Notes under the pieces: generated by a model
What the model was told of the DNA's origin: nothing
Seen by the model: only the letters and a program-made list of their open reading frames with translations
Databases searched by the model: none
Sequence record: NC_079184.1
Reading direction: 5' to 3' (one strand)
Source of the DNA: Escherichia phage vB_EcoM_DE15
Length of the DNA: 53,998 nucleotides
Shown here: piece after piece, positions 1 to 53,998 of the stretch
Layout of the letters: each line of letters begins with the position of its first letter
How positions within the stretch are numbered: position 1 is the first letter of the stretch
Position numbers and translations under genes: made by a program

Positions 1-88
1 CGATTATATGCGAGAAGAGATTCGATGCGTTAGCGTCGTTTCTCTTTGAGCTAGAATAAGACAAGTAAATTAAATATTTATTTATTCC

Positions 89-101
89 CAATATTGCTAC
101 A
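89..101 (+). repeat. CAATATTGCTACA motif copy 1 (palindromic CAATATTG core)
   Basis: Exact 13-mer repeated at 291-303, and 12/13 at 3238-3250. Preceded by an AT-rich tract. Confidence 0.8.
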
Positions 102-151
102 ATATTAAGAGTAATATTAGGAATGCGTAAAGTTAAAACCAAATGGTACAT

Positions 152-224
152 GGTCGGTCAACTGTATCTCCTTCGGAGAAGGTACTTGGACCAATCTTCG
201 TTCACGGTCGGTCAGCTGTATCTC
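152..224 (+). repeat. 19-nt direct repeat pair GGTCGGTCA(A/G)CTGTATCTC
   Basis: Copies at 152-170 and 206-224 match at 18/19 positions. The first is followed by the small hairpin TCTCC-TTC-GGAGA. Confidence 0.8.
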
Positions 225-290
225 GCCGAAATTTGTTCGAACAGAAGTCCGACTATGAAATAATTTTTTTATAATTTTTTTTTTATTTTT

Positions 291-303
291 CAATATTGCT
301 ACA
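291..303 (+). repeat. CAATATTGCTACA motif copy 2
   Basis: Exact copy of 89-101, preceded by a T-rich tract. TTGCTA (296-301) plus a 15-nt spacer plus TAGAAT (317-322) is weakly sigma70-like. Confidence 0.8.
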
Positions 304-310
304 GAATTAA

Positions 311-388
311 TGAGACTAGAATTCGTAACAAAGCTACGAGACTCGAATTGTTTCAATATTAACGAGACTCAATCTGTGACAATATTAT
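311..388 (+). repeat. Three degenerate 26-bp tandem repeats, each starting (T/C)GAGACT
   Basis: Units at 311-336, 337-362 and 363-388. Units 2 and 3 match at 20/26, units 1 and 2 at 15/26. The 11-mer TAACGAGACTC (360-370) recurs at 17311-17321. Confidence 0.7.
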
Positions 389-569
389 AATTTTATTTTT
401 GGGACGGCGAGGAGGGGAAGCCCAACGTCCTATCGGACTTAAAATACGGTCCCTACCCCAACTTTTTCCTACAGCCTATCGGCTTTCAAACAACACCAAG
501 TTAGGCGCTTCGCTTATGGGTCAAGGTCAAAGTCTCCGTGCTGTTGTAACAATGGCACAGGTTTGTGAT

Positions 570-585
570 ATTAGTTGGACGTGAA
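570..585 (+). promoter_or_regulatory. Putative phage-RNAP promoter (ATTAGTTGGACGTGAA) upstream of the RNAP gene
   Basis: Member of the 10-site intergenic + strand family with consensus ATTAGTTGGATNTGAA. Confidence 0.55.
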
Positions 586-651
586 TTGTGTAATGGCTAC
601 GCTATTATAATCCGTTTCAGTTAAATCATACACAATCTTGGAGACTTACAA

Positions 652-2592
652 ATGACTACTATCACCACTCAAACTATCAAATCCGTTGTTCCTGCTATCA
701 CTGCTCTGGTATACCGTGCCAAAGAGAAACAGAACTATATGCAGCCTCAGACTTGTGCTATTGCTGCCTTAGCCATCTTCAAGATGATGACGTCTTTCAC
801 TCGTGATGACGTTGTCCCTGCCATCGCGATGGTTGAACTGGCTTCTGCTTCTATTGCTGATGCCAACCGTTATAACAACGATTTGAAAGCAATGCACTAT
901 GTTGACCCAGCTATCAACCTCATTGGTCTGGCTAAGCACTTTGGCTTCATCACCATGAACGAAGACAAGTCATTCCAACAGACTGACACATGGGTTGAAC
1001 TGGTTACAACCAAAGACACCGCAGTGCCATTCACTGAGCGTGTTACATCTGAATCTCGTCGCAAGCCTTTCGTTAAAGGTGGCAAAGTTAAGCCATCCAA
1101 AACTCTGAAAGCTGCAATCGAATTCCTGCAAGATACTGAGTACCATGTGGAGACTGAGATGGTTCGCATCATCCAGTCCATGCTTGAGCAACGTACTTAT
1201 GGTGGCTTGCAGATGCCAGAAGCAATCCAGACTGAACTTCATGTTTGGAACAATGCTGTAGCAATGATGAATCAGGACACACTGTATTCTGACTACTTTG
1301 CTGACAACCGTGGTCGCCTGTATCATGTAGCATGTGCTGGTCCTAACCCACAATCTTCTGACTTTGCTCGTTGCTTGTATTCTCACAATGTTGAGAACAT
1401 CGTTAAGAAGTTTAACGAAGATGGTTCTACTACCATTGCATACAATATGTTCATGGCAGAACTGGAAGACATTTCCGGTGGTGAATGGTGCACTGCCAAG
1501 CGTTTGACTTATGTTGCTCAGAATCCAGCTGGTTCACTTGCTCGCATGATGAACATGCCTAAAGCTGAACGTCCTTCCAAGCCATTCACTTATGTTCGTC
1601 TGGCTCTGGATTGGTTCAAGTTTGAGACTACAGGTGAATGCGATTCTCGTGTAGGCTTTGGCTTAGATGCTAAATGTTCTGGTACTCAATATCTGGCATT
1701 CATTGCTGGCAATATGGAAATGGCTCGTGCAACAGGTCTGGTTGATTCTGAGACTAAAGCATCTGACCCATACCAGTTGAGTCTTCGTGAACTGTTGAAG
1801 CTGTTGGACAAGTCTTCAATGAAACCATCTCCTGAAATCATGGATGAATTCTTGAATCCGAAAGCTGGTCGTAAGTTTATCAAAACTCCGTACATGGCTA
1901 TTCAATATGGTGGTGGTAAAGCTGCACTAACTGGTTCATCTGACTTCATCAGCTACATGACGGAAGCTCTCCAGATTCCTATGGAGAAAGCTGAGGCATT
2001 TGCTGAACTGTGTGTAGAAGCAATCCATAACGCATTGGGTGCTAAGATTAACATGTTCATTGAGAAAGCTGCTGAGGCTGCATACAACCGTTGTGTTGAA
2101 CTCAACAAAGAGTACATCACATATCGTCACACTGATGGTCAGGTTGTAATGAAGCCTTGCTTCCCATCTCGTGAAATCTGTGAGGCATTCAGCATTCGTG
2201 TTGACAGCCAAACTCGTGTTATCTTTGGTCAGATTCAGGAGAATAAGCCTTGGACCATTCGTGAATCCAACCCAACTAAAGAAGAATTCAAGCGTACTTT
2301 CGTTGTTAACTACATTCAAGGTATTGACGCATTGGTTGCTCGTACTGTTGCAGTTAAAGCTAAAGAAGCTGGTCTTCGTGGTTTCACTTCAATCCACGAT
2401 TGTTTCCGTTGCTGTTTGGCAGATGCTCCACGTATGATGGAAGTTATTCGTGCAGCATATGTTGAAATCTTTGTAACCAACAATCAATTCGAGAATCTGT
2501 CTAAGCAACTTGGTGGCATTCAGATGTATCATGAGAACATCGTAACTGAAGAACTCCTGATGTCTGAACACGCTTACTACTTCTGTCAATAA
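652..2592 (+). CDS. Single-subunit T7-like DNA-directed RNA polymerase, compact (646 aa)
   Basis: Motifs read by eye: DNRGRLYH, GLDAKCSGTQYLA (motif A), KTPYMAIQYGGG (motif B) and SIHDCF (motif C). RBS GGAG at 640-643. Confidence 0.9.
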   Translation: MTTITTQTIKSVVPAITALVYRAKEKQNYMQPQTCAIAALAIFKMMTSFTRDDVVPAIAMVELASASIADANRYNNDLKAMHYVDPAINLIGLAKHFGFITMNEDKSFQQTDTWVELVTTKDTAVPFTERVTSESRRKPFVKGGKVKPSKTLKAAIEFLQDTEYHVETEMVRIIQSMLEQRTYGGLQMPEAIQTELHVWNNAVAMMNQDTLYSDYFADNRGRLYHVACAGPNPQSSDFARCLYSHNVENIVKKFNEDGSTTIAYNMFMAELEDISGGEWCTAKRLTYVAQNPAGSLARMMNMPKAERPSKPFTYVRLALDWFKFETTGECDSRVGFGLDAKCSGTQYLAFIAGNMEMARATGLVDSETKASDPYQLSLRELLKLLDKSSMKPSPEIMDEFLNPKAGRKFIKTPYMAIQYGGGKAALTGSSDFISYMTEALQIPMEKAEAFAELCVEAIHNALGAKINMFIEKAAEAAYNRCVELNKEYITYRHTDGQVVMKPCFPSREICEAFSIRVDSQTRVIFGQIQENKPWTIRESNPTKEEFKRTFVVNYIQGIDALVARTVAVKAKEAGLRGFTSIHDCFRCCLADAPRMMEVIRAAYVEIFVTNNQFENLSKQLGGIQMYHENIVTEELLMSEHAYYFCQ

Positions 2593-2599
2593 GAGAAAC

Positions 2600-2630
2600 A
2601 GGGCTGGCAATAGCTGGCCCTATTCTTGTT
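2600..2630 (+). terminator. Hairpin plus T-rich tail after the RNAP gene
   Basis: 9-bp stem 2600-2608/2613-2621 (2 G-U pairs), loop AATA, then TATTCTTGTT. Confidence 0.5.
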
Positions 2631-2695
2631 CATCAACAACTAAATCCCAATATTCAAGCAATATTGCTGCATGTAATATTGCTCCGATATTCGAC

Positions 2696-2711
2696 ATTAG
2701 TTGGATATGAA
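2696..2711 (+). promoter_or_regulatory. Putative phage-RNAP promoter (ATTAGTTGGATATGAA)
   Basis: Consensus family member, about 75 nt after the RNAP-gene terminator. Confidence 0.55.
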
Positions 2712-3237
2712 GTAAAAGAATACGGAGAAATATTCCGCATGTCATGTTGAATCATTCTAGAAACATTCAGCATGTCAGCTTTGAGTTACAGCGTTGTAAT
2801 GATGTGGCAATCATTGAACTCCCTGGGAAGGCCACCTATAGTTCCAGCAACCATGACTTAGAGTAGGAATATCTATCCGAAACTTGGACTTCATTGTAGT
2901 TTGGTGTGCTTCATCGTGAGAAAGGTTGTGATAACTTTCGTAAGCAGGTGTTGAACTAACAACAGAACATCGTGTTAGCCATCTTGATTAAGTTACAAGA
3001 AAGTCAACAAATCAGCATGTCTATTAGTAACAATCTTGTTCCTTCTCCTATTATCAAGGCCCACCCACAAGCCGGGAGATAACTTTGACAAGACTGGAAC
3101 TTTTGGACATGCTTCTTTCTTTCTACAAGAATTCGAAAGAAGAGAAGAGTCGGAGCAAAGCCGCGAAACTAATCCCGTAGCCCGCCCCCGATTTTGAGCA
3201 ACAAATATTGTGACAATTGCGTCGCAGTATGGCATGT

Positions 3238-3250
3238 AAATATTGCTACA
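3238..3250 (+). repeat. AAATATTGCTACA, third copy of the left-end 12-mer
   Basis: AATATTGCTACA is identical to 90-101 and 292-303. It directly follows a GCATGT motif. Confidence 0.8.
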
Positions 3251-3672
3251 AATTGGCATGTTGGAATGTGGCAGAATTGTTAGAGGACTAATCACCTCGA
3301 AGATACAATCGTCTACCAATCTGGCATGTTAATTTTGTAACAGTATTTGTGCCAATTTCGCATGTAATAGTTGTATCAGTATTGACCCAATATTCTTGCA
3401 ACCCGCATGAATACTGGCTTCCAGCCAAGCGAAGGCTTTATCATCGCATGTAATATTGTGACAATATTGGGATAAAACCCTTTATTTAAATCATTTAGTT
3501 TATTAATTAAATGGTCGGTTTTCTGTACATAGGTATTCAACTGTTTGTGCCAAATACAAACAAGTTGGCTGCTTCTACAGAACTCCAGTGCTACAAATGT
3601 TCGTGCCAATCTGCTGCAATTTATCTCATTTGGCGGGGTAATATTGTATTAGGTTGGTACGTCATTATTTCG

Positions 3673-3688
3673 ATTAGTTGCATGTGAA
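3673..3688 (+). promoter_or_regulatory. Putative phage-RNAP promoter (ATTAGTTGCATGTGAA), a hybrid with the GCATGT motif
   Basis: 15/16 match to the consensus. It contains the last GCATGT of the array. Confidence 0.5.
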
Positions 3689-3838
3689 TAAGACCAAATC
3701 TCTGTAAATTCTGTGACAGATTTTAGAGAGATTATGTCTCCAAGCTAATCATTGTAGTTCTTCGGCACTTAATGTGTCACATATATAGCCTGTGAAAAAC
3801 GTGTGGTTTATTGCTGGATTGCAACGCGCCCACCAGAC

Positions 3839-3949
3839 TAGGGAGTCCGTGATGGCGGCACACAGGAATACTATATAACTCCCTACAACTTTAAGGTGGA
3901 TTGAGGTAAGACAAGACCTCCACAATCGTTCTGTAGGGAGTTTTCTTTA
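3839..3949 (+). promoter_or_regulatory. Leader with mutually exclusive pairings, terminator-like
   Basis: AACTCCCTACA (3877-3887) can pair with TGTAGGGAGTT (3932-3942, 11 bp, followed by TTTTCTTTA). Alternatively it can pair with the upstream TAGGGAGT (3839-3846, 8 bp). Confidence 0.4.
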
Positions 3950-3964
3950 ACTTGGGAGAATAAA

Positions 3965-4213
3965 ATGGATACTGTGACTAAAGCTGCTTACTTTAAAGAC
4001 TTGTCAGATGGTCAAATATTTTCTATTCGCTCTGTAAAGTGGATTAAAGTAAATGAATCAGACAAGTACAATGCTGTAAAGTTCTTTGATTCAAGCAAGG
4101 CATGTACTTTTAGTGACAATATTGTTGTAAATATTGAAGTCGAATTAGAGCCAGATGATTCAAATGATGAAATCATTCTGCGTAAAACTGTTGGATACAC
4201 TAAAGGATTCTGA
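3965..4213 (+). CDS. Hypothetical early protein (82 aa)
   Basis: ORF with RBS GGGAGA at 3954-3959. First gene after the ORF-free array. Confidence 0.6.
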   Translation: MDTVTKAAYFKDLSDGQIFSIRSVKWIKVNESDKYNAVKFFDSSKACTFSDNIVVNIEVELEPDDSNDEIILRKTVGYTKGF

Positions 4214-4214
4214 A

Positions 4215-4445
4215 ATGGATTATGCACTGTATCACTATATAAGCAGGACTGGGCTTGTTCGTCACGCTTTGGTCAACATTAAAACCAAAGACATACTGTT
4301 GGCTGGCTTGTCAATTTACGAAAACAATTTAGTATGGAAACGTGCTGTACATCCTGGACATGTTTGGGATGTAATTCAGTCTGACAAATACCACAAAATT
4401 GTTGCAATGGCTAACCGACCAGAGCACATCAAGCCGAGGAAATAA
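4215..4445 (+). CDS. Hypothetical protein (76 aa)
   Basis: ATG at 4215, two nt after the upstream stop. In frame with track ORF 4155-4445. Confidence 0.55.
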   Translation: MDYALYHYISRTGLVRHALVNIKTKDILLAGLSIYENNLVWKRAVHPGHVWDVIQSDKYHKIVAMANRPEHIKPRK

Positions 4446-4447
4446 TC

Positions 4448-4636
4448 ATGGACTTCATCGTCTACTTTAAGTTAAATGGTGTAGAGCAAAGTTTGTACTT
4501 CAATTCTTTACTTCGTTTGCAACAGTGGGCGGAGAAGTTTGTTGGTTACGACTTTGATTACATCAATGCATGTACAACTGACGAACATGAGGAAATCGTG
4601 TTCAGTTCTTTAAATCAAATTCTGGAGGCCAAGTGA
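4448..4636 (+). CDS. Hypothetical protein (62 aa)
   Basis: Tightly packed ORF. Confidence 0.55.
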   Translation: MDFIVYFKLNGVEQSLYFNSLLRLQQWAEKFVGYDFDYINACTTDEHEEIVFSSLNQILEAK

Positions 4637-4824
4637 AGAGCAAGATTCTTAAGTCAGCAATGTATAATCTGCATTTCGGACTCAGCTACCCTACAGTAAA
4701 GCGTCAAGAGAAACGATTTTCACGACTACCTGCACGGACTGTTGCCAAAGAGGTTAAGAAGGCGAGCGAGATTCTAAAGTTCGTTATGTGGAAACGTGTT
4801 GTATTAACTCCGGAGACCAAATGA
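4633..4824 (+). CDS. Hypothetical small basic protein (63 aa)
   Basis: GTG start overlapping the upstream stop. Shares the PAR.VAK.V motif with ORF 5084-5248. Confidence 0.5.
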   Translation: MKSKILKSAMYNLHFGLSYPTVKRQEKRFSRLPARTVAKEVKKASEILKFVMWKRVVLTPETK

Positions 4825-5087
4825 GCCAGTTTAAGTTAAAAGCAGATTTAATCGAGTTGGCCTCTTATGAAGAGAAAATCGAATTCATCCAAGAACGTTT
4901 GGTTGTCAACTACGGTGGTTGGATTGATGTTTCTACAAATGAGTTGGTGGTTCGTATCAAGGAAGAGTTTGGTATTGAAATCACTAACAAACAGTTTTAT
5001 GAAGATGTTCTCACAGATAAAGTTATTCGAGGCATCACAAACAATTTCATGTCCAGCTTTATGGAAGGTGGGCCACGTTTAAAATGA
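4821..5087 (+). CDS. Hypothetical protein (88 aa)
   Basis: ATG at 4821 in an ATGA overlap. RBS GGAG at 4812-4815. Confidence 0.6.
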   Translation: MSQFKLKADLIELASYEEKIEFIQERLVVNYGGWIDVSTNELVVRIKEEFGIEITNKQFYEDVLTDKVIRGITNNFMSSFMEGGPRLK

Positions 5088-5248
5088 AGAAGCTCAAATA
5101 TATGACCAAAACGGTTACATATATGGCTATGTATGGTGCTTCAAAGCGTAAGGCTAAGAAATTGGCAAGAGCTGCAAATCCTCGTATGCCAGCACGTAAA
5201 GTGGCCAAAATCGTTAATCTGGTATTTGGCAATTGGAGTATTAAGTGA
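5084..5248 (+). CDS. Hypothetical small basic protein (54 aa)
   Basis: Hand-translated as MKKLKYMTKTV...PARKVAKIVNLVFGNWSIK. ATGA overlap with the upstream gene. Below the track size cut-off. Confidence 0.4.
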   Translation: MKKLKYMTKTVTYMAMYGASKRKAKKLARAANPRMPARKVAKIVNLVFGNWSIK

Positions 5249-5427
5249 ATTATGAGAATCTGCTATTAAGAACTAGTGGTGGGATGCTCATACTGACCAC
5301 ACCTGAGTTTCATTTCACAAGGGTATACTCCGAAGAATTTAAATCCTGGTTCCCAGCAAATCTAAAAACACGATGGCTTAAAGATTGTGTGCCTGTTGGG
5401 AAGAATGTAAAGCTAAGGAGTAAATAA
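5245..5427 (+). CDS. Hypothetical protein (60 aa)
   Basis: GTG start overlapping the upstream stop. Confidence 0.4.
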   Translation: MNYENLLLRTSGGMLILTTPEFHFTRVYSEEFKSWFPANLKTRWLKDCVPVGKNVKLRSK

Positions 5428-5600
5428 TGAACGACCAGCAATTCAACACATTCATGCAGCAAATTAATCATCAAGAACTGATGGATGCCATTAAAGGCAA
5501 GAAGCCAGTCGAACGTCAATATCGTAAAATTGATAATTATATGCCAACAATCATTGCATGTGTTGGTGTTGCTATTGTTCTCTACTTCCTGGTGAAATAA
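5427..5600 (+). CDS. Hypothetical protein with C-terminal transmembrane segment (57 aa)
   Basis: Hand-translated as MNDQQFN...PTIIACVGVAIVLYFLVK. Confidence 0.45.
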   Translation: MNDQQFNTFMQQINHQELMDAIKGKKPVERQYRKIDNYMPTIIACVGVAIVLYFLVK

Positions 5601-5686
5601 TGTCGATTGCTAAGAAACTGTTATTCTGTATCGTAATGTTCCCTATGGTGCTGCTCGTTGTGGGCAGCTTCATGTACTTAAACTAA
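5600..5686 (+). CDS. Possible 28-aa membrane peptide
   Basis: Hand-translated as MSIAKKLLFCIVMFPMVLLVVGSFMYLN. The start overlaps the upstream stop. Confidence 0.3.
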   Translation: MSIAKKLLFCIVMFPMVLLVVGSFMYLN

Positions 5687-5695
5687 GGTAATTAA

Positions 5696-6004
5696 ATGGC
5701 TTCTTTACTCGAATTCTCAAATATTGCAAATGTTGCTAAGAATTCTATTCCGGAAAATCCGGACGTAATTGCGTACATGCGTGTTGATGTAAGTTTGTTA
5801 GCTTTTGTAATGGACCACATCAACCTTGTTGAAGCGCAGTTATCTCAGTCTTACGAAACAGTTGACACTCTTCGTGGACTTCGTACAGCAGAGCAACAGG
5901 CTTATGCTGACCTCATGGAGCAAAAGAACAAGCTCCAAGAACAACTGGCAGACGCACTTCAACAAATTGAAGACATGAAGCCACCAGCAGAATCAACCAA
6001 ATAA
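5696..6004 (+). CDS. Hypothetical protein, coiled-coil C-terminal half (102 aa)
   Basis: ORF with RBS AAGG upstream. Confidence 0.6.
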   Translation: MASLLEFSNIANVAKNSIPENPDVIAYMRVDVSLLAFVMDHINLVEAQLSQSYETVDTLRGLRTAEQQAYADLMEQKNKLQEQLADALQQIEDMKPPAESTK

Positions 6005-6022
6005 TCAAACTTAGGAGTTGTT

Positions 6023-6283
6023 ATGGCTACCAAAACAGGCATGATGATTGTCCCAAGCCGTAATAACTCTTTAAGCGGCTTTACACCATATAAAATCTAC
6101 GAAGTGATTTCTGGCACTGGTGAAGCAAACCTGTCAGAAGTTGCTTTGAAGTTGGGCCGTATGGTCCACTCCGAAATCTCCTGTAACGTAGTTGATGATG
6201 AAGGTAAAATCCGTTTTGTAACAATGGATTTCTTTCGTGAATTTAACCTCAAATCTGAATTAGGAGTCCTGTATCATGAATGA
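6023..6283 (+). CDS. Hypothetical protein (86 aa)
   Basis: RBS AGGAG upstream. Confidence 0.65.
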   Translation: MATKTGMMIVPSRNNSLSGFTPYKIYEVISGTGEANLSEVALKLGRMVHSEISCNVVDDEGKIRFVTMDFFREFNLKSELGVLYHE

Positions 6284-6464
6284 GGATGATGATGATGTTG
6301 TTTGCCCGAAGTGTGGCAGCAATAACGTAGACCATGTAGCACACGAAGCAGTGGGAATGTATGGTCCCGTAGTTCTGGACAGTGCATTCTGTGTAGATTG
6401 TGGTTTAAACATTTATCATGGAAAACTTATAGACAATAGTGGGAATATCCCGCCAAAAGGATAA
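6276..6464 (+). CDS. Small zinc-ribbon protein (62 aa)
   Basis: Cys pairs CPKCGS and CVDCG. Confidence 0.6.
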   Translation: MNEDDDDVVCPKCGSNNVDHVAHEAVGMYGPVVLDSAFCVDCGLNIYHGKLIDNSGNIPPKG

Positions 6465-6466
6465 TC

Positions 6467-6694
6467 ATGAAATTTAAATGTGTTGCTTCAACCAAAGATT
6501 ATGTTCCAGTTGGCTTCATCGTTGAAGGTGAAGCTATCTCACCTTTGGAATTTAAAGTGACCAAATCGGCTGAGAGTGTTTCTCCAGCATTTCGTAAAGG
6601 TGCTGTAGTGCCTATGAATGGTACATTCTGGACATGGCAGCGCGACCATGAAGCAGAATTTGCAGACATTTGTGAACAAGGTTTATTGCAATGA
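6467..6694 (+). CDS. Hypothetical protein, paralog of 6691-6921 (75 aa)
   Basis: Shares the MKFKCV start, a VG..(V/I)EGE motif and a W.W C-terminal motif with its neighbour. Confidence 0.6.
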   Translation: MKFKCVASTKDYVPVGFIVEGEAISPLEFKVTKSAESVSPAFRKGAVVPMNGTFWTWQRDHEAEFADICEQGLLQ

Positions 6695-6921
6695 CAAAGT
6701 TTAAATGTGTGAAATCAACCTCTTCATCTGAACATACTCCGAAAGTTGGGGATGTGATTGAGGGAGAACTTATCCACATACAGAGAAGACACGGAACAGA
6801 CACTCGAATAGTTATTTCGAATGTTGGAAACCGAATGGCTGCAAACGGAAGGCCATATTGGAACATTGGTGAAAAGGTTCCGCTAAAAGGTAGTGTCTGG
6901 TCCTGGGAAGAAGTTAAATAA
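6691..6921 (+). CDS. Hypothetical protein, paralog of 6467-6694 (76 aa)
   Basis: Contains MTKFKCVKS...VGDVIEGELI...GSVWSWEE. Confidence 0.6.
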   Translation: MTKFKCVKSTSSSEHTPKVGDVIEGELIHIQRRHGTDTRIVISNVGNRMAANGRPYWNIGEKVPLKGSVWSWEEVK

Positions 6922-6927
6922 TTTCCT

Positions 6928-6954
6928 CAACCACTTTTGTAATGAGAGTGGTTG
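6928..6954 (+). terminator. Hairpin (8-bp stem CAACCACT/AGTGGTTG)
   Basis: Stem 6928-6935/6947-6954, 11-nt loop. The downstream sequence is AT-rich but has no clean T-run. Confidence 0.35.
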
Positions 6955-6984
6955 CTGAATATTATTAATTAACTTGGAGCATTT

Positions 6985-7275
6985 ATGAAACAACGTACTC
7001 GTTTACAACGTGACCCAGCCACAGGTCGCATGTTGCCAGCATACTTGAAAGTTGGTGACTTGGTTTACACTCGCGACTTTGCTTTTGACATTTGCCCAAG
7101 CAAAGCATATGAAGTTCTTGCCACCAGCTTGTCTGGTCCTAAAGTAATATTTGGTGCACTTGAGCCAATCCAGTTAACCGGAACTCAGTTTGTCATTAAA
7201 GACGAATCTGGTTGCAACCGAATCTTCAATCTTGAAGGAGGTTTATCCAAATGGGAGAAGGTGAAGCGTGGGTAA
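6985..7275 (+). CDS. Hypothetical protein (96 aa)
   Basis: RBS GGAG upstream. Contains a KVGDLVY beta-barrel-like motif. Confidence 0.6.
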   Translation: MKQRTRLQRDPATGRMLPAYLKVGDLVYTRDFAFDICPSKAYEVLATSLSGPKVIFGALEPIQLTGTQFVIKDESGCNRIFNLEGGLSKWEKVKRG

Positions 7276-7501
7276 GAATTATATCGAAATGTTTAAGCGA
7301 TTGTCTGTAAATGGGCAGGAGTTCTTGTTAAACGATGCAAGACAAGATATTGAATTGTCTGACAAGTATTCTTATTTTGCCCAAAAGACAATTGTGAAGT
7401 GGACATTCTCTTACATGTCCGCCAGTATTCCAGGAGAAACGCTCGTAATTAGCGGTTCTGGAGATTCAGTTTTAGCAGCTTTGGAGAAACTAAAGCAATG
7501 A
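7268..7501 (+). CDS. Hypothetical protein (77 aa)
   Basis: GTG start overlapping the upstream gene. Confidence 0.5.
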   Translation: MGKNYIEMFKRLSVNGQEFLLNDARQDIELSDKYSYFAQKTIVKWTFSYMSASIPGETLVISGSGDSVLAALEKLKQ

Positions 7502-7785
7502 ACAAGAATTCAATTTTGCGTTATGTTGGTAAAACAAACTACAACTTTACCAACGGTAAGAAATACAAAATCGTCGCAGGTCGTGGTGACGGGGTTCCTC
7601 GCAACAACGGTACACTCGGTGCGTATATTCAATCTCCTTTGGGTTTTGTCGTTAATGATGATAACAGCAATTTATGTTATCGTACATTCTCCGATAATTG
7701 GGAACTTGTGAAAGATTCTGGTGAAGTTAGTTGGTATAAACCTGAATCAACAATCGACCCAATTCCTATTTCAAAATCTATGTGA
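7498..7785 (+). CDS. Hypothetical protein (95 aa)
   Basis: ATGA overlap with the upstream gene. Confidence 0.6.
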   Translation: MNKNSILRYVGKTNYNFTNGKKYKIVAGRGDGVPRNNGTLGAYIQSPLGFVVNDDNSNLCYRTFSDNWELVKDSGEVSWYKPESTIDPIPISKSM

Positions 7786-7828
7786 TTAACAATGGGCATC
7801 TTCTGTAGGTGTCCATGATTAATCCAAC

Positions 7829-7844
7829 ATTAGTTGAATGTGAA
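7829..7844 (+). promoter_or_regulatory. Putative phage-RNAP promoter (ATTAGTTGAATGTGAA)
   Basis: Consensus family member, 22 nt upstream of the macro-domain gene. Confidence 0.55.
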
Positions 7845-7865
7845 TAACAACTACTGGAGCAGATT

Positions 7866-14675: not shown

Positions 14676-15014
14676 ATGGCTAAGATTGTAACCGTAACTC
14701 AGTACGAAGCTAACGATGGTTCCCTGTTCCTGACCGAAGCAGAGTGTAATGCACATGACTTCAAACTGGAAAACGGTGCTAAAATTGAGAAAGCTGCCGA
14801 AGCGTACCTGAACACCGTTGGCGCTATCGACCGTTCTCGCTCCATGCAGAAGAACACCATCGAGCAGTTCCTGGCATTCTACCTGCCGTGGGTTGAAGCT
14901 GGTGAGCCGGAAGTTGAGCGTACTAAGTTCGATACTCCGAAAGAAGCTAAAGTTGCTGACGCAAGTGTTGCCGAAGCTGCCGAAGCTGCTGTTGAAGAAG
15001 CTCCGGTATTCTAA
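14676..15014 (+). CDS. Acidic Ala/Glu-rich protein (112 aa), function unknown
   Basis: Strong ctg/cgt/gaa codon bias suggests high expression. Net charge about -10. Has its own promoter. Confidence 0.7.
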   Translation: MAKIVTVTQYEANDGSLFLTEAECNAHDFKLENGAKIEKAAEAYLNTVGAIDRSRSMQKNTIEQFLAFYLPWVEAGEPEVERTKFDTPKEAKVADASVAEAAEAAVEEAPVF

Positions 15015-16104
15015 GTTGCCGATGGCAAACTTGAGAGACTAAGCTAAATCGATCTGGCATGCACTGGAAGATTTCCGGTGCTGCCTTGAACCCATTCTGA
15101 AAGGAAGAGTGGGCTTCAATGAGCATTCTTGTGATTAGAGTTGGGAGGTAGGCCGATGCCCAAGCTCATGGCCCAGACAAGAGTGTTCATTGAAGTTACT
15201 TCAATATGGATTGTCGCCAAGTTGTGGAAGGACGTGCACACAGATTTAACGAAGAAAAGTAACAGCCTGAGAACTGTGAAAATTTCCCGTTATGTCGTGG
15301 GGAAGTGCACCATAGCTTGGGTTCTTCACGTAGATATTACTCAGATATTTGCGGCTCGCTGAATGTGAGCATCCATATTGAAGTAGTTTTCTGAGTCTTA
15401 CGACGGGCCTAAACTGCCTGAAGTTATTGCGACTGTTTTATTCATTTAAAATAAATGCAAATGATTCTGAAATGCGAGTTGCGGCTTAATTAAATTTAAG
15501 TCCTCTCCGTGGTCTTCCAATCCCACGTAACCAAATTTGGCGCATTGTGGCTTCGAGATGTGATTAATAAATCGGAGCAATAATTAATTTGTATTCTGCG
15601 ATGCAATGCAGGCTTAAGTCCCTCAGTGCGCGTGGGGATGTGACAGAGTACAAACTTAATTATGCAGTTGGATATTTCTAGAGGACGGACGAGCACACTG
15701 GAATGTCTTCAATTGGTTTAGTGTGAGAAGCTATGCCAATATGAAACGTAACTCCTTGGGGAAGTGCTCCTCTGGATTTCCCTCCACACAGGAATCTCAA
15801 GCCTGTGGCAGCGACTTCGAAGCTGCACTGCGTAACCTAAATTCACCCTAAAGTGAGTTGCCCTGAGTATGGAAATAAACTGCTCATAACCGATGGTATC
15901 TACAAAGGTAGATTAAATCAGGTTGCCTGTTGGTACTTGGGTTCAACACCTGCTTGCACTCGCAAAGTAGTGCCTCGTACCTGAGATGAAGTGAGTCGGG
16001 ACCATCAATCCCACGTTATGTCAAAACACAGTAGGCGGCTCACGGATTCTACAAGCCTCGCAGTTCGGGAAAACCTGCGTTATCAAAACCCCCCTCTTTT
16101 ATTT
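15015..16104 (+). ncRNA. ORF-free structured island 2 (candidate large ncRNA(s))
   Basis: No credible ORF. Many hand-foldable hairpins. The 11-mer CAATCCCACGT occurs twice (15518, 16006). Degenerate promoter cores at 15463-15485 and 15666-15675. Confidence 0.3.
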
Positions 16105-16196
16105 GGACGAGTAGCTCAGAAGGTTTGCATTGTGCTCAGTCAGGTAGAGCAATCTGTTCGACAGATGTGTCGTTGGTTCGAATCCAACCTCGTCCA
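16105..16196 (+). tRNA. Aberrant tRNA-like gene (possible pseudo-tRNA or tRNA mimic)
   Basis: 7/7 acceptor pairing GGACGAG/CTCGTCC, T-arm GTTGG-TTCGAAT-CCAAC and D-arm GCTC-AGTCAGGTA-GAGC. There is a ~20-nt insertion after a duplicated GCTCAG. The anticodon arm is only 15 nt (ATCTG-TTCGA-CAGAT). The 3' end is ACCCA. Confidence 0.45.
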
Positions 16197-16228
16197 CCCA
16201 CTTTAATAATAGCAATACTGGAGTCCTT

Positions 16229-16369
16229 ATGGATTTTGATGCACTTGATAATTTAGACTTCGGTGCTGCCGAAGAAGCAATTGAAGAACTTAAGAAGAAA
16301 CAGGACGAAGAAGCAATCGTTCCTGGTGAGGGCGATAACGACTGCTCAAGTGGTGCGTGCGCCATCTAA
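16229..16369 (+). CDS. Small acidic peptide with C-terminal CSSGACAI (46 aa)
   Basis: RBS GGAG at 16220-16223. Hand-translated as MDFDALDNLDFGAAEEAIEELKKKQDEEAIVPGEGDNDCSSGACAI. Confidence 0.45.
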   Translation: MDFDALDNLDFGAAEEAIEELKKKQDEEAIVPGEGDNDCSSGACAI

Positions 16370-16377
16370 GGTGATTC

Positions 16378-16614
16378 ATGCAACAGCTTAAGTCAATCTT
16401 TCTTGGCGTCTTGACTGCATTGGGTATTCTCCTTGCAGTGTTCCTCAAAGGCAAAAGCTCAGGCAAAGCCGAGGAGCGCCAGGAAGCCAAAGAGAAGCAA
16501 TTCGATTCCATTAAAGAATCTATCGAGATTAAAACGCATGTTCAGAAAGAAGTGTCTAGCAGTTCTGATAGCAATGTCGATAGTGAGTTGCTCTCAAAGT
16601 GGGTTCGTAAGTGA
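16378..16614 (+). CDS. i-spanin (Rz-like), 78 aa
   Basis: N-terminal TM segment IFLGVLTALGILLAVFL, a charged periplasmic domain, and an overlapping lipoprotein ORF. Confidence 0.7.
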   Translation: MQQLKSIFLGVLTALGILLAVFLKGKSSGKAEERQEAKEKQFDSIKESIEIKTHVQKEVSSSSDSNVDSELLSKWVRK

Positions 16615-16738
16615 TTACTGCATGATTGCACAACCAATCTATTTGGATGTTGCAGAAGTGAAAGTTTTATCACGCGAAACCAAAACACAGATTTTAGTCC
16701 ACAATGAAACGTGGGCACAAAAGTGTTCGAAACGATGA
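16538..16738 (+). CDS. o-spanin (Rz1-like lipoprotein), 66 aa, overlapped architecture
   Basis: MFRKKCLAVLIAMSIVSC lipobox. It starts inside the i-spanin gene in another frame and extends beyond it. Confidence 0.65.
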   Translation: MFRKKCLAVLIAMSIVSCSQSGFVSDYCMIAQPIYLDVAEVKVLSRETKTQILVHNETWAQKCSKR

Positions 16739-17181
16739 AATTATCAAAGCAGTATATTTACGACAGAGTTTCTAAGCGTCAGGAACCTACTTGGCAAGTA
16801 GACACAGATGGGTATTTATCTGCTTCGATTACTTTGCCAGAAGGCACTTTCAACGTAAGAAAACACATCTTGGTGTTCTACAAAACAAACGGATACATTC
16901 CAGATTTTGTGGACCATAAAGACAACAACAAATTAAACAATGCTCCAGACAACTTGCGAGAAGCAAGCAAGTGCCAGAATCAACAGAACTCCAAACGACC
17001 AAAGAATAACTCTTCTGGCGTTAAGGGTGTGTCACTAACCAAACACGGTAAATGGCAAGTTCGTATTATGGCAAATGGTGTGAAGCATTACGGTGGATTG
17101 TTTGACTCTCTCGAAGATGCCAAACAACACATAGAATCATTACGATTGAAATTACATAGTGATTTTGCTCGTAGTGTGTAG
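16735..17181 (+). CDS. HNH homing endonuclease with AP2-like DNA-binding domain (148 aa)
   Basis: HNH region VDHKDNNKLNNAPDNLRE. AP2-like region SGVKGVSLTKHGKWQVRI...GGLFDSLEDA. ATGA overlap with the o-spanin gene. Confidence 0.75.
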   Translation: MKLSKQYIYDRVSKRQEPTWQVDTDGYLSASITLPEGTFNVRKHILVFYKTNGYIPDFVDHKDNNKLNNAPDNLREASKCQNQQNSKRPKNNSSGVKGVSLTKHGKWQVRIMANGVKHYGGLFDSLEDAKQHIESLRLKLHSDFARSV

Positions 17182-18080
17182 AGTTAGCTTACCCGACAGT
17201 GAGTGAACAAGACGGACGTCTATAACTTCCCACATGGCCTAGCTAGTTGGTGGTGTAAAAGACTGACCAAGGTGACGACAGCCAAAGTCGAGGGAGTGCG
17301 CGACTTTAAATAACGAGACTCTAGCAACTTGTTGCGATGATGGTGTAAGCCCATGCGTTTGGAAGCAGGACTCCAACTCAAACAAACCTGCAAGTTGCTC
17401 TGGGCATAACAATTGAAATTGCTGCCTCGCATTGAACGCGAGAAAGTTCAGGTAGTCACTTCCTAGAACAGTGTCCGAGAACACCCTCGCCAAAGTGCTT
17501 GAGAACGTTAGCTCTGTCTTGCCAGCATTAATGGCACGTTGGCCGCGTAAAGGCCACAGCGTCTGACCAACGTATCGGTCACCAAATTCAATGGATTCGT
17601 AGAGTTAATTAAACCTGCACGATGGGATAGGGATGAAGCATCCGAGGCCGACTGTGTAATTGTGAACTTATCGTTCGCCGAATCCGCCAATTTACCTCCA
17701 ACAGTTATGCCTCTGTTCAAAAGGCTCAAGAGAGCGTCTGGCATACCGTAGCGATACGGCTTAGTTGCGCTGATTGTGTTGTGCAGAAAGAAAGTTCAGG
17801 CTTTCGTTTGGGTTACTCCTCATCCCGAAGTTAGCTGGATTCAAAATCCAGACTATGTTCCTATACACATGAAATATGCAAGTCGAGGGTTCTTAATGTT
17901 CAAACATGATGCGAGCATTAAGCGGGTTTATACTTTTCCCCGATGGTCCCCATAAACAAGGCTGATTCACTTGGGCGGTTCGAATCAAATTTAATAAGTG
18001 TCTTGGCCGCAGTGGAAACATCATTTAAGCCAATGTTTTGTAATGTTCGTAATAGTCCACGTCAGGACACTTAATTAAAT
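17182..18080 (+). ncRNA. ORF-free structured island 3 (candidate large ncRNA)
   Basis: 9-bp long-range helix 17323-17331/17391-17399. GCGA-capped hairpin at 17746-17759. 7-bp hairpin at 17835-17851. Degenerate promoter cores near 17242 and 17830. TAACGAGACTC is shared with the left end. Confidence 0.3.
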
Positions 18081-18097
18081 TTTAACTGGAGAGAGAC

Positions 18098-18319
18098 ATG
18101 AAAACTGCTGAAATTGCCGAAGAGATTTATAAGGCCGTAATAGCCAGCCAAATCACAAGTGAAGTCCTGCACATGGATATTGAAGAAGTTCGCAATGCCT
18201 TTGGTGGTTTTGCAATCTTGTCAATAGAAGCTGCGGAAGCACTGACAAACACGTACAATCAACGCGAATATGAAAAGCGTTCTGTACTAAATGCGTCATT
18301 ACAGGCGTCATTAAAATAA
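18098..18319 (+). CDS. Hypothetical protein (73 aa)
   Basis: RBS GGAGAG upstream. Confidence 0.6.
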   Translation: MKTAEIAEEIYKAVIASQITSEVLHMDIEEVRNAFGGFAILSIEAAEALTNTYNQREYEKRSVLNASLQASLK

Positions 18320-18375
18320 TACCATTATCATGGTGCGGAGCTAATTAATCTCCCACCATATGAACCGGAGAGCAA

Positions 18376-19026
18376 ATGATTACTGCAACACTCGTTGACC
18401 ACATGGGCAGCGACCTCACAACTGTTAATGCTGCACGAGTTTCCTATGGTGCAGAGTCGCATGAAATATCTTTACGTGACGAGAAGCTGATTGAGTTTCT
18501 TGCAAAGCATAAGCACATTACGCCGTTTCGCCACGCACAGGTAACATTGCGTTGCAAAGCTCCAATCTTCATTGCACGTCAGCTTGGCAAACATCAAACT
18601 GGCTTTAGTTGGAATGAGGTTAGCCGTCGTTACAAAGATGGTGAAGCAATCTCTATTGAATGCTTTGTACCAGATGTTGTATTTGGTCGTCCTGAAAAGT
18701 TGATGACTCAGACTGCACAACCGTTGCCGCAAGATTTTGCTGACGATATTCATTATCGCATGGAAAGCCATAACAAGGCTTGCATCGCTGAGTATGAAAC
18801 GTTAATTGGTTTGGGGATTGCCCCAGAGCAAGCTCGCATGGTTCTTCCACAATCCATGACGACTGAATGGATTTGGACTGGCTCACTTTATGGCTGGGCA
18901 TCTATGTATAATCAACGTTCCTCCGAACATGCGCAATATGAAGTTCGCTTGTTTGCGGAAGAAGTGAATAAAATCATGTCAGAACTGTTCCCAATTTGTT
19001 GGAAGGCTCTGACCAACCAGGAATAA
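18376..19026 (+). CDS. thyX: Flavin-dependent thymidylate synthase ThyX-like (216 aa)
   Basis: N-terminal DHMGSDLTTVNAARVSYG and the region RQLGKHQTGFSWNEVSRRY. The latter is a variant of the RHRxxS...S.RY signature. Confidence 0.75.
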   Translation: MITATLVDHMGSDLTTVNAARVSYGAESHEISLRDEKLIEFLAKHKHITPFRHAQVTLRCKAPIFIARQLGKHQTGFSWNEVSRRYKDGEAISIECFVPDVVFGRPEKLMTQTAQPLPQDFADDIHYRMESHNKACIAEYETLIGLGIAPEQARMVLPQSMTTEWIWTGSLYGWASMYNQRSSEHAQYEVRLFAEEVNKIMSELFPICWKALTNQE

Positions 19027-19030
19027 ATAA

Positions 19031-20794
19031 ATGAACGTCAAGCAATGTGTGGCTAAGATTAAGCACGATGTACCAGACTGTAAATCCACATCTGGCAAGT
19101 CTTTACAGGTTTGGTTGAATGTCGATGAAGCTGGTAATAAGAACTTCTCTGGTTACTGCTTTGCGTGTGGCGTTCTAGTACCAAATCCTTATGGCAATAA
19201 TCCGGAGAACATTCCAGAGATTAAAGTCAAAACTCCAGAAGAAATTCAGGAAGAAGTTGATGAAATCACTGCTTGTCCTCCGTTTGATTTAACCCATCGC
19301 AGCATTGAGCCGGAGTTCTGGAAAGCTGCTGGTGTTCGACTTCTGTATTCAGAGTATGATGGTAAGACTCCAAATGCTCTGGCACATGGCTACACCAAAA
19401 ATGGTAAACTTGTTCGTTGGAAGATTAAACTTCTGAACAAGAAAGTTATGTGGTCCGTTGGCGACACCCAGGGTAACGACCCTTACAACTGGATGGCTGC
19501 AAAAGCAATTGGCGGTAAGACACTGTTCATCACAGAAGGTGAAGAAGACTGTATCGCATTGCGTCAAATCCTCAAAACCATGAACCGTGGTGGTGCATAT
19601 GAAGATTTGGATTTTGCTGTAATTAGTTTGAGTGACGGGAGTGATTCCGTACACAAATGTTTGTCACCAGTTGCAGAAGAAATTAAGCAACGTTGGGAGC
19701 AGGTTGTTATTGTATTTGATGACGATGAACCTGGACGTAAAGCTGCAAAAGAAGCATGCCGATTGTTGCCTGGTGCAATGATTGCAACTCTTCCGGCTAA
19801 CGATGCCAACGATTGTTTGAAGCGTGGCTTGCTCAAAGCTACTCAATCTGCTGTTGTATTCCGTGCTGCTCGTCCTCTACCTACAGCACTTGTCAATAAA
19901 GAACTTCTTATGGAAGAACTTGATGATGAGGTTGAACAAGGTGTGGACTATCCTTGGCCCAAGTTAACCGACTTAATGTTTGGTCAACGTCGAGCCGAAG
20001 TTATTACAATCGGTGGTGCAGAAGGTGGTGGTAAAACTACGCTGTCCCGTCAGATTGTGCATCACAACATTACCAAGCATGATTGGGGAGTGTTTACTGC
20101 ATACATGGAGGAAACTCCTACAGAAACATTGCGCCGAATGGCTGGCCTCAATGACAACTTGCCATATTGGGAGCCTGCGTTTACTCGTGAAGACCCTCGA
20201 TATGATGAAGCTAAGTTCCGTCAAACTGCTGCGAAGATGCTTCGTAACATGGAGATTTGGGACCGCAAGCAAGCTGGAGAAGACCCTTATGAAACCTGGG
20301 ATGGGTTAAAGACGATTCTTCGTCAGATTGGACCAGACATTGATATGTTTGTCCTTGATAACTTAACCTACTTATCGGAAGGGATTTCTGCCTCAGAGAA
20401 GAACGACTTCTTAGGTAAGCTGTATGCAGATATTACTAAGCTGGCAGACCAATATCAGTTCCATGTAAATATTCTGTCGCACCTTAACCCTGTGGCAAAA
20501 GGTCAACGACCTCATGAGGATGGTGGACGTATTAAGAAGTCAGACTTTACTGGCTCCCGTGCTGCTGCTAAGTATTCTCATGGTATGTTCGGCTTTGAGC
20601 GTAATAGCCAGGCAGTTGACCCAAACTGTTCTATCATTCGTTCTATTAAGGCTCGTAAGAGTGGTAAAACAGAAGGCTTCAAAACGTACTACGACACCGA
20701 ATCTGGTCGAATCATTCAACGTTCTTGGGATGACTCGCTGTTCGAAACTAAAGAGATTGTTCAACTTACCAAGAAGAACGGTCCTCATCAATAA
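19031..20794 (+). CDS. Bifunctional DNA primase/helicase (T7 gp4-like), 587 aa
   Basis: Zn-finger Cys pairs (CKS..., CFACG). TOPRIM EGEEDC and DDDEPG. Walker A GGAEGGGKTT. Confidence 0.85.
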   Translation: MNVKQCVAKIKHDVPDCKSTSGKSLQVWLNVDEAGNKNFSGYCFACGVLVPNPYGNNPENIPEIKVKTPEEIQEEVDEITACPPFDLTHRSIEPEFWKAAGVRLLYSEYDGKTPNALAHGYTKNGKLVRWKIKLLNKKVMWSVGDTQGNDPYNWMAAKAIGGKTLFITEGEEDCIALRQILKTMNRGGAYEDLDFAVISLSDGSDSVHKCLSPVAEEIKQRWEQVVIVFDDDEPGRKAAKEACRLLPGAMIATLPANDANDCLKRGLLKATQSAVVFRAARPLPTALVNKELLMEELDDEVEQGVDYPWPKLTDLMFGQRRAEVITIGGAEGGGKTTLSRQIVHHNITKHDWGVFTAYMEETPTETLRRMAGLNDNLPYWEPAFTREDPRYDEAKFRQTAAKMLRNMEIWDRKQAGEDPYETWDGLKTILRQIGPDIDMFVLDNLTYLSEGISASEKNDFLGKLYADITKLADQYQFHVNILSHLNPVAKGQRPHEDGGRIKKSDFTGSRAAAKYSHGMFGFERNSQAVDPNCSIIRSIKARKSGKTEGFKTYYDTESGRIIQRSWDDSLFETKEIVQLTKKNGPHQ

Positions 20795-20859
20795 CAGAGC
20801 TGCTACGCTGCATGGTTCGCCCACCAGCGTAGCCCTCACCAATCCATTGGAGCCATACT

Positions 20860-22794
20860 GTGTTGTATCCTTGGGAAAACATGTACGCCAGTGACATTGA
20901 AACAACTGGCCTGTTGGAGCAAATGCGTAAGCAAGCTGCACCACGTCTTCACAACATTGGATATATTGATGTTCTGACTCGTGAAGAAACTGTAATAGAG
21001 TGGACCGACAGAAAATCTATCCAAGCATTTCTGGATACAGGCCCAACATTAATCATGCACAACGGCGCAACCTTTGACTTTGAAGCACTGAGGTTCCTAG
21101 GCTACGACGTTTCAAAATGTACACTAATTGATACTTTGTTTATCAGTTGGTATCTGCAACCTCGTCGTGTTAAGCACGGCTTAGAAGGTTACGGCGAAGA
21201 GTTTGGTGTGCCAAAACCAGTCATTGAAGATTGGGAAAATCAAACTCAAGAAGAGTACAACCATCGTGTGATGGAAGACTGCAAGATTCAGTTGAAGCTG
21301 TGGGAACAGCAATACATTCAACTCTTGAAGATTTATAAATCTCCTAGCGAAGTTAAGCGCTTCGTTGAATATCTGATGACAAAAGCTCGTCAACAAGTTA
21401 TTCAACAACGTACTCGCTGGAAGCTGAACATTGAGAAGGCATTGGCGTTTAAGGCCAAGCTGGAGCCAATGATTAAAGAGAAGACGGACGCATTGGAAGC
21501 ATCAATGCCGCGTGTTCCGGAATACGTTATCAAAACCCGTCCAGCTAAATGCCACAAGATGAACGGGCAACTGTCTGCCACTGGAATTAAGTGGAAGGCC
21601 ATTTGTGATGCAAACGGTTTGGACTGGAAAGACCCAGACTTAGCTATCAAGGTTCTTAAAGGCTATAAGAAGCCTAATGCTGGTTCACATGTTCAAATTA
21701 AAGATTGGTTGTTCAGCTTAGGCTGGGAACCAGAAACCTTTAAGTTTGACCGTAATAAGGAAACAGGTGAAACTCGCCAGATTCCACAAATCACTGTGAA
21801 GGATGAGGATGGCAATCCTGAAATATGTCCGAGCTTGCATAAGCTGGCGGAAAGAAACCCCGACTCTGGTATTCAACATCTTATTGGGATGGGCGTGTAT
21901 AAACACCGTCTGTCTGTTGTTAATGGCTTCCTTCGCGACGTCGATGAAGATGGGTTCCTTACTGCACGATGCGGTGGCCTTACCAATACTTTACGCCTTA
22001 AACATCGCGAACTTGTTAACCTCCCTTCTATTCGTGTATTTGGCGGTGAAGAACTGCGTTCAATGTTGGAAGCGTGGCGCGAAGACTACGAACAGTTAGG
22101 CTCTGACTTGTGTTCTCTGGAAGACCGCTGTAAGCACCACTTCCAGTGGATGTATGACCCTGAATACGTTAAGAAGCAGTTGGCACCAGACTATGATGCT
22201 CACCTTGCAATTGGCGTGATTGGTGGATTCATTACTGAACAAGAATCCCAGGACCACAAGGACGGAATTAAGAAGTGTAAACAACGTCCAATGTTTAAGA
22301 CCACAAACTATGCTTGTCAGTATGGTGCTGGTGTACCAACTGTAGCTCGTTCTGCTGGCTGTGACCAGACTACTGCTGCACGACTGCATAAAGCATATTG
22401 GGACTTGAACTGGTCTATTAAAGAGATTGCTGCAAACACTAAAGTGGTAACAATTGATGGTCAGATGTGGCAACAGAATCCAGTAAACAAATTCTGGTAT
22501 TCACTGCGTACAGAGAAAGACCGCTTCTCCACATTGTGTCAGGGTACTGGTGCATATGTGTTTGATGTTTGGTGCAACAACATCATTGCAATTTGTAATG
22601 AACGTTGGGGCTGTGACCCACTTCTGTCCGGACAATTCCACGACGAATTGATTCTCCAAGTTAAGAAAGGTTTCCGTGATTTGTGGACGGACTTGCTTAA
22701 TGAGGCAATGGACCGAACCAACAAAGAACTTAAACTTAACCGTGATTGTGCATGTGATGTGCAGTTCGGTGATAACTACGCGGAGATTCACTGA
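20860..22794 (+). CDS. Family A DNA polymerase with 3'-5' exonuclease domain (644 aa)
   Basis: Exo I DIETTGL. Pol motifs LGSDLCSLEDR, KTTNYACQYGAG and QFHDEL. GTG start with GGAG at 20848-20851; alternative ATG at 20881. Confidence 0.9.
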   Translation: MLYPWENMYASDIETTGLLEQMRKQAAPRLHNIGYIDVLTREETVIEWTDRKSIQAFLDTGPTLIMHNGATFDFEALRFLGYDVSKCTLIDTLFISWYLQPRRVKHGLEGYGEEFGVPKPVIEDWENQTQEEYNHRVMEDCKIQLKLWEQQYIQLLKIYKSPSEVKRFVEYLMTKARQQVIQQRTRWKLNIEKALAFKAKLEPMIKEKTDALEASMPRVPEYVIKTRPAKCHKMNGQLSATGIKWKAICDANGLDWKDPDLAIKVLKGYKKPNAGSHVQIKDWLFSLGWEPETFKFDRNKETGETRQIPQITVKDEDGNPEICPSLHKLAERNPDSGIQHLIGMGVYKHRLSVVNGFLRDVDEDGFLTARCGGLTNTLRLKHRELVNLPSIRVFGGEELRSMLEAWREDYEQLGSDLCSLEDRCKHHFQWMYDPEYVKKQLAPDYDAHLAIGVIGGFITEQESQDHKDGIKKCKQRPMFKTTNYACQYGAGVPTVARSAGCDQTTAARLHKAYWDLNWSIKEIAANTKVVTIDGQMWQQNPVNKFWYSLRTEKDRFSTLCQGTGAYVFDVWCNNIIAICNERWGCDPLLSGQFHDELILQVKKGFRDLWTDLLNEAMDRTNKELKLNRDCACDVQFGDNYAEIH

Positions 22795-23039
22795 TGCGTG
22801 TTCTGGCAGTATACGACCTTCATGGTCAACAACTTTATCAAGCGGCTGGAGATGTTCCGGCCACAGAATTGGCGTTGTCTTTAGTTGAGATGCACGCTTT
22901 GGCATTATTTGGTGATGGGTTTACAGACAACTCTGTCTATAAAGCCACAATTAAATCGTTGAAGGAATCAAAAGATTTCTCCGACACTCAATCAATCCTG
23001 TCCAGCGTGGATATGGATTCTCACATTATTGAAATTTAA
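22794..23039 (+). CDS. Hypothetical protein (81 aa)
   Basis: ATG overlapping the polymerase stop. Confidence 0.55.
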   Translation: MRVLAVYDLHGQQLYQAAGDVPATELALSLVEMHALALFGDGFTDNSVYKATIKSLKESKDFSDTQSILSSVDMDSHIIEI

Positions 23040-23050
23040 AGGTACTCAAA

Positions 23051-23917
23051 ATGGCATTTGCTGCTCCTACACTGGCCTCGAACAAGACTCCTTCTGCTGC
23101 ACCATTACTGGAAGCGGGTGGTTATCCTGCTCGTGTTTGCCGTATTATCGACCTGGGCTTACAGCCTGGTTCTGCTAAATATCCTACTCCGTCCCTGAAA
23201 CTTCTGGTGACTTTCGAACTGCTCGACGAGTACATGAAAGAAGTTGACGGTGAGGGCAAAATGGTCATGGTTCAAGACCCAGACGAAGATGACGGCATCA
23301 TGATGGCGAAGAATCTTGAAGACAAGCCGCGTTGGTTTGACTTTGAGTTTACCTATAATGCTGACGGCTTCATGGGTGAGAACTCCCACATCTACAAATT
23401 CGCTAAGGCGATTGATGCACTGGAAGTTAAACCTAACCTGGAACAAGGCATTCAGGGCCATCCTGCCAAGAACCTGCCGGACTGGTTGGGCGAACCTCTG
23501 ATTGTTGGCATTGTTCAATATACCAAGCAGTCAGGTAAGAATGCTGGTCAGGTTGCGAACAAAGTTGCTACCTTCTCCCCGATGAAGTCTAAAGAGAAGA
23601 AAGAAGCTAAAGCCCTGGTTAACCCGACTGTCTTCTTTGACATGTCCGAGCCGGACTTAGAAGTATTCAACAAACTGCCAGGTGGCGAATCTCCGTATGC
23701 AATCAAGAACCGTATTACTTCCGGTGTTGATTTCTACAAGACTAAGCTGTCTGCACTGTTAGGCGGTAAACCTGCCGATGAAGGTGCTGTACCGAATCAG
23801 GCCTCTGATGAAGAAGTTGATGCAGCTATGAAAGCTGAACTGGAAGCACAGGCTGCTGCAAAAGCACAGCGTGAAGCGGAAGGTGGTGCTGCTGGCGGTA
23901 CGGGTATGCCGTTCTAA
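23051..23917 (+). CDS. Putative ssDNA-binding protein (gp2.5/DUF669-like from memory), 288 aa
   Basis: Strong codon bias. Acidic/Ala-rich C-terminal region ending in MPF. Located between the polymerase and the exonuclease. Confidence 0.55.
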   Translation: MAFAAPTLASNKTPSAAPLLEAGGYPARVCRIIDLGLQPGSAKYPTPSLKLLVTFELLDEYMKEVDGEGKMVMVQDPDEDDGIMMAKNLEDKPRWFDFEFTYNADGFMGENSHIYKFAKAIDALEVKPNLEQGIQGHPAKNLPDWLGEPLIVGIVQYTKQSGKNAGQVANKVATFSPMKSKEKKEAKALVNPTVFFDMSEPDLEVFNKLPGGESPYAIKNRITSGVDFYKTKLSALLGGKPADEGAVPNQASDEEVDAAMKAELEAQAAAKAQREAEGGAAGGTGMPF

Positions 23918-23927
23918 TTATAAATAT

Positions 23928-23951
23928 GGCTCCTTCGGGAGCCTTTAATTT
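23928..23951 (+). terminator. Intrinsic terminator-like hairpin GGCTCC-TTCG-GGAGCC plus TTTAATTT
   Basis: Perfect 6-bp GC-rich stem with a UUCG loop, directly after the highly expressed gene. Confidence 0.6.
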
Positions 23952-23964
23952 GGAGCTTACCAAA

Positions 23965-24987
23965 GTGAGTAAGAAACGAGTTTTGTTGCTGGTTGACGGC
24001 GACATGGTTGCATTCAGTCACTGTGCTGCTGAGGAATACGGCAAAGATTCAGAAGATATTAACTTTGCTAAGATTCAAATGTCAATGGATTCCAAGATGG
24101 AATTCCTTGCGAAACGTGTAGGAGCTACAGAAGTAGTTACCTGCATTTCACCATCCAAAACATTCCGTAACGTTCTCGCCGAGAATTACAAAGGCAATCG
24201 TGATGACGTATGGCGACCAGAAAACTTGAAGAATGCGAAAGCACATCTTATGGTTGCCTGGAACGGTGTATGGATGAAAGGTCTGGAAGCAGATGACCTT
24301 CTTGCTGTATTCGCACGTCATGAATACGAAATGACAATGGGTAAACGTAATGAGATTAAGAGCCTCAAGCGCATTGGTCCTTGCACATATGATGAAGTCT
24401 GGATTGCGTCGTTGGACAAAGACTTGCGACAAATCGGGCAGAACGGTAGTGTTGGTCCAGTAATTAAACATTATCAATGGGAACGAGAAACCCAGGGTAT
24501 TGGTGAGAAGGTTGTAACTCCGAAGGATTACGGCGAACTCAAACTAATCATCAAGGACAATGGCAAGTCGAAGAAGAAAGAAGTTAAGGGCAATGGCCCT
24601 AAATTCTTCTTGCATCAATTGCTTATTGGCGACTCAACGGATAACGTTATGGGTTGCGGAGTTCTTGAAGAAAGAATTTACAAAACTGGTGCCAAAGCCG
24701 GAGAAACTTATTTCCGTCGTGATGGCATTGGTGCAGTTGCTTCATTCGAAATGCTGGATGGTACAACATCCTATGCAGAAGGTTTGAAGAAAGTTATTGG
24801 TGCATACATTATGCGCTTCGGAGATGGTTGGGAACAAGAGCTGCTCAAAGTGGGCCGTCTTGTTTACATGCACCATCAAATTGAAAAGGGTAATTGTGTT
24901 CGCTTGTGGCATTACAAGAACATTAACGAATACTTTGACCTTAAAGAGAATCGTATCCTCACTCAAGAAGAGTACCTCCAGAAATAA
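23965..24987 (+). CDS. 5'-3' exonuclease / flap endonuclease (340 aa from GTG 23965; 353 aa if ATG 23926)
   Basis: LLLVDGDM and GDSTDNVMG motifs. GGAG 9 nt upstream of the GTG. ATG 23926 would place the terminator hairpin inside the ORF. Confidence 0.8.
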   Translation: MSKKRVLLLVDGDMVAFSHCAAEEYGKDSEDINFAKIQMSMDSKMEFLAKRVGATEVVTCISPSKTFRNVLAENYKGNRDDVWRPENLKNAKAHLMVAWNGVWMKGLEADDLLAVFARHEYEMTMGKRNEIKSLKRIGPCTYDEVWIASLDKDLRQIGQNGSVGPVIKHYQWERETQGIGEKVVTPKDYGELKLIIKDNGKSKKKEVKGNGPKFFLHQLLIGDSTDNVMGCGVLEERIYKTGAKAGETYFRRDGIGAVASFEMLDGTTSYAEGLKKVIGAYIMRFGDGWEQELLKVGRLVYMHHQIEKGNCVRLWHYKNINEYFDLKENRILTQEEYLQK

Positions 24988-24998
24988 TTGGAGTTGGA

Positions 24999-25523
24999 AT
25001 GGCTTACGGTTATTGTGGAACGGAAGCCAAGTTTGTATCTTGGCTCCAATCTGCTATTCGAAGTGTTTGGTCTAAACACCCAAGCAAACTTGCGCTAATA
25101 CAATCTCGACGCATTGCATTGAAGGTCGGTGACTCAAAGAAACCAATCTTCCACATTCAATGTTACCATTGCAAGAAGTTGTATAAGCTCAAAGAGATTG
25201 AAGTAAACCACAAAGTTCAAGTTGGTGGCCTCCTTAAATTGGAAGACCTGCACCGCTTTGTGGACAACCTTCTACTGGTTCAGCCAGAAGATTTGGAATT
25301 GCTGTGTAAAGATTGTCACGGCATTATCACATACATGGAACGATATGGTGTATCACGTCGTGATGCAGTCATTGAGAAGAAGTGTATTGCGTTTGCCAAA
25401 TTGTCTGACGAAGAGCAAATTGCCAAGTGCAATCTTGCTAAAATAGAGCCAGTTCCTAAAACCAAAATCGGACGCAAGAATGCTGTTCGAGAATACCTGA
25501 GAAAGAATCTTAATGTCTATTAA
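24999..25523 (+). CDS. HNH-type nuclease (174 aa)
   Basis: CYHC...EVNH...N...CKDCH arrangement. RBS GGAG upstream. Confidence 0.6.
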   Translation: MAYGYCGTEAKFVSWLQSAIRSVWSKHPSKLALIQSRRIALKVGDSKKPIFHIQCYHCKKLYKLKEIEVNHKVQVGGLLKLEDLHRFVDNLLLVQPEDLELLCKDCHGIITYMERYGVSRRDAVIEKKCIAFAKLSDEEQIAKCNLAKIEPVPKTKIGRKNAVREYLRKNLNVY

Positions 25524-26268
25524 GCTCCTCGATGATGGTACAAAATACACAAAGGCTCACGCACATGATTGGGAAGACCCAGACTGCCGTATCAAAGGGC
25601 GCTGTGAACTCTTCATCAAGATTGACGGAATTCGAGCTATCCGTAATAAATCAGGTAGTGTCTGGAGTCGTAATTCCAAACCCCTACCTCATTTGGACCA
25701 CTTACAGTTCAGAGATGCTGAGATATTCCGTAATAGTTGGAATGAGACTTCTAGCATCCTCGGACGTATTGACCCGCCAAGCATCCCTCTAACCCAGGAC
25801 AATGTGTATGAGCTTAGTGATGGTGCTGTTGACCCACGCTTGTACATCGGCTGGTGCAAAGACCCAAGCAATGAAAACCTTAAGGCATTGATGGATAAAT
25901 ATCTGGCGCTTGGTCATGAAGGTATCATTGTCCGTGATGCAAAAGGTAAATGGTGGAAGATTGTACCATATAAATATGCCGATGTGAAGATTACTGGCAT
26001 GAAAGAAGGTACTGGTGCTCTTAAAGGTATGTGTGGTTCTATCTCCTCGAACTACGGCAGTGCTGGCTCAATGGTGAAAGATTGTCTGGCAGACCACGGT
26101 ATTCCAGAATCTAACACATTGATTCGTAAGTGGTTGTGGGAACATCGCCACGAGCTAATTGGTTCGATTATGCAAGTTCGATATCGTGAGAAGACAGAAG
26201 CTGGCAAGTTCCGGTTCCCGTCACTCGTTCGTTTACGTGCAGACAAAAGTGAGGAAAGTTTTGATTAA
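25513..26268 (+). CDS. Minimal ATP-dependent DNA ligase (251 aa)
   Basis: Motif I KIDGIR, motif IV EGIIVR, motif V WWKIVP, and a C-terminal RFPSLVRLRADK. Confidence 0.8.
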   Translation: MSIKLLDDGTKYTKAHAHDWEDPDCRIKGRCELFIKIDGIRAIRNKSGSVWSRNSKPLPHLDHLQFRDAEIFRNSWNETSSILGRIDPPSIPLTQDNVYELSDGAVDPRLYIGWCKDPSNENLKALMDKYLALGHEGIIVRDAKGKWWKIVPYKYADVKITGMKEGTGALKGMCGSISSNYGSAGSMVKDCLADHGIPESNTLIRKWLWEHRHELIGSIMQVRYREKTEAGKFRFPSLVRLRADKSEESFD

Positions 26269-26887
26269 GCGATTAGCTGTTATTCTCAATGGACCTCCTG
26301 GCTGCGGTAAAGACACCATTGCAAATAAGATTGTTGCTGCCGAGGAACCTTACTTTCTTGGCAGACGCAAATTCATTAAACACCAGTTTAAGGATGCACT
26401 GTATGAGCATACTGCCAAACACTTTCAAGTTGATGTGGACAAGTTTATCCACTACGCTTCGGACCGTGACCTCAAAGACTCTATCTCCCTTGCAGGTCTT
26501 GGTGGCAGAACACCTCGTCAGGCTCTTATTCACGTTAGCGAAGATGTGTATAAACCTCGCCACGGACAAGACTACTTCGGTAAGGTTGAAGCTGCTCGTG
26601 TTGAAGAACTCGCGGGGCGTATGGGTGGCATTATTAATGTCATTTATCCCGATGGCGGTTTTGGTGATGAAGTCGTTGCCATTGAGTCTGCTTATGATTT
26701 TGTCCTCATTGTGCGTTTGCATCGTGATGGTTTTGATTTCAAGGGCGATTCTCGCAGATACATCGAACTCCCAAACACACCTACCCGCGTAACAGTGGAT
26801 GAACATCTAATTGATGGTAAAGTGGGTGATTCTGTATTCAAAGTGTTCAACTGGATTGAGCGCGTAACTCATCAAGTAGAGAAATAA
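26261..26887 (+). CDS. P-loop nucleotide kinase (dNMP kinase-like), about 208 aa
   Basis: Walker A GPPGCGKDT. TTG start after GAGGAAAG. In frame with track ORF 26159-26887. Confidence 0.6.
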   Translation: MIKRLAVILNGPPGCGKDTIANKIVAAEEPYFLGRRKFIKHQFKDALYEHTAKHFQVDVDKFIHYASDRDLKDSISLAGLGGRTPRQALIHVSEDVYKPRHGQDYFGKVEAARVEELAGRMGGIINVIYPDGGFGDEVVAIESAYDFVLIVRLHRDGFDFKGDSRRYIELPNTPTRVTVDEHLIDGKVGDSVFKVFNWIERVTHQVEK

Positions 26888-26889
26888 TC

Positions 26890-27495
26890 ATGTCTTGTAT
26901 GACTCAAGTTGTTGCTGTAAAGCGAGTGCATCCTAATGCGAAATTACCTGTGTACGCTACTGCTGGCGCTGCTGCTGCTGACGTTTGCACTATCTCCAAC
27001 AGCACTGTTGTTATCAATCCCGGCTGCTCTGCTGTTTTCGATACTGGCCTCCAGTTCGAGGTTCCAATTGGATACGAACTCAAAGTGCATAGCCGTTCTG
27101 GTCATGGCTTTAAGTCTGGTATTCGCCTGGCAAACTGTACAGGGATTCTGGACTCCGATTATCGTGGTAATCTTATGGTTAAGCTGCACAACGATTCGGA
27201 CACAGCCTTTGTGGTTCAGCCAGGTGAACGTATTTGTCAGGTGCAAGTTAGTAAAGCTACTCAACACCATTTCGTCGAAGTTGACCGCCTGAATGCAACT
27301 GGTCGTGGTGAAGGTGGATTTGGTTCTACTGGACGTGTAGAAGTTGGTGAGCATGGCAACAGTCGTGTAGCACCTGGCAGCTACGACCCAAGTATTACTG
27401 TGCCGTCGAATGGTTCACACTCACACATCATCACTGGCCCAAGTGGAGTCTACGACGTAGGAACTCCAACCCACAACCCCAACATTACCAAGTAA
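26890..27495 (+). CDS. dut: dUTPase with ~50-aa C-terminal extension (201 aa)
   Basis: Motifs AGAAAADV, SRSGHG, GILDSDYRGNLMV, GERICQ and RGEGGFGSTG. Confidence 0.85.
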   Translation: MSCMTQVVAVKRVHPNAKLPVYATAGAAAADVCTISNSTVVINPGCSAVFDTGLQFEVPIGYELKVHSRSGHGFKSGIRLANCTGILDSDYRGNLMVKLHNDSDTAFVVQPGERICQVQVSKATQHHFVEVDRLNATGRGEGGFGSTGRVEVGEHGNSRVAPGSYDPSITVPSNGSHSHIITGPSGVYDVGTPTHNPNITK

Positions 27496-27514
27496 TGTAC
27501 CTCATGGAGCATCC

Positions 27515-27721
27515 ATGTTAGAACAGTTGGAAGAACTTCTTTCACATCTTAATGCGGAAGATAACGAAATGGCCTTAGAGTTTAAGGCCAAGTTGAAACA
27601 ACTCCAGGATAAAGCAGACAAAGATGCCTTGTGGCGTGAGTGTCTGGTATCCGGTGGAGTTGATAATTGGTCCTGGTATTCCGAATCCCTTCAGGAGTAT
27701 TGGGACACCTACGGCTATTAA
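27515..27721 (+). CDS. Hypothetical protein (68 aa)
   Basis: RBS GGAG at 27506-27509. Confidence 0.6.
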   Translation: MLEQLEELLSHLNAEDNEMALEFKAKLKQLQDKADKDALWRECLVSGGVDNWSWYSESLQEYWDTYGY

Positions 27722-27738
27722 TCTGGAACCTATCTGAA

Positions 27739-28068
27739 ATGAAACTGTCCTCACCTGTTGTAGTAAATAACCGCAAAGTTAAGTTTGCATATCTCAAGTC
27801 CAACGTTACCTCCACTGGTGGCGGGACTTATCTCACCCGTGCACTTGCAGTTCGCAATGAAACAGGTGCGGATGTTATCGTTTTCATGCTTCCTCATGGT
27901 GAGAACACAATCAAGAACGTCGAACGTATCAAGCGTGGGCGCGAAGATTTAATGTCGGCTGTTAAGCCGCTGATACTGCCATTTAAGATTGTGGTGGTTG
28001 TTGGTTCTACCCAAGCATATCTTGAAGATTTCTATAAAGATATGGCCTGGAGCGATATTAAATATTAA
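27739..28068 (+). CDS. Hypothetical protein (109 aa)
   Basis: ATG at 27739, in frame with track ORF 27667-28068. Confidence 0.55.
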   Translation: MKLSSPVVVNNRKVKFAYLKSNVTSTGGGTYLTRALAVRNETGADVIVFMLPHGENTIKNVERIKRGREDLMSAVKPLILPFKIVVVVGSTQAYLEDFYKDMAWSDIKY

Positions 28069-28084
28069 GCGACACGCATAATTA

Positions 28085-28113
28085 GGGAGGCTATCTGGCC
28101 TCCTATCTTATTC
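28085..28113 (+). terminator. Hairpin GGAGGC-TATCTG-GCCTCC plus T-rich tail
   Basis: 6-7-bp stem, followed by TATCTTATT. Confidence 0.45.
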
Positions 28114-28123
28114 GGAGTCGCTT

Positions 28124-28309
28124 ATGCGCACAATACAATGTCCTAACTGCCATTATGAAATTGCAGAAGATGATTTCATAACGCAACAATGTCCTATCTG
28201 TGATTCATATATGCCACTAAACCGCCTGTATTTAAAGGCCGATTCTGGTTTAGGCAGCATCATTCGCATCAATCCCGTGCAAACTCAGCCATTAGTGGAT
28301 TGTGATTAA
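28124..28309 (+). CDS. Small zinc-ribbon protein (61 aa)
   Basis: CPNCHY and CPICDS pairs. RBS GGAG at 28113-28116. Lies directly upstream of the terminase gene. Confidence 0.6.
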   Translation: MRTIQCPNCHYEIAEDDFITQQCPICDSYMPLNRLYLKADSGLGSIIRINPVQTQPLVDCD

Positions 28310-30347
28310 AAACAAAGAGAACGAATCAATGTCAAAGACTGATGACCTCGGACCGGAGTTTAATGATACAGTAGCCTCGTATCTTGCCAAGCACTACGGT
28401 GACGTATTAAAAGTCTCAAGAGAAAGATTCTGTATTCTATCTTTGCCATTGCTCCGTCGATATATTTCAGAAAATACTGCAATAGTTGACAGCTATGAAG
28501 AACAAATTCAAGCAGAGTTAGAAGGCCAGGGTCTTGAAAACGATGCTGTATTGCGTTCCGTTTTCAGAGCACAACTTGAGCGTCTTCGCTCTGGCGACAA
28601 GAAAGACTCAACTGCCTATGCAGACGAGTTGAAGAAAGGTATTCAAGCTGGTGTTACTGACCGTGTTGTGGGTTCTACTTTGGAAGAGCCAAACTCGGAA
28701 TACGATAACACCGATGAACTCGTAGACAAGATTCTGCACGACCCACATAACGTGGACCCAACTGTAATCCCTGCCAAGGTTGCAGAACGTGTTCGCAAAA
28801 TCTTGATGAAAAGTTTCGAAGCCTTTGGTAAATGGCAGTTCCATATCCAGATGGGATTTCCATTTCAAGCACAAGACTTTCACGATGTGATATTTAACGT
28901 TGGGCAAAAGGTTGTTGATGGTGAGATTGACCGCTTAATAGTGACCATTCCTCCACGACACTCTAAGACCCAGCTTATGAGTATTGCATTGCCCTTGTAT
29001 TCATTTTGCCACAATGAATCAAGTCACAACATTATCACCTCGTATGCAGAAGACGTTGTTCTTGAATCGAGTGGTTACATCCGTGCTGTAATGATGGACC
29101 CACTGTTCCAACGCATATTTCCGAAGGTGAGAATCGACCCCAACAAACGTTCACTTGAGCGTTGGGGTACAACCAAAGCTGGAGTTATGCACGCAGTACC
29201 TACTGGTGGTAAGCTAACTGGTAAAGGTGCTGGTCTTCTTGTTGCAAAATACTCCGGCTGTTTCGTGGTGGATGACGTTATCAAACCGAAAGATGCTTAC
29301 TCTGACACAGTTCGAGCAGAAATCAACGACCGATTTGATAACACCTTTATGTCCCGTCTTGCCAACGATGGTTGCATAACTGATTCATACGGAAACCAAA
29401 TTAAGTGTGCCCGTACACCAATGGTTATCATCATGCAGCGAGTTCATGACCAGGATTTAGTTGGTTACATACTCCGTGGTGGCTCTTCCGACAAATACCA
29501 TTATCTCAATATCCCAGCGATTATTGAGAAAGGTGTTGGAAGTGCTGAGTGGTATGATAAGTTAATCAAGAAGCAGAACTACACTCATGCTATTCCCATT
29601 CTGTATAATTTGAACAGGAAGGAAGAGAAGTCTGCATTATGGCCTTCACGTAAGAGTTTAGAATCTCTGGAGGCAATGAAAGAGTCTAACCCATACACAT
29701 ACAATTCACAGTATGCTGGCGACCCATCTGCACAAGGCCACGGCCTTATCAAAGAAGATTGGTGGCAAGAGTATGAACCAGACGTTTTCGACAGAAGTCG
29801 CATAGTCAGAAGTTTTATCACAGCGGATACGGCATCAACTGCCAAATCTTATTCTGATTATTCGGTCCTTAAGCATTGGGGCGTGACTAAAGAGCGTGAT
29901 GTTTATTGTTTAGATATTATGCTCGGTAAGTTTGAAACTCCAGAACTCAAGACTGCTATTATCGACTTCTGGAACAAATGCAACAAGTTGGACTTGAAAT
30001 GTGTAGGTTGTATTCCTCGTGCATTGTACATGGAAGACAAGTCTGCTGGACAATTCTTGAACCAACAATTCATTAGAGATGGGAGTGTCCGAGTTTTACC
30101 ACTGCCTCGTGATGGCATTAATGGTAATGACAAGGTAACTCGATTCCTTAACGCAATCCCATATTTCTCGCAAAAGAGAATATTCTTCCCTGCTGGTCAT
30201 GAACACATTGACCACGTTAGACGTGAAATACTTGGATTCACTTCTTTGGGTAGTGGTACTGGACACGACGATTGCGTCGATAACGTTTCAGATATGGTTG
30301 CAATCGAATTCTCTGGCCCAAGTGCCAACTACTCCGCATGGATGTAA
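28302..30347 (+). CDS. terL: Terminase large subunit (681 aa; alternative ATG at 28329)
   Basis: Size and position before the portal gene. ATPase-like VVDDVIKP and nuclease-like DTAS / HDDCVD segments. Confidence 0.8.
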   Translation: MIKNKENESMSKTDDLGPEFNDTVASYLAKHYGDVLKVSRERFCILSLPLLRRYISENTAIVDSYEEQIQAELEGQGLENDAVLRSVFRAQLERLRSGDKKDSTAYADELKKGIQAGVTDRVVGSTLEEPNSEYDNTDELVDKILHDPHNVDPTVIPAKVAERVRKILMKSFEAFGKWQFHIQMGFPFQAQDFHDVIFNVGQKVVDGEIDRLIVTIPPRHSKTQLMSIALPLYSFCHNESSHNIITSYAEDVVLESSGYIRAVMMDPLFQRIFPKVRIDPNKRSLERWGTTKAGVMHAVPTGGKLTGKGAGLLVAKYSGCFVVDDVIKPKDAYSDTVRAEINDRFDNTFMSRLANDGCITDSYGNQIKCARTPMVIIMQRVHDQDLVGYILRGGSSDKYHYLNIPAIIEKGVGSAEWYDKLIKKQNYTHAIPILYNLNRKEEKSALWPSRKSLESLEAMKESNPYTYNSQYAGDPSAQGHGLIKEDWWQEYEPDVFDRSRIVRSFITADTASTAKSYSDYSVLKHWGVTKERDVYCLDIMLGKFETPELKTAIIDFWNKCNKLDLKCVGCIPRALYMEDKSAGQFLNQQFIRDGSVRVLPLPRDGINGNDKVTRFLNAIPYFSQKRIFFPAGHEHIDHVRREILGFTSLGSGTGHDDCVDNVSDMVAIEFSGPSANYSAWM

Positions 30348-30562
30348 ATATGGCGGTTATCACTCGATTAGATGCCCGCTCACGCAAGAACAATTCCTTC
30401 CAGATTCAAGATTTGGAAGGAAACATTTTGTGTGTGATTGAGGCAGTTTCTACCACAGAGAGCGACTGTGTTAAGTTAAAGCACGAGTCAAATCTGCGAC
30501 TCCACACCTCCGACAACATTCAAATTGTTAAGGGTAATGGAACTATTCTAAGGAAGAAATAA
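30338..30562 (+). CDS. Hypothetical protein (74 aa; alternative start at 30350)
   Basis: ORF between the terminase and portal genes. Confidence 0.5.
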   Translation: MDVNMAVITRLDARSRKNNSFQIQDLEGNILCVIEAVSTTESDCVKLKHESNLRLHTSDNIQIVKGNGTILRKK

Positions 30563-31878
30563 TGACTTCCAAGAAGAAAAACAATCTTTCTGTTAAAGTT
30601 GCAGATGGGTTAGAAAACCTTGTAACGGGGTTGGGCGGTCAGGCAGATAAGTCCACTTTTAACCAGTGGACTTTCTCAAACAAGAACGCGAACTATCGCG
30701 AACTTATGAACCGCTTCCGTGAGGATTGGGTGGCACAGAAAGTGTGTACCGTTATTCCTCAAGATATGACGCGTAAGTGGCGACATATTGATAGTGAAGA
30801 AGGACGCAAAGCGGATAAGAAACTTCGTATTCGTAAGCTGTTCCGTGAAGCATATCAATGGGCCAGATTGTATGGTACTTCATTTGTTCTGCTCGACCTG
30901 AAAGGTACGGGTAAACTCGATACGCCGTTGCGACTGGATAACTTGAAGACTGGATGTATTAAATCCATGAGAGTTATTGACCGCTCACGCCTATTTGCCG
31001 CAGGGACTATGGTTCTGGACCCTTTGAGTCCTCACTATGGTTTGCCAGAGTATTACACTTTGGCTGGGTATCCCGGCTATATCCATTACACTCGTTTCCT
31101 TCGGTTCGAGGGTACTGAACTACCGCTGTTCGAATTCCAACGTAACATGTGGTATTCCGATTCGGTACTTATTCCACTGCTGAAAACGATTGACCAATTC
31201 TATACAACTGCTGCTGCTGCTGCCAGCCTTGCCCAAGAAGCCACCATTGATGTGGTAACTGTTGAAGGCTTGCAATCTTTGCTTACATCACCGGAAGGTG
31301 AAGCTGCTGTGATGAAGCGCTTCAAACTTATGAAGCTGGCAAAGAGTATTTATAACGTCTTAATTCTCGATAACACTGAGAAGTATGACACCAAGTCAAT
31401 TGCACTATCTGGTGTGAAAGATTTGATTTGGGAATACTTGAAGATAGTTGCTGCCGCAGTTGGTATTCCGGCTACACGTTTCCTTTCTGCATCTCCAGAC
31501 GGTATGAATGCTACGGGCGAATCTGACCTCGTAAACTATATCGACTTGTTGACTGGCTTGCAGACTTCTGTGTTCGACCCTCGTTTAGATGTGGTAGACA
31601 AGATTGTCCAGGCGCACTTTGGCATTGAAGAATATAACTACGAATGGTTAGATATCTTCCCTGAATCCAATGTTGAGAAAGCGAAGCGAGCTAAAGATTT
31701 GGCATTTGCTGTTGACCTGCTGGTTAACAACGGTACTATCACTACCGAAGTTGCAAACGAAGTCATGTTCCATTCGGGCGTGTTCGGAACTTGTGACCTT
31801 GGCAAACCAAATCCTAATCCTCCTAACATCCAAAAGGGTAACGCAAGTGAAGCAAAACCAAAACCTGGTTCAGCTTAA
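30562..31878 (+). CDS. Portal protein (438 aa)
   Basis: Size and position between the terminase and scaffold genes. RBS AAGGAAG. Confidence 0.75.
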   Translation: MTSKKKNNLSVKVADGLENLVTGLGGQADKSTFNQWTFSNKNANYRELMNRFREDWVAQKVCTVIPQDMTRKWRHIDSEEGRKADKKLRIRKLFREAYQWARLYGTSFVLLDLKGTGKLDTPLRLDNLKTGCIKSMRVIDRSRLFAAGTMVLDPLSPHYGLPEYYTLAGYPGYIHYTRFLRFEGTELPLFEFQRNMWYSDSVLIPLLKTIDQFYTTAAAAASLAQEATIDVVTVEGLQSLLTSPEGEAAVMKRFKLMKLAKSIYNVLILDNTEKYDTKSIALSGVKDLIWEYLKIVAAAVGIPATRFLSASPDGMNATGESDLVNYIDLLTGLQTSVFDPRLDVVDKIVQAHFGIEEYNYEWLDIFPESNVEKAKRAKDLAFAVDLLVNNGTITTEVANEVMFHSGVFGTCDLGKPNPNPPNIQKGNASEAKPKPGSA

Positions 31879-31891
31879 CGACGAAGATACC

Positions 31892-32911
31892 GTGAATGAA
31901 GTAGTTTTGTTGAACGACAAGGCTACTTTAACGACCCGTCGTTTACGTGACTCTGGCGAAATGATTGCAGAATGCACCATCGCTCGTACTGGCATTATGC
32001 TGTACAAGGCGAAAGAACTTGGTGAAATTGCAAAACATCTGGACCCAGAATCTATTTGCCGTGTTCGTACCAAGCCGGAAGTATTATTTGACGAAGCAAC
32101 CATCGAAGGCTGTCGTTCAATCCCGGTTACTATCGGCCATCCGAAAAATGATGTTAACATCAAGAACAACAAAGAACTCCAGAAAGGGTTCATCGAAGGG
32201 CGTCCAGTTGCAGACGGTTCTTTCTTAGCTGCATCAATCGTTTTGAATGACGAGCAAGCTATTCGATTAGTTGATTCTGGTGTTGACCAAATCTCCTTGG
32301 GCCATAATGCTGAACTGGCTGTATCAGAAGATGATGAAGCCGACTTCGATAAAGTTCGCATTATCCCTAACCATGCTGCAATTGTTGTTCGTGGTCGTGC
32401 TCAGACTACTCGCATTGGTGACTCTGGTGAAGAGATTGCCATTGTTGATAAGGCAACCTTTGACGTTGTTGAAGCAGAGCGTGATGCAGCGCTTGACAAG
32501 ATTAGTGTCCTTGAGCAGAAACTTGCTGATGCAGAAACTGCACGACTATCCGATGAAGCCATTCAGGCTGAGGTAGACAAACGTGTAATTGCTCGTACAG
32601 CACTGCTTGTTGATGTGGCACGTCTTGGCGACGAGTTCTCCAACCTCGATTTCTCCGGCAAAACCGATGCAGAAATTAAGTTGGCTGTAGTTAATAAATT
32701 GCATGACAAGGATTTCAGCGATAAGAGCGAAGACTATATCTCCGCCCGTTTCGATGCGGCTCTTGAAGATTGCGATTCCATTACTTTGGGAGATGCCCTG
32801 AATCAGTCTATGCAATTCTCTGCTAAGAAAGATTCAGAAGCTCGTAAACCTAAAGTTTCTATTTCCGAAGAAGCTAACAAACGTCGTTTAGAACGCTTCA
32901 ACTCTTTATAA
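31892..32911 (+). CDS. Prohead scaffold/core protein (DUF2213-like from memory); start uncertain
   Basis: N-terminal RRLRDSGEMIAECTIARTGIMLY with an acidic coiled-coil C-terminal half. In frame with track ORF 31670-32911. GTG at 31892 is the first start after the portal stop. Confidence 0.6.
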   Translation: MNEVVLLNDKATLTTRRLRDSGEMIAECTIARTGIMLYKAKELGEIAKHLDPESICRVRTKPEVLFDEATIEGCRSIPVTIGHPKNDVNIKNNKELQKGFIEGRPVADGSFLAASIVLNDEQAIRLVDSGVDQISLGHNAELAVSEDDEADFDKVRIIPNHAAIVVRGRAQTTRIGDSGEEIAIVDKATFDVVEAERDAALDKISVLEQKLADAETARLSDEAIQAEVDKRVIARTALLVDVARLGDEFSNLDFSGKTDAEIKLAVVNKLHDKDFSDKSEDYISARFDAALEDCDSITLGDALNQSMQFSAKKDSEARKPKVSISEEANKRRLERFNSL

Positions 32912-32920
32912 GGTAAGACA

Positions 32921-33394
32921 ATGCCAAAGCAAGATTGGTCTATTAATACTGGTGAAGCATATGCAGGTGAACAATATGGCCTGGCTACCACCAACTCCCA
33001 GCGCCTGACCTACGTTGCCGAAGAAGAAATGGCAAACTTTGGTCTGGCTGTTGTTCAGGGCACGGCCTCTAATCAGGTTAAACCTGGTATTGAAGCAGAC
33101 GGCACTGTTCTGGGCATTACCATGCGCCAGATTAACATCGAATCAGCCACTCGTCCTGGTGACGGTACTGTTGCTATTAAAGTTGGCTGGCCTCTGGGCG
33201 TTATGCTGTCTGGCCCAATCATGGTCAAACTGAAAACCGCAATCACCGATAAAGACATTGGCGTATCTGACACTGGTCAATTTGGTGGCGTTGGTGCTGG
33301 CTATACTAAAGCAACCAACCTGACTGCACTTCGTTATCCGGCTGCTGCTGGTGATGTTGTTCCGGTAATGATTAACGTAGTCCCAAAGCCGTAA
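32921..33394 (+). CDS. Head decoration / capsid accessory protein, zero-frame product (157 aa)
   Basis: Strong codon bias. Lies between the scaffold and major capsid genes. Confidence 0.65.
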   Translation: MPKQDWSINTGEAYAGEQYGLATTNSQRLTYVAEEEMANFGLAVVQGTASNQVKPGIEADGTVLGITMRQINIESATRPGDGTVAIKVGWPLGVMLSGPIMVKLKTAITDKDIGVSDTGQFGGVGAGYTKATNLTALRYPAAAGDVVPVMINVVPKP

Positions 33395-33969
33395 CGCCAC
33401 CTCCAGCTCCTGCGGTGTCTGCTGTAGCAGGGACTGTAACTGCGGACGCATCTGCATCTGATGCCACTGTAACTGTAGACAAACTGTTTACGTTTGAGAA
33501 CTCTACAGCAACAGATTACAACTTCGCCGTTACTCCTGCTGTAGCTGGTGTTTCTGTGGCGGCAAACGGCACTGTGACTGTACTAAGTGCAACGACTACA
33601 GCCACTTCTGCGACAATCAAGGCAACGAATAAAACAGAGCCTGGTGTAACTGCATCTAAAGTGATTACGATTAAGCCTAAACCTCCTGCACCTACGGTGT
33701 CTGCTGTAGCTGGAGTTGTAACGGCTGATGCGTCTTCTACTGATGCCACTGTAACTGTAGACAAACTGTTCAAGTTTGGTAACTCTGCAGCAACAGACTA
33801 CACCTACGCTATTACGCCTCCTGTGATTGGCGTTTCTGTGGCTGCAAACGGTACTGTAACCGTCTTGAATGAGACAACTACCGATACCTCTGCCACGGTT
33901 AAGGCAACAAACAAAACAACCTCCAGCGTGACTGCAACTAAAGAAATTGCTATTACGCCGAAGTCTTAA
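32921..33969 (+). CDS. Frameshift-extended decoration protein with two Ig-like repeats (~349 aa)
   Basis: A -1 shift at 33382-33388 joins the 156 codons to AVTPPPAPAVSAVAG... The track's GTG start at 33415 has no RBS. Confidence 0.55.
33382..33388 (+). promoter_or_regulatory. -1 programmed frameshift slippery heptamer C_CCA_AAG
   Basis: X_XXY_YYZ in the zero frame, 4 nt before the stop. The -1 frame is open from 33376 to 33969. Confidence 0.6.
33400..33966 (+). repeat. Tandem 282-nt (94-aa) coding duplication, Ig-like domains
   Basis: Units at 33400-33681 and 33682-33966. Both start PPAP.VSAVAG.VTADAS..DATVTVDKLF. Confidence 0.85.
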
Positions 33970-33977
33970 GTTGTGAT

Positions 33978-33998
33978 GGCGCAATTAATAGTTGCGCC
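33978..33998 (+). terminator. Hairpin GGCGCAA-TTAATAG-TTGCGCC
   Basis: Perfect 7-bp stem with no T-run. Possible processing or attenuation site before the capsid gene. Confidence 0.35.
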
Positions 33999-34024
33999 TC
34001 ACCAAACAAAACGGATTAATTTAC

Positions 34025-35032
34025 ATGCCTAAGATGATTAAACTGGCGGACGGTTCTGAATTCGAACTGAACGACGCTATCACCCGTATTCAGGATTCTG
34101 GCACTGTTGTCCTGAATGACGACGATGCAGTATTCTTTCAACGCCAGCTTGAGTACATTGAAGCTCAAACTTACGACACTCTGTATCCAGAACTGGAAGC
34201 TCGTGCTGCTTTCGGTGTGGACACTACTGGTGGTGCTGGCGTAAACACTCTGACCTACCGTTCTTACAACCATGTTGGTAAAGCTCAGGTAATTAACGCC
34301 CGTGCAACCGACCTGCCTAAATCCAGCATTTCTGGTAAAGAATACAGTATCCCTGTTAAATCTGTTGGTACTGCATTCGACTACGATATTGATGAAGTGG
34401 CATCCGCTGCTGTTACTGGCCTCCCGCTGGAAACTCGTAAAGCAAATGCTGCTATTCGTGGTTACGAACAGTATGTTAACTCTGCTGCATGGTACGGCGA
34501 TAAAGCTAACGGCTTTGTTGGCTTCTTCGAAAACCCAGACATTACCAAAGCAACTGTTGCTCAGGGTGCTGGCGGTTCTACCAAGTGGGCCGAAAAGACC
34601 CCGACCGAAGTTATTGCTGACCTGACTGCTGCTGTGTCTGCAATGTATGCTTCTACTCTGAAAATCATGCGCCCGGACGAAATCTGGATGCCTGTCGAGC
34701 ATGAGCAGTACATCTTCAACACTGCACGTTCTGAGCAGTCTGACAAGACGATTGGTCAATTCTTCATTGACAACAACCAGTTCATCAACTCCCGCGATAA
34801 AATCAAGGGTCTGAACGCAATCAAAGGCCATGGCGATTCTGGTTCTGATTGCTTCGTCGTTGTTTGCCGCAATGCAATGGGCAACCGTACTTTCCGTCTG
34901 CGTGAGCCTCTGCCGCTGACCTGGCAACCAGTACAGCTTCATGGCCTGGTTTATGAAGTTCCTGGCCGTGGTCGTTTCGCTGGCTTCCAAGCGATGTATC
35001 CGGCAGCAATCTCCATCAACTCCGGCATCTGA
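34025..35032 (+). CDS. Major capsid protein (335 aa)
   Basis: Strongest codon bias in the window. Position after the scaffold and decoration genes. ATG at 34025, in frame with track ORF 33992-35032. Confidence 0.75.
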   Translation: MPKMIKLADGSEFELNDAITRIQDSGTVVLNDDDAVFFQRQLEYIEAQTYDTLYPELEARAAFGVDTTGGAGVNTLTYRSYNHVGKAQVINARATDLPKSSISGKEYSIPVKSVGTAFDYDIDEVASAAVTGLPLETRKANAAIRGYEQYVNSAAWYGDKANGFVGFFENPDITKATVAQGAGGSTKWAEKTPTEVIADLTAAVSAMYASTLKIMRPDEIWMPVEHEQYIFNTARSEQSDKTIGQFFIDNNQFINSRDKIKGLNAIKGHGDSGSDCFVVVCRNAMGNRTFRLREPLPLTWQPVQLHGLVYEVPGRGRFAGFQAMYPAAISINSGI

Positions 35033-35078
35033 TAAATAGGGCGGGACTATTCTCGCCCATAACTTAAGAGAAATAGTA

Positions 35079-35519
35079 ATGCAGATTAAGAACAACGAAT
35101 CACGCAACCTTCAATTCTTCTTCTACAAGAAGGGAAAGTCTGGCAAAGCTGAACTGGACTTTGTTCACATTCCTGGTGGCGCAACTGTAGAAATCGACGA
35201 TGAAATCTACAAATCTCTTACGGCATCTCTGACGGAAGTTGAAGAACTGCGCGAAGAAGTGGTTCCGCTTGATGACGAGAATATCGGTGCTTCTGTTAAG
35301 ACCGGTAAAGAAGCTCTTGTCATTAAAGAGTATTACAGCACTGGCAAAACTCGCAAAGTCAACCTGGTTAAAGAGGCAATCAAAGCTGGCTCTCTTACCA
35401 TTGTTGAACGTGTGAAAGTTGGTATGCCTGACATTGATGCTATTCTGACTAAGAATGGTATTGATATTAAGGGTATGCCGGAAGACGTTAAACTGGCACT
35501 CTACGATAAGTTGGCGTAA
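35079..35519 (+). CDS. Hypothetical head-associated protein (146 aa)
   Basis: ORF directly after the capsid gene. Confidence 0.6.
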   Translation: MQIKNNESRNLQFFFYKKGKSGKAELDFVHIPGGATVEIDDEIYKSLTASLTEVEELREEVVPLDDENIGASVKTGKEALVIKEYYSTGKTRKVNLVKEAIKAGSLTIVERVKVGMPDIDAILTKNGIDIKGMPEDVKLALYDKLA

Positions 35520-35909
35520 ATGATAACACTGACCGATTTGGTTAAACGTTATCCGGCAATGGCTGACATGACCTCAGAGCGTTTTGATATTCTAGTTGAA
35601 GATGCAAAACTTATCATGGGGACAATCGAATCGCGTTGGTGTGGGTTTTATGACCCAGCTATGGCATCACTTATAGCGCATTGGTCTGCAACAATTGATG
35701 ACCTAATGCCTGGTGATGCCGCAATGCCAGCTATGCCTGTTAGTCGTACCGATGTGGACGATGTTCAGGTAGAGTTTAGCGACCGAATCATTTCAACAAT
35801 TCCTTATGTTGAAGCTGATTTCATGTCTACTGTGTACGGTCAACGTTACTTGCAATGGCGGCGAATGGCATTTGCTGGGCCGAGGGTTAGCCCTGGGTCG
35901 CAGTTTTGA
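35520..35909 (+). CDS. Head-tail connector/adaptor candidate (129 aa)
   Basis: Assigned by position. Abuts the upstream gene. Confidence 0.5.
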   Translation: MITLTDLVKRYPAMADMTSERFDILVEDAKLIMGTIESRWCGFYDPAMASLIAHWSATIDDLMPGDAAMPAMPVSRTDVDDVQVEFSDRIISTIPYVEADFMSTVYGQRYLQWRRMAFAGPRVSPGSQF

Positions 35910-36268
35910 TTAACCAGCGTCGGGCATTTAACCGCTACACAACCACTCGTATGTATCTTGAGGTATATCAAGAAGGTTACTACGATGACAAAAATAATTG
36001 GGTTGGTGATTCATATGCTCCAAAGAAACCCATCCGATGTACTCCCATACCTTATGGTGACAGGGATTCTGGCGTAAGCGGTCAATCGCTTAAAGCTACA
36101 GAAGTCGGAGAGCGCCAACCTGCATTCATGCAAGTACATTCCCGAACTGAAATGCCGATGAAGTCTATCCTAACTATCTACGGCCTTCGTTATAAAGTTA
36201 TTTCTGTTTCTGACTACAAGGCAGCTGGATTCTTTGAAGTCATTGCTGCAAAGGAGCTAGAGAAATGA
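35906..36268 (+). CDS. Head-tail joining candidate (120 aa)
   Basis: Assigned by position. 4-nt overlap with the upstream gene. Confidence 0.5.
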   Translation: MINQRRAFNRYTTTRMYLEVYQEGYYDDKNNWVGDSYAPKKPIRCTPIPYGDRDSGVSGQSLKATEVGERQPAFMQVHSRTEMPMKSILTIYGLRYKVISVSDYKAAGFFEVIAAKELEK

Positions 36269-36777
36269 TTTATGATGAAGATATTCAGGCGATGAAGGAT
36301 ATTGTGGACGTCTGTGTTGGCGTCCCACGCTTCTCTTATGAGATGCAGATAAACGCACCTCGACCATCTGATAACTATGCCGCAATAAAATGTGTGTCGT
36401 CAGTTAATCCAGGCTTTGATGAAACTCGAATCGAAGTACGCGATGGTGAGGAGGTATTTGTTACGAGAGGGATTCGAATCTTAACCTTCTATATTCTCTT
36501 CTCACGTCGTGGGAGTGAATATGTTAAGTTTGATAATTCCTTCTTCCGTCCAGATGTTCAGGCCATGCTTAAGAGCAAGGGCTTTGCAACACTTGACAAA
36601 AATCCACTGAATCTTGCCTCGTTAACTCTTGAGACGAATTGGGAATTCCGAGAAGGAATCCAAATCAAATTCAATGTTCTACGTGAAGACGTAATGAGCA
36701 TTGGAACAATGTCTGACGCCAGTGTTGGCGGCAAATTCTACGACGGTGGTGAACCCATCCTAATTAAGGGAATCTAA
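36265..36777 (+). CDS. Tail completion / neck candidate (170 aa)
   Basis: Assigned by position, immediately before the sheath gene. Confidence 0.5.
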   Translation: MIYDEDIQAMKDIVDVCVGVPRFSYEMQINAPRPSDNYAAIKCVSSVNPGFDETRIEVRDGEEVFVTRGIRILTFYILFSRRGSEYVKFDNSFFRPDVQAMLKSKGFATLDKNPLNLASLTLETNWEFREGIQIKFNVLREDVMSIGTMSDASVGGKFYDGGEPILIKGI

Positions 36778-38226
36778 ATGGCAATTCCAATTTCCGACAT
36801 CATCCAGGTCAACATTGCGGTAAGTCCTAACGCTGTTGCCGTGGAAGGTTTTGGTCCTCTTCTGTTTCTGAGCAAGGAGTTTACTCCAGCCCCAGGCGAA
36901 GCTGTTCCTGTTCGTCAGTATACCAGCATGGCTGCTGTATCTGCTGATTTCCCATCTGGTGAAATTTATCAAGCTGCTCTGGCATGGTATTCTCAGAAAC
37001 CAACTCCAAAGTATTTCCTCGTAGGTGCTATCACCCATGAAGATGTTACTCTGGCAACTCCTGGTACTGTAACCGCATCTTCTGCTGCGACTCTGGAAAC
37101 CATTACTGCGTTAACTAATGGTGTTCTGTCCATTAATATTAACGGCGTTGATAAGTCTACTGCACCAATCAATTTCTCGTCCGCAGACGATTTTGCTGCT
37201 GCTGCATCAATGCTTAATGCTGCATTTGTTGCTGCCGATATTCCTGCAACTGTTACGCAGACCACAGGCACTTTCAAAATCACTACCAACGAAACTGGCG
37301 TAAATTCCATCATTGGTAACGTGTACGGTTCTGCTGCTGCGGCATTTAAACTTGATTCTGCTTCAAGCCCTGTGCATGTTCAAGGTACTGATGAAGTATC
37401 TATCGGCACCGACTTGAATGCAATCTTGAACTCTACGTTCGACTTCTTCTTTGTTGCTATTGACCGCAAATATCGTGGCAGTGCTGATGGTAATAACCAG
37501 ATGACTGTTGCCAAATGGGCAGAAGCAAACGGCAAAGTATTTGGTTGGGCTGATAGCGACCCGCAGATTCTGGTTCCTGGTGCTGAGTCTAGCTTTAAGC
37601 GTGCCAAAGAGCAGAACCTCCAACGCACTCTGTTGGTGTATGATGCGTCTGATAATGGCGACGAGTATCCAGAAGTTTCTATCCTGGGCCGTGCATCGAC
37701 TGTTAACTTCAACGTTGCAAACTCTTCGCTCGTTCTGGCATTTAAACAAGGTCCAGCTATCAAGACTGCTGACTTGTCCCCGAACCAGCTTGCTGCACTT
37801 GAGCGTGTGAATGGTAACGCATTCATCAACGTCGGCGGGAACACTATGTTCTACAACGGCAAGATGGCTGACGGTACTTGGTTCGATACCGTGCAGGGTG
37901 TTTCTTGGTTAACCTCCAAGATTCGTGCTAACGTGTTCAACCTGTTCTACACCTCCACTACCAAGATTCCTTGGACGGACACTGGTGTTGCTCTGGTGAA
38001 CCAGCAAGTAACCCTGGCTCTGGAACTGGCAGTGACCAATGGTCTGATTGCTCCAGGTTACGACAATGAAGGCAACTTCTATCCAGATGGCTACAAAGTC
38101 TTGGCTACCGACTTGGCTCTGATGCAATCTCAGAAAGGTGCTCGTATCTGGGAAGGCACTTCCTTCATTGCAATTGGCTCTGGCGCATTGCAGGGTGCAG
38201 TTATCTCTGGCAACTTCGTTCAGTAA
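36778..38226 (+). CDS. Contractile tail sheath protein (482 aa)
   Basis: Size, codon bias, and the order sheath-tube-chaperone-tape measure. Confidence 0.7.
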   Translation: MAIPISDIIQVNIAVSPNAVAVEGFGPLLFLSKEFTPAPGEAVPVRQYTSMAAVSADFPSGEIYQAALAWYSQKPTPKYFLVGAITHEDVTLATPGTVTASSAATLETITALTNGVLSININGVDKSTAPINFSSADDFAAAASMLNAAFVAADIPATVTQTTGTFKITTNETGVNSIIGNVYGSAAAAFKLDSASSPVHVQGTDEVSIGTDLNAILNSTFDFFFVAIDRKYRGSADGNNQMTVAKWAEANGKVFGWADSDPQILVPGAESSFKRAKEQNLQRTLLVYDASDNGDEYPEVSILGRASTVNFNVANSSLVLAFKQGPAIKTADLSPNQLAALERVNGNAFINVGGNTMFYNGKMADGTWFDTVQGVSWLTSKIRANVFNLFYTSTTKIPWTDTGVALVNQQVTLALELAVTNGLIAPGYDNEGNFYPDGYKVLATDLALMQSQKGARIWEGTSFIAIGSGALQGAVISGNFVQ

Positions 38227-38236
38227 GGTGCGATAA

Positions 38237-38692
38237 GTGAAACAATATTCTTTCTATAATACCGACCTCATTATCGACGGTGCTCGTGTAGATGGTTTTA
38301 CCTCTGGTAATTCCATCATCACTGCTCGTCGTAACGCACCTCAACACCTGCCTGTTATTGACGCGTATGGTAAGTTGGCTGTAGCTACTACGGCTGACTT
38401 ATCTGGTACTATTACTTTCCCGCTTCTGCAAACCGCAGACTGGAACGAAATCTTGTACAGCCGTGCTCAGTTAACTCAGGCAACTGGTCTGTCTGGCAAC
38501 AAATCTCTGTGGCAACCGCTCCAGATTCAGATTGTTGACAAGATGGGTGATGTGCTGGTCAATGGTGTAAACGGCGCTATCTTGCAGCAACCTGCAATTC
38601 AGCGTGGTGTGTCCTTCACGTCTAACGTGTGGTCTATCTTTGTAGAGCGCCTCCAGATTAAGACTGGTTCTTATCCGGAAATTGGCGTTTAA
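38237..38692 (+). CDS. Tail tube protein (151 aa)
   Basis: Size and position. GTG start with RBS AAGGTG. Confidence 0.65.
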   Translation: MKQYSFYNTDLIIDGARVDGFTSGNSIITARRNAPQHLPVIDAYGKLAVATTADLSGTITFPLLQTADWNEILYSRAQLTQATGLSGNKSLWQPLQIQIVDKMGDVLVNGVNGAILQQPAIQRGVSFTSNVWSIFVERLQIKTGSYPEIGV

Positions 38693-38703
38693 TTGGAGTA
38701 AGT

Positions 38704-39162
38704 ATGGCTTGTGAATTGCTTCAACGTGAATTCACAAACTCCAAAGGCGAAACAGTGTTAGTCGTTGTTCGACAATTGTCGGCTTCGGCTGCACTGTCTC
38801 TTCACGCGGAGTTGGTAAGCAAGTTAGGCTCACGAGTATTCCCATTCATCGAAGGTAAATATAACTTCGCTGATATTATATACTTGATGCAGCAAGTAGA
38901 GCATACCGTATTCACAGAATTGTTTAAGCGTGTTATCAGCATGCACTCGTCCATAGATGGACAAGAAATCAAACCTGCATTATATGATATGCAGTTCAAT
39001 GGCGAATTGATGTTGTCTTGCCATGTCTTTGCTTTCGTGCTCGAAGCAAACTTCCTTGATTTTTTCAAGCAAGGGCTCGAAATCAACGAACAGAGACGAT
39101 TGGAGGCGGAGGAAGCATCCAAGCTGGCAGAGCAGAAGAATTCGAGTCCGGAGACAGTTTAG
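38704..39162 (+). CDS. Tail assembly chaperone, zero-frame product (152 aa)
   Basis: Position before the tape measure gene. Contains a slippery site. Confidence 0.65.
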   Translation: MACELLQREFTNSKGETVLVVVRQLSASAALSLHAELVSKLGSRVFPFIEGKYNFADIIYLMQQVEHTVFTELFKRVISMHSSIDGQEIKPALYDMQFNGELMLSCHVFAFVLEANFLDFFKQGLEINEQRRLEAEEASKLAEQKNSSPETV

Positions 39163-39338
39163 TATCCCTGTTCCCCGACATAAAATATTTTCTGCATCGT
39201 CCTATAATCGAAGATAGTTCTCTCTGCAAGTTACGTGAATTGCAAGATGGAACCTATTCGATTATGGACTTATTGCTATTCCACGACATTCTCGATTTGC
39301 GTAAGAAACTCGAACCAGTAGATGAAGACAATGGCTAA
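38704..39338 (+). CDS. Frameshift-extended tail assembly chaperone (~211 aa)
   Basis: The -1 frame encodes ...FPDIKYFLHRPIIEDSSLCKLRELQDGTYSIMDLLLFHDILDLRKKLEPVDEDNG, with no start codon of its own before 39263. Confidence 0.55.
39060..39066 (+). promoter_or_regulatory. -1 programmed frameshift slippery heptamer T_TTT_TTC
   Basis: In-frame X_XXY_YYZ. The -1 frame opens exactly at 39060 (TGA at 39057-39059) and runs to 39338. Confidence 0.6.
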
Positions 39339-42300
39339 TCAAAAAGATTTAATGAAGTTGAGCGTTAATGAGTTAATTGCATTAGGCTCTCAAAGCGGTC
39401 TGACTTTCCATGCTGGTATGAAGAAGTCGCACATGGTTCAACAACTTAGTGCGAGCGCTGCTTCGGGATGGCTGGATACAAATGCAGAATTAATGGGTGG
39501 GTCGTTCGAAGATGACAGTTTGATTACTGAATCTTTGGGTGACTCTTCCATGATTTCAGACGCTGCCCACATTGCACAAGTGCTTTCAAGTGCTGGCTAC
39601 ACAGAAGCATTTCATGCAGCAATGAATGGCCCATCACACCATGTAGAAGCTGTTCACGCATACATGGAAAGGCTTGGCGTTAGCACAGATGATGTGTGGA
39701 TGCACATGCCAAAGCCAAATCCGAACCTACCGCAAGGTAGCTTCAACATGCTTAATGCCTATATGCGAGATACTTTGCAAGGGCATCAAGATATTATGCC
39801 GGAAATCCCAGGCCATTATGCTGGGGATATTATGGCTGAATACTCCACCAACCGTGGAAACATTGCTGACTCCTACAACTACATGGCCCACATGTATGTT
39901 GACCGTGAGCAATATAGCAATCATGAACAATACGCAAGAGACATTAGTCGAGTTGCCAAACGTCTGGAACGAGAGTTACCCTCAGCCTTTAAGGAAGTTG
40001 GGTATACATCCGCATCTAATGTAGGAAATAAATCGGCCCCACATATTTCTTACATGGATGCACTCCCTCAGATTGGTTCTCCTTCGATTGTTTCTGGCAT
40101 TGCACATCCTCGTGCACCTCTTAACGCATCTGGACTTCCTCTTGGTTCTTATGGTTCTGGCATAAATCCAGAATACTCCCTCACTGCCTCGCTAACTGGT
40201 GGCACTGGTTGGAGTGAACCAAGCAAGGCTTTATATTCCTCTATTAGCGAAGCTGTTAAATCTGCTGCCAAAGTTTATTCTGGTTCCAAAGGGATGATGA
40301 ATACTCGTCACGAAGTATCTGACCGTGACATGATTATGGACAGTGCAACTCGCTACACAGATTTGGAAGAAGCCAGAAGCGGATACGAAAACCTTCGTTC
40401 TGAACTTGCAGATGAACCAGCTTATTCTGCATCAAGTGTTCGAGCTATTCTCGAAAACACTTACGATAGAATGGATGCCGAACCTGTTCGCATTCCAAAG
40501 ATGAAGGGAGCTTCACAGCGAGTCGATAAAGATTCACTGTCAACATCTACAGATTTTACAGCACAACTTGGAGAGGCCACCAATTGGAACTCTGCAAGAA
40601 TGCGTCGTGAGGAACTTGCGATTGCAAATATGGATAGTGCTGGATTCCGTGATGTATCAGACTATGGTACAGGACGTTCCGAGTCCCCCGTCCGATTCCA
40701 TGACTTAGAACAGGGCAGCCAAGAGTGGCTGGACTTCCGTAAAAATTATGACATAACTGGCTCAACTGTTGGAACTTTCTTAGGAAACAACCCATACACC
40801 CGACCTTGGGCTGGTATGATTGATAAGATTGGCTTATCTCGTAGTAAAGAGCACAGCGATTTCACCAAAAAGATGTTCGCTGATGGTCACAGGACGGAAG
40901 AAGAAGCACGCGCTCGTGTTGGTAAGGAATTTGGATTCGATATCAAACAAATTGGCGCTATAACAAATGACAACTATCCCGCCTTCATGTATTCTCCTGA
41001 TGGTCTTATTGGGGATGATGCCATTTGGGAGCACAAGAATCCGCAAAGGGCTGGTAAGTTTGCTGACCTTCTTAAAGGCGACCATCCAGACTACATGGAC
41101 CAAATTCAATTTGGTATGCACGTTTCTGGCCGTTCTCGTGCTTTGTTCTCACAAACCATCAACGACGAAACACGTTCGCAGTGGATTGAGAAGGACGAAG
41201 GATGGTACGAAAGAAACCGAAATCGCCTTGATTCTGTGCTTGGCCGTCTTGATGCTGGGCGAGAGTTTGTTAGAAACAATGCTGGATTAGAACGAGAAGA
41301 GCTGATTGCTGGTGCAAGAAGTGCAATGACTGGTGATGGAATCTGGAAAGATATTCGTCAAAGGTCTACTCGTGGCTATTCTGCTGCTGCTGGTACTCCA
41401 GAAGACCCGTTTATTGGTTCACGTTCTTCGTACAATCCAGAAGCATCCTACTCTGACTACAAGCCAAACTTTGTAATGCACGAGCAAAACTTTCCGGCAA
41501 CTACTGGAAATGGTGACACCGGAAATGACTCGATGGCATTGTCTGTTAAGAAAGGTATTCTTGCTGCTCAGGAAGAAAACAGGCAGAAAGGTATTGGTGC
41601 AGATGCAGACTTTGATGGCAAAGCCGATTCAATGGGCTGGAACCGTGAAAGATTTGATGCTGCCAATGGCGGTGGATATTCTGGCGGTGGTGGTGGTCGT
41701 GGCGGCAACTTCACAAGTGGTGGCAACTACTATGATGACTACGGTCGCATGGGTGGTTCGTTAGCTGCTGGCATTGCTGGTGGCAGTATTGGTTCAGCAA
41801 CCAACGGAGTTATGCAAGCATTGATGGCAACTCCTGCTGGACGTATGGCTGCTGTAGGCATTGGTGCTATTCAGATTGGCAATGAAGCTGCTGAATACAT
41901 GAATGACTTTATCGGCAACTCGCTTGATGCTGGTGTGATAAATCCTAATGAATATTCTTCCATGTCGCAAGGCTTGGAGATGTTAGGACTCAACTCACAA
42001 CAAGCGGCACGTCTGAATCAAACCACACATAGTGCCTATAACACCATGCTTAACGGCGACCCCAGCGCCGCTGTGAACATCGTTCGCGGCAGTAGGGGAT
42101 TGCTCACCATAGGTGATATTCGTGCGACAGGCGGCGACCCTGTGGCCCTGGCTCGCATCATGCAGGAAAGGGGCAAGGAGCGTGGCTGGAGTCAGGCCCG
42201 TATCGCAGGTGCTGCCGAAATGGCTGGCCTACAGGGTATGGCGCGAGCATACGACCGCACGGAATACAGCCATGAGCAAGCTGGCTCGGTGGTAGAAGCG

Positions 42301-43047
42301 GGTAGAAACTCCGACTTTGCCGAAGGTATGGCCCAATCGGAAATGTTGCAGGGAAGCCGCGCACGGATGCTGCCGAGCTACAACGTGCCACAAAGTGTCC
42401 TATCTAATGGCGCTTCTGTATTTGAGGCTGGCAGTGATGCACTTGACAGTGTACGCACTGGATTCAACAGGACACGAGAGTTTGCTGGAAGTGTTTACGA
42501 CTTTATTGCTCAGGAAGAATCTGGCGGTCGTGAATACAACAAAGATGGTTCTCGTGTAACAAGTCCAACTGGCGCTCGTGGGATAATGCAGATTCTCCCT
42601 TCGACTGCCCGTGACCCAGGATTTGGAATCAGGCCGTCTGATGGAACTCCAGAAGATGATGCACGAGTTGGTCGTGAATACTATGACGCAATGTACAAGC
42701 GTTATGGCGACCACGAGAAAGCAATGGCTGCTTACACCGATGGTCCTGGCACTGTTGACAAAGCTGTTGATAAGAATGGGTTGGATTGGCTTACTGCTGT
42801 TCCTGCACAGGCACAGAATCGCGTCAAAGCATTCCGTGAATGGTCCAAGTCTTCTCAATCTTTGGAAGAAGGTGCTACAGGGTTTACTCGTAATGGAATG
42901 TCATACGGTCAAACCCAAACTGTTGTTAATGTTAAGATTGATGCTAAGGTCAACAACCAGACTGCTTCTGCTACAGTTGCAATTCCTGGTGGTCAGACTG
43001 TGACTCAACAAATGAACATGAACAACGGTGCGCAACAAAGACGTTAA
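39322..43047 (+). CDS. Tape measure / ejected multidomain protein (1241 aa)
   Basis: Follows the chaperone pair. It has an N-terminal HeH/SAP-like motif, an internal YqaJ-like nuclease domain, a Gly-rich hydrophobic segment, and a C-terminal SLT domain (EESGGREYN...GIMQILPSTA). Confidence 0.75.
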   Translation: MKTMANQKDLMKLSVNELIALGSQSGLTFHAGMKKSHMVQQLSASAASGWLDTNAELMGGSFEDDSLITESLGDSSMISDAAHIAQVLSSAGYTEAFHAAMNGPSHHVEAVHAYMERLGVSTDDVWMHMPKPNPNLPQGSFNMLNAYMRDTLQGHQDIMPEIPGHYAGDIMAEYSTNRGNIADSYNYMAHMYVDREQYSNHEQYARDISRVAKRLERELPSAFKEVGYTSASNVGNKSAPHISYMDALPQIGSPSIVSGIAHPRAPLNASGLPLGSYGSGINPEYSLTASLTGGTGWSEPSKALYSSISEAVKSAAKVYSGSKGMMNTRHEVSDRDMIMDSATRYTDLEEARSGYENLRSELADEPAYSASSVRAILENTYDRMDAEPVRIPKMKGASQRVDKDSLSTSTDFTAQLGEATNWNSARMRREELAIANMDSAGFRDVSDYGTGRSESPVRFHDLEQGSQEWLDFRKNYDITGSTVGTFLGNNPYTRPWAGMIDKIGLSRSKEHSDFTKKMFADGHRTEEEARARVGKEFGFDIKQIGAITNDNYPAFMYSPDGLIGDDAIWEHKNPQRAGKFADLLKGDHPDYMDQIQFGMHVSGRSRALFSQTINDETRSQWIEKDEGWYERNRNRLDSVLGRLDAGREFVRNNAGLEREELIAGARSAMTGDGIWKDIRQRSTRGYSAAAGTPEDPFIGSRSSYNPEASYSDYKPNFVMHEQNFPATTGNGDTGNDSMALSVKKGILAAQEENRQKGIGADADFDGKADSMGWNRERFDAANGGGYSGGGGGRGGNFTSGGNYYDDYGRMGGSLAAGIAGGSIGSATNGVMQALMATPAGRMAAVGIGAIQIGNEAAEYMNDFIGNSLDAGVINPNEYSSMSQGLEMLGLNSQQAARLNQTTHSAYNTMLNGDPSAAVNIVRGSRGLLTIGDIRATGGDPVALARIMQERGKERGWSQARIAGAAEMAGLQGMARAYDRTEYSHEQAGSVVEAGRNSDFAEGMAQSEMLQGSRARMLPSYNVPQSVLSNGASVFEAGSDALDSVRTGFNRTREFAGSVYDFIAQEESGGREYNKDGSRVTSPTGARGIMQILPSTARDPGFGIRPSDGTPEDDARVGREYYDAMYKRYGDHEKAMAAYTDGPGTVDKAVDKNGLDWLTAVPAQAQNRVKAFREWSKSSQSLEEGATGFTRNGMSYGQTQTVVNVKIDAKVNNQTASATVAIPGGQTVTQQMNMNNGAQQRR

Positions 43048-43052
43048 TGAGT

Positions 43053-43068
43053 TGGGGAGAAATCCCCA
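43053..43068 (+). terminator. Hairpin TGGGGA-GAAA-TCCCCA
   Basis: 6-bp stem with a GAAA loop, directly after the tape measure stop and before the promoter at 43081. Confidence 0.45.
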
Positions 43069-43080
43069 GCTTACTTTAAC

Positions 43081-43096
43081 ATTAGTTGAATATGTA
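43081..43096 (+). promoter_or_regulatory. Putative phage-RNAP promoter (ATTAGTTGAATATGTA)
   Basis: The only consensus family member in the late region. Confidence 0.45.
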
Positions 43097-43119
43097 TTAA
43101 TTTCAATAGGTATATTGCA

Positions 43120-44229
43120 ATGCCGTGGCTACGCAGAGTTGAGGTAATAGTTTCACGTAAAGAAGACCCAAGCATTCGAACAATATTTAAATCACATCGT
43201 ATTGATTTTGAAGTTCGTTCTACTGTTGGGTGGCCCGCCGATACAGCAAACATAACTCTGTTTAACTTGTCATTAGAAGAAGTTAAGTTCCTCCAGGACA
43301 AGACCTACGGAGATATGTATATTGAAATTCGTGCAGGGTATGCAGAAGATGAACGTTCGGACTCTGGTGGTGGAACCTCTAGTGGCGGTGTTAAGAAGTT
43401 TGGTCAAAAGGCCGAACAGAGCGACCGCGTAACAGTGTCCACATCACTACCAACCATCTTCTCTGGAATTATTACAAACGCAGTTGGCTACAGAAAGCCT
43501 CCTGAACATGTAACACAATTGTTTTGTATTTCCAAGGCATATGGTGCATCCACTGATTTCAAACAGTTGACTGCAATCAAGCCTGGAACCAAGCTCATTG
43601 ATGCAATGCGCTCAATGTGTTCTGACTATGGATTCAATACCATCTCCACATTTGGTGTTGAAGATTCGGTCCTTGAAACAGTGATGCCTCGTGGGCGTGT
43701 GTTTCATGACACATTCTTAAACGAATTTCGTAACATGCTTGGCGAGTATAACTTGCTATACACTGTTACAACTGGTGAAGTGCAAATCTTCCCAGACACC
43801 TTTGGTGATAAAGATGCAGTAAACAGAATGTCCAAAGACAGAGAGCCAGTTAAGCTGGATGCCAACTCAGTCATTGGAAACCCTGTTGCTGGAATCTGCA
43901 CCTACACTTTAAACACATTCCTAAACCCATCTTTCCAACCAGGGATGATTCTTGATGTATCTCCTTTGCTTGGAGACAAGCTACTTGCCAATGGTGTGAC
44001 CTCTGTTTCAGGGGAAGGTATTGTACTCAATACAGACCAGTCCGTATTCCGGTGGGCTGTTGAAGACAAATACTTTATCATGGAAGTTGTGCATAAAGGT
44101 TCGACTCACACAACCACTTATCAAACATCAATCACTGCAATATTGGGTGGCAATACAATGATGGGTGGTAAGGAAGCTGCGTGGCAGGAAATGTATGCTA
44201 ACAGTGGAATGGCAATGGAGTCATTTTAA
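43120..44229 (+). CDS. Baseplate hub / DNA-circulation-like protein (Mu gp43-like by position), 369 aa
   Basis: Synteny with Mu/P2-type baseplate modules. Confidence 0.55.
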   Translation: MPWLRRVEVIVSRKEDPSIRTIFKSHRIDFEVRSTVGWPADTANITLFNLSLEEVKFLQDKTYGDMYIEIRAGYAEDERSDSGGGTSSGGVKKFGQKAEQSDRVTVSTSLPTIFSGIITNAVGYRKPPEHVTQLFCISKAYGASTDFKQLTAIKPGTKLIDAMRSMCSDYGFNTISTFGVEDSVLETVMPRGRVFHDTFLNEFRNMLGEYNLLYTVTTGEVQIFPDTFGDKDAVNRMSKDREPVKLDANSVIGNPVAGICTYTLNTFLNPSFQPGMILDVSPLLGDKLLANGVTSVSGEGIVLNTDQSVFRWAVEDKYFIMEVVHKGSTHTTTYQTSITAILGGNTMMGGKEAAWQEMYANSGMAMESF

Positions 44230-45116
44230 TGTCTATCTTTGATACCGACCTCATTGGTGGTGTGTCCTCTGGCTTGAAGAATTTCAGTTACGGGCATCAT
44301 CCATCTATTGTTATGTGGTCCAATGGACCTGCATCCCAGAAAGAAGAAGAGTCAGGACTGTTTGGTGGGTTTGCGAAATCTCTTGAGAGCTTGCCTGTTG
44401 TTGGCGAATCTGCCGTCGAAAGTTTTAACTCTTTTAAATTCGATGCTATGGTCAGTGAAGAGCACGCATCGGAAACAACTGTAACCAAGTTCCCCGTTAG
44501 TTCTGGGTTCATGGTTAGCGACCATGTTATTAATCAGAACAGGGTACTTAAGTTAACCGCTGTTGCTGTCAACATGCAGAACTCCTCCATGTGGACTGCA
44601 TCTGTACAAGGTTTGTCTGTTGCTTCTGGTGCAATCTTCAATAGTCCTGTTATCCCAATTCTTGGTGGAATTGCTGGTGGCGTTGCTTCTGCATTTGAGA
44701 CAAGCAACCGAATCCAGTCCACTTATGATTTGTTTAACAGCTTCCGTGTTACGGGGCAGAAGTTATACATCTCCACCATTCTGGGACCCTATTTGAATTG
44801 TGTAGTAACCTCAATCAAAACCAAACATGATAAGATGACTTCCGCAATGTTGTCAGTTGAAATCTTGTTTGAAGAGCTGCAAACAATAGGAGAAGATGTT
44901 CTTGCTAGCGAGGCTCGCAAGGCGATGGAATCAATGTCCGACTACTCTGAATTTGCAAAGGTTGCTCAAAGTTTGGGGATGGGTGTTCTTGGAGGTGTTC
45001 CGCTTCCTGGACTTGGTGCTCTTGGCACTCTTCCGACCAAACAGTTATCTAACTTGAAAGGTAAGTTGAGTAAACTGGCTTCTCCACTTTCTTCCATCAA
45101 GGGGCGTATCCTATGA
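44229..45116 (+). CDS. Baseplate hub protein (Mu gp44 / P2 gpD-like by position), 295 aa
   Basis: Assigned by synteny. Start overlaps the upstream stop (TAATG junction). Confidence 0.5.
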   Translation: MSIFDTDLIGGVSSGLKNFSYGHHPSIVMWSNGPASQKEEESGLFGGFAKSLESLPVVGESAVESFNSFKFDAMVSEEHASETTVTKFPVSSGFMVSDHVINQNRVLKLTAVAVNMQNSSMWTASVQGLSVASGAIFNSPVIPILGGIAGGVASAFETSNRIQSTYDLFNSFRVTGQKLYISTILGPYLNCVVTSIKTKHDKMTSAMLSVEILFEELQTIGEDVLASEARKAMESMSDYSEFAKVAQSLGMGVLGGVPLPGLGALGTLPTKQLSNLKGKLSKLASPLSSIKGRIL

Positions 45117-45475
45117 TTGAGCAGGAACATCAAGCTCTAAAGCAAATTGCTGAACTTCTGCCAACCGGATACGTGAAGAGTGTGCCTTACAGCATAAGGA
45201 AGGATGTATCGTTTGAGTTTAATGGTGTGACAGTTAAAATGTCTGCACTGTACTTAAACGAACCTTTAAACTGTTACATGTTTGACTTAGCGTGGGGAGC
45301 CACGAATAAAATATTCGGAATCCCTATTCGATGTGGTATTGATATTCTTAAGCAATACAAGACTCCGCTTCCAAACATGTATGCAGCTAACACAGTATTC
45401 CCTGGTGAAGAAATAACAAGCTACCGACAACTCTACCTATTCATTATTGACGAGAGTGTACTCGAACGTGGCTAG
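45113..45475 (+). CDS. Hypothetical baseplate-module protein (120 aa)
   Basis: ORF with a 4-nt overlap with the upstream gene. Confidence 0.55.
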   Translation: MIEQEHQALKQIAELLPTGYVKSVPYSIRKDVSFEFNGVTVKMSALYLNEPLNCYMFDLAWGATNKIFGIPIRCGIDILKQYKTPLPNMYAANTVFPGEEITSYRQLYLFIIDESVLERG

Positions 45476-46262
45476 TCATAACAATAACCAAAATGCTCCT
45501 GACATTAACACAAGTTATCCAGGGCACATTTACAACTTCGATGCAGCAACCCAAACTTGTGAGGTCCAGCTTGCAATCGAAAACTTGTTCGTGGGTTATG
45601 CCGAAGCCTACACCTTGCAGCCAAAACAAAGGTTGCAGGGTGTTCCTGTTCAGTTTATTCAGGGTGGCGGCTGGAGTTTAACTCATCCGGTTCCAGATGG
45701 AACCCCATGCTACGTCCATTTCTCCCAGCGAGGAATAGACCATTGGTTGTCGGAGAACAAGAGTAGTGCTGGCTTAGTAAACGGGCGACCTGCCCCAGAG
45801 TTCAGCCAACTGTTCTCCCACAATGCTGCCGTATGTACTATCGGGACTCAGCCTTTGACCAAAGTTATTCCAGGATTTAATGGTGGAGTAACAGAGCTGC
45901 GTAATGCGGACAGGAGCCAAAGACTAACATTGCATGGTGATGGTTTAATTGAAATCATTACTGGTGCTGCGAAGATTCAAATCACAAAAGATTCGGAGAT
46001 TCTCGTTGAAGTTACGTCGCAAGCTACAGTTAAAGCGCCGCAGATTACATTGGATGGCGATACGACCGTTACAAAATCTTTAACAGTGTTAGGTGGCATG
46101 GCTGTATCTGGGACCAAAGATGGCTCTACTGCAACGTTCACTGGTGACTTCAAGATGGACGGCAACATGGTTCAAACTGGCTCCCTCACTCTTAATGGTA
46201 TTAAGGTTGATGGTCATACTCACACTAACCCAGAAGGCGGCGATGTTGGGCCGATGAAATAA
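45447..46262 (+). CDS. Central baseplate spike (gpV-like) with HxH apex; start uncertain
   Basis: C-terminal beta-helix-like repeats and DGHTHTNPEGG. TTG at 45447 or GTG at 45456/45468. Confidence 0.6.
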   Translation: MTRVYSNVASHNNNQNAPDINTSYPGHIYNFDAATQTCEVQLAIENLFVGYAEAYTLQPKQRLQGVPVQFIQGGGWSLTHPVPDGTPCYVHFSQRGIDHWLSENKSSAGLVNGRPAPEFSQLFSHNAAVCTIGTQPLTKVIPGFNGGVTELRNADRSQRLTLHGDGLIEIITGAAKIQITKDSEILVEVTSQATVKAPQITLDGDTTVTKSLTVLGGMAVSGTKDGSTATFTGDFKMDGNMVQTGSLTLNGIKVDGHTHTNPEGGDVGPMK

Positions 46263-46633
46263 TGGCTGGAAATTTAGCTCTTGATTCAAACCACGACATT
46301 ATTATCGGTCGTGGAACAACTCGTATTTCAGGTGCTGCTCAAGTCGCTCAATTGGTTAAGTGCAGATTGCTGACAATCTTCGGAGAATGGAAGCTCGACA
46401 ATTCGTTGGGCTTGCCTTGGTTCGAAGCAATCTTCACAAAGCAAGTGCGTCCCTCGGATATTGAGGCGGCAATAGCCAACATTATTCGTGGAACTGCTGG
46501 TGTTCAGCAACTTATATCCATAGATATTGATGCAGACTACCGAGCAAGAAGCCTTGGAATCTCCTTTACTGCATTGTCTGATTATGGCAACATCACGGAA
46601 TTCTTAACATGGCAACAATCAAATACGGCGTAA
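46262..46633 (+). CDS. Baseplate wedge protein (gpW/gp25-like by position), 123 aa
   Basis: Assigned by size and synteny. Confidence 0.55.
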   Translation: MAGNLALDSNHDIIIGRGTTRISGAAQVAQLVKCRLLTIFGEWKLDNSLGLPWFEAIFTKQVRPSDIEAAIANIIRGTAGVQQLISIDIDADYRARSLGISFTALSDYGNITEFLTWQQSNTA

Positions 46634-47766
46634 CAGAGAACGGTTTTGTTCGCAAGCCTGTGGCCGACGTTGTATCAAGTCTTAATAACAAATTCATTGC
46701 TGCATTTGGTTCCAACTTTGATATAAGTCCGGAATCTCCTGACGGGCAATATATTGGAATTATGGCCGATGAAATCGCCTCGTGCTGGGAACAGGCTGAA
46801 CAAGTATTTAACGCATTCCGTCCAGGTGCTGTATCAGGCATTGGACTAGACAACGTTTGCGAATTAACAAATACTGTTCGATATGTTGACAAGCCTTCTC
46901 AAGCAACTGTCTTGTGCGATGGTGATATGGGAACTACTGTTCCTGCTGGTTCTATCGTAACGGATGGCACCATGCGCTTTATTCTCGACACAGATGTAAC
47001 ACTTCCAGGTGACGTAACTGTTATTGCAGAAGAGCCTGGTGAGTATTATATTGCACCGAGAACAATCAACCAAATCGTAACTCCTGTTGCCGGATGGAAT
47101 TCTGTAATTAACGAAACAGTTGGCGAGACTGGTATTAACTATGAATCAGACCCACAACTCCGAGCACGTCGAGAAAAGACTACGGCAGTCAGCAGCACAG
47201 CCACAGTCGAAGCCATCTATGCTTCACTCGCTGACCTCGATATTGATTACATTCGTGTTCGTGATAATGATACCGGCTCTCCTATTGGCAATCAGCCTTC
47301 GGGCACTGTATTTGTTGTAGTTGATGGCGGTACGAGTAATGATATTGCACGTCGAATCTACAATGCCAAAACTGGCGGAGTTCCGACATATGGCGATATC
47401 ACAATTACTGTAGCAGACTCGAAAGGCTACCCACACGATATTCATTTCAGCCGACCAACTTACACCGACATTTATGTCAAAGGTACGTTCCGTCGTCGTG
47501 CAAATGCCAACATAAGTTCGAACGATGCTATTCGTCAGCTTACAGATGCAACCATTGAATATCTCAACTCCCTGCAACCAGGGCAGAGTGTGGTATGGTC
47601 CAACATGTTTGCTCCTATCATGGCTGCAACACAGTATCTTGAGATTGATTCACTGTTTATTGGTATTGCACCAAACCCAACTGGCATAGCAACGATAGAA
47701 TTGGATATCGACAAACGTGCTCGTGGGGTTGCTGCTAACATAACTTACACTGATGTGACGGTATAA
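46609..47766 (+). CDS. Baseplate J-like protein (385 aa)
   Basis: Assigned by size and synteny. Confidence 0.6.
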   Translation: MATIKYGVTENGFVRKPVADVVSSLNNKFIAAFGSNFDISPESPDGQYIGIMADEIASCWEQAEQVFNAFRPGAVSGIGLDNVCELTNTVRYVDKPSQATVLCDGDMGTTVPAGSIVTDGTMRFILDTDVTLPGDVTVIAEEPGEYYIAPRTINQIVTPVAGWNSVINETVGETGINYESDPQLRARREKTTAVSSTATVEAIYASLADLDIDYIRVRDNDTGSPIGNQPSGTVFVVVDGGTSNDIARRIYNAKTGGVPTYGDITITVADSKGYPHDIHFSRPTYTDIYVKGTFRRRANANISSNDAIRQLTDATIEYLNSLQPGQSVVWSNMFAPIMAATQYLEIDSLFIGIAPNPTGIATIELDIDKRARGVAANITYTDVTV

Positions 47767-47767
47767 T

Positions 47768-48409
47768 ATGGCTGGTAAACATGGCTTAGATATGCTGCTT
47801 TCACAGTATGCACTGTCGCCAAACCTTCGTAAGTATATTTCAATCTTCTTAGAAGAGTTTGCAGAAGTTAAACAGGCCATGACTGACTCAGTTAAGTACA
47901 GATACTTAGCAGATTCGTTCGGAGTCATGGTTGACGACCTTGCGTATATTGTGGGAGCTTCTCGTGTAATACAAGGTGCTGCGGCACTTGGGTATTTTGG
48001 CTTCTACGCCAACCCAGGTGCATTTCCTGCTGGTGATGACAACGACCCAGGTATTGGTGGTATTCTGAAATCAGATTACGACAAAGACTCTGGAGACTTT
48101 GTTCGAACAGATGGTCAGTTAAAGGATGCAATACGTGCCAGAATCATTAAGATAACTGGCAACTGCACCATTGAACAGCTTATCATGTATATCGAGTTGG
48201 TCGTAGGAAGGGAACTGAAACTCCAAATCGTAGAGGGGTTTCAGACAATGGACTACATTATTCATGAAGAGTTGTCTGTGGCCGAGAAAGTTCTCATGGC
48301 CTACATGCTCCCGAACTTTAAGCCTGTTGGAGTTAAGATTACCCTAAGAGATACTAAAGGTAACATCGCTCTGGTTTATGGTTCCAAAGATTATCCTCCG
48401 GAGAAATAA
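47768..48409 (+). CDS. Baseplate wedge protein (gpI / Mu gp48-like by position), 213 aa
   Basis: Assigned by synteny. Confidence 0.5.
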   Translation: MAGKHGLDMLLSQYALSPNLRKYISIFLEEFAEVKQAMTDSVKYRYLADSFGVMVDDLAYIVGASRVIQGAAALGYFGFYANPGAFPAGDDNDPGIGGILKSDYDKDSGDFVRTDGQLKDAIRARIIKITGNCTIEQLIMYIELVVGRELKLQIVEGFQTMDYIIHEELSVAEKVLMAYMLPNFKPVGVKITLRDTKGNIALVYGSKDYPPEK

Positions 48410-49554
48410 TGACTCAACGTCTTAAGTTTAATTTTCCCTGGGCGCAAGATGGTGAAGTTAAAGACCCGGACTTGGATACCACTGCGCCAAGTTTTATCGA
48501 AAACAGGTACGCCAATCTGGGCTGGGAAGCTGAAAAGCCTCCCAATGAGTGGCAGAACTTCTTATCCCAAATTAGTGATTTGAAGATTATATCTCTGCTG
48601 TTCAGTGGCATTGCTGAGTTTGATTCAAGTGTGACTTATCAAGTTGGTGCAGTATCTTCTCTCAATGGTGTTGTTCGTGTATACACACCCACAGGTTGGG
48701 AAGAGGTGATGGACCTCAAGAGGGTCGACTACCTTAATGACGTCAGTAACTTGAAGTCCCTCTACGATAATCACTTGGCTGCAACCAATCCACATAAAGA
48801 AACTGTGGATACCATTACAGATAAAACTTATAGCAAAACTGATATAGATGATGCCTTTGGAAGCCCTACAGACCCAAGGACCATCGTGTATCATAAGCTA
48901 CAAACTGGCCGCGTACACCAAGAAACTCCACAACAGCTTGGAACACTTCCAACATCTGGTGGCAAGTTTTCCGGACCTGTGTCACTGTTGGGTGGTATGA
49001 AGTTTGGAACAAACATCACAATTCAAATGAACCCAGGAAATGGGAGAATTGAGATGCGAGCAGGTAATAGGATTCTATCCATTGATGCACTTGGCAATGT
49101 TCTGTGGAGCATAGTTGGTGGTGCAGAATATCCAGTGATGACAGAGCTGAATTACTCAGAATTTCAGATTCGCTGGGGAAACAGGTTTGCACTCCCTACA
49201 CCATATTTGCAAATGGACTTTGCGAGAAGCATTAATGATGGTTCATCTGTTCGTGACTGGACAATCACAACCACAGAAACACCAGTGTTTCACCCTAGCG
49301 GTGGGTTGAAGATAGATGACAACACTGTCACGTTTTCAGGATTTAATATCACTATTCCGACAACCATAGTTGCACTCACCAGAAACTCTGCTGGCGCACT
49401 TGGGAGGGGCAACTCAGATGCTCCATCTGGAGGATATACGAGCCTAAACACCCTGCTTACAAACTTGGGTGTATCAGATGCTGCATACATTGTCAGTATT
49501 ACTTGTTACCCAACACTTACCGCTTATCAGAAATCAATGTTAGTGAGGCCATAA
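48409..49554 (+). CDS. Tail fibre protein (381 aa)
   Basis: Position after the baseplate genes. Shares the NPH(K/Q) repeat motif with the next gene. Confidence 0.55.
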   Translation: MTQRLKFNFPWAQDGEVKDPDLDTTAPSFIENRYANLGWEAEKPPNEWQNFLSQISDLKIISLLFSGIAEFDSSVTYQVGAVSSLNGVVRVYTPTGWEEVMDLKRVDYLNDVSNLKSLYDNHLAATNPHKETVDTITDKTYSKTDIDDAFGSPTDPRTIVYHKLQTGRVHQETPQQLGTLPTSGGKFSGPVSLLGGMKFGTNITIQMNPGNGRIEMRAGNRILSIDALGNVLWSIVGGAEYPVMTELNYSEFQIRWGNRFALPTPYLQMDFARSINDGSSVRDWTITTTETPVFHPSGGLKIDDNTVTFSGFNITIPTTIVALTRNSAGALGRGNSDAPSGGYTSLNTLLTNLGVSDAAYIVSITCYPTLTAYQKSMLVRP

Positions 49555-50939
49555 TGGCAATTCGTCCTAAACTGAACCGAGTCTGGACTTCAAACAACTC
49601 TGTCGCAAGACGTGACCCAGGGGATGAAAAATACCTCAAGGGTTGGGTTGCGGAGATTCCGACCTATCAGGTTCTTAACTACCTGCAATACAAGATTGAC
49701 ACCACAATGCTTGCACAAGCAGAGCGTGGAATCTTTGAGTGGGGAAATGATGTAAGTTATGGCGTTGGTAGTTTGGCTTGGGACGAAACAGACAAGACTA
49801 TCTATGTTTGTACTGTCACCAACCCTAACAAAACACTACGCCCAAGTGCAAACTCTGCACAGTGGAGTCCAAGCTCCATCCAAGTTCCTCGTGCAAATTA
49901 TGACTCAATTGTGGCAGCAATCAATGCACACATTGCAGACATAACCTCAAACCCGCACAAAGTAACTGCTGCACAAATTGGTGCATACAACAAGTCCGAA
50001 CTTGATTCGATTGTTGCCAACTATCGTGCAATGGTACAGGCACACGTAACGGACTACAACAACCCGCACCAACTTACTGCAACTCAGGTTGGTGCTGTTC
50101 CTGTAACTGGTGGCGCATATACTGGTGAAGTAACTTTCACAACTGTGTATCTGAATGATTCCAAAACTGCACAGATTGTAAATGACGGTGGATTGTATCT
50201 TCGTAATGGAAGCTACTACCTTGGAGTCAATGGAACCACAGGAAATCCAGAGGCAGGCACTGCTTCAAGTAAGTCGCGTATTGTAACGGAACTAAACTTC
50301 CCAGATGTTAAGGCAGCACAAGAGCCTGGGTATGCTCACCTGGAACCAACATTCCAAATGAACTTTATAAACTCACTTAACATAGTGAGGGGTTCTGGAA
50401 CAGTGTCTTCTACAGAAGGCATGGATATTCGATACGACCAAGCTAATGGTGGTGTGTTCCTGTTTGACCAGGGTGGCATTGGACATTCGATAAGCGGTAG
50501 CGACGAACTTGTAGCAACTGGTGAAAACGTGCCATTTACGATTGCATTTGACTACTACCCAAACAATCCGATAGATTCTACATCTTGGCAGTTTACCATA
50601 GGACTACTTGGGTATAAGGTACTGTTCCGAGTAAACAACAACATGTACTTGGAGATTAGAAACTCTTCTGGCTCCAATGTGCAGAGATGCGCCAACCCCT
50701 ACGTTGTAGCTCCATATACATGGAGCAGGATTGTCGCAACATACGACGGAACTACATATCGTCTATATGTAAATGGCGTACAGATTGCTGAAGAGGCTGG
50801 TGGGTTTGCAACACATAACAACTCTGCCAGTCGCAAATTCATGTTGAACCTTGCAGCAAATGTTCAGAAGGCTGTTAGATTCCGTGGATTTAGGCTCTGG
50901 CCTTACTCGCTTAATGCCAAGCAAATTTCAACTTTATAG
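49554..50939 (+). CDS. Tail fibre protein with C-terminal LamG/concanavalin-like domain (461 aa)
   Basis: ATG at 49554 in a TAATG junction. Repeats SNPHKVTAAQIGA / NNPHQLTATQVGA. C-terminal YRLYVNGVQIAEE. Confidence 0.6.
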   Translation: MAIRPKLNRVWTSNNSVARRDPGDEKYLKGWVAEIPTYQVLNYLQYKIDTTMLAQAERGIFEWGNDVSYGVGSLAWDETDKTIYVCTVTNPNKTLRPSANSAQWSPSSIQVPRANYDSIVAAINAHIADITSNPHKVTAAQIGAYNKSELDSIVANYRAMVQAHVTDYNNPHQLTATQVGAVPVTGGAYTGEVTFTTVYLNDSKTAQIVNDGGLYLRNGSYYLGVNGTTGNPEAGTASSKSRIVTELNFPDVKAAQEPGYAHLEPTFQMNFINSLNIVRGSGTVSSTEGMDIRYDQANGGVFLFDQGGIGHSISGSDELVATGENVPFTIAFDYYPNNPIDSTSWQFTIGLLGYKVLFRVNNNMYLEIRNSSGSNVQRCANPYVVAPYTWSRIVATYDGTTYRLYVNGVQIAEEAGGFATHNNSASRKFMLNLAANVQKAVRFRGFRLWPYSLNAKQISTL

Positions 50940-50947
50940 GATTCAAA

Positions 50948-51976
50948 ATGGCTAAAGGTTATTCTTTAGATGCGTTGGTTAAGGAGAAGTGGTCGAGATA
51001 TGCCGAATCCTTAACCAGTGGGTTGGACTTTAATGACTTCTACGGTGTGGAAAAGTCCGGCATATACATGGTTGCTGCCAATAATATAGCCACTACACTG
51101 CTAAACATGCCAGAAAAGGTTGCTGGTGTACTCGAGGTAATGCCCTGGACATCAACGGGGCTAAGCATCCAAAGGTACACTACATACAACCTTGCCAGAC
51201 TATATGTTCGCACAAAGGAGTCCCCAAATGTGGACTGGGGTCCGTGGAAGCTTCAGATAGACGCATCAAACATATTTAATACCATATACCCAATTGGTAT
51301 TGTATTGCAGTTTGATAACGCCACCAACCCAAACAATTCATTCCCAGGCACAGTTTGGGAACAAATCCTAGACGGTCGCTCTGCTCGTTCTGCAACTTCT
51401 GCTGAAGCTGGTACAACTGCTGGTCAAATTGGTTCCACTGGTGGCTCTGATACCGCATCTCTTGCTGTGGCAAACATTCCTGGACACACTCACGGAATGC
51501 AAAACCACACGCACAGTATTGCAGCACACACCCACACGATGGCCCACACCCACTCCATCAACCACGACCACGGTGCCGTGACGTCAAGTTCCAGTGGTGC
51601 ACATACACACAGTGTGTCCGGTACTGCCGCAAGCAACGGTGCTCACACGCACACAGCCGGAACTGGTTACACTGGTGCAGGTAACTACATTGGTGCAGGT
51701 ACTGGGACTGGCCTGGGTACGATGACCACTAACTCTGCTGGTGCGCACACACACAGTGTAAGCGGAACTGCTGCGTCTGCTGGTGCACACACCCACTCTG
51801 TAGACTTACCTAACTACACAGGTACAAGTGGTGGCTCCAGTGCTGCCAATACGGGCGGTACGGCGTTAACCACTGGTGGGCCAAGCAACAATGAAACAAC
51901 CTCAACCGGAAGCGGCACAGCCTTCACTGTGACCAACGCCGTTCACTACTATGCCTTCTGGAAACGGGTGGCTTAA
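50948..51976 (+). CDS. Tail fibre / receptor-binding protein with HxH repeat region (342 aa)
   Basis: Tail-collar-like N-terminal half. Repeats HTHGMQNHTHSIAAHTHTMAHTHS and GAHTHSVSGTAAS (twice). Confidence 0.65.
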   Translation: MAKGYSLDALVKEKWSRYAESLTSGLDFNDFYGVEKSGIYMVAANNIATTLLNMPEKVAGVLEVMPWTSTGLSIQRYTTYNLARLYVRTKESPNVDWGPWKLQIDASNIFNTIYPIGIVLQFDNATNPNNSFPGTVWEQILDGRSARSATSAEAGTTAGQIGSTGGSDTASLAVANIPGHTHGMQNHTHSIAAHTHTMAHTHSINHDHGAVTSSSSGAHTHSVSGTAASNGAHTHTAGTGYTGAGNYIGAGTGTGLGTMTTNSAGAHTHSVSGTAASAGAHTHSVDLPNYTGTSGGSSAANTGGTALTTGGPSNNETTSTGSGTAFTVTNAVHYYAFWKRVA

Positions 51977-51984
51977 GGAAAACA

Positions 51985-52326
51985 ATGGAACGATTATCCA
52001 TTCAGATGTTTCTGGACCTCATGCACCAATATGGCGTATGGCACGGCTTGCTCGCTGGTCTGACGGCTTTAATCCGTGGGGCATATGAGAGTGAGGGTTT
52101 AAGCAAGGCGTTGCTAGATGCGACGCTGTGCAGCTTAATCGGCCTGTTTGCATTTCAGGTCGCTGGCACATTTGAGACTTTCACGACTAACGTCACTATG
52201 CAGTTAGTTTTGGCTATCGTGATTGGTGTCATCGGTGCTAACCTCATTATCACAACTGTCAGAGAAAGTTTCTCTGGCGCAATCAAACAACTTAATCCTT
52301 TGACGTGGTTCAAGAAGGCACGATGA
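51985..52326 (+). CDS. Holin candidate (113 aa)
   Basis: Multiple hydrophobic segments and a basic C-terminus (FKKAR). Immediately upstream of the lysin gene. Confidence 0.6.
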   Translation: MERLSIQMFLDLMHQYGVWHGLLAGLTALIRGAYESEGLSKALLDATLCSLIGLFAFQVAGTFETFTTNVTMQLVLAIVIGVIGANLIITTVRESFSGAIKQLNPLTWFKKAR

Positions 52327-52343
52327 AATGATAAGGAACTCGG

Positions 52344-52898
52344 ATGCTATCATTCAAAGTTCTTGCACTTCTGACAGCTTTAGTTCACATCAACGCCCCA
52401 GCTTCGGTTGGGGCAGTGAATTCTGCTATTACAGATTTTGCAAGTCATTCCTATTTAAATGGAAGTCTGAAATTATCTTCTTCACAACGCAAAGAGCTAG
52501 AATGCTACACTAAAGTAATCTGGTACGAAGCTCGCGGAGAAGACAAACATGGAAAGATTCTGGTAGCTAATGTCGTCCGTAATAGAACAGAGTTCGGGAA
52601 GCCATTCGCTAACACCGTTTGTAATGTTGTCTATCAACGCAATCAATTTGCATGGACACGAGAAGCAAAGAAGAAGAATGCTCAATGGAAGCATGTAGCA
52701 AAGATTAATTATGCCACAGAACAACAACAAGTTCTGGACACCATTAATGTTGCAATCTCTTTTGTACTATTTAATCAACCCTCTGTCACCAAAGCAACTC
52801 ACTTTTGTACAGCATCGGAGAAGTGCAACTTCAAGAATGTCAAAGGTCTGGGACGTTATGGTGGCCATAAATTCTATGAGTATCTAGGAAATCTGTAA
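52344..52898 (+). CDS. SleB-like cell-wall hydrolase with N-terminal signal/SAR sequence (184 aa)
   Basis: [14 protein letters not shown] and QFAWT motifs. N-terminal [24 protein letters not shown]. Confidence 0.7.
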
Positions 52899-53998
52899 TG
52901 GCTTACACTACCTTTTCACAAACCAAGAATAACCAACTATTAGAACCAATGTTCTTTGGTCAGAACGTTAACGTTGCTCGATATGACCAACAGAAGTACA
53001 GCGTCTTCGAGAAGTTAATCGAGAAGCAGTTATCTTTCTTTTGGCGACCTGAAGAGGTTGATGTTAGCCAGGACCGAATTGACTATGCTGGTCTGCCTGA
53101 ATGCGAGAAGCACATCTTTACCAGCAATTTACGATACCAAATCCTGCTTGATTCCATTCAGGGACGTGGACCAACCACAGTTTTGCTGCCAATTGTGAGC
53201 ATTCCTGAACTGGAAACTTGGATTGAAACTTGGTCTTTCTCAGAGACAATTCACTCCCGTTCTTACACGCATATTATTCGTAATATCGTGACAGACCCAA
53301 GTGTAATTTTCGATGAAATTGTGGAGAATGAGCACATTAAAATGCGTGCAATCGGCATCTCCCAATATTATGACGAGCTTCAACATCTAACTTCCATGTG
53401 GCATCTGCATGAAGATAAAGTTTCCCTTCGTGAGCTTAAGAAGAAGCTGTATTTATGCCTCATGTCCATCAATGCACTAGAAGCAATCCGCTTTTATGTC
53501 AGCTTTGCTTGCTCATTTGCCTTCGCTGAACGCAAGTTGATGGAAGGAAATGCCAAGATTATTCGCTTAATTGCTCGTGATGAAGCACTCCATTTGACCG
53601 GAACTCAACACATGCTGAACCTTCTTGCAAGTGGTGTTGATGACCCAGAAATGGCAGAAATTGCTAAAGAATGCCGTCAAGAATGCCAACTCATGTTCGA
53701 AAATGTGGCCCAACAAGAGAAAGATTGGGCTGATTATTTGTTCAAAGATGGCTCAATGATTGGCTTAAATAAGCAAATTCTGTGCGGATATGTGGAATAT
53801 ATCACGAATATTCGTATGCAAGCAGTTGGATTGGATGCTCCATTCAAAGGTGCTACTAACCCGATTCCTTGGATTAACGCATGGTTGAATTCGGATGCTG
53901 TACAGGTTGCTCCACAAGAAACGGAGATTAGTTCGTACCTTGTCGGGCAGATTGATTCCGAAGTTGACACCAATGCTCTGGGCGGATTTGAGCTTTAA
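52898..53998 (+). CDS. nrdB: Ribonucleotide reductase class Ia beta subunit (366 aa)
   Basis: Di-iron ligand motifs [12 protein letters not shown] and ARDEALH. The stop codon is the last codon of the window. Confidence 0.9.

Follow-up and report, generated by a model that had tools for sequence, protein, structure and literature searches.

A repeated, one-stranded element in a phiEcoM-GJ1-like phage is a putative promoter of the phage's own RNA polymerase

In phages of the T7 group (T7, T3, SP6 and K11; Autographiviridae), promoters are read by a single-subunit RNA polymerase (RNAP) of the T7 fold, whose specificity loop reads the bases at -7 to -11; loop and promoter co-vary. In Xp10, a few promoter copies of ~20 bp drive long operons alongside the host RNAP, and two promoters, in one long intergenic region, are experimentally confirmed. 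Closer to the phage analyzed here is phiEcoM-GJ1 (GJ1), reportedly described by Jamalludeen and colleagues in 2008. The GJ1 record (GenBank EF460875, 2008) annotates the element that is our subject as "putative phage promoter 1-9", and the element is therefore already known as a prediction. The ICTV 2022 profile gives promoters as "not yet identified", and in the searchable literature we found no 5'-end or run-off data for any Chaseviridae phage.

We analyzed a 53,998-nucleotide stretch of Escherichia phage vB_EcoM_DE15 (NC_079184.1; hereafter the window), a GJ1-like myovirus (Chaseviridae, Carltongylesvirus). It carries ten plus-strand copies of the 16-base motif ATTAGTTGGATNTGAA, each with zero to two mismatches, against 0.17 +/- 0.40 expected and a maximum of 2 in 100 dinucleotide shuffles (Table 1). 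These are the same ten sites that an initial annotation had listed, and its map is correct at this stringency: nine sites lie in the first 15 kb, one in the structural region and none before the replication module. Its count of ten members was slightly too strict, since it passed over a site at 14251 and a weak candidate at 28291. Allowing up to three mismatches raises the count to 12 (2.34 expected), again all on the plus strand. Leave-one-out position weight matrix (PWM) scores of the sites are 12-28 bits, and the site at 7829 has the top PWM score (30.6 bits); in mononucleotide-shuffled windows (n = 20) the best match mostly reached ~8-13 bits, and 14.7-17.6 bits in three of the 20. We found no PWM match of 11 bits or more on the minus strand of the window or of GJ1. 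Across the 6.5 kb of intergenic sequence in the window, ATTAGTTGGA is the most repeated word, and we found there no other repeated motif available to the RNAP.

A chance or compositional artefact, or the remnant of a duplicated segment, has nothing in its favor beyond the AT-richness of intergenic regions. Such an origin is refuted by the shuffle counts (10 sites against 0.17), the PWM scores and the conservation of the motif across genera; the flanks of most copies are moreover unrelated to one another. We regard its probability as negligible.

Table 1. Motif sites, RNA polymerase gene and promoter-adjacent hairpins in the window. G13 is the preferred start that the promoter reading would predict.
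Feature	Coordinates	Strand	Predicted start (G13)	Remarks
Site A	570..585	+	583	1 mismatch; 66 nt 5' of RNAP start codon
RNAP gene	652..2592	+		646-aa single-subunit RNA polymerase, presumed motif reader; PF00940, E 1.2e-18
Hairpin directly 5' of site B	2649..2691	+		-16.3 kcal/mol, z = -5.0
Site B	2696..2711	+	2709	0 mismatches; 3' of RNAP gene; GJ1 promoter 1
Site C	3673..3688	+	3686	1 mismatch; GJ1 promoter 2; 5' of first small early gene cluster
Hairpin directly 5' of site 7829	7781..7826	+		-19.3 kcal/mol, z = -5.6; no U-tract
Site 7829	7829..7844	+	7842	1 mismatch; 21 nt 5' of 146-aa phosphatase-like gene
Hairpin directly 5' of site D	8305..8342	+		-17.2 kcal/mol, z = -4.4; built like the 7781 hairpin
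Site D	8345..8360	+	8358	0 mismatches; GJ1 promoter 3; 72 nt 5' of single-strand DNA-binding protein (SSB) gene
Hairpin 5' of site E1	12292..12330	+		-23.6 kcal/mol, z = -4.2
Site E1	12346..12361	+	12359	2 mismatches; GJ1 promoter 4; first of three tandem sites
Site E2	12487..12502	+	12500	2 mismatches; second tandem site
Site E3	12624..12639	+	12637	2 mismatches; third tandem site
Site F, ATTAGTTGGAAGAGGA	14251..14266	+		3 mismatches; GJ1 promoter 6; inside 224-aa gene 13877..14551
Hairpin 5' of site G	14531..14558	+		-16.5 kcal/mol (53-nt segment), z = -3.3; overlaps stop codon at 14551
Site G	14583..14598	+	14596	1 mismatch; GJ1 promoter 7; 77 nt 5' of ORF 14676..15014
Weak candidate, ATTAGTGGATTGTGAT	28291..28306	+		16.4 bits; end of 61-aa ORF; ~22 nt 5' of terminase ATG
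Hairpin 5' of site H	43048..43073	+		segment z = -3.7
Site H	43081..43096	+	43094	2 mismatches; GJ1 promoter 9; 23 nt 5' of ATG

The sites lie on the gene strand, upstream of genes. The ten are intergenic, as first described, when judged against plausible genes: the only ORFs that overlap them (399..584, 3511..3687 and 12350..12511) are short mechanical calls, and the annotations of Mangalitsa and GJ1 list none of them as a CDS at the equivalent positions. That description does not extend to the whole family, since the conserved site F is intragenic. Of the 77 amino-acid-invariant degenerate codons in its host gene, only 8 keep the same codon across five genera; three consecutive ones fall on the motif copy, and ATTAGTTGGA is the longest stretch of unchanged nucleotides anywhere in the gene. 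This copy is under DNA-level constraint, and it lacks the otherwise invariant T12 in most genera. The candidate at 28291 scores within the range reached by three of the 20 shuffles and is not significant alone; its position is kept in GJ1 and Mangalitsa and has a divergent form in 4HA13, and we saw no counterpart in PP101 or Y2.

Alignment of site groups A-H over seven genomes of five genera (51 unique sites) shows that the conserved element is longer than 16 nt, running from about -6 to +15 relative to the motif start, with sharp edges and flanks at background level. C at -1 and T at -6 are favored, while TTA, G7, T12 and G13 are essentially invariant, giving a full element of approximately T(T/G)nn(A/G)AC-ATTAGTTG(G/A)A(T/A)N-TG-AA. 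The core ATTAGTTG..A...TG.. is on the coding strand in the ten sites with up to two mismatches and in one with three. The motif ends in NTGAA, with a sharp boundary at the invariant TG and a purine-rich context downstream. The whole forms an asymmetric, strand-specific block of ~20 bp, 20-280 nt 5' of genes or structured RNAs.

Promoters of the T7 group share with it a length of ~18-23 bp, asymmetry, an orientation along the genes, an A/T-rich 5' end and, often, a neighboring RNA hairpin. The ATTAG at the 5' end of our motif resembles the -16 to -12 region of SP6 and K11; the likeness to SP6 drawn in the initial annotation holds for this 5' part and fails for the rest of the motif. Unlike the T7 group, the element has no CACTATAG core and no evident +1. 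The TATA at -4 to -1 and G at +1 of the T7/T3/SP6/K11 consensus are absent, and no start nucleotide stands out: T most often follows TGAA. The setting differs too: the window belongs to a myovirus whose terminal repeats of ~2.7-3.2 kb contain the RNAP gene, and it has 10-12 dispersed predicted copies where Xp10 has its two in a single region.

The annotated GJ1 features have the same sequence as the window sites, written NNNN-ATTAGTTGGATNTGAA. By sequence, strand and synteny, the sites at 2696, 3673, 8345 and 12346 are GJ1 promoters 1, 2, 3 and 4, and those at 12624/12487, 14251, 14583 and 43081 are promoters 5, 6, 7 and 9. GJ1 has two E sites where the window has three in tandem, and it lacks the extra site at 7829, which arrived with an inserted phosphatase-like gene. 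Conversely, the window retains only a decayed form, ATTATTTGGTGATGGG, of GJ1 promoter 8, which lies 3' of the DNA polymerase gene.

Site A, which equals an unannotated site at GJ1 573, lies ~131 nt from the left genome end predicted by end mapping, within the terminal repeat; a site 5' of the RNAP gene is also present in GJ1, Mangalitsa, 4HA13, PP101, Y2 (4 mismatches) and Myduc. Sites B, D and G are syntenic in six of six relatives. Site B begins a ~1.2 kb gene-free stretch that holds the right boundary of the terminal repeat, and most genomes share a conserved leader there, gtaacagaatacgg. Site D precedes an SSB gene assigned via phrog_7364, and site G is the last strong site ahead of the replication and head/tail genes. 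Site C, syntenic in Mangalitsa, PP101, Y2 and Myduc, precedes a cluster whose first ORF starts at 3965. Site H, syntenic in GJ1, Mangalitsa, 4HA13, PP101 and Y2, separates a tape-measure-like gene from a baseplate hub gene (phrog_196). The three E sites lie 3' of an anti-restriction operon, and E1 is the most degenerate copy in the four genera where one was placed (window, 4HA13, PP101 and Y2). About 12 nt 3' of E3 lies a conserved, tRNA-like structured RNA (12650-12724) with six compensatory pairs among the three sequences compared.

A more unusual item at this locus is a host promoter of consensus sequence, perfectly conserved, that lies on the minus strand and opposes E1; in Myduc, a degenerate E1-like copy at 12612 opposes that phage's own consensus promoter.

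The presumed reader of the motif is the product of the RNAP gene, which adjoins the first motif site. An AF2 model of the 646-aa protein (pLDDT 92) has T7 RNAP structures as its top Foldseek matches (E ~1e-18, TMq 0.6), and the protein is thus predicted to fold like T7 RNA polymerase. The catalytic aspartates D339 and D583 of motifs A and C are invariant in 56 homologues. The protein is 99% identical to the RNAPs of phages Bp7, ST32 and SA91KD and 92-99% identical to Carltongylesvirus RNAPs, and belongs to the GJ1-type size class of 630-650 aa; its nearest relative outside Chaseviridae is the Xp10-type siphovirus RNAP (tblastn, ~22% identity). To T7 RNAP it is 14% identical in the structural alignment (646 versus 883 aa), and sequence-level alignment begins only at about T7 residue 408. 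Being ~240 residues shorter, it may differ in the N-terminal promoter-binding elements. Beta-hairpins at residues 506-537 of the model immediately precede the part aligned with T7 residues 777-845.

A PWM scan of relatives, proposed in the initial annotation, placed the motif at syntenic positions in five genera (Carltongylesvirus, Sabourvirus, Suwonvirus, Loessnervirus and Myducvirus) whose RNAPs are 66-77% identical. Beyond these the motif changes with the polymerase, to ATTAGTTGAAAGTGAA at 53% RNAP identity, to a ATTAGTTGAATATGGA type at 44% and to ATAGTTGGTTTGGAA at 40%; at 35% it is replaced by an unrelated hairpin motif. Putative specificity-loop residues shift in parallel: SIRVDSxTR..VIFGQ is constant where the motif is constant and different where it differs, a correspondence between loop and motif as wholes. 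In a Hafnia chromosome, sites occur only in or beside a phage-derived part, starting at the RNAP upstream region, and the bacterial flank has no sites with three or fewer mismatches. By these comparisons, the motif co-diverges with the polymerase and keeps orthologous positions across the subfamily.

The hairpin motif that takes over at the far end of this series is a candidate from Aeromonas phage pAh6-C, with a 5-bp stem, a 3-nt loop and a conserved 3' tail (GGCTC-TNN-GAGCC-AMAAG), on the plus strand in gaps 3' of the RNAP gene; it does not occur in the window. We take the hairpin promoters of the N4 virion RNAP as a lead for this Nefertitivirinae motif only, which could equally be a terminator or processing hairpin.

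An element of 16-20 bp conserved 5' of genes is also typical of a regulator site. The motif might thus be the operator of a phage DNA-binding regulator (repressor, activator or sigma-like appropriator redirecting the host RNAP), with the phage RNAP reading some other sequence; roughly half of the early genes are of unknown function, and the tie between RNAP and motif is computational rather than experimental. Most regulator sites, however, are palindromic and orientation-free, whereas this element is asymmetric and strictly one-stranded. No sigma70-like match on the plus strand (1-18.5 kb and 34-54 kb) coincides with any motif site, and we found no -10/-35 partner at a fixed distance from the motif. 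Given also the lack of an alternative repeated motif for the RNAP and the co-divergence with the RNAP and its loop residues, we consider an operator unlikely. The single-subunit RNAP promoter proposed at the outset is supported by the T7-fold, PF00940-matching polymerase, the asymmetry of the motif, its synteny and this co-divergence.

The initial annotation placed several sites just after a hairpin, and we found an upstream hairpin with z < -3 against shuffles at six of the ten (2696, 7829, 8345, 12346, 14583 and 43081). The hairpin before 7829 begins at the stop codon of the preceding gene. At the E1 position, other genera have different, GC-rich hairpins with TTCG loops, and 4HA13, PP101 and Y2 retain a site H hairpin built from unrelated stem sequences. 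The proposed terminator-promoter module thus stands as regards a stable upstream hairpin but not as regards a U-rich tract, and none of the promoter-adjacent hairpins passed a terminator scan; hairpins elsewhere (2600, 9836, 23928 and 28085) did pass, and some relatives have TTT directly after the stem. The hairpins are real, but most lack a U-tract, few look like true terminators, and any terminator role is putative.

Strand-specific copies in 5' leaders, often after hairpins that are possibly RNase III-type sites, might instead act in RNA, as a processing site, stabilizer or translation enhancer of polycistronic transcripts rather than as a start signal. We think this very unlikely. No conserved partner pairs with the motif, start codons follow it at anything from 21 to 276 nt, and three tandem copies precede a non-coding RNA. 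The copy 131 nt from the genome end has no upstream transcript in the left repeat copy, and the sharp edge at the invariant TG, with its purine-rich downstream context, suits a start site.

Some copies also mark places where gene content varies. GJ1 and Mangalitsa both lack a cassette that lies between 7829 and 8345 and consists of site 7829 and the phosphatase-like gene (7866..8306; phrog_335 phosphatase match). GJ1 also lacks the E2-E3 interval, and that of Mangalitsa is different; the single GJ1 site at 10641 has the left flank of E2 and the right flank of E3, and this hybrid identifies the interval as an indel bounded by motif copies. Motif copies thus bound exchangeable gene cassettes, a further amendment to the initial annotation. 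That they are mainly recombination joints for gene shuffling, with no role in transcription, is nonetheless as improbable to us as a role in RNA: such repeats need no selected orientation, no position relative to start codons and no invariant TG, while sites B, D, G and H, whose copy number never varies, show the same conservation across genera. Repeated promoters are expected to give rise to shuffling as a by-product.

All computational tests able to contradict the reading as a phage RNAP promoter favored it, and the motif is very probably the promoter of the phage's own 646-aa T7-fold RNA polymerase. On this reading, the polymerase would bind the duplex upstream part, ATTAGTTGGA, through the beta-hairpin at about residues 505-537, a candidate because it sits in place of the T7 specificity loop; it would then melt the A/T-rich ATNT and start at or just after the invariant TG.

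Compared with T7, the layout is reversed: promoters crowd the early region and stand before the RNAP gene, while the structural region has a single one and late genes are preceded by almost none. This arrangement counts against the reading in that it does not account for late expression. The earlier suggestion that late genes depend on read-through, another promoter class or host RNAP follows from this map. It is reinforced by a genome-wide depletion of sigma70-like matches (27 vs 38.8, 15 vs 31.5 and 20 vs 31.1) and softened by the weak site at 28291.

The first RNAP mRNA would have to come from the host polymerase, after which the polymerase, acting at site 570, would enhance transcription of its own gene in a positive feedback loop. 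The sites between 2.7 and 14.6 kb would drive early and middle cassettes, including small host-takeover genes, SSB and the tRNA-like RNA, and the upstream hairpins would end, attenuate or stabilize the 3' ends of preceding transcripts. Replication and head/tail genes (15-43 kb) would be expressed mainly by read-through from 14583 past partial hairpin barriers at 23928 and 28085, perhaps helped by the weak site at 28291, and site 43081 would raise expression again for the baseplate, fibre and lysis genes. Repeated copies of the promoter would incidentally double as recombination joints for gene cassettes.

Over its first 15 kb the window shares ~94% nucleotide identity with Escherichia phages SA91KD and ST32 and ~90% with phiEcoM-GJ1 (GJ1), and the 646-aa product of ORF 652..2592, identified by Pfam as a DNA-dependent RNA polymerase (PF00940), is 99% identical to the RNA polymerases (RNAPs) of SA91KD and ST32. 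On these identities we assign the phage to Carltongylesvirus, family Chaseviridae, subfamily Cleopatravirinae (taxonomy per the relatives' records). Pfam detected primase/helicase, family A DNA polymerase, terminase, portal, major capsid and sheath-type proteins downstream of the RNAP gene.

The initial annotation described ten + strand copies of a 16-base promoter-like motif, and we recovered all ten at the stated positions with 0-2 mismatches, compared to 0.17 expected and a maximum of 2 in shuffled sequence. Allowing up to 3 mismatches gave 12 matches against 2.34 expected, every one on the + strand. In a leave-one-out position weight matrix (PWM) the sites scored 12-28 bits; the best match scored ~8-13 bits in most shuffled copies and 14.7-17.6 bits in 3 of 20. 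K-mer counting on the whole genome was swamped by codon bias, but counting in the 6.5 kb of intergenic DNA worked, with ATTAGTTGGA as the top repeated 10-mer. The ten sites do lie between credible genes, and at the matching places neither Mangalitsa nor GJ1 has an annotated CDS for the short ORFs that overlap three of them; the family is nonetheless not wholly intergenic as had been proposed, since it includes a conserved intragenic copy at 14251. With stringent thresholds no site stands before the replication module, as the annotation had noted, or before the head genes.

Features of the window and of pAh6-C: positions and strands
Feature	Position	Strand	Remark
Strong motif sites	570, 2696, 3673, 7829, 8345, 12346, 12487, 12624, 14583, 43081	+	12346, 12487 and 12624 are the tandem sites E1, E2 and E3
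Predicted direct terminal repeat	~439 to ~3150		alignment to annotated ends of Mangalitsa and 4HA13
Perfect sigma70 consensus TTGACA-18-TATAAT (12/12)	12386-12415	-	
tRNA-like structured RNA	12650-12724	+	~12 nt downstream of site 12624
Terminator-like hairpins	23928, 28085		
Hairpin element in Aeromonas phage pAh6-C (L011)	3218, 3248, 3278, 3404, 4005, 4039, 4592, 8393, 9197	+	

Several sites had been described as following a hairpin, and six indeed have a significantly stable one directly upstream. The hairpins are real, but none passes a scan for a hairpin followed by a T-run, so the terminator part of the proposed terminator-promoter modules is putative. At two positions the upstream structure is kept across genera with unrelated stem sequences. 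Promoter-adjacent hairpins may function in attenuation, RNA processing or 3'-end stabilisation and not as outright terminators.

The motif is not new: in the type phage it has been listed publicly as a predicted promoter since 2008. The GenBank record of GJ1 (EF460875) carries nine 'regulatory/promoter' features, 'putative phage promoter 1-9', whose coordinates cover four variable bases and then exactly the window motif. Eight of the nine match window sites one-to-one, including the intragenic copy at 14251 that was absent from the initial list; we looked for the ninth, promoter 8, in the window and found a decayed counterpart. Our statement of prior art is based on the GenBank features and two secondary sources. 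A full-text literature search with the motif string returned unrelated papers only, the ST32, PYps and 'Tiny' papers make no mention of promoters, and neither mapped transcripts nor in vitro studies of such promoters turned up in the literature searched. We read the ICTV profile's statement on Chaseviridae promoters as meaning that none has been identified experimentally.

We compared the window to GJ1, Mangalitsa, 4HA13 (Sabourvirus), PP101 (Suwonvirus), Y2 (Loessnervirus) and Myduc (Myducvirus), whose RNAPs are 66-97% identical to its own. Scanning relatives with the window PWM, a check that the annotation had suggested, gave 9-17 + strand matches per genome and 0-2 on the minus strand, almost all weak, and recovered sites at orthologous positions in five genera. 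Orthologous groups fall before and after the RNAP gene, ahead of the first early cluster and of the SSB gene, in the tandem copies that follow the anti-restriction operon, within a 224-aa gene, before the gene next to it, and between the tape-measure-like and baseplate hub genes. In a logo of 51 unique sites, information is found only from about -6 to +15 of the motif start; TTA, G7, T12 and G13 (motif positions) are nearly invariant, and the flanks are background. We interpret this logo as the phylogenetic footprint of an oriented, sequence-specific DNA signal. We disfavour a reading of the motif as the operator of a regulator: the motif is asymmetric and strand-exclusive, and intergenic DNA holds no other candidate promoter motif.

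We aligned the codons of the 224-aa gene across five genera: 77 positions with degenerate codons are invariant in amino acid, and only 8 of these keep the same codon. The intragenic motif covers three of the eight in immediate succession (TTA GTT GGA), and ATTAGTTGGA is the longest stretch of the entire gene in which no nucleotide changes. This codon-level invariance argues that the DNA at 14251 is under selection beyond the protein. Action of the motif at the RNA level is likewise disfavoured, as the distance from motif to start codon varies, tandem copies precede a non-coding RNA, and one copy lies 131 nt from the predicted genome end. Motif copies also flank a phosphatase-like gene (7866..8306), and GJ1 lacks the E2-E3 interval, its single site being an E2/E3 hybrid; we take copies at indel bounds as recombination between repeated promoters, not as motif function.

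Searching the PDB with the RNAP sequence gave a marginal result (E about 0.003), with similarity to T7 RNAP covering motifs A and C, so we turned to structure prediction. The AlphaFold model (56-sequence alignment) is confident (pLDDT 92), and the structures that it matches best are those of T7 RNAP and mitochondrial RNAPs (E about 1e-18, TMq about 0.6). Compared to T7 RNAP the window enzyme is ~240 residues shorter, largely at the N-terminus, and its AT-rich recognition and intercalating elements may therefore differ from those of T7.

To compare motifs, we collected RNAP homologues and retrieved three genomic contexts. The motif is ATTAGTTGAAAGTGAA in a Hafnia alvei chromosome (RNAP 53% identical), only in and beside its phage-derived part, of the ATTAGTTGAATATGGA type in metagenomic contig L013 (44%), and (A/C)ATAGTTGG(G/T)TTGGAA in metagenomic contig L014 (40%); in pAh6-C (Nefertitivirinae, 35%) it is absent, with a + strand hairpin element instead. 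Set side by side, the putative promoter forms for the window RNAP and for P0085, the RNAP of a 40%-identity relative, are ATTAGTTGGAT versus ATAGTTGGTTTGGAA. A putative specificity-loop segment (residues about 505-537), at the place of the T7 specificity loop, is constant among motif-sharing genomes and different where the motif is altered. Such co-divergence, a correlation and not proof, is the behaviour that would be expected of a polymerase-promoter pair. The interpretation of the motif as a phage-RNAP promoter is supported by every available computational line.

We also considered a sigma70 promoter reading, but no sigma70-like match coincides with any site. In all three segments scanned, such matches are rarer than in shuffled sequence (27 vs 38.8, 15 vs 31.5 and 20 vs 31.1), which suggests genome-wide avoidance of host promoters.

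The pAh6-C RNAP has 843 aa, and the genome is without the ATTAGTTG motif. The gaps after its RNAP gene hold 8-10 + strand copies of GGCTC-TNN-GAGCC-A(A/C)AAG (one genome), a candidate promoter of a different type that recalls the N4 hairpin promoters, or else a terminator. In the Hafnia locus (L012; NJFP02000002, 2778075-2800021) and in L013 (SRR29202170_168), the RNAP gene immediately follows integrase, holin and endolysin-like genes. One of these RNAP relatives is embedded in a bacterial chromosome of 4.8 Mb and is followed there by ArdA and the same promoter motif. These contexts suggest that integrated (temperate or defective) relatives exist of a family described as strictly lytic.

Mangalitsa, Myduc and 4HA13 have a direct terminal repeat of 3.1-3.2 kb at the RNAP end (PhageTerm-based annotations), and terminal repeats were demonstrated experimentally for PYps23T (PYps paper). 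Sites 570 and 2696 fall, along with the RNAP gene, inside the repeat predicted for the window and would therefore each be present twice in virion DNA. A sigma70 promoter annotated in GJ1 corresponds to window 359-388 (9/12), left of the predicted repeat, and would therefore precede only the right-hand RNAP gene copy. An extremely AT-rich tract just left of the predicted repeat start carries three tandem ~30-bp units, GAGACT(A/C)(G/A)AAT... (310-390), which might serve as host promoters or signal end formation. Across the right boundary, ~1.3 kb (2593-3964) holds no credible genes, as does the matching stretch in Mangalitsa, 4HA13, PP101 and Myduc; local repeats there are GCATGTAATATTG-like (about 6 copies, 2660-3480) and TTGTG(C/A)CAAT (5 copies, 3208-3601). 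Rfam found one tRNA and nothing else in the whole window and its two gene-free stretches, including this one. A single 97-nt tRNA-Leu (CAG) lies at 16104-16200 in the sparse 15-18 kb region; relatives have tRNA-Arg or none in its place.

The genome's only perfect sigma70 consensus is leftward, the rest of the genome being all rightward, and has an AT-rich, UP-like tract (12421-12480) upstream. It faces site 12346, so its transcript would cross that site antisense. GJ1, Mangalitsa, 4HA13, PP101 and Myduc share its 12/12 hexamers with differing spacers, and Y2 has 10/12, facing Y2 site 12440; the face-to-face arrangement is thus 12/12 in four genera and 10/12 in a fifth. The integrase-carrying L012 and L013 have a leftward 11/12 promoter opposite the motif copy before the RNAP gene. 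The leftward promoter of the window could be a polymerase switch, a source of antisense RNA or an origin. The structured RNA beyond E3 has an 11-bp acceptor-like stem, a T-arm with a TTCGATT loop, and a variable middle arm without a proper anticodon loop, with compensatory changes in six of its pairs (window, Mangalitsa, 4HA13); neither ARAGORN nor Rfam called it.

The simplest model for the late genes has transcription reading through from 14583, perhaps together with a weak late promoter. GJ1, Mangalitsa and 4HA13, unlike PP101 and Y2, retain a weak match that the window has at 28291, ~22 nt ahead of the terminase ATG. The gene after the DNA polymerase gene has a moderate internal match in the same three relatives, decayed in the window. 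In Xp10, few phage promoters can serve long operons, and the RNAP serves the late R genes.

Taken as a whole, a programme unlike that of T7 is conceivable, if rather unlikely: a compact RNAP encoded inside a long terminal repeat would activate its own gene and drive all early and middle cassettes, leaving most late genes to read-through. Site 12346 and the consensus host promoter facing it would then act as a switch from host to phage polymerase or, alternatively, as a transcription-activated replication origin, an idea modelled on the tandem phi1.1A/B origin of T7.

With the prediction public since 2008, little discovery value remains in it, and its practical value would come through verification; the interest lies in that experimental step and in the unusual programme around the motif. 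The comparative set offers 51 unique sites, variants at 53%, 44% and 40% RNAP identity, and candidate specificity-loop residues. If verified, the 646-aa RNAP and a defined ~20-bp promoter would make a new orthogonal transcription system, smaller than that of T7. The layout raises the question of how late genes are timed in a myovirus with nearly all phage promoters in the early region, and verification would fill a gap stated by the ICTV profile for the whole family Chaseviridae.

Follow-up and report, generated by a model that had tools for sequence, protein, structure and literature searches.

Phages of the family Chaseviridae combine a myovirus body with a T7-like RNA polymerase. In phage T7, transcripts carry RNase III processing hairpins (e.g., R1.1 after gene 1), and the primary replication origin lies downstream of the polymerase gene, where tandem phage promoters are followed by an AT-rich segment. 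Polymerases of the T7 type need a binding element at -17 to -5, and the T7 concatemer junction carries a class II signal, a short, oriented element of the non-template strand (PMC11617373). As for the Chaseviridae, the ICTV profile lists their promoters as still unidentified (PMC12842549), and a GJ1-type promoter (ATTAGTTGGATGTGAA) is annotated as putative in records EF460875 and OL960574. Another described system is the injection-stop region (iss) of phage T5. The first-expressed genes of this phage are located in a long terminal repeat, and the iss is a large untranslated stretch at the inner end of that repeat, containing repeats, inverted repeats and palindromes (bioRxiv 10.1101/866236).

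Escherichia phage vB_EcoM_DE15 is a phiEcoM-GJ1-like phage (Carltongylesvirus, Chaseviridae) with all its genes on the + strand. In this work, we analysed a window of 53,998 nucleotides (NC_079184.1), focusing on positions 2593-3964, which carry an array of the hexamer GCATGT; no description of this array was found in the searched literature on Chaseviridae and GJ1. The region resembles the T5 iss in being untranslated, dense in repeats and palindromes, located at the inner end of a long terminal repeat and conserved among relatives. However, the hallmark of T5 is an ordered set of 8 DnaA boxes, whereas the DE15 region holds two relaxed matches (TTWTNCACA at 3683 and 3791, - strand) with no enrichment (10 in the genome vs 8.8 expected), and its motif follows the phage lineage instead of the host and is accompanied by stems that covary. 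The predicted DE15 hairpins are in turn comparable to the T7 RNase III hairpins: both form a related family in the transcripts of a phage with a T7-type polymerase, one member lying directly after the polymerase gene, and both consist of long imperfect helices that are strand-specific and have sequence common to the copies. The T7 hairpins, however, are spread between genes, whereas several of those predicted in DE15 lie together in a single ORF-free putative leader of 1.3 kb. The DE15 hairpins also differ in having an invariant hexamer on either side, able to pair with itself through wobble pairs, and in spanning the terminal-repeat boundary.

The ORF-free region and its hexamer array

The features mapped in the region are collected in Table 1. 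The initial annotation had described the region as ORF-free, and indeed just short, unconserved ORFs of at most 108 aa were found; most related records annotate no CDS at the equivalent place. Coding across the most conserved block (3047-3076) was rejected, since an ORF of 53-81 aa covers it in only 6 of 10 representatives, with Y2, mg27, mg28 and Myduc lacking it, and the alignment shows frame-breaking indels directly after the block. Start-stop mini-ORFs (AUG UAA) were likewise discarded, being present at under half of the hexamer copies and lacking a ribosome-binding site. The ORF-free region contains no tRNA, and Rfam covariance models gave no match at E <= 1 across positions 1-6000 on either strand. 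The hairpin at 2657-2683 lies 10 nt upstream of promoter P1. The first ORF (3965) has its ribosome-binding site and start codon immediately after the hairpin at 3869-3948.

Table 1. Features mapped between the RNA polymerase gene and the first ORF of DE15.
Position	Strand	Feature	Basis
2600-2621	+	Terminator-like hairpin with T-rich tail, directly 3' of the RNA polymerase gene (652-2592)	Consensus scan; homologous site in SA91KD annotated as rho-independent terminator
2657-2683	+	Perfect 9-bp hairpin, AGCAAUAUU / AAUAUUGCU, with 9-nt loop GCUGCAUGU holding hexamer copy 1 (2669)	Sequence reading, folding
2696-2711	+	Phage promoter P1, ATTAGTTGGATATGAA	Homologue of phiEcoM-GJ1 'putative phage promoter 1'; top promoter-matrix score in the genome, 34.6
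2737-2775	+	P1-proximal hairpin bracketed by hexamer copies 2 and 3; CAUGUUGAAU (2743-2752) pairs with AUUCAGCAUG (2764-2773)	Folding, comparison
3015-3020	+	Hexamer copy 4	Position conserved, 51 nt before the invariant block
3047-3076	+	Block CCTATTATCAAGGCCCACCCACAAGCCGGG	Most conserved sequence of the region; nearly invariant in 11 aligned genus-level representatives
3147-3151		Inferred right boundary of the direct terminal repeat, purine-rich tract, between GAAAGAAGAGAAG and AGTCGGAGC	Homology to the repeats of relatives
3229-3353	+	Hairpin HpA, apex with conserved GAGGACUAAUCACCUC GAAGAUAC	Folding, covariation
3405-3468	+	GCATGA (3405), hexamer (3446) and perfect 17-nt palindrome AATATTGTGACAATATT (3452-3468)	Sequence reading, alignment
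3478-3515		AT-rich stretch, then box ATGGTCGGTTT	Similar box twice upstream of the left repeat end (~160, ~214)
3596-3666	+	Hairpin HpB, loop AUUUGGC (3628-3634)	Folding, covariation
3673-3688	+	Phage promoter P2, ATTAGTTGCATGTGAA, including the last hexamer (3680)	Promoter-matrix score 29.5
3869-3948	+	Long hairpin CUCCCUACA...UGUAGGGAG, then UUUUCUUU	Sequence reading; conserved in GJ1 and SA91KD

On the + strand, GCATGT occurs at 2669, 2737, 2770, 3015, 3232, 3256, 3324, 3360, 3446 and 3680, with the variant GCATGA at 3405 and a single - strand copy at 3107, as had been counted in the initial annotation against a chance expectation of ~0.25. This expectation holds: the remaining 52.6 kb carry 10 + strand copies, from which 0.26 would be expected inside the region (Poisson P 3e-13). 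The enrichment also stands out against a composition-matched background: 2000 dinucleotide-preserving shuffles of the region gave a mean of 0.58 copies and never more than 5, and just 0.1% of them contained some hexamer, whatever its sequence, in 10 copies. The strand bias of 10:1 gives a binomial p = 0.012 in the DE15 region alone, and among ten genus-level representatives 96 copies lie on the + strand, with next to none on the - strand. We regard the array as oriented, functional and not due to chance.

Its conserved core is limited to 6 nt, with irregular spacings of 22-245 nt. The flanks had been described as conserved on both sides; a weak downstream consensus does exist (A at +2, TTG at +5 to +7, CAA at +11 to +13), and upstream the signal is weaker than stated, with no more than 0.37 bit per position over the 96 copies. 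The palindrome CAATATTG, said to recur at the left end of the genome, is present there at 89 and 291, as well as at 2659, 3462, 4117 and 44138, and 21 of the 32 copies of AATATTG fall within the first 4.2 kb of the window. Most of the genus-level representatives in the alignment keep TTGTGACAATATTGGGA, which varies somewhat in PM1, mg27 and Myduc.

PhageTerm results or sequenced repeats of Mangalitsa, 4HA13, Myduc, Y2 and PM1 gave the repeat ends, and by homology the terminal repeat of DE15 would measure ~2.7 kb, with its left end at ~436-439. The invariant 30-nt block sits 73-89 nt before the repeat end, and HpA starts ~80 nt past it. The position of the array astride this boundary, together with AATATTG-type units devoid of GCATGT beyond the opposite end of the repeat (85-391), points to a role at the DNA level too.

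Across 20 genomes belonging to at least 7 genera, the hexamers occupy orthologous positions and stay invariant amid diverging flanks. Taking the block at 3047-3076 as positional anchor, they lie at -281, -213, -178, -51, +165, +189, +257, +293, +379, +525, +581 and +603, and in 6 genera a hexamer precedes P1 by 28 nt. In the other subfamily, Nefertitivirinae, GTATGA or GTGTGA takes the equivalent place, also oriented and likewise present on both arms of wobble-rich hairpins. Aeromonas phage phiA050 carries GCATGT, whereas Aeromonas phages pAh6-C and ZPAH14 carry GTATGA; thus, the hexamer follows the phage lineage and not the host, and Chi-like, restriction-site and host-factor readings were therefore rejected.

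Promoters, and the array as a possible protein-binding site or replication origin

P1 and P2 lie 977 nt apart, and sites were scored with a matrix built from the 7 genomic promoter copies (consensus of ~16 nt). The last hexamer had been noted as a hybrid with the promoter consensus, and this site, P2, is in fact among the 7 best consensus matches in the genome. Conversely, the segment 2761-2775, claimed to resemble the upstream half of the promoter, has a log-odds score of -18.6. The initial annotation had offered a second promoter class or a polymerase sink as explanations of the array, and the hexamers might also act as class II-like pause signals on the non-template strand. Their orientation is that of transcription, the sequence is one base from the promoter core GGATGT and identical to the core of P2 in all genera, and it differs between subfamilies whose polymerases are only ~35% identical. 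Nevertheless, 10 of 11 hexamer sites score negatively (-6.5 to -24.2), the exception being 3680; these ten lack the ATTAGTT binding half, and the promoter tolerates G/C/A, T/C and G/A/T at positions that are invariant in the array, so that the hexamer is more constrained than the matching promoter positions. Furthermore, the nearly information-free upstream side offers nothing like the extended binding element. The class II signal is likewise short and oriented, and it lies beside the terminal repeat of a phage whose polymerase has a single subunit (PMC11617373). The array, however, differs in sequence from the ATCTGTT type and has many copies instead of one, placed in covarying hairpins, while class II signals lack structure. 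The U-run that class II signals require (PMC11617373) does not follow the hexamer, and the next base is seldom G. These polymerase-based readings are thus very improbable. Matches to sigma-70 promoters (11 sites vs 11.4 expected, none tied to hexamers) and units resembling -35, extended -10 or MotA boxes, sought by eye and showing no consistent spacing, were discarded.

An operator array had also been suggested. GCATGT, TGTGACA and AATATT on either flank of the repeat would then be double-stranded sites for a lineage-specific, phage-encoded protein (such as a small terminase, an architectural protein or a repressor). Bound there, this protein would either regulate P1 and P2 or set where the repeat ends are cut and packaged. 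Palindromic modules such as these units are typical of sites for dimeric DNA-binding proteins. The array spans the repeat boundary in five Cleopatravirinae and in ZPAH14, AATATTG/TGTNACA units recur 50-350 bp outside the left repeat end, and the hexamer type is specific to the subfamily irrespective of the host; protein contact predicts the invariance of the hexamer. Indels between orthologous hexamers advance in steps of 10-12 bp (24 vs 34-36; 25 vs 35), and the periodogram of hexamer spacings peaks at ~10.75-11 bp, a suggestive helical periodicity on which we do not rely, as the test pools related sequences and leaves a constant remainder of ~2 nt; the spacings themselves are irregular. However, all 96 copies show a strict G...T asymmetry that a dimer bound to a CATG-core palindrome could do without, and a protein array predicts neither compensatory changes in stems adjacent to the hexamers nor the compensatory replacement of both hexamers in HpB of DE15. 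Around the large terminase gene and in the first early ORFs, we recognised no candidate for a small terminase or a helix-turn-helix protein: a PHROGs search with three ORFs directly preceding that gene and with the six earliest early ORFs returned no DNA-binding or small-terminase match. Nor does the array consist of regular 12-22 bp direct repeats beside a binding-protein gene, as iterons or operators do, and no initiator or repressor gene was recognised. Overall, we consider a protein-binding array unlikely.

A T7-like primary origin, the remaining suggestion of the initial annotation, would start DNA synthesis at the AT-rich stretch 3478-3515, primed by transcripts of P1 or P2, the repeats being accessory. 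The region follows the polymerase gene as the T7 origin does, it contains two phage promoters and an AT-rich stretch, and no initiator gene is annotated. Yet the promoters are 1 kb apart instead of tandem, the AT-rich stretch lies 770 nt from P1 and upstream of P2, and the hexamers would be left unexplained; the segment 12346-12640, with three promoter-like sites and a 25% GC stretch, is nearer to the T7 layout and is the better candidate. We consider a primary origin at 3478-3515 improbable.

Predicted hairpins bracketed by the hexamer

In comparisons of predicted folds, hexamer-bracketed hairpins (2737/2770, 3256/3324 and the +526/+582 pair) are conserved across genera, with compensatory changes in the adjacent stems. 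The P1-proximal hairpin is kept in GJ1, SA91KD, PYps23T, 4HA13, mg25, PM1, PP101 and Y2 with differing inner sequences, including a coordinated one-base insertion in both arms (GAAU:AUUC to GAAAU:AUUUC).

In HpA, the hexamer at 3256 pairs with that at 3324 at a constant spacing of 66-69 nt, next to covarying stems, and the minimum-energy fold pairs hexamers +190 and +258 in all 11 genus-level representatives. It is flanked by the hexamers at 3232 and 3360, whose counterparts in Y2, mg27 and Myduc pair into an outer hexamer:hexamer helix. An alignment of 20 sequences covering 29 pairs has 94.9% of its cells paired, a share that drops to 31-45% on sliding the 3' partners, and both sides change in 12 pairs, compared with 6.0 +/- 1.3 in shuffled controls (0 of 500 reached 12) and 1-4 in slid ones; column 109:158, for example, is GC in 10 sequences, AU in 8 and CG in 1. 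In each of the 20 genomes, the + strand of HpA gives a more stable fold than the - strand (-49.0 vs -33.6 kcal/mol).

Most relatives close HpB with a GCAUGU:GCAUGU helix (anchor pair +526/+582). In DE15 both arms are altered in a compensatory manner, CGUGCCAA pairing with UUGGUACG, and the hexamers are likewise replaced in Faunus. Covariation was counted on ungapped, loop-centred windows, as the MAFFT alignment had misplaced the Loessnervirus group: the six loop-proximal pairs are formed in 96 of 102 cells (42-45 of 102 when slid), the first three are paired in 17 of 17 sequences, each with 4-5 pair types, around an invariant loop, A(U/A)U(U/C)GGC. Thus, compensatory changes in both HpA and HpB exceed the controls, as expected of conserved structured RNA. 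The predicted lower helix of HpA (~27 pairs with bulges) and that of HpB in GJ1 (a predicted 17-bp perfect helix) also attain the ~two turns of double-stranded RNA of an RNase III site. Folding z-scores were -4.1 for 3190-3480, -3.6 for 3686-3964 and -2.3 for 2710-3150. The advantage of + over - strand folding across the whole region (-4.8 kcal per 100 nt) is not diagnostic of RNA, as coding controls are equally asymmetric (-2.7 to -5.4).

The same hairpins could instead form in displaced + strand DNA during transcription or replication, serving replication priming or the duplication and processing of the repeat in concatemers. Single-strand initiation hairpins offer an analogue, and a hairpin intermediate beside the T7 concatemer junction was reportedly proposed by Chung, Nardone and Hinkle in 1990. 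The structural evidence from HpA and HpB applies equally to such DNA, and under DNA parameters the + strand keeps its folding advantage in 19 of 20 genomes; moreover, HpA begins close to the repeat boundary, whose purine-rich tract, downstream of P1, would favour R-loops, and the replication genes are T7-like (SSB, helicase/primase, DNA polymerase) with no initiator protein annotated. On the other hand, G.U pairs make up 87 of the 523 paired cells of HpA (17%), including both ends of each hexamer duplex, and the corresponding G.T pairs are weak in DNA; the energy with DNA parameters is small (-18.6 kcal/mol for 180 nt), and a hairpin lies upstream of every phage promoter in the DE15 genome, which suits elements acting in transcripts. 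Hairpins in single-stranded DNA are for these reasons improbable as the main explanation.

A structured leader RNA as the probable source of the array

Based on the predicted folds, we favour, with a probability of roughly 0.58, that the array marks the paired hairpin arms of a long + strand non-coding RNA transcribed from P1. The T7-like polymerase of the phage would transcribe the ORF-free stretch rightward from P1 (2696) and again from P2 (3673), yielding a highly structured non-coding leader of ~0.95 kb that reaches from P1 to HpB and, starting at P2, a further structured leader of 0.28 kb, and the oriented motifs would be the DNA footprint of this RNA structure. As RNA, GCAUGU is self-complementary through its CAUG core and two closing G.U pairs; copies on both arms of a hairpin therefore appear as direct repeats of one strand only, because the opposite strand would give A.C mismatches. 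AAUAUU and UUGU-N-ACAA are self-complementary modules as well. With P1 directly upstream and no conserved ORF in the region, we infer that the single-stranded molecule is RNA and that the leader originates at P1.

Since a self-complementary hexamer is always predicted to pair, the hexamer:hexamer pairs, which never vary, carry no covariation signal, and their support comes from the neighbouring stems; the copies at 2669 (upstream of P1), 3015, 3232 and 3446 lie outside any covariation-supported helix. Pairing alone also leaves the invariance of the hexamer unexplained, as GCAUGC or ACAUGU would pair equally well or better. The hexamer may be held constant by a factor that reads the G.U-closed duplex in a sequence-specific way, or because each copy has to pair with more than one alternative partner. 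Along the latter line, the hexamers, any of which can pair with any other, could be interchangeable modules that allow the leader to switch folds or to pair between molecules, the RNA or displaced + strand DNA being a cis signal that defines and duplicates the right end of the 2.7-kb repeat in concatemer processing and packaging. A nucleic-acid structure would then mark the end in a long-repeat phage, loosely recalling the phi29 packaging RNA or the hairpin suggested for the T7 concatemer junction. This reading has a slim chance of being correct; if true, it would account for the inability of the hexamers to drift.

Regarding the function of the leader RNA, its long helices (at least 20 bp) may act, by analogy with the T7 RNase III hairpins, as processing or termination and stability elements. 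They would separate the early operon from the polymerase gene and the terminal repeat, and would set the expression level of that operon.

If the leader reading holds, every member of the Chaseviridae would have a ~1-kb structured non-coding RNA, absent from Rfam, located between the terminal repeat with its polymerase gene and the early operon. It would also mean that a one-strand, near-palindromic 'direct repeat' can signal G.U-closed RNA helices instead of protein sites. The three hexamer-bracketed hairpins, the invariant AUUUGGC loop and the invariant 30-nt block would then be targets for mutation, bearing on how the long terminal repeat is defined and on the timing of early expression in a family in which several such phages are used in biocontrol.

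Genome setting and an oriented hexamer array

The window is a phiEcoM-GJ1-like myovirus genome (Carltongylesvirus, Chaseviridae), and a similarity search with bases 2400-4100 matched 79 phage records, SKA49 showing a 90% match over the full length. A record named Staphylococcus phage Pel53 (PP952070.1, host Staphylococcus hyicus) displays ~83% DNA identity to these coliphages; its host label looks doubtful.

In the ORF-free region 3' of the RNA polymerase gene (2593-3964), 0.26 copies of GCATGT would be expected from the rest-of-genome rate (Poisson P = 3e-13), and the 10 copies on the + strand against 1 on the - strand bear out the over-representation and orientation described in the initial annotation. 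When the region was shuffled 2000 times with dinucleotide composition preserved, GCATGT reached at most 5 copies, and 10 copies of any hexamer whatever were seen in 0.1% of the shuffles. Copies of CAATATTG (6 vs 1.4 expected) and AATATTG (32 vs 10.5 expected) concentrate in the first 4.2 kb. No tRNA was present, no Rfam family matched, and sigma-70-like sites showed no excess. Within the first ORF (3965-4213), a further GCATGT followed by TGACAATATTG and AAATATTG was observed at 4100-4136, suggesting that the module grammar of the array may extend into coding sequence.

Features of the window and annotated terminal repeats of related phages
Feature	Position	Strand	Remark
T7-like RNA polymerase ORF	652-2592		646 aa
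Terminator-like hairpin	2600-2621		directly 3' of the RNA polymerase ORF
GCATGT	2669, 2737, 2770, 3015, 3232, 3256, 3324, 3360, 3446, 3680	+	
GCATGT, single opposite-strand copy	3107	-	
GCATGA	3405		
Putative phage promoter copies	570, 2696, 3673, 7829, 8345, 14583, 43081	+	all intergenic
P1-proximal hairpin (predicted)	bracketed by hexamers 2737 and 2770		
HpA (predicted hairpin)	3229-3353		minimum-energy folds and covariation
HpB (predicted hairpin)	3596-3666		+526/+582 in relatives, spacing 55-61
Mangalitsa repeat	1-3234		PhageTerm-annotated
4HA13 repeat	1-3120		PhageTerm-annotated
Myduc repeat	1-3202		PhageTerm-annotated

The + strand hexamers occupy identical positions relative to a nearly invariant 30-nt block (3047-3076) in 20 genomes (Carltongylesvirus, Sabourvirus, Faunusvirus, Suwonvirus, Loessnervirus, Myducvirus, one Aeromonas phage and four metagenomic relatives) whose polymerases are 66-100% identical to that of the window, with almost no - strand copies. 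In an 11-genus alignment, the spacers diverge and the invariant columns fall in the hexamers, in several TGTGACA units and in a few short blocks. In the Nefertitivirinae and relatives, whose polymerases show ~35% identity, an equally long ORF-free gap follows the polymerase gene and carries different one-stranded arrays (GTATGA, 7 vs 0 on the opposite strand; GTGTGA, 8 vs 0). Hexamer type tracks phage lineage rather than host; Aeromonas phages are split by hexamer, phiA050 having GCATGT, and pAh6-C and ZPAH14 GTATGA.

Predicted hairpins organised around the hexamer

As RNA, GCAUGU is self-complementary, with a C-G, A-U, U-A, G-C core closed by two G.U pairs; the opposite-strand ACAUGC is not. 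Three predicted hairpins are organised around this self-pairing: HpA, HpB and one proximal to P1, the promoter at 2696-2711. HpA is a long hairpin enclosing a hexamer pair, with a conserved apex (GAGGACUAAUCACCUC GAAGAUAC); its hexamers, at +190 and +258 from the invariant block, are always 66-69 nt apart and pair in the minimum-energy fold of 11/11 genus-level representatives, and the adjoining stem displays compensatory variants (GACA:UGUC, GACC:GGUC, GCCA:UGGC, GGCA:UGCU). RNAalifold returned 29 pairs on the 20-sequence HpA alignment, in which 94.9% of cells (one pair in one sequence) were paired, compared with 31-45% when 3' partners were slid; 87 of the 523 paired cells were G.U. Twelve pairs had changed on both sides, vs 6.0 +/- 1.3 shuffled (0/500) and 1-4 slid. 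The + strand of HpA folded better than the - strand in 20/20 genomes; the folding strand asymmetry of the whole region was equalled in coding controls.

The loop of HpB, A(U/A)U(U/C)GGC, is invariant. Because the MAFFT alignment of HpB is unreliable, pairing was scored in windows centred on the loop. Stem pairs 1-3 were paired in 17/17 sequences with 4-5 pair types at each, and the six loop-proximal pairs were paired in 96/102 cells (42-45/102 slid). In most genera HpB is closed by a 12-17 bp GCAUGU...GCAUGU helix; in the window and Faunus the hexamers are replaced with pairing retained (CGUGCCAA with UUGGUACG), which explains why the window lacks two hexamer copies present in relatives. The P1-proximal hairpin is retained despite differing inner sequences, and an insertion in one arm is matched by one in the other.

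Whole-leader folds paired 2-10 hexamer cores per genome to another hexamer core, with nested hexamer:hexamer helices in Y2, mg27 and Myduc. Folding z-scores of separate segments were -4.1 (3190-3480), -3.6 (3686-3964) and -2.3 (2710-3150). The hexamer:hexamer pairs are invariant and thus give zero covariation signal of their own, and the spacing periodicity signal rests on pooled related sequences. Wobble-rich hairpins with GUAUGA or GUGUGA copies on each arm are likewise predicted in Nefertitivirinae.

Promoters and a possible origin

A promoter sequence annotated as putative in GJ1 and SA91KD has 7 strong copies in the window, which score 27.6-34.6 with the matrix trained on them. Ten of the 11 hexamer sites scored -6.5 to -24.2, the promoter tolerates several bases where array positions are invariant, and almost no information content is found 5' of the array hexamer; therefore, the array does not consist of GJ1-type promoters, and the proposal of a second promoter class was not borne out for this type. 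The only hexamer site scoring as a promoter (29.5) is 3680, within P2 (3673-3688), confirming that the last copy overlaps a phage promoter.

A stable hairpin lies within ~15 nt 5' of every promoter copy (570, 2696, 3673, 7829, 8345, 12346, 14583, 43081), which suggests terminator-promoter or processing-promoter modules genome-wide. In Aeromonas phage ZPAH14, a hairpin followed by (T)CTATGGTAAC occurs in intergenic regions at 2624, 5253, 8865 and 10990, and may be a terminator-promoter module of that lineage. A promoter-like site at 28291 (score 20.3) lies within the 3' end of a 61-aa zinc-ribbon ORF (28124-28309; CPNC...CPIC) immediately 5' of the large terminase gene, near which no small terminase was recognised; for a 68-aa ORF at 27515-27721, the PHROG hits (E = 5e-8) are families labelled host RecBCD nuclease inhibitor (T7 gp5.9-like).

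A T7-type origin at the array is less likely than one at 12346-12640, since a second ORF-free region (12274-13030) contains promoter-like sites at 12346, 12487 and 12624 and a 25% GC stretch (12420-12470); no other layout in the genome comes as close to that of the T7 primary origin.

The terminal repeat and a proposed structured RNA

In relatives, the window end runs on into the window start, so the record is written as a circle with a single terminal-repeat copy. Repeat ends are consistent among Mangalitsa, 4HA13, Myduc, Y2 (2608 bp) and PM1 (2665 bp), the repeat being found at both record ends in the latter two. By homology, the window would have a direct terminal repeat of ~2.7 kb, its left end probably at 436-439, just 5' of TTAAAATACGGTCCC, and its right end probably at 3147-3151, in a purine-rich tract. 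Ends so placed would put the polymerase gene in virion DNA twice, and 4 hexamers within the repeat with the dense cluster just outside. The invariant block is always 73-89 nt ahead of the right end, and CCTATCGG is present on both sides of the left end. The 3373-bp repeat of ZPAH14 (Shantouvirus, outside Cleopatravirinae) also ends within its own hexamer cluster.

AATATTG-TGNNACA units without GCATGT are found 50-350 bp outside the left end. In this flank (85-391), AATATTGCTACA-type units alternate with GAGACT (3 copies, 25-nt spacing), the genus-specific partner unit being ACGGCTC in PM1 and GATTCG in Y2; T-runs and a perfect TATAAT (386-391) are also present, as well as two GGTCGGT-N-CTGTA boxes (~160, ~214), a third being at 3514. 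The published 2339-bp repeat of Yersinia phage PYps23T has both ends exactly within two ATTAGTTGGA copies (promoters P0 and P1); repeat ends lie elsewhere in four other genera, and those of PYps23T may be a PCR or assembly artefact across the repeated promoter. A TTG-initiated 53-aa ORF (3036-3197) across the invariant block and repeat boundary recurs in 6/10 representatives; as four genera lack it and indels break its frame, it was judged non-coding.

Pairing alone does not account for the absolute invariance of the hexamer or for an array astride the repeat boundary; hence, some weight goes to two other readings, a DNA-level array of protein sites, which we consider unlikely, and + strand single-stranded DNA hairpins serving repeat formation, which appear less probable still. 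A structured + strand RNA encoded by the region is the simplest single account of why the hexamers are oriented on one strand and keep their positions and spacings, why palindromic modules (AAUAUU; UUGU-N-ACAA) are present, why an ORF is lacking, and why evolution has been compensatory. P1, at the 5' side, would produce this transcript, with HpB and a hairpin plus U-run at 3869-3948 as candidate 3' or processing elements. We infer that the folded molecule is RNA, a product of P1, whose helices would act like the RNase III or stability hairpins of T7.

Follow-up and report, generated by a model that had tools for sequence, protein, structure and literature searches.

A probable tmRNA relative reduced to its tag-encoding half within an ORF-poor RNA island of Escherichia phage vB_EcoM_DE15

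Escherichia phage vB_EcoM_DE15 (NC_079184.1), placed in Carltongylesvirus (Chaseviridae, phiEcoM-GJ1-like), raises the question of what is encoded in a stretch of about 1.1 kb that lies between a gp29-like acidic gene and a tRNA gene and lacks any long reading frame. In the 53,998-nt sequence analysed here, which we call the window, the 1084 nt from 15015 to 16098 contain no ORF that reaches 80 aa on either strand, ranking second among such stretches to 12043-13273, the longest in the window. A first-pass annotation had described an ORF-free island rich in hairpins and had likened it, as a large structured RNA beside a tRNA, to giant phage-associated non-coding RNAs. The lack of ORFs holds at the 80-aa threshold but not below it, where frames of 73 aa (15141-15362), 71 aa and 66 aa are found mechanically; the non-coding, structured nature and the tRNA context stand, but a single giant RNA of the GOLLD/ROOL kind does not. 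The island is probably a cluster of phage non-coding RNAs, and the RNA at its centre (about 15384-15583) is probably a homologue of tmRNA that has kept only the messenger half and acts as an alternative template for trans-translation. The coordinates of its features are collected in Table 1.

Table 1. Features of the island and the adjoining tRNA gene (window coordinates)
Feature	Position	Strand	Description
GC-rich hairpin	15056-15085	+	GGCAUGCACUGGAAGAUUUCCGGUGCUGCC; terminator-like or processing; 42 nt past the stop of the gp29-like acidic gene
Chaseviridae-conserved hairpin	15091-15113	+	stem CCCAUUC/GAGUGGG (7 bp), variable loop; part of the minimum-free-energy fold
Helix A, long hairpin	15114-15195	+	15114-15132/15177-15195, 19 bp; minimum-free-energy fold
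Helix B, long-range	15196-15386	+	15196-15211/15371-15386, 16 bp; core of 12 bp CUUCAAUAUGGA/UCCAUAUUGAAG; minimum-free-energy fold
Putative tmRNA-derived core RNA	15384-15583	+	5' domain starting UAGUUUUC, resume context, tag ORF, stop-codon hairpin, two pseudoknots
Tag reading frame	15457-15489	+	GCA AAT GAT TCT GAA ATG CGA GTT GCG GCT TAA = ANDSEMRVAA*; stop at 15487
Hairpin over the stop codon	15485-15500	+	CUUAA-UUAAAU-UUAAG; predicted from sequence as counterpart of tmRNA helix 5
Pseudoknot A	15508-15540	+	stem 1 15508-15512/15523-15527; stem 2 15517-15520 (CCAA)/15537-15540 (UUGG)
Pseudoknot B	15541-15578	+	stem 1 15541-15546/15557-15562; stem 2 15550-15556 (GCUUCGA)/15572-15578 (UCGGAGC); loop 3 AUUAAUAAA
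Variable segment	15584-15848	+	no demonstrated function; about 15660-15845 missing from SA91KD (L001)
Conserved 3' module of Chaseviridae	15858-16090	+	homologous blocks with compensatory changes
tRNA gene	16105-16196	+	Rfam 45.2 bits against a threshold of 29 (RF00005)

The nature of the central RNA emerges from comparison with its relatives. A covariance model (R1) trained on 48 of them, none from Chaseviridae, has a single match in the window, at 15412-15580 (81.7 bits, E=2.5e-18), and also matches E. coli ssrA at about nt 80-187, tag ORF included (E=0.02). Within the window the Rfam tmRNA models align to this core stretch only, below threshold, and the aligned parts are the resume context, the tag and helix 5 alone (model positions 83-140); RF04321 gives the best score, 20.8 bits, and RF00023 6.1 bits, both short of the gathering score of 47. 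Weak colinear similarity of the core extends over about nt 3-250 of E. coli ssrA, and in the pairwise alignment a GCGAC motif of the core falls on UCGAC of the tmRNA D-loop region. Directly before the tag ORF, at 15449-15456, lies a tmRNA-type upstream (resume) context, AAAUAAAU. The identity of the core as a tmRNA-derived, tag-encoding RNA is well supported by these sequence comparisons, and the family was not described in any paper reached by a full-text literature search, in which the tag peptides were also used as strings.

The tag frame itself is closely constrained, running for exactly ten codons to a stop in 127 of 127 copies examined and in all 45 distinct ORF sequences, and the remaining two frames vary in length among copies. 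Across the 45 distinct ORFs the C-terminus is Ala-Ala or Val-Ala, the final Ala codon is GCT (17), GCC (17), GCG (10) or GCA (1), so that all four are used, and entropy at codon positions 1, 2 and 3 is 0.62, 0.57 and 1.08, the third about twice that of the other two. This pattern indicates codon-level purifying selection on the tag, to judge from the aligned sequences, though part of it could reflect constraints on the RNA, because part of the ORF sits in a helix.

The helices of the central module covary across relatives, in keeping with the structured RNA that the first-pass annotation had suggested. In the family alignment 95.4% of cells are paired, compared with 31-45% in slid controls, and double-change cells number 154, where shuffles give 46 (0 of 500 shuffles higher). 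The outer helix of the helix-5 counterpart shows both-side changes in four of its four pairs. Downstream of the tag ORF two pseudoknots are predicted, both of H-type. All three hairpins named in the earlier annotation were found where it had placed them, and one of these, CGTGG/CCACG, is the covarying stem 1 of pseudoknot A, whose stems are paired in 99.3% and 99.6% of cells with both-side changes in six of nine pairs (for example CCAA/UUGG, CCAG/CUGG, CCGA/UCGG and UCGA/UCGA). A variable pair in stem 1 of pseudoknot B occurs as C-G (33), G-C (13) and U-A (11), and pairing in stem 2 is maintained by at least eight different complementary sequences. Of the tmRNA pseudoknot set these two downstream members are strongly supported, the upstream PK1 has no covariation support and a PK4 counterpart is absent. 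Being strand-specific and including G-U pairs, the compensatory changes point to an RNA rather than a DNA element.

Relatives of the core are present in 518 of 50,697 phage records (about 1%) and in 142 of 5,426 complete E. coli genomes (2.6%), and are almost never annotated. Carriers include HK620, P7, Ackermannviridae and N4-like, T1-like and FelixO1-like phages, and the family also occurs in strictly lytic phage families. Bacterial genomes gave 45 matches to the family pattern: 39 are without the GGCGCA/GACGCA core motif and none of these has a ten-codon tag, while the six with the motif are all from Enterobacterales and all have the tag. None of the bacterial tmRNAs of 185,579 species representatives matches the family. 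The new element is, as far as sequence comparison can tell, an unannotated messenger-half relative of tmRNA, conserved in hundreds of enterobacterial phages and prophages. In many relatives tRNAs lie near the core. Copies in T1-like phages and Ackermannviridae have their own sigma-70-like promoter (TTGACA-17-TAGATT; TTGTCA-17-TATAGT) directly upstream, where the acceptor piece of a permuted tmRNA would be expected, and in several of the phage families outside Chaseviridae a sigma-70-like promoter or a terminator-like hairpin is found close to the core. HK620 and a prophage of E. coli 55989 carry it in the Q-dependent late leader, and P7 in the C1-controlled tRNA/ban operon. Known small RNAs of prophages were considered and rejected as candidates: svsR maps to the 3' end of the cI repressor gene, the Pas sRNAs and STnc100 are located near the holin and have intrinsic-terminator stem-loops (likely Hfq-binding), and the papers describing these RNAs make no mention of tmRNA. 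A hammerhead-like CUGAnGA...GAAA motif seen in some flanking inserts receives no confirmation from Rfam.

Around this core the island is built as a mosaic, from structured RNA modules, rather than as one giant RNA, because whole blocks are deleted, replaced or shuffled in relatives and because the central module stands alone, without the other island blocks, in unrelated phage families. SA91KD lacks much of the variable segment, GJ1 has other sequence in place of about 15100-15375, and in other Chaseviridae the modules are reordered or split apart by protein genes. The 5' third (15088-15392) is far more stable than chance (-119 kcal/mol, z = -7.5); the stability of the 3' quarter is unremarkable (z = -0.5). 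At the site equivalent to the GC-rich hairpin the SA91KD record annotates a rho-independent terminator. The neighbouring conserved hairpin is found in the window, Y2, Faunus, SSEM1, pEa27, phiA050, L028 and L043, the stem of L043 being changed in a compensatory way (CCUCAUUC/GAGUGAG). Helix A encloses a conserved block, GGGAGGUAGGCCGAUGCCC...UGGCCCAGAC (about 15143-15178), that reappears at other positions in Faunus/L103 and SSEM1. Helix B encloses a domain of about 160 nt, including a hairpin whose CCUGAGAA loop is conserved (15264-15281), and its 3' strand stops where the tmRNA-like core starts; the two strands change together in other genera, in which each of CUUCUGGAUGA, CUUCAAUGAACA, CUUCUGUUUGGA and CUUCAAUAAGCAC has a complementary 3' partner.

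Downstream of the core the variable segment carries a degenerate echo of the tag end and its hairpin (GCAGGCUUAAGUCCCUC, about 15612-15628), a weak promoter-like AGTTGGAT at 15667-15674 and the GCAGC/GCTGC hairpin (15809-15827), which falls within the part missing from close relatives. The conserved 3' module contains a hairpin at 15864-15869/15881-15886 with loop UGGAAAUAAAC, a closing helix at 15991-15997/16037-16043 with a hairpin at 15998-16012 (loop CCAUCAA), and the CGCAG/CTGCG hairpin (16059-16063/16075-16079), kept across Chaseviridae genera and directly followed by the motif UUAUCAAAAC (16080-16089). Its compensatory changes are seen in phiA050 (GUUAGCG/GCGCUAAC; GAGG/CCUC), Faunus (AUUGGC/GCCAAU; GGG/CCC) and also L043. 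The 11-mer CAATCCCACGT, previously noted as repeated, indeed has exactly two copies, at 15518 and 16006, where 0.06 were expected. The tRNA gene adjoins the island, as had been observed, and its D arm is not of canonical size, with an insertion of about 20-23 nt (23 nt in the model alignment) that varies among close relatives; ARAGORN assigns it as Leu(CAG), and the GJ1 record as Arg(UCG) that 'may contain an intron'.

In canonical trans-translation the template is joined covalently or helically to a tRNA-like domain via the anticodon-side helix. No covalent or helical link of the phage template to such a domain was found. ARAGORN reports no tmRNA, either for the window or for 127 extended loci, and the Rfam tmRNA, permuted tmRNA and alpha-tmRNA models align no tRNA-domain columns at E up to 10. 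Pattern scans for T-arms and the strands behind them were negative, no strand complementary to the 5' end of the core RNA was found after a T-arm, and complements of the core 5' domain, as candidates for the 3' strand of P2, were upstream long-range helices and chance matches only. Nearby tRNA-like elements include none with a G3-U70-type acceptor end; the tRNA at 16105-16196 has A-U at position 3:70, i.e. is without the alanine identity pair. Pairing with the host tmRNA was rejected, as the predicted duplexes with E. coli tmRNA have energies no better than shuffled controls. Nor could a domain be assembled from parts closer to hand. The hairpin at 15091-15113 with the helix CUUCAAU/AUUGAAG, tried as a permuted tRNA-like domain, has neither T-loops nor a CCA nor G3-U70. 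The 3' hairpin at 16059-16079 with UUAUCAAAAC, tried as an acceptor piece pairing with GUUUU at the core start, gives 5-6 bp with a 3-nt spacer, no CCA and no compensation. The flanking 'module A' helices, tried as a P2 counterpart around the core, have outer stems that covary within each module and not across (HK620), and the insertion in the tRNA D-loop (UUUGCAUU), tried as a partner of the resume region AAUGCAAA, is not conserved in SA91KD or L061. The core RNA has no recognisable acceptor stem or T-arm.

We propose that the core RNA would be released from a larger transcript by cleavage at the long, very stable helices 5' of it, since the 5' third folds into helices of 19 bp and 16 bp that end at the core start; in other phages the cuts may fall at flanking tRNA-like hairpin modules. 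The likely processing agent would be RNase III, or an enzyme of the RNase P/Z type. During lytic growth the core RNA would serve as an alternative template for SmpB-dependent trans-translation, by which the products of stalled ribosomes would receive a phage-specified ClpXP-type degron. The aminoacylated tRNA-like entry function would be provided by host tmRNA-SmpB or by a separate neighbouring phage tRNA-like RNA, the neighbours of this kind including 16105-16196 and 12650-12730; this is the weakest step of the proposal. More speculative is a wider reading, by which enterobacterial phages including P1/P7, HK620-type lambdoids, Vi01-, N4-, T1- and FelixO1-like phages and Chaseviridae might supply only the template half of tmRNA and reprogram ribosome rescue. 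We suggest tentatively that each would feed its own tag to host SmpB and stalled ribosomes from a template that is not on the RNA of the tRNA-like domain. This would amount either to a new kind of split tmRNA with a separate phage tRNA-like partner, or to delivery of the template in trans.

Other explanations of the locus have to be weighed against this messenger-half template. The core might be a decoy or inhibitor, an untranslated mimic of the tmRNA messenger part and upstream region that binds SmpB, S1, RNase R or vacant ribosomes and so blocks or retunes host trans-translation, by analogy with the mycobacteriophage DS6A tmRNA that consists of the tRNA-like domain only. The lack of a tRNA-like domain in the core fits this reading, as do the retained frame-setting context upstream and the GCGAC/UCGAC alignment, and there is precedent not only in DS6A but in a similar molecule restricted to the tRNA-like domain, whose expression in E. 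coli inhibited tmRNA (PMC4131195, PMC11915505). A decoy, however, has no need of an exact ten-codon frame with a stop at codon 11, an Ala-Ala or Val-Ala end and synonymous third-position variation, all of which are found in 45 of 45 ORFs, and we regard it as unlikely. A little more doubtful still is that the whole 1.1 kb forms one large ornate RNA, a GOLLD/ROOL-like unit beside the tRNA. Its many conserved helices, long-range pairings and very stable 5' third, in a tRNA-adjacent phage context, are all in favour, but the island has no Rfam match to GOLLD, ROOL or any large RNA, the scan giving no family besides tRNA above threshold; relatives delete, replace and reorder its blocks or split them by protein genes, and in other phage families the core occurs without them, in several with a promoter or terminator-like hairpin nearby.

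The window phage encodes a T7-like RNA polymerase, and AT-rich stretches follow two degenerate promoter cores proposed in the first-pass annotation, so the island could be imagined as a DNA element, either an origin of the T7 primary type, in which AT-rich DNA comes after phage promoters, or a cluster of promoters and terminators. The first of these cores, TTCTGAAA...AGTTG (15463-15480), turns out to be codons 3-8 of the tag ORF (GAT TCT GAA ATG CGA GTT), and the second, AGTTGGATAT (15666-15675), has only its 3' 8-mer in common with the phage promoter consensus AACATTAGTTGGAT, which with up to three mismatches has no site inside the island; the strand-specific compensatory changes with G-U pairs likewise speak for RNA. 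Unannotated small protein genes might equally be supposed, as the records of relatives list small hypothetical ORFs at this position, but the short ORFs of the island differ between close relatives and are not conserved, none matches PHROGs, and the 73-aa ORF has no match in Pfam. Whether as DNA element or as small genes, we think this explanation very improbable. That the core is a functionless remnant, a host ssrA fragment decaying after recombination or imprecise excision, is scarcely credible. There are precedents for such fragments in the genomes of phages and prophages (PMC9004378), and a blastn search of phages with E. coli ssrA as query recovers both complete captured ssrA genes and att fragments from the 3' end, but it never returns the present family, which covers the middle of tmRNA and not the 3' att end and occurs in strictly lytic families. 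Covariation, codon-level selection and the lack of a matching tmRNA among the bacterial species representatives all count against decay, and the random frame disruption it would bring is not seen in relatives.

If the messenger-half template is the correct reading, the family would offer phage biology a direct way into ribosome rescue and ClpXP-type proteolysis in infected cells. In the prevailing picture tmRNA has just two working forms, a single molecule or two pieces linked via the acceptor stem and helix P2, each of which combines a chargeable tRNA-like domain with its template. A conserved and, from its codon pattern, evidently translated tag template without a tRNA-like domain challenges this picture; should the picture hold, there is a new partner RNA still to be found. 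It has long been known, and is unexplained, that some lambdoid hybrids depend on ssrA, a dependence to which the family connects. HK620 and P1/P7 are tractable models in which the question is directly testable, and with a covariance model of the family, hundreds of intergenic regions that stand 'empty' in the annotations of phages and E. coli would be filled.

The comparison with known systems places the family close to tmRNA but apart from each of its described forms. With the standard tmRNA (ssrA; RF00023) the phage core shares an A-rich resume context followed by GCA, a stop codon in a hairpin (helix 5), a ten-codon tag with an ANDx start and a hydrophobic plus Ala-Ala end (ANDENYALAA in E. 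coli), and H-type pseudoknots after the ORF. It differs in lacking an acceptor stem, T-arm, CCA end, G3-U70 and the closing helix P2, in the uncertain counterpart of PK1, in its length of only about 180-200 nt and in escaping detection by ARAGORN. Two-piece (circularly permuted) tmRNAs are found in Alphaproteobacteria, Cyanobacteria and some marine phages (RF04321; PMC11915505, PMC9004378), and their coding piece is likewise a separate tag-ORF RNA cut from a longer precursor, as the phage core would be. In the permuted genes, however, the coding piece begins with the acceptor 5' strand and has immediately before it the acceptor piece, made up of T-arm, acceptor 3' strand and CCA, whereas the phage core has 22 nt in place of the model's 108-nt tRNA-domain segment and is preceded by the hairpin at 15091-15113, whose loops are not T-loops and which has no CCA behind it. 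Among phage tmRNAs the DS6A molecule is a partial precedent (PMC4131195, PMC11915505), but has kept the opposite half, the tRNA-like domain without a tag. Complete tmRNAs occur in Bxz1-like mycobacteriophages and Bacillus phage G (PMC4131195), and these are detected by ARAGORN, unlike the present family. The island resembles GOLLD and ROOL in its phage context, tRNA adjacency, tRNA-like neighbours and multiple pseudoknotted or long helices, but in Rfam 15, at gathering and E-value thresholds, it has only tRNA and chance-level matches, and it differs from them in its modular, variable organisation and in a core with a tag ORF. Lastly, ssrA 3'-end fragments at attP and captured host ssrA genes are near-identical to the host 3' end or whole gene, whereas the family described here would be a diverged and independently evolving copy of the middle part of tmRNA.

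The 1.7 kb around the island are 96-99% identical to Carltongylesvirus (Chaseviridae) phages, e.g. JL1, TH53, ST32, SA91KD and phiEcoM-GJ1, a genus of myoviruses carrying a T7-like RNA polymerase. The ORF-poor character described in the first-pass annotation is confirmed, 15015-16098 containing no ORF of at least 80 aa on either strand; only one stretch of the window without such ORFs is longer. The short mechanical ORFs here (up to 73 aa) match no PHROG family, the 73-aa ORF matches no Pfam family, and conservation of the short ORFs is absent even in GJ1. The three named hairpins are all found, and the reported 11-mer repeat is real (two copies, 0.06 expected); the copy at 16006 belongs to another conserved hairpin, whose loop is CCAUCAA. 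The phage promoter consensus AACATTAGTTGGAT has an exact copy at 14580 and no site within 3 mismatches inside the island, so the two promoter cores proposed there are not upheld, and the first is in fact unusual coding sequence, the tag ORF described below. Folding z-scores are -7.5 for the 5' third of the island and -0.5, i.e. no excess stability, for the 3' quarter. The earlier observation was thus largely right, while its interpretation stands for a structured RNA and fails for one giant ornate RNA.

Features of the island, with two loci from relatives (window positions unless stated)
Feature	Position	Remark
Strongly expressed acidic gene, flanking the island	14676-15014	PHROG 17419, function unknown
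Hairpin upstream of core	15091-15113	conserved across Chaseviridae
Very stable long helix upstream of core	15114-15132 with 15177-15195	
Second very stable long helix upstream of core	15196-15211 with 15371-15386	
Tag ORF	15457-15489	ANDSEMRVAA, then stop
Variable segment downstream of core	15584-15848	partly missing in SA91KD
Conserved Chaseviridae 3' module	15858-16090	compensatory changes in at least two helices
tRNA, other flank of the island	16105-16196	
Hairpin modules, E. coli 55989 prophage (L127)	3420-3500 and 3669-3740 of the locus	
Antitoxin-toxin insert, IMG/VR contig L028	+211 to +750 nt from tag start	

It is well supported that a derivative of tmRNA, encoding a tag but lacking a tRNA-like domain, forms the centre of the island (the core, about 15384-15583), and that it is widespread and unannotated. 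In sensitive blastn only ~140 nt of the island (15429-15570) are conserved beyond the genus, with 82-86% identity in Erwinia, Pantoea and Aeromonas Chaseviridae, and the same stretch matches unannotated DNA of unrelated phages, including Ackermannviridae, N4-like and T1-like. In relatives it opens ...AUAAAU GCA AAC GAU... and reads ANDDVVLMAA or ANDDVILMAA (two stops each), ANEEVYLAVA or ANDNEMRAAA (one stop each); the E. coli tmRNA tag is ANDENYALAA. The 20 tags among the first 127 copies start AND or ANE and end most commonly in MAA, AVA, VAA or AAA. Rfam tmRNA models align exactly the resume context, tag and helix 5, with a score far below threshold. The tag end and the hairpin after it recur in degenerate form ~130 nt further downstream, at 15612-15640 (GCAGGCUUAAGUCCCUCAGUGCGCGUGGGG against GCGGCUUAAUUAAAUUUAAGUCCUCUCCGUGG), in what looks like a partial internal duplication.

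Coding constraint, structure, independent detection and breadth support the core family as a functional RNA. A pattern scan of IMG/VR gave at least 120 loci. The tag frame runs for exactly 10 codons and then stops in 127 of 127 copies and 45 of 45 distinct ORF sequences, the other two frames being irregular; codon positions 1, 2 and 3 have entropies of 0.62, 0.57 and 1.08, and the last alanine is invariant, with GCT, GCC, GCG and GCA all used. As a control, the same DNA pattern matched 45 times in 185,579 bacterial species representatives: 39 matches lack the family's GGCGCA/GACGCA core motif and have no 10-codon tag, and the six with the motif, all in Enterobacterales genomes, have one. When a structure comprising a helix over the ORF end and two downstream H-type pseudoknots was specified by hand on a 57-sequence alignment, 95.4% of alignment cells pair, against 31-45% with partners slid 1-3 columns, and 154 cells are double changes where shuffles give 46, the observed number being exceeded by none of 500; in the second pseudoknot, stem 2 preserves pairing across at least eight different complementary sequences. 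The covariance model built from 48 relatives, every Chaseviridae sequence left out, has a single hit in the window, on the plus strand at 15412-15580 (81.7 bits, E=2.5e-18); each of the other Chaseviridae loci likewise yields one (E 1e-22 to 1e-26), and E. coli ssrA is hit weakly over ~nt 80-187, a stretch that includes the tag ORF (15.6 bits, E=0.02).

The lambdoid version of the core matches 518 of 50,697 phage records (E <=1e-8), 333 of them over at least 80% of its length, mostly phages of Salmonella, Escherichia and Klebsiella; these appear to span Vi01-like Ackermannviridae, FelixO1-like, N4-like and T1-like phages, P22-like HK620 and P1-like P7. The core is also on the chromosome in 142 of 5,426 complete E. 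coli genomes. Annotation under the matches is almost always 'none', and Rfam 15 has no match at the relatives' core loci. Near-consensus sigma-70 promoters lie ~10-15 nt upstream in T1-like phages and ~75 nt upstream in Ackermannviridae. In HK620 and the E. coli 55989 prophage the late promoter pR' (or antiterminator Q gene) lies on one side of the core and the holin gene on the other, with the annotated terminator tQ following the core in HK620; in P7, where the tag is ANDDLMMAAA and the second pseudoknot has diverged, the core is within a C1-controlled operon together with tRNA-Asn and tRNA-Thr. Immediately upstream of the core are an intrinsic-terminator-like hairpin in P7 (L178, 1462-1486, GCCCAUCUUCGGGUGGGCGUUUUUU) and a tR'-like terminator in the 55989 prophage (3377-3412), so expression may need read-through or antitermination. 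In L028, a 53-kb Chaseviridae-like contig, directly after the core comes an inserted pair, a Phd/YefM antitoxin with a toxin that matches Pfam ParE_toxin PF05016 (Pfam E-values 1e-7 and 2e-12), a suggestive position if the toxin is an mRNA-cleaving relative, as it would then create trans-translation substrates.

The second long helix upstream stops exactly at the start of the core's UAGUUUUC, and its strands covary in other genera. Long hairpin modules likewise flank the core in other phage families, with typical stems GGUAAGAGCA.../...UGCUCUUUCC, or CUAUCAAUGAGUACAC/GUGUACUCUUUGAUAG in N4-like phages, and variable, often tRNA-like tips; we infer that these hairpins and helices may be processing signals for RNase III or RNase P/Z. 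Module arrays flank the core and precede tRNA genes at loci L004, L082, L092, L094, L127, L178, L179 and many more, with conserved stems (CACAAC-AGGUAAGAGCAUUG ... CAGUGCUCUUUCC-GUUGUG, including a conserved U-U mismatch) and highly variable tips (26-176 nt), often with a T-arm at the end. Another module type, GUGGUGAAUGCG...GCCGGAGAUCAGCACCGGCCACCACAAC, resembles an acceptor stem with two hairpins whose loops could kiss (GCUGA/UCAGC). The conserved 3' module is probably a separate RNA, as protein genes stand between it and the core in locus L043 and phiA050.

Pairwise alignment suggests that the core corresponds to ~nt 3-250 of tmRNA, from the end of the acceptor 5' strand and the D-loop region (GAU-AGUUUUCG..GCGAC in the core, GAUUCUGGAUUCGAC in tmRNA), through the tag, to counterparts of pseudoknots 2/3; pseudoknot 4, the 3' strand of helix P2, the T-arm and the acceptor 3' strand are absent. 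No tRNA-like domain for the core was found by ARAGORN, Rfam tmRNA models, T-arm/acceptor scans or a G3-U70 scan, nor via complements of the 5' end or 5' domain or candidate permuted arrangements, and predicted duplexes with host tmRNA did not better shuffled controls. tRNA-like elements are always near the core, on either side and at variable distance, with no base-paired link to it detected.

In the flanking tRNA ~20 nt are inserted after position 9 and before the D arm, itself perfectly normal (GCUCAGAAGGUUUGCAUUGU|GCUCAGUCAGGUAGAGC); the insertion varies in sequence and length among 97% identical phages (SA91KD, L061). ARAGORN reads Leu(CAG), the GJ1 record gives Arg(UCG), 'may contain an intron', and the anticodon stem can close to leave a loop of 5 nt. 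A second ORF-poor island (12275-13029), with three phage-promoter-like sites (12343, 12484, 12621), holds a tRNA-like element at ~12650-12730 missed by ARAGORN and Rfam. A closed 12-bp stem AAGAGCUUUGUA/UACAAAGCUCUU surrounds the element's interior, which is cloverleaf-like and includes a canonical T-arm (GAACG-UUCGAUU-CGUUC), and the element resembles the 'UAAGAGC' stem modules beside the core in other phages. tRNA-like genes in Y2 (L006, ~2850-2965), Faunus (L129, ~1863-1947) and locus L096 (just after the core) have in common an unusual D arm, UCUGACU...AGUCA, and no normal anticodon arm. In Y2 a ~25-bp hairpin takes the place of that arm, Faunus has an 11-nt loop, and the L096 gene carries a large insertion and encodes its UCCA end. 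None has G3-U70, and ARAGORN misses all three.

The codon-level signal indicates that the tag is decoded, and the upstream context retained in the core fits a frame-setting role like that in trans-translation. We propose that the core RNA would serve as the phage's own template in SmpB-dependent tagging, the tag being a degron of the ClpXP type; tRNA-like entry would have to be supplied separately, the main weakness of the proposal. Its chief rival is a decoy, in which the core RNA titrates SmpB or ribosomes, and this leaves the strict tag reading frame unexplained. Template reading is therefore favoured, on the codon-level signal and the retained context together. The signals of selection exclude a dead ssrA fragment as the identity of the core, as does blastn with host ssrA, whose matches in phages are whole captured genes or 3' att fragments only and never the core family.

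No description of the core family, including its tag peptide strings, was found in the full-text literature searched. The phage tmRNAs known so far are either complete genes, one- or two-piece and detected by ARAGORN, or, in DS6A, a gene for the tRNA-like domain only (PMC4131195, PMC9004378, PMC11915505); the tmRNA database explicitly rejects truncated forms. The core family is tmRNA-derived, yet it fails the tRNA-like-domain test by which tmRNA is defined.

Follow-up and report, generated by a model that had tools for sequence, protein, structure and literature searches.

The sequence considered here, hereafter the window, is a 53,998-nt stretch of Escherichia phage vB_EcoM_DE15 (NC_079184.1), which belongs to Carltongylesvirus (phiEcoM-GJ1-like phages of the Chaseviridae). 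A tRNA-like gene occupies 16105-16196 on the + strand, on which all features described below also lie. It sits in an early accessory region, near an immunity-to-superinfection gene and a few kilobases downstream of an anti-restriction gene. On its 5′ side, a conserved block at 16048-16092, consisting of a hairpin (CGCAG-loop-CTGCG) flanked by AAGCCT and TTAYCAAAAC, marks the border of the slot in which the gene resides. On its 3′ side, an A+U-rich trailer with a ribosome-binding site (16200-16228; GGAG at 16220-16223) serves a 46-codon ORF that precedes the spanin genes. Scans for sigma-70 promoters and intrinsic terminators found none near the gene on the + strand. A "phage promoter" motif annotated in phiEcoM-GJ1, ATTAGTTGGA, was discarded as a candidate since its match at 16098-16113 needs three mismatches and the site is not conserved in relatives, and the 45-nt upstream block was rejected as a repeated phage-polymerase promoter because it is present in a single copy in the window.

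The only match to an Rfam family in the 54 kb is to tRNA (RF00005), at 16105-16196, with an Infernal score of 45.2 bits against a gathering score of 29 (E = 1.8e-6 for the whole window). The copies in relatives score 41-46 bits, with an insertion placed in the D loop; default Infernal filters dropped three of six of these. The resemblance of 16105-16196 to tRNA is thus far beyond chance. The acceptor stem pairs GGACGAG (16105-16111), which is invariant in 28 genomes, with CTCGTCC in seven of seven positions, and the 3′ strand is followed by discriminator A16196 and then CCC (together 16189-16199). The window therefore encodes no CCA after A16196; phiEcoM-GJ1, ST32, Mangalitsa and others do encode it. 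U8, A9 and the 5′ strand of the D stem (the first GCTC copy, 16112-16117; D stem according to Infernal) are invariant in all relatives, as are the opposing GAGC with A26 (16147-16151) and the variable loop GTGTC (16167-16171), whose G44, G46 and C48 suit A26-G44, G22-G46 and G15-C48 tertiary contacts when read from the sequence. The T arm, GTTGG-TTCGAAT-CCAAC (16172-16188), is canonical and varies only at the last T-loop position (T/C at 16183). The 7-bp acceptor, 5-bp T stem, 7-nt T loop (TTCRANY) and 4-bp D stem of the canonical class are all present, and the sequence carries the nucleotides expected of the tertiary core at positions 8, 9, 14, 15, 18/19, 21, 26, 44, 46, 48 and 53-61; of these, U8, A14, G18G19, A21 and G53-C61 are invariant in relatives. 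The original prediction had called the acceptor (7/7), the T arm and a D arm textbook, and each of these elements is found where it was placed.

The D loop and the anticodon arm

Two parts of the gene depart from the canonical class. The first is a D loop of 29 nt (16118-16146), in which AGAAGG supplies A14, G15 and a first GG and is followed by a variable core (16124-16133), a second GCTCAG (16134-16139) and TCAGGTA, which supplies a second GG and A21. The corresponding loop is 30 nt long in what we term type B genomes and 24 nt in SA91KD, compared with about 7-11 nt in canonical tRNAs. The original prediction had drawn the D arm as GCTC-AGTCAGGTA-GAGC (16134-16150), separated from the acceptor by a duplicated GCTCAG, and had proposed a comparison with related phages to see if the insertion is specific to this genome. 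After U8/A9 and ahead of that D arm there are indeed 20 extra nucleotides (16114-16133), made up of a second GCTCAG and AAGGTTTGCATTGT; however, the duplication is exact only in type A genomes (the window, phiEcoM-GJ1, Bp10, SKA49, ST32 and one metagenome contig), while type B, which includes most relatives, reads GCTCAG...GCTTAG. Infernal and the thermodynamic fold of one relative moreover place the extra nucleotides inside the D loop rather than between acceptor and D arm, the D stem being formed by the first GCTC and GAGC. Nor is the insertion peculiar to the window, as it is shared by all 28 genomes that carry the gene.

Among these relatives the insertion measures 15-21 nt. A 6-nt deletion in SA91KD is the sole exception to the invariance of AGAAGG and AGTCAGGTA, and the insertion core varies in 6 of 11 columns. 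In type B the core folds into a hairpin (AG-G-UCUG-CUC-CAGA-G-CU), which forms part of the minimum-free-energy fold of SA91KD; its type A counterpart in the window is degenerate. A metagenomic relative, L165, carries a 32-nt hairpin-bearing insertion at the equivalent position of its D loop. The cloverleaf itself lies 3.5-4 kcal/mol above the minimum and is not the minimum-free-energy fold of either type, which is taken as a limit of the method. An anti-Shine-Dalgarno role was considered for the type B sequence CTCCAG, which complements CTGGAG at the downstream ribosome-binding site; the match is treated as chance because it is absent from type A and shows no covariation.

The second departure is the 15-nt anticodon-arm equivalent at 16152-16166, ATCTG-TTCGA-CAGAT, which has the 5-bp stem and loop TTCGA that had been predicted for it. 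The stem is invariant and the loop (16157-16161) is 5 nt long in all 28 genomes; a canonical 7-nt loop with a non-Watson-Crick 32-38 pair is found in none. Reading the arm as a 7-nt loop requires a 4-bp stem together with a Watson-Crick G32-C38 pair; of 90 phage tRNAs sampled, none has both.

Conservation within Carltongylesvirus

The short loop and the D-loop insertion occur together in 28 of 28 gene-carrying genomes. Across these, the tRNA body has three substituted sites in 76, all of them compatible with the structure in that they yield G-U pairs or fall at the variable T-loop position; the only change in the acceptor 3′ strand, C/T at 16191, retains a G-C or G-U pair (G5-U68). Counted by alignment column, 8 of 76 core positions vary, six of them through the deletion in SA91KD. 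By comparison, 24 of 46 third codon positions of the next ORF are variable (Fisher p = 1e-6 against the core), as are 30 of 47 columns of the flanking spacers (p = 8e-10), and the spacer at 16197-16228 varies in 18 of 34 columns. The invariant part includes 21 nt that make up the anticodon stem, A26 and the variable loop. The tRNA body is under strong purifying selection, and the loop triplet and insertion core drift at about the background rate of neutral proxies. As no compensatory double changes were found within Carltongylesvirus, the structural case within the genus rests on conservation and the tRNA model score.

The loop reads TTCGA in 22 genomes, TAAGA in three, TTAGG in two and TCGAA in one. 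The last is the exact reverse complement of TTCGA, which indicates a loop inversion in one event. The corresponding triplets UCG, AAG, UAG and CGA would specify Arg, Leu, Leu and Ser, respectively, so that the anticodon conservation expected among orthologues is lacking: four triplets are carried by a constant body among genomes that are 85-99% identical over the 181-nt tRNA region. AAG is kept in three diverged genomes, and the discriminator, A or G among relatives, does not track the triplet. The first and last bases of all four variants are always U..A or U..G, a retention of U-first and purine-last that mimics a true anticodon loop and, with seven changes on five sites, is not statistically significant. 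Between the variant genomes and their nearest TTCGA neighbors, 4-13% of unconstrained sites differ and 40-60% of loop sites do; this is not taken as positive selection, given that the lineages were picked for having changed. A faster-than-neutral loop was likewise rejected for the whole set, in which four of five loop columns are variable, close to the 52-64% of the neutral proxies, and one variant stems from the single inversion.

The original prediction would have had to give way to a simple pseudogene if relatives carried a canonical tRNA at this position and the present copy were neither expressed nor processed. Such a relative was sought with patterns that fix the anticodon stem and allow loops of 3-9 nt: viral contigs yielded five loci and metagenome contigs two further copies, all with 5-nt loops, and the one match among bacterial genomes, in a Clostridia contig, is no tRNA and is put down to chance. 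None of the 28 genomes carries a canonical version. The 22-nt string of the T arm has 121 matches among unrelated phage tRNAs, mostly Arg(UCU), Met and Asn, and is so generic that it says little about ancestry. The closest E. coli sequence is a plasmid tRNA-Asn of 76-77% identity (E of at least 0.5), so that neither a recent host origin nor gene conversion is tenable. Recent spread cannot account for the conserved body either, since the insertion, the loop and both flanks are strongly diverged.

The slot across the Chaseviridae

Some phages do without the gene, which is cleanly absent from PYps3T, 4T and 16T (PMC8762354); PYps23T has a tRNA-like unit. In BSBP01 and 2KOFFS the slot is filled by a strong hairpin (-23.7 kcal/mol, z = -5.3) that runs into AUUUUU and is 98% identical to a hairpin just 3′ of the cI repressor gene in Stx prophages; the latter is likely to be a terminator. 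The tRNA-like gene is accessory in character and dispensable in some isolates. By contrast with the highly variable sequence on either side of it, the upstream block varies in only 4 of 45 columns among 27 Carltongylesvirus genomes, and it is kept both where the slot is empty (PYps3T) and where it is otherwise filled (BSBP01). It also occurs in PP101, PM1, Faunus, 4HA13, Myduc and three metagenomic Chaseviridae contigs, where the loop differs and the stem and flanks are the same.

In every genus the locus holds a fixed position, with the early region on one side and the lysis and replication genes on the other. Downstream of the hairpin, tRNA-like units begin at +14 to +17 nt in PP101, 4HA13, Faunus, the three metagenomic contigs and the window. 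In other Chaseviridae genera the slot holds one to about five such units with NCCA ends, an acceptor stem and usually a T arm, the larger arrays being those of Faunus, L164, 4HA13 and PP101, and most of these units encode CCA. At the position of the anticodon arm they carry a GNRA tetraloop hairpin (GGCA-GCAA-TGCC), a long hairpin with a CUC triloop, or an irregular arm of 45 nt. Pairing of the first unit was compared across four lineages, that is, four sequences: 21 of 21 pairs are kept, two of the acceptor pairs having changed on both sides, against 36-50% in slid controls. We infer the homology of these units with that of the window from position and architecture, not from sequence. Conservation across genera is limited to the acceptor/T-arm half and the elbow, the anticodon arm being reduced or variable. 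TH23, TH28 and TH33 possess a second tRNA-like gene, with a 6-nt loop. A spacer motif of the other genera, CCAAACAATGG, is not enriched in the window. The region of the other genera is, as a separate observation, rich in aberrant tRNA-like sequences.

Function, alternatives and known systems

A body preserved by selection, a short loop that drifts and look-alikes at the same spot in other genera together suggest that the element probably has a function other than codon reading. We put at about 60% the probability that it is a tRNA-like RNA which is under selection and does not decode, with either role, in trans or through its excision. The original prediction had left a decaying tRNA-Arg gene and a non-decoding mimic side by side; the latter is favored by a triplet that is unconstrained among near-identical genomes and by the anticodon-less units that fill the slot elsewhere in the family. 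On the best reading, the element would be the Carltongylesvirus version of a locus that the Chaseviridae keep just upstream of their spanin genes. The RNA would be cut from an early polycistronic transcript by host RNase P on its 5′ side and by the tRNA 3′-end machinery on its 3′ side, CCA would be added where it is not encoded, and the product would be a stable L-shaped RNA of about 92 nt, with selection acting on the acceptor/T-arm half and elbow and not on the anticodon end. The earlier suggestion that RNase P cleavage could define the 5′ end of the lysis mRNA needs correcting in this respect, since RNase P would cut on the 5′ side of the tRNA-like RNA, where the upstream RNA would end and the mimic begin. 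It is 3′-side tRNA processing, which in E. coli involves RNase E, RNase Z/BN or exonucleases, that would generate the start of the lysis mRNA.

The mechanism that we tentatively prefer is that of a mimic of the top half of tRNA acting in trans, as a sponge, decoy or substrate of a factor that recognizes the shape of tRNA or its acceptor/CCA end; a tRNA-targeting host defense enzyme would be one possible target. A broader and rather unlikely extension is that the Chaseviridae keep a dedicated locus, made up of the conserved hairpin and one to about five anticodon-less, CCA-ending trans mimics of the acceptor half, of which the "tRNA-Arg" of the window would be the E. coli-phage member. Such RNAs could blunt immune attacks on tRNAs that are independent of the anticodon, as by tail-cleaving, CCA-modifying or arm-amputating effectors.

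It is also possible, if somewhat doubtful, that excision is itself the function and that the element is a purely cis-acting processing module, a tRNA punctuation mark whose excised RNA has no role of its own. The early RNA would acquire a structured 3′ terminus, and the message for the peptide, spanin and replication genes would start at a newly made 5′ end. The fixed position of the locus in every genus is consistent with this, as is the terminator-like hairpin that takes the slot in BSBP01 and 2KOFFS, and the features that bacterial RNase P measures (PMC4919913, PMC4810234) are the acceptor/T-arm half and elbow, the only parts conserved across genera. Against it, arrays of up to about five units exceed the need, the invariant anticodon stem, A26 and variable loop are not needed by RNase P, most units of other genera encode CCA, and phages of the PYps3T type have an empty slot.

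A working, if odd, elongator tRNA-Arg(UCG) is improbable. Under this explanation G31-C39 would open on the ribosome to give a 7-nt loop, G-U-UCG-A-C, the tRNA would supplement CGA decoding, and the remaining triplets would reflect a switch of anticodon or a recent loss. Databases label the gene variously as tRNA-Arg, tRNA-Leu, a truncated 71-nt tRNA with four of seven acceptor pairs, a spurious protein ORF or nothing; the name tRNA-Arg appears in several GenBank records and two papers, and ARAGORN calls tRNA-Arg(UCG) once the 20 nt are removed. CGA is rare in E. coli and poorly read by the host. In the phage it accounts for 7.1 codons per thousand and 15% of Arg codons, so that the commonest triplet, UCG, which would read it, gives the gene a codon-supplementing look. 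All loop variants retain U33 and have a purine at 37, the discriminator (A or G) agrees with that of E. coli Arg tRNAs, and 57 of the 121 matches to the T-arm string are phage tRNA-Arg(UCU) genes. The arginine reading suggested originally thus fits the triplet of 22 of 28 genomes, but the other six differ, and it needs the G32-C38 pair and 4-bp stem that the sampled phage tRNAs lack; with the canonical register (A26, 5-bp stem, 5-nt variable loop, G15-C48), just five nucleotides are left for the loop. The identity set of E. coli ArgRS comprises C35, G/U36, A20 and A/G73. A/G73 is present in the phage gene, C35 occurs in the 22 UCG genomes only, and A20 is lacking, the position after either GG being U (for a general review of identity elements, see PMC9976931). 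The six near-identical genomes with UAG, AAG or CGA thus lack C35 with the body intact, genomes 90-97% identical to one another leave no room for a difference in codon usage, and in other genera the relatives lack an anticodon loop altogether at the locus. The statement that these phages encode a tRNA-Arg, made in phage-therapy genome papers on Carltongylesvirus, should be treated with caution.

That the gene is a decaying pseudogene, a functionless relic of an ancestral tRNA cluster, is very improbable. A loop short by two nucleotides, a drifting triplet and insertion core, a CCA that is not conserved, absence from some viable phages and the abundance of aberrant tRNA-like sequences in this region of other genera would all suit a relic. 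Three substitutions in 76 sites against 52-64% in neutral proxies (p = 1e-6 to 8e-10), each compatible with the structure, largely refute it, and an Arg gene in decay would not be expected to show the same oddities in every genome on a body under purifying selection. The diverged insertion, loop and flanks exclude recent spread as the cause of this conservation, no host tRNA is close enough to homogenize the phage copy, and the acceptor stems of other genera show compensatory changes.

An intron of 20 nt between the GCTCAG repeats, whose removal would restore a normal D arm, is hardly credible. A GenBank note for phiEcoM-GJ1 states that the tRNA "may contain an intron", and deleting exactly these 20 nt does give a perfect D arm, but insertions of 15-21 nt are far too short for group I or group II introns, lie in the D loop and not the anticodon loop, and show no bulge-helix-bulge motif on inspection; the repeat is imperfect (GCTCAG/GCTTAG) in most relatives, and a 5-nt loop would remain after splicing. 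We know of no archaeal-type splicing endonuclease in enterobacteria, and neither an RNA ligase nor a kinase gene is present in Mangalitsa, a relative with good annotation. Least credible of all is a class II tRNA-Leu(CAG) in which the second GCTC...GAGC hairpin is the anticodon arm and ATCTG-TTCGA-CAGAT a long variable arm, where drifting loop sequence would be normal: ARAGORN returns it for the window and other type A genomes and the gene has been described as "arginine or leucine" (PMC8762354), but the D stem called by ARAGORN has one Watson-Crick and one G-U pair, its anticodon stem has an A-A mismatch, none of the 20 standard type B genomes receives the call and SA91KD is called Ser(GCT) instead, what would be the anticodon loop, AGUCAGGUA, has the textbook form of a D loop (A14, G15, G18, G19, A21), and Infernal aligns the gene as a class I tRNA.

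Returning to the selected, non-decoding tRNA-like RNA, such a molecule could serve as a shape mimic or as a tRNA-based mark of transcript punctuation, and the recurrence of the locus across a virus family, single or arrayed, strengthens the case. Natural knock-outs (PYps3T), replacements (BSBP01) and loop variants exist as isolates, so that the hypothesis is directly testable. Phage tRNAs are being reinterpreted as counter-measures to host defenses that destroy tRNAs, and the counter-defense tRNAs documented to our knowledge all still decode. A body under selection with a shortened, drifting loop would, if the reading is correct, represent a different solution. The tRNAs of T5, T4 and mycobacteriophages escape host tRNA nucleases through altered anticodon loops (PMC10264068, PMC11555353). 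Like them, the element is a phage-borne accessory tRNA body among early and host-interaction genes with an anticodon loop unlike that of the host; whereas those tRNAs have a 7-nt loop and a fixed anticodon and decode, the element has a 5-nt loop, an unconstrained triplet and a D-loop expansion of about 20 nt, and its apparent relatives in other genera have no anticodon loop.

Closer in outline are mascRNA/MALAT1-type elements (RF01684), in which a cloverleaf with a reduced, poorly conserved anticodon arm lies within a longer transcript and is excised by RNase P and RNase Z and given CCA, the cleavage setting the 3′ end of the upstream RNA. The phage element shares the cloverleaf and the reduced, variable anticodon arm, and its processing is predicted to be similar; mascRNA, however, is eukaryotic and nuclear, the two are unrelated in sequence, and the only Rfam match of the phage element is to tRNA. 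The tRNA-like domain of tmRNA and the tRNA-like structures of plant RNA viruses likewise retain an acceptor/T-arm half and CCA with no decoding loop (PMC5723415), and the element resembles them in keeping that half without a decoding anticodon loop. Those mimics belong to far larger RNAs whose aminoacylation is known (Ala, Val, His or Tyr), whereas the unit in the window stands alone at about 92 nt, has a complete D arm and anticodon stem, and lacks the G3-U70 Ala identity pair. Finally, the allo-tRNAs recovered from metagenomes, some of them phage-borne, have 8/4 or 9/3 acceptor branches (PMC5389517) and are, like the present element, natural tRNA variants that standard tRNA finders miss or mislabel. 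In allo-tRNAs, however, an aberrant acceptor/T branch is combined with a normal anticodon loop and decoding, while the element in the window combines a canonical 7/5 branch with aberrant D and anticodon loops.

The tRNA-like gene and its conflicting annotations

The tRNA-like gene occupies positions 16105-16196 (+) and reads GGACGAG-TA-GCTC-AGAAGG-TTTGCATTGT-GCTC-AGTCAGGTA-GAGC-A in its 5' half and, after A26, ATCTG-TTCGA-CAGAT-GTGTC-GTTGG-TTCGAAT-CCAAC-CTCGTCC-A in its 3' half. The acceptor stem has 7/7 pairs, the T arm is canonical, and the tertiary-core nucleotides (U8, A9, A14, G15-C48, GG, A21, A26-G44, G46, and G53-C61) are all in register. The gene scores 45.2 bits with the Rfam tRNA model (threshold 29, E = 1.8e-6), tRNA being the sole Rfam family in the 54-kb window, and a permissive scan of 15000-16400 returned nothing credible besides it. 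The two anomalies singled out in the original prediction, extra D-region nucleotides and a short anticodon arm, are confirmed; they amount to ~20 surplus nt and to a 15-nt arm whose stem has 5 bp and whose loop has 5 nt.

The window represents a Carltongylesvirus (Chaseviridae, phiEcoM-GJ1-like) with 92-98% identity to many E. coli and Yersinia isolates. When the locus was aligned from 24 GenBank relatives and three metagenomic contigs, both anomalies were found in every genome carrying the gene, and searches of viral, metagenomic, and bacterial collections (anticodon stem fixed, loops of 3-9 nt allowed) yielded no normal-loop copy. The refuting condition named in the original prediction, a canonical tRNA at this position in relatives, therefore does not hold, and the insertion is not specific to this genome. 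The insertion takes two forms: type A (GGTTTGCATT-GTGCTCAG) in the window, phiEcoM-GJ1, Bp10, SKA49, ST32, and one metagenome contig, and type B (GGTCTGCTCCAGAGCTTAG) in all other genomes, that of SA91KD being type B minus a further 6 nt.

Infernal takes the first GCTC as a D-stem strand and places 18-24 extra nt in the D loop past the first GG. The SA91KD sequence folds as a cloverleaf in both the minimum-free-energy and the centroid prediction, with the D loop AGA-[hairpin AG-G-UCUG-CUC-CAGA-G-CU]-GGUA. Standard type B is able to form the same hairpin (-28.3 kcal/mol, against -23.1 kcal/mol with the second copy as D stem), and in type A, including the window, 4/6 of its pairs are weakened or lost. 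Together, these folds and the Infernal alignment indicate that the "duplicated GCTCAG" is partly the base of an inserted hairpin, itself under no strong constraint; every fold retains robust acceptor and T helices (minimum pair probability at least 0.95).

Annotations of the gene date back to 2007. The phiEcoM-GJ1 GenBank record lists 95 nt of "tRNA-Arg, may contain an intron"; the ST32 paper describes a 95-bp tRNA-Arg "without an intron" (PMC6266442), the Mangalitsa paper reports "0 tRNAs" (PMC6753284), and a third gives "arginine or leucine" (PMC8762354). Records for Ecp_YSF and Pel53 list a 71-nt tRNA-Arg that starts within the insertion and pairs at 4/7 positions of its acceptor stem, and other GenBank records have no tRNA or a protein ORF over the gene. 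ARAGORN calls the window copy tRNA-Leu(CAG), a model in which the second GCTC...GAGC hairpin serves as anticodon arm and the 15-nt arm as a long variable arm; it has to accept a D stem of just one Watson-Crick and one G-U pair, as well as an anticodon stem with an A-A mismatch. Across 28 homologues it returned Leu(CAG) in six (the type A copies), Ser(GCT) in one, and no call in 21, and after deletion of the 20 nt it returned tRNA-Arg(UCG) with a 4-bp stem and the 7-nt loop GUUCGAC. Two ORFs crossing the gene, of 88 codons at 16099-16365 (-) and 71 codons at 15991-16206 (+), are almost certainly spurious; equivalents of the former are annotated as proteins in some relatives (EcoM1_00039, FXie-2024a), and its VGFEPT is the usual antisense T-arm translation.

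Selection on the body, insertion, and loop

Variation was compared column by column in 27 genomes, using third codon positions and two flanking spacers as neutral proxies. The tRNA body (acceptor, first D-stem copy with AGAAGG, second D-arm copy, A26, anticodon stem, variable loop, and T arm) has 8/76 variable columns, compared with 24/46 third positions of the adjacent 46-codon ORF (Fisher p = 1e-6) and 30/47 columns of the spacers (p = 8e-10). One SA91KD deletion accounts for six of the eight, and three substitutions occur in the body: C/T at 16137, T/C at 16183 (the last T-loop position), and C/T at 16191 (G5-C68 to G5-U68). The insertion core varies in 6/11 columns and the anticodon-position loop in 4/5, and the informative part is that both drift at about the background rate. 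Recent spread cannot explain conservation of the body because variable segments lie within it and on both sides of it. The closest E. coli sequence is a plasmid tRNA-Asn (76-77% identity), and no host tRNA is close enough to homogenise the phage copy. On this conservation pattern, the suggestion of a simple decaying gene appears to be ruled out.

The loop is TTCGA in 22 copies, TTAGG in two (Bp7, JL1), TAAGA in three (TH26, FXie, PYps16N), and TCGAA in one (TH29). Read as G-U-NNN-R-C, these would present UCG (Arg), UAG (Leu), AAG (Leu), and CGA (Ser); the body is constant across them and the discriminator, A or G, does not follow the triplet, so that identity does not change coherently. TCGAA reverse-complements TTCGA exactly and is thus explained by hairpin-loop inversion in one event. 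Faster-than-neutral loop evolution was first suspected and dropped as an ascertainment effect. Every variant begins and ends with U..A or U..G, which fits U33 and R37 and equally a sixth base pair closing a triloop (probability 0.11-0.45 in folds). Residual function as tRNA-Arg(UCG) is possible given several special assumptions, the main point in its favor being that CGA use by the phage is moderate (7.1 per thousand, 15% of Arg codons); however, the 7-nt loop would require a G32-C38 pair, which occurs in 0/90 sampled phage tRNAs, C32/A38 being present in 82/90. Readings as a pseudogene, a class II tRNA-Leu, or an intron-containing tRNA all conflict with the comparative data.

The locus across Chaseviridae

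Immediately 5' of the tRNA-like gene is a conserved non-coding block of 45 nt at 16048-16092 (+), AAGCCT-CGCAG-loop-CTGCG-TTAYCAAAAC, in which 4/45 columns vary in the genus amid highly variable surroundings. It is present as a single copy in the window and is thus not a repeated promoter, and it persists where the slot following it is empty. Other Chaseviridae genera keep its stem and flanks with a different loop (Pectobacterium phages PP101 and PM1, Erwinia phage Faunus, E. coli phage 4HA13, Proteus phage Myduc, Aeromonas phage phiA050, and three metagenomic contigs). A stem-closed unit starts 14-17 nt past the block in PP101, 4HA13, Faunus, the three metagenomic contigs, and the window; ARAGORN made no calls on the tRNA-like units outside Carltongylesvirus.

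The first unit of PP101 reads GTCTGCG...CTGGG-TTAAAGT-CCCGG-CGCAGAC-A-CCA, and its counterparts end in CACAGAC-G-CCA (metagenomic IMGVR_3300047563), AGCAGAC-A-CC (Faunus), and AGCAGGC-A-CCA (4HA13). In these four lineages 21/21 proposed pairs hold, and in two acceptor pairs both partners are replaced (C-G to U-A and G-C to U-A); pairing in slid controls was 36-50%. A D-like arm, CTCCG-AATTGTAG-CGGAG, is invariant among the four, and the anticodon-arm position is highly variable, being an 8-bp helix with a G-G mismatch and a GCAA tetraloop cap in IMGVR_3300047563, a long hairpin (TATTGG...TCTGC-CUC-GCAGA...CCAATA) in Faunus and 4HA13, and a 45-nt irregular arm in PP101. In PP101 (L160), PM1 (L163), Faunus (L166), 4HA13 (L168), and L164, arrays of ~2-5 units, each 60-110 nt with NCCA ends and short AACAAT-like spacers, occupy the 300-500 nt past the block, wholly in annotated non-coding stretches and with no ARAGORN call. 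The unit of the metagenomic L165 scores 40.8 bits as a tRNA and carries a 32-nt hairpin-bearing D-loop insertion positioned as in the window. TH23 (L024) has a second tRNA-like gene of 70 nt (543-612), identical in TH28 and TH33, between the first and the 46-codon ORF. Its acceptor stem is 7 bp long, a D arm and the T arm GTAAG-TTCGACT-CTTAC are present, and the anticodon loop has only 6 nt (CGACGG); ARAGORN labels it "tRNA-?(Val|Arg)(ac)" and Rfam gives no match at E <= 1. Reduction or replacement of the anticodon end recurs in these phages, with the acceptor/T-arm half and a CCA-type end kept. Nearby aberrant tRNA matches from Rfam include one with a shortened anticodon arm in L164 (5247-5315), one in Faunus (11779-11862), and two with mismatched stems, in PM1 (10491-10561) and L161 (2795-2865).

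In PYps3T, 4T, and 16T the gene is cleanly absent, the block being joined almost directly to the trailer (absence was noted also by PMC8762354), and short CCACC-type microhomology is seen at the junctions in relatives. BSBP01 (L158, 742-803) and Shigella phage vB_Shi_2KOFFS have in its place a 62-nt hairpin (-23.7 kcal/mol, z = -5.3) followed by AUUUUU. In Stx and lambdoid prophages, an unannotated hairpin matching it at 98% identity directly follows the cI-type repressor gene and is found in 275/5,426 E. coli genomes; apparently, a virulent phage picked up a prophage terminator-like element. Absence and replacement therefore mark the slot as a boundary tolerating exchange of structured elements, its content being accessory.

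The early region ends with this locus, which has the immunity-to-superinfection gene close by and the anti-restriction gene a few kb 5' of it; directly 3' are the 46-codon ORF, spanins, and replication genes. The ORF, at 16229-16369 (+) between the tRNA-like gene and the spanins, encodes an acidic peptide with C-terminal DCSSGACAI. Its first, second, and third codon positions vary in 3/46, 1/46, and 24/46 cases; it has no PHROG family, and the codon pattern clearly marks it as a real gene. At 15741-15984 (+), one extra nucleotide in an A run (CCTAAATTC vs CCTAATTC) breaks the homologue of gp30 (80 aa in phiEcoM-GJ1) into ORFs of 42 and 43 codons, which is compatible with a frameshifted gene, a sequencing error, or no gene at all. 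An HNH homing endonuclease gene (16711-17181 (+), PHROG 99, E = 9e-46) is inserted past the spanins and is absent here from phiEcoM-GJ1, flopper, and metagenomic L149 and L150, in which 16733 is joined straight to 17188. The "putative phage promoter" of phiEcoM-GJ1, ATTAGTTGGAnGtGaA, has ~10 copies on the + strand at 570-14598, all within the early third of the genome (15 matches at <=3 mismatches vs 4.1 expected by chance). A segment at ~15121-15373 (+), missing from phiEcoM-GJ1 and partly common to other relatives, lies in a ~1.2-kb stretch (15015-16228) with no convincing ORF. The neighbourhood reads as a mosaic of small cassettes.

Predicted processing and possible function

Selection maintains the element as a tRNA-shaped RNA gene but does not act on its anticodon end, and the gene is lineage-wide with positional counterparts across Chaseviridae; on this footing the earlier interpretation has partial support, its idea of a non-decoding mimic being the part that stands. 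Its anatomy, selection pattern, and family-wide locus of anticodon-less units appear undescribed in the literature searched, where no paper connects Chaseviridae with tRNA-like elements. Going by established E. coli tRNA biology, RNase P would excise the RNA on its 5' side, RNase E, RNase Z/BN, or exonucleases would process the 3' side, and CCA would be added where unencoded. Genes for an RNA ligase, a kinase, and a CCA enzyme are all lacking from Mangalitsa, a well annotated relative. Given that the acceptor/T-arm stack and elbow are what bacterial RNase P measures (PMC4919913, PMC4810234), excision would in addition sever the polycistronic transcript immediately 5' of the lysis genes. The proposal that RNase P defines the 5' end of that mRNA needs correcting: RNase P would act on the 5' side of the element, and processing on its 3' side would generate the 5' end of the lysis mRNA.

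A purely cis role is the alternative, to which the terminator-like replacement hairpin of BSBP01 lends support. We lean instead towards a trans-acting top-half tRNA mimic, whether decoy, sponge, or substrate, because units form arrays in some genera, CCA is usually encoded outside Carltongylesvirus, the whole L-shape is conserved in the genus (including anticodon stem, A26, and variable loop), and the gene is an accessory element of an early, host-interaction region. Such a role would also accord with the numerous host defences now known to attack tRNAs (PMC10264068, PMC11555353, PMC12851939, PMC13056530, PMC12445682).

Follow-up and report, generated by a model that had tools for sequence, protein, structure and literature searches.

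The window, the whole 53,998-nt stretch analyzed here, comes from a phiEcoM-GJ1-like coliphage (Carltongylesvirus, in the subfamily Cleopatravirinae of the Chaseviridae). In it, a capsid cement gene is flanked by the protease/scaffold gene and the major capsid gene, and the 3′ end of the cement gene overlaps a −1-frame open reading frame (ORF) that encodes two tandem repeats. The features of the locus are the following.

31847–32911, plus strand: head maturation protease/scaffold gene (Pfam DUF2213, phrog_530; start borrowed from the annotation of relatives)
32921–33394, plus strand: capsid cement/decoration gene, zero frame (157 aa, 16.3 kDa; assigned by Pfam and fold)
33376–33394, plus strand: overlap of the zero and −1 frames (19 nt; TAA at 33392–33394)
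33382–33388, plus strand: putative slippery heptamer C_CCA_AAG (P-site CCA to CCC, A-site AAG to AAA)
33388–33969, plus strand: predicted −1 frame extension (193 codons plus stop)
33388–33414, plus strand: Pro-rich linker AVTPPPAPA, encoded 5′ of the GTG chosen by the ORF caller
33399–33680, plus strand: Ig-like repeat 1 (282-nt direct repeat D1)
33402–33446, plus strand: predicted hairpin region, which contains the stem of the sequence-only reading; not supported as a frameshift stimulator
33415–33417, plus strand: GTG called as a start (internal Val codon, not conserved as a start)
33681–33962, plus strand: Ig-like repeat 2 (282 nt; 77% nt identity to repeat 1)
34025–35032, plus strand: major capsid protein gene (Pfam Major_capside, E=1.4e-48; phrog_264)

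The protease/scaffold gene is annotated at 648–1712 in three relatives (L001 to L003).

The product of the zero-frame gene had been taken for a head decoration protein from the sequence alone, and database and structure comparisons bore this out. It matched the Pfam family PF22758 (Phage_cement) with E=3.6e-17 and 63.3 bits against a cutoff of 27, as well as phrog_563 (virion structural protein), and in a Foldseek search its AlphaFold model (pLDDT 90.5) matched capsid chains of Pam3 (8hdt_G), T1 (9kzj), XM1 (7kmx), TW1 (5wk1), E217 (8frs) and Pa193 (9b40), with E=6.5e-7 and TM 0.73 for 8hdt_G. Because a search of the PDB with the protein sequence gave no match whereas Foldseek was positive, the relationship to these entries is visible only at the level of the fold. 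The capsid entries matched by the model include cement/decorating proteins. With a score above the curated family cutoff and the fold of a capsid chain, the carrier of the proposed Ig extension is a virion structural protein, and homology would place it on the outer capsid surface between capsomers. Pam3 gp6 and E217 gp24 share its Pfam family and the gene order protease-cement-capsid and provide the best fold matches, and in the T1 capsid entry 9kzj, chains of 152 to 157 residues, the size of a decoration protein, match the cement fold. The head fiber protein of phi29, gp8.5, is also among the fold matches; its 118-residue base has a related fold, and its name and its length (about 280 residues, compared with 118 for the base) point to an additional part.

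The cement ORF ends in ...GTA GTC CCA AAG CCG TAA, and our check of the sequence agreed with the sequence-only reading that C_CCA_AAG at 33382–33388 stands in the X_XXY_YYZ register, here relative to the ATG at 32921. On translation, the −1 frame was open from 33376, as had also been claimed, and it continues to 33969 (197 codons), reading RSPK AVTPPPAPAVSAVAG... With 33376 as the first open position of the −1 frame and 33394 as the last base of the zero-frame stop codon, any shift that joins the two frames is confined to the 19-nt overlap. C_CCA_AAG is the sole canonical in-register slippery heptamer within the cement gene, and among the 26 in-register X_XXY_YYZ heptamers in window ORFs of 100 aa or more, it has both the longest −1 extension (193 codons) and the nearest zero-frame stop (1 codon). 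A_AAG is intrinsically shifty, and E. coli reads it with a single tRNA-Lys. The shiftiness attributed to the site in the sequence-only reading also finds support in PMC5009743, which describes C_CCA_AAG as highly prone to shifting in E. coli; an efficiency value for this heptamer is absent from the main text of PMC4066793. The trans-frame product predicted from a slip at this site has 349 aa and 35.2 kDa, and its junction, ...NVVPK/AVTPPPAP..., coincides with a tryptic site (...INVVPK / AVTPPPAPAVSAVAGTVTADASASDATVTVDK). The PPAP(T)V motif of the linker that follows also joins repeat 1 to repeat 2.

Conservation was assessed in 23 Cleopatravirinae loci from six genera. C_CCA_AAG is kept 0 or 1 codons 5′ of the stop in 22 of the 23, which represent Carltongylesvirus, Suwonvirus, Faunusvirus, Sabourvirus and Loessnervirus; the exception, Myduc (Myducvirus), has G_GCA_AAG with TAA directly after it. 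The −1 offset is identical in all of these loci, and the −1 ORF was open from the slip site in every one examined. There was no synonymous variation at the slip codons (CCA in 22/22 loci and AAG in 23/23), compared with a mean synonymous diversity of 0.34 at comparable columns, and these two codons are among just 6 of 94 conserved degenerate codon columns that lack such variation. A_AAG followed by a stop 0 or 1 codons downstream is the only conserved context of the slip site. Read from the alignments, these patterns show selection on both the site and its frame relationship to the extension. Members of the sister subfamily Nefertitivirinae (Spp001, pAh6-C and VPs20) have neither the heptamer nor the −1 ORF, with only 15 to 72 nt between the cement and capsid genes, and serve as natural negative controls.

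The same fusion would result if the frame changed at the RNA level, with RNA polymerase slipping at CCCAAAG and leaving one extra base in some transcripts. Productive transcriptional slippage requires about seven or more consecutive A or T residues, and the window site has only C3 and A3; furthermore, a conserved, register-specific X_XXY_YYZ matters for tRNA re-pairing and not for the polymerase. We regard this route to the fusion as extremely unlikely in the window, although in one distant cement locus (L029) the site is an A7 run, which might plausibly cause slippage of the polymerase or reflect an error in assembly.

The ORF caller, like several annotators in GenBank, instead places a separate Ig gene downstream of the cement gene. 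Such a gene would be translated from the GTG at 33415, or by termination and reinitiation after the cement stop codon, and its product, 184 aa with both Ig domains, would be a free protein; the GTG lies just 21 nt past the stop, a distance that fits coupling. However, as the sequence-only reading had pointed out, this GTG has no Shine-Dalgarno sequence: the upstream sequence is CCACCTCCAGCTCCTGCG, and its best anti-Shine-Dalgarno duplex has an energy of +1.2 kcal/mol. The codon is GTA or GTT in seven close relatives (ST32, GJ1, Mangalitsa, flopper, SA91KD, PYps16N and TH29), and the first GTG or TTG codon of the extension falls anywhere from codon 10 to codon 80, so late in flopper (52), 4HA13 (56), Aioli (73) and SNUABM_27 (80) that the product would miss most of the domain. 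Across the 23 loci we found no ATG start, Shine-Dalgarno sequence or conserved start for the −1 ORF, and no promoter was found between the cement gene and the Ig ORF. The annotators' own starts for this ORF occupy at least five different positions, or the ORF is left as an unannotated gap of about 330 nt. In addition, an Ig protein made on its own would have no part that binds the capsid.

The stretch from the slip site to any possible start bears on the same question, as its codons are under −1-frame coding constraint. In the first 15 codons after the slip, synonymous and nonsynonymous changes numbered 363 and 215 in the −1 frame and 39 and 544 or 11 and 526 in the other two frames; by this sequence measure, the 15 codons behave as coding only in the −1 frame. 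The linker peptide AVTPPPAPA, which is encoded 5′ of the GTG and repeats the linker between the domains, is kept across genera through synonymous codon changes. Taken as a whole, a separately initiated Ig gene seems to us quite improbable, while a small amount of independent initiation may take place in the window and a few relatives, because there a GTG lies 9 codons 3′ of the slip site. At the sequence level, every testable prediction of the programmed −1 frameshift put forward in the sequence-only reading turned out as expected, with respect to the site, the frame, the start and the coding signal.

The stem put forward together with the frameshift fared differently. Its 6-bp arms, TCCTGC and GCAGGG, do exist at 33408–33413 and 33427–33432, about 19 nt downstream of the heptamer, so that the stem ends at 33432 and not at 33438, as had been stated. 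The minimum-energy fold instead pairs 33411–33416 with 33433–33438 and 33418–33422 with 33427–33431. Stimulators of bacterial −1 frameshifting, which are common but not universal, are hairpins or pseudoknots 5 to 9 nt downstream or upstream Shine-Dalgarno-like sequences. The hairpin here is of ordinary stability (−26.4 kcal/mol, compared with a shuffle mean of −24.5; z = −0.65), none of its 12 consensus pairs showed a compensatory change in a comparison with 11 relatives, and the sequence at its position is unrelated in genera that retain the slip site; given its ordinary stability, the lack of covariation and its distance, we rejected it as a stimulator. A Shine-Dalgarno-like sequence 5′ of the heptamer was not evident by eye. 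With no supported stimulatory element, the efficiency of frameshifting could be low. A rho-independent terminator annotated at this position in SA91KD was not reproduced, there being no U tract.

The sequence-only reading had also described the extension as two 94-aa tandem repeats that look Ig-like, which held for the repeats themselves and, in structural models, for their fold. The two copies, of about 94 aa each, share 72% aa and 77% nt identity, and the 282-nt duplication was detected by a direct-repeat search but not by Tandem Repeats Finder. Only the window, JL1, SA91KD and flopper have the second copy; the remaining Carltongylesvirus genomes have a single copy and are exactly 282 nt shorter. 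A homology search with the whole fusion, in which the T/A/V-rich Ig part dominated the word index, gave 4 matches, none of them cement proteins, and these were used as additional sequences for the Ig model. The AlphaFold model of one repeat (residues AVTPP...IKPK) has a pLDDT of 95.1 and nine beta strands, and Foldseek matched it to T5 pb6 (E=4e-4), phi29 gp8, invasin and Rib domains and, in a viral structure library, to a “Bacterial Ig-like domain protein” and BIG2-domain proteins. The model thus supports an all-beta, Ig-like beta-sandwich for the appended repeats. Pfam gave no match to the window repeat even at E≤1, Big_2 (PF02368) included, and two distant homologues with the same repeat bear PF02368 elsewhere in the protein; with a fold match and no Pfam match, the repeat is Ig-like by predicted fold and not a member of Big_2 by sequence.

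The slip site and linker are followed, invariably in the −1 frame, by at least four unrelated types of domain, those of the window, SNUABM_27, Farigoule (SprB/Ig_3) and Myduc (Ig_3/ig). In the PYps3T group, an internal deletion has cut the extension to 50 codons, implying that the Ig domain is dispensable for propagation. This tolerance, like the absence of the entire module from Nefertitivirinae, might be taken to mean that a decayed Ig-domain gene has left the −1 ORF behind as an untranslated remnant and that the heptamer is coincidental. A relic would hardly be expected to persist as an ORF that is intact and keeps its frame in 22 other loci, with cement identities down to about 54%, to accumulate mostly synonymous substitutions, or to have different intact Ig-like domains exchanged behind the same site; the confidently modeled fold of the repeat and the frozen synonymous positions of the slip-site codons argue in the same direction, and we attach very little probability to decay.

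More-distant cement lineages contain comparable arrangements. In the L029 locus, A_AAA_AAA precedes TAA, and the −1 ORF encodes two Ig_3/I-set domains; the first of them appears to begin in the zero frame, since its Pfam match starts at profile position 15. In the L032 locus, G_GGA_AAG is found five codons 5′ of the stop, together with a −1 ORF of 130 codons. A search of 1.84 billion representative proteins gave 50 cement homologues, none of which is an in-frame cement-Ig fusion: 49 are 124 to 187 aa long at full length, and the 50th is a marginal match to an 834-aa protein that covers only query residues 124 to 148. In product length, the predicted fusion also differs from Pam3 gp6, E217 gp24 and T1 9kzj, the capsid chains matched by the cement model having 118 to 211 residues. 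We tentatively propose, giving the idea slightly less than even credence, that the slip site and Pro-rich linker form a conserved “docking cassette” into which unrelated Ig-like domains are swapped out of frame; that the same solution has arisen with C_CCA_AAG, G_GCA_AAG, A_AAA_AAA and G_GGA_AAG in distant cement lineages; and that recoding is the family's general route to low-copy capsid display of adhesion domains. Selection would then disfavor in-frame fusions, since full occupancy would do harm.

Taken together, these results make it very probable that −1 slippage at C_CCA_AAG gives a minority cement-Ig-Ig fusion beside the 157-aa cement protein. Ribosomes translating the cement gene would arrive at the heptamer one codon 5′ of the stop, where a minority would shift back by one base, with the tRNA-Pro in the P site re-pairing from CCA to CCC and the tRNA-Lys in the A site from AAG to AAA. 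Translation would then continue in the −1 frame through the linker and the two Ig-like domains, to yield the 349-aa protein as the minor product and the cement protein as the main one. The cement body of the fusion would take the normal cement position as it is assembled into the capsid, with the Ig-like domains pointing outward, so that the virion would end up with substoichiometric surface Ig-like domains. By analogy with T4 Hoc, which carries projecting Ig-like domains, and with other phage Ig-like domains, those described here may act as weak adhesins. In the open literature, we found no junction peptide, 35-kDa virion species or virion proteome of sufficient resolution for any Chaseviridae phage, nor an earlier report of a frameshift in the cement gene, a mention of which could exist in subscription papers such as the original descriptions of phiEcoM-GJ1 and Y2.

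Close precedents are T3 gene 10A/10B and the major head protein of Lactobacillus phage A2, capsid proteins that gain a C-terminal Ig-like domain through a −1 frameshift; they belong to the class reviewed in PMC5009743 and reportedly described by Fraser et al. 2006. As in T3 and A2, the shift proposed here lies near the 3′ end of a structural gene, the short form would be major and the long form, with its surface Ig-like domain, minor, and the Ig domain is exchangeable and would be kept substoichiometric by frameshifting. Unlike in those phages, the carrier is a cement protein (PF22758) and not a major capsid or major tail protein, the slip occurs 0 or 1 codons from the stop, no RNA structure is supported, and there are two tandem Ig domains. 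T4 Hoc and phi29 gp8.5 likewise combine a capsid-bound base with an outward, dispensable module, but they are single in-frame polypeptides whose occupancy is set by binding sites, whereas occupancy here would follow recoding efficiency. The premise of the sequence-only reading that adding Ig-like domains by frameshifting is an established phage strategy agrees with the description of frameshift-appended C-terminal Ig-like domains as an established phage class (PMC5009743).

Among the database records examined, this otherwise known phage device is unannotated in the cement gene of the phiEcoM-GJ1-like group (a frameshift is annotated in 0 of 23). The cement gene is present in 107 GenBank phage records, about 76 of which (at least 60% identity) appear to be Cleopatravirinae, and if our reading is true, the annotation of a whole phage subfamily would be corrected and the strategy of adding Ig domains by frameshifting would take in cement/decoration proteins as well as major capsid and tail proteins. 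The loci would also offer a natural series for the function of capsid Ig domains (loci with no, one or two domains, with any of four domain types or with deletions, and a sister subfamily that lacks the module altogether), and the slip site could serve for display at low copy number, both on therapeutic coliphages and on the group's Erwinia and Pectobacterium phages.

The site also resembles that of lambda G/GT (G_GGA_AAG), in that both are X_XXA_AAG heptamers that use the E. coli tRNA-Lys and are conserved in position; G/GT, however, yields a nonvirion assembly factor and slips well 5′ of the stop, whereas the product predicted here is a virion surface component. The window's own G/GT-type tail assembly chaperone frameshift is at T_TTT_TTC (39060–39066).

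The window phage belongs to Carltongylesvirus (Chaseviridae, Cleopatravirinae). Over window positions 32700-34100, its sequence shares 96.9% identity with Escherichia phage vB_EcoM_JL1; for ~25 other phiEcoM-GJ1-like phages, the figure is 86-95%. The gene order around the region in question is as follows:

30562-31878, portal gene
end at 32911, protease/scaffold gene
32921-33394, cement gene (157 aa), between the protease/scaffold gene and the region in question
33382-33388, slippery heptamer C_CCA_AAG, in X_XXY_YYZ register
33399-33680, direct repeat 1 (282 nt)
33681-33962, direct repeat 2 (282 nt; 77% identity to repeat 1)
34025-35032, major capsid protein gene, after the region in question

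GenBank record PP952070.1 ("Staphylococcus phage Pel53," stated host Staphylococcus hyicus) is 88% identical in DNA to these coliphages across the query and 91% identical in its cement protein; its host label looks doubtful.

The carrier of the extension is a capsid cement/decoration protein. The sequence-only reading had called it a head decoration protein, and both profile and fold matches bear this out. Pfam Phage_cement (E217 gp24/Pam3 gp6) matched the 157-aa protein at 63.3 bits (curated cutoff, 27), and the best Foldseek matches of its AlphaFold model (pLDDT 90.5, with 47 homologues as input) were cyanophage Pam3 8hdt_G (E = 6.5e-7, TM 0.73) and chains in capsid entries of T1, HFTV1, FCWL1, XM1, TW1, E217, and Pa193. 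The matched chains are about the size of a cement/decoration protein, and the entries include cement, stabilizing, or decorating proteins. Also among the matches was the capsid-bound base of phi29 head fibre gp8.5, a relative in fold of the window cement protein; the name of gp8.5 and its length (~280 residues, versus 118 for the base) imply that bases with this kind of fold are able to bear an additional part.

The cement gene ends GTA GTC CCA AAG CCG TAA. As had been proposed from the window alone, C_CCA_AAG lies in register here and the −1 frame opens at 33376 (end, 33969; translation RSPK-AVTPPPAPAVSAVAG...). The zero and −1 frames overlap by only 19 nt, in which C_CCA_AAG is the sole slippery motif. 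In a census of in-register canonical heptamers in window ORFs of ≥100 aa (n = 26), it stood apart from the others in having the longest −1 extension and lying nearest to its own stop codon. This heptamer is highly shift-prone in E. coli (Atkins et al. review, PMC5009743). Simultaneous slippage would yield, beside the zero-frame product of 16.3 kDa, a product of 349 aa (35.2 kDa) joined at ...NVVPK/AVTPPPAP....

We compared 23 Cleopatravirinae loci, including the window. C_CCA_AAG was found 0-1 codons ahead of the cement stop codon in 22 of them (Carltongylesvirus, Suwonvirus PP101, Faunusvirus, Sabourvirus 4HA13, and Loessnervirus Y2, SSEM1, Aioli, Farigoule, Mauresque, and SNUABM_27); in the remaining locus, from Proteus phage Myduc, the site reads G_GCA_AAG and TAA is the next codon. 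In an alignment spanning ~54-98% protein identity, the one block at the junction that never varied was CAAAG. No synonymous variation was seen in the CCA and AAG codons, which are among just 6 such columns of the 94 that are conserved and degenerate (mean synonymous diversity, 0.34), and the −1 frame was open from the heptamer in all loci examined.

None of the 23 loci has an ATG near the beginning of the extension, and no Shine-Dalgarno sequence was found at its possible starts in any locus examined. The window GTG (extension codon 10), already described as lacking a Shine-Dalgarno sequence, does lack one and is replaced by GTA or GTT in seven close relatives; the earliest GTG or TTG is codon 52 (flopper), 56 (4HA13), 73 (Aioli), or 80 of 95 (SNUABM_27). 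The lack of a usable start accounts for the annotation of a "start" at many positions or for ~330 nt being left unannotated; a joined CDS is annotated in none of the GenBank records examined. Pairwise codon differences in the first 15 post-slip codons were 363 synonymous and 215 nonsynonymous in the −1 frame, versus 39/544 and 11/526 in the two alternative frames, which argues that translation runs through this stretch in the −1 frame, ahead of any possible start. Selection acts on both the slip site and the frame relationship, and this comparative evidence gives good support to the predicted −1 frameshift in the cement gene, which we regard as very probable.

The extension had been said to encode two tandem Ig-like repeats, and the 282-nt repeats agree with this. 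A model of repeat 1 (pLDDT 95.1, nine beta strands), built by AlphaFold from 16 sequences (both window repeats and homologous repeats from four metagenomic proteins), best matched the solved structures of T5 tail-tube protein pb6 and phi29 capsid protein gp8, both proteins with Ig-like domains, followed by invasin and Rib domains. Among predicted viral structures, it matched "Bacterial Ig-like domain" and BIG2 proteins and, in addition, capsid and tail proteins. A Pfam search of the window repeat gave no match; judged by its modeled fold, the repeat is Ig-like and not a Big_2 member. In the four metagenomic proteins (340-527 aa), the window-type repeat occurs 2-4 times in tandem (domain E-values, 1e-7 to 1e-15), and two of these proteins also contain Pfam Big_2.

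At least four unrelated domain types lie behind one site and a Pro-rich linker, in the window, SNUABM_27, Farigoule (SprB/Ig_3-like), and Myduc (Ig_3/ig-like). The cargo domain is exchanged, always out of frame, and the slip site is retained. Most Carltongylesvirus genomes have one domain, and the window, JL1, SA91KD, and flopper have two. Yersinia phages PYps3T, PYps4T, and PYps16T have an internally deleted Ig region, of which a 50-codon stub with no complete domain remains, and C_CCA_AAG is retained, implying that the Ig domain is dispensable and the module accessory.

Cement genes of the sister subfamily Nefertitivirinae (Spp001, pAh6-C, and VPs20) have no heptamer and no −1 ORF, and the gap to the capsid gene is 15-72 nt. 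No in-frame cement-Ig fusion was found among 50 cement homologues from a search of 1.84 billion representative proteins; 49 are 124-187 aa long, and the exception is a marginal 834-aa match covering only query residues 124-148. Three contigs, of which L029 and L032 are metagenomic, are more distant. In L032, the cement gene (458-850, 39% identity) carries G_GGA_AAG at five codons from its stop, and the −1 ORF runs for 130 codons. In L029, it (2148-2651, 42% identity) ends GCA AAA AAA TAA, giving A_AAA_AAA, with two Ig_3/I-set domains (E = 6e-16) encoded in the −1 frame. The first of these matches from profile position 15, so that the domain seems to begin in the zero frame, and the A7 run could reflect an assembly error or transcriptional slippage. 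In Myduc-like L031, the cement gene (1501-1995) ends in an in-frame stub, ...FTKVAAPVEP, with no Ig domain and ~70 nt before the capsid gene; the stub resembles the SNUABM_27 −1-frame linker PKVAAPVLP, and the module may have collapsed in L031.

The 6-bp stem proposed downstream of the heptamer can be drawn (arms 33408-13/33427-32), but the region folds no better than shuffled sequence (MFE z = −0.65). Compensatory pairs are absent from a consensus fold of 11 relatives, the structure starts ~19 nt past the heptamer, and other genera have unrelated sequence there; on these grounds, we rejected a hairpin stimulator. Apart from A_AAG itself, the stop codon lying 0-1 codons downstream is all the context that is conserved. 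In the SA91KD record, a rho-independent terminator and a sigma-70 promoter are annotated within the extension (L024:2284-2402; window ~33404-33522); scans between the two ORFs of the window found neither.

We infer that tandem tRNA-Pro/tRNA-Lys slippage would produce a minority cement-linker-Ig-Ig protein, which would take ordinary cement positions and display its Ig-like domains on the capsid. An adhesin-type role for the module is suggested by analogy with T4 Hoc. Diverse phages independently use frameshifting to append C-terminal Ig-like domains (Atkins et al. review, PMC5009743); the mechanism and purpose are of this known class, and the carrier and clade are new, the literature searched holding no report of a cement-gene frameshift in Cleopatravirinae.

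The window has a second recoding site, a classic G/GT-type −1 frameshift in the tail assembly chaperone gene:

38704-39338, tail assembly chaperone gene region (phrog_11820, E = 2.5e-75)
39060-39066, slip site T_TTT_TTC, in register in the chaperone gene

Its −1 frame has 90 open codons and ends at 39338, slightly within the tape-measure ORF, and the extension matches phrog_4364.
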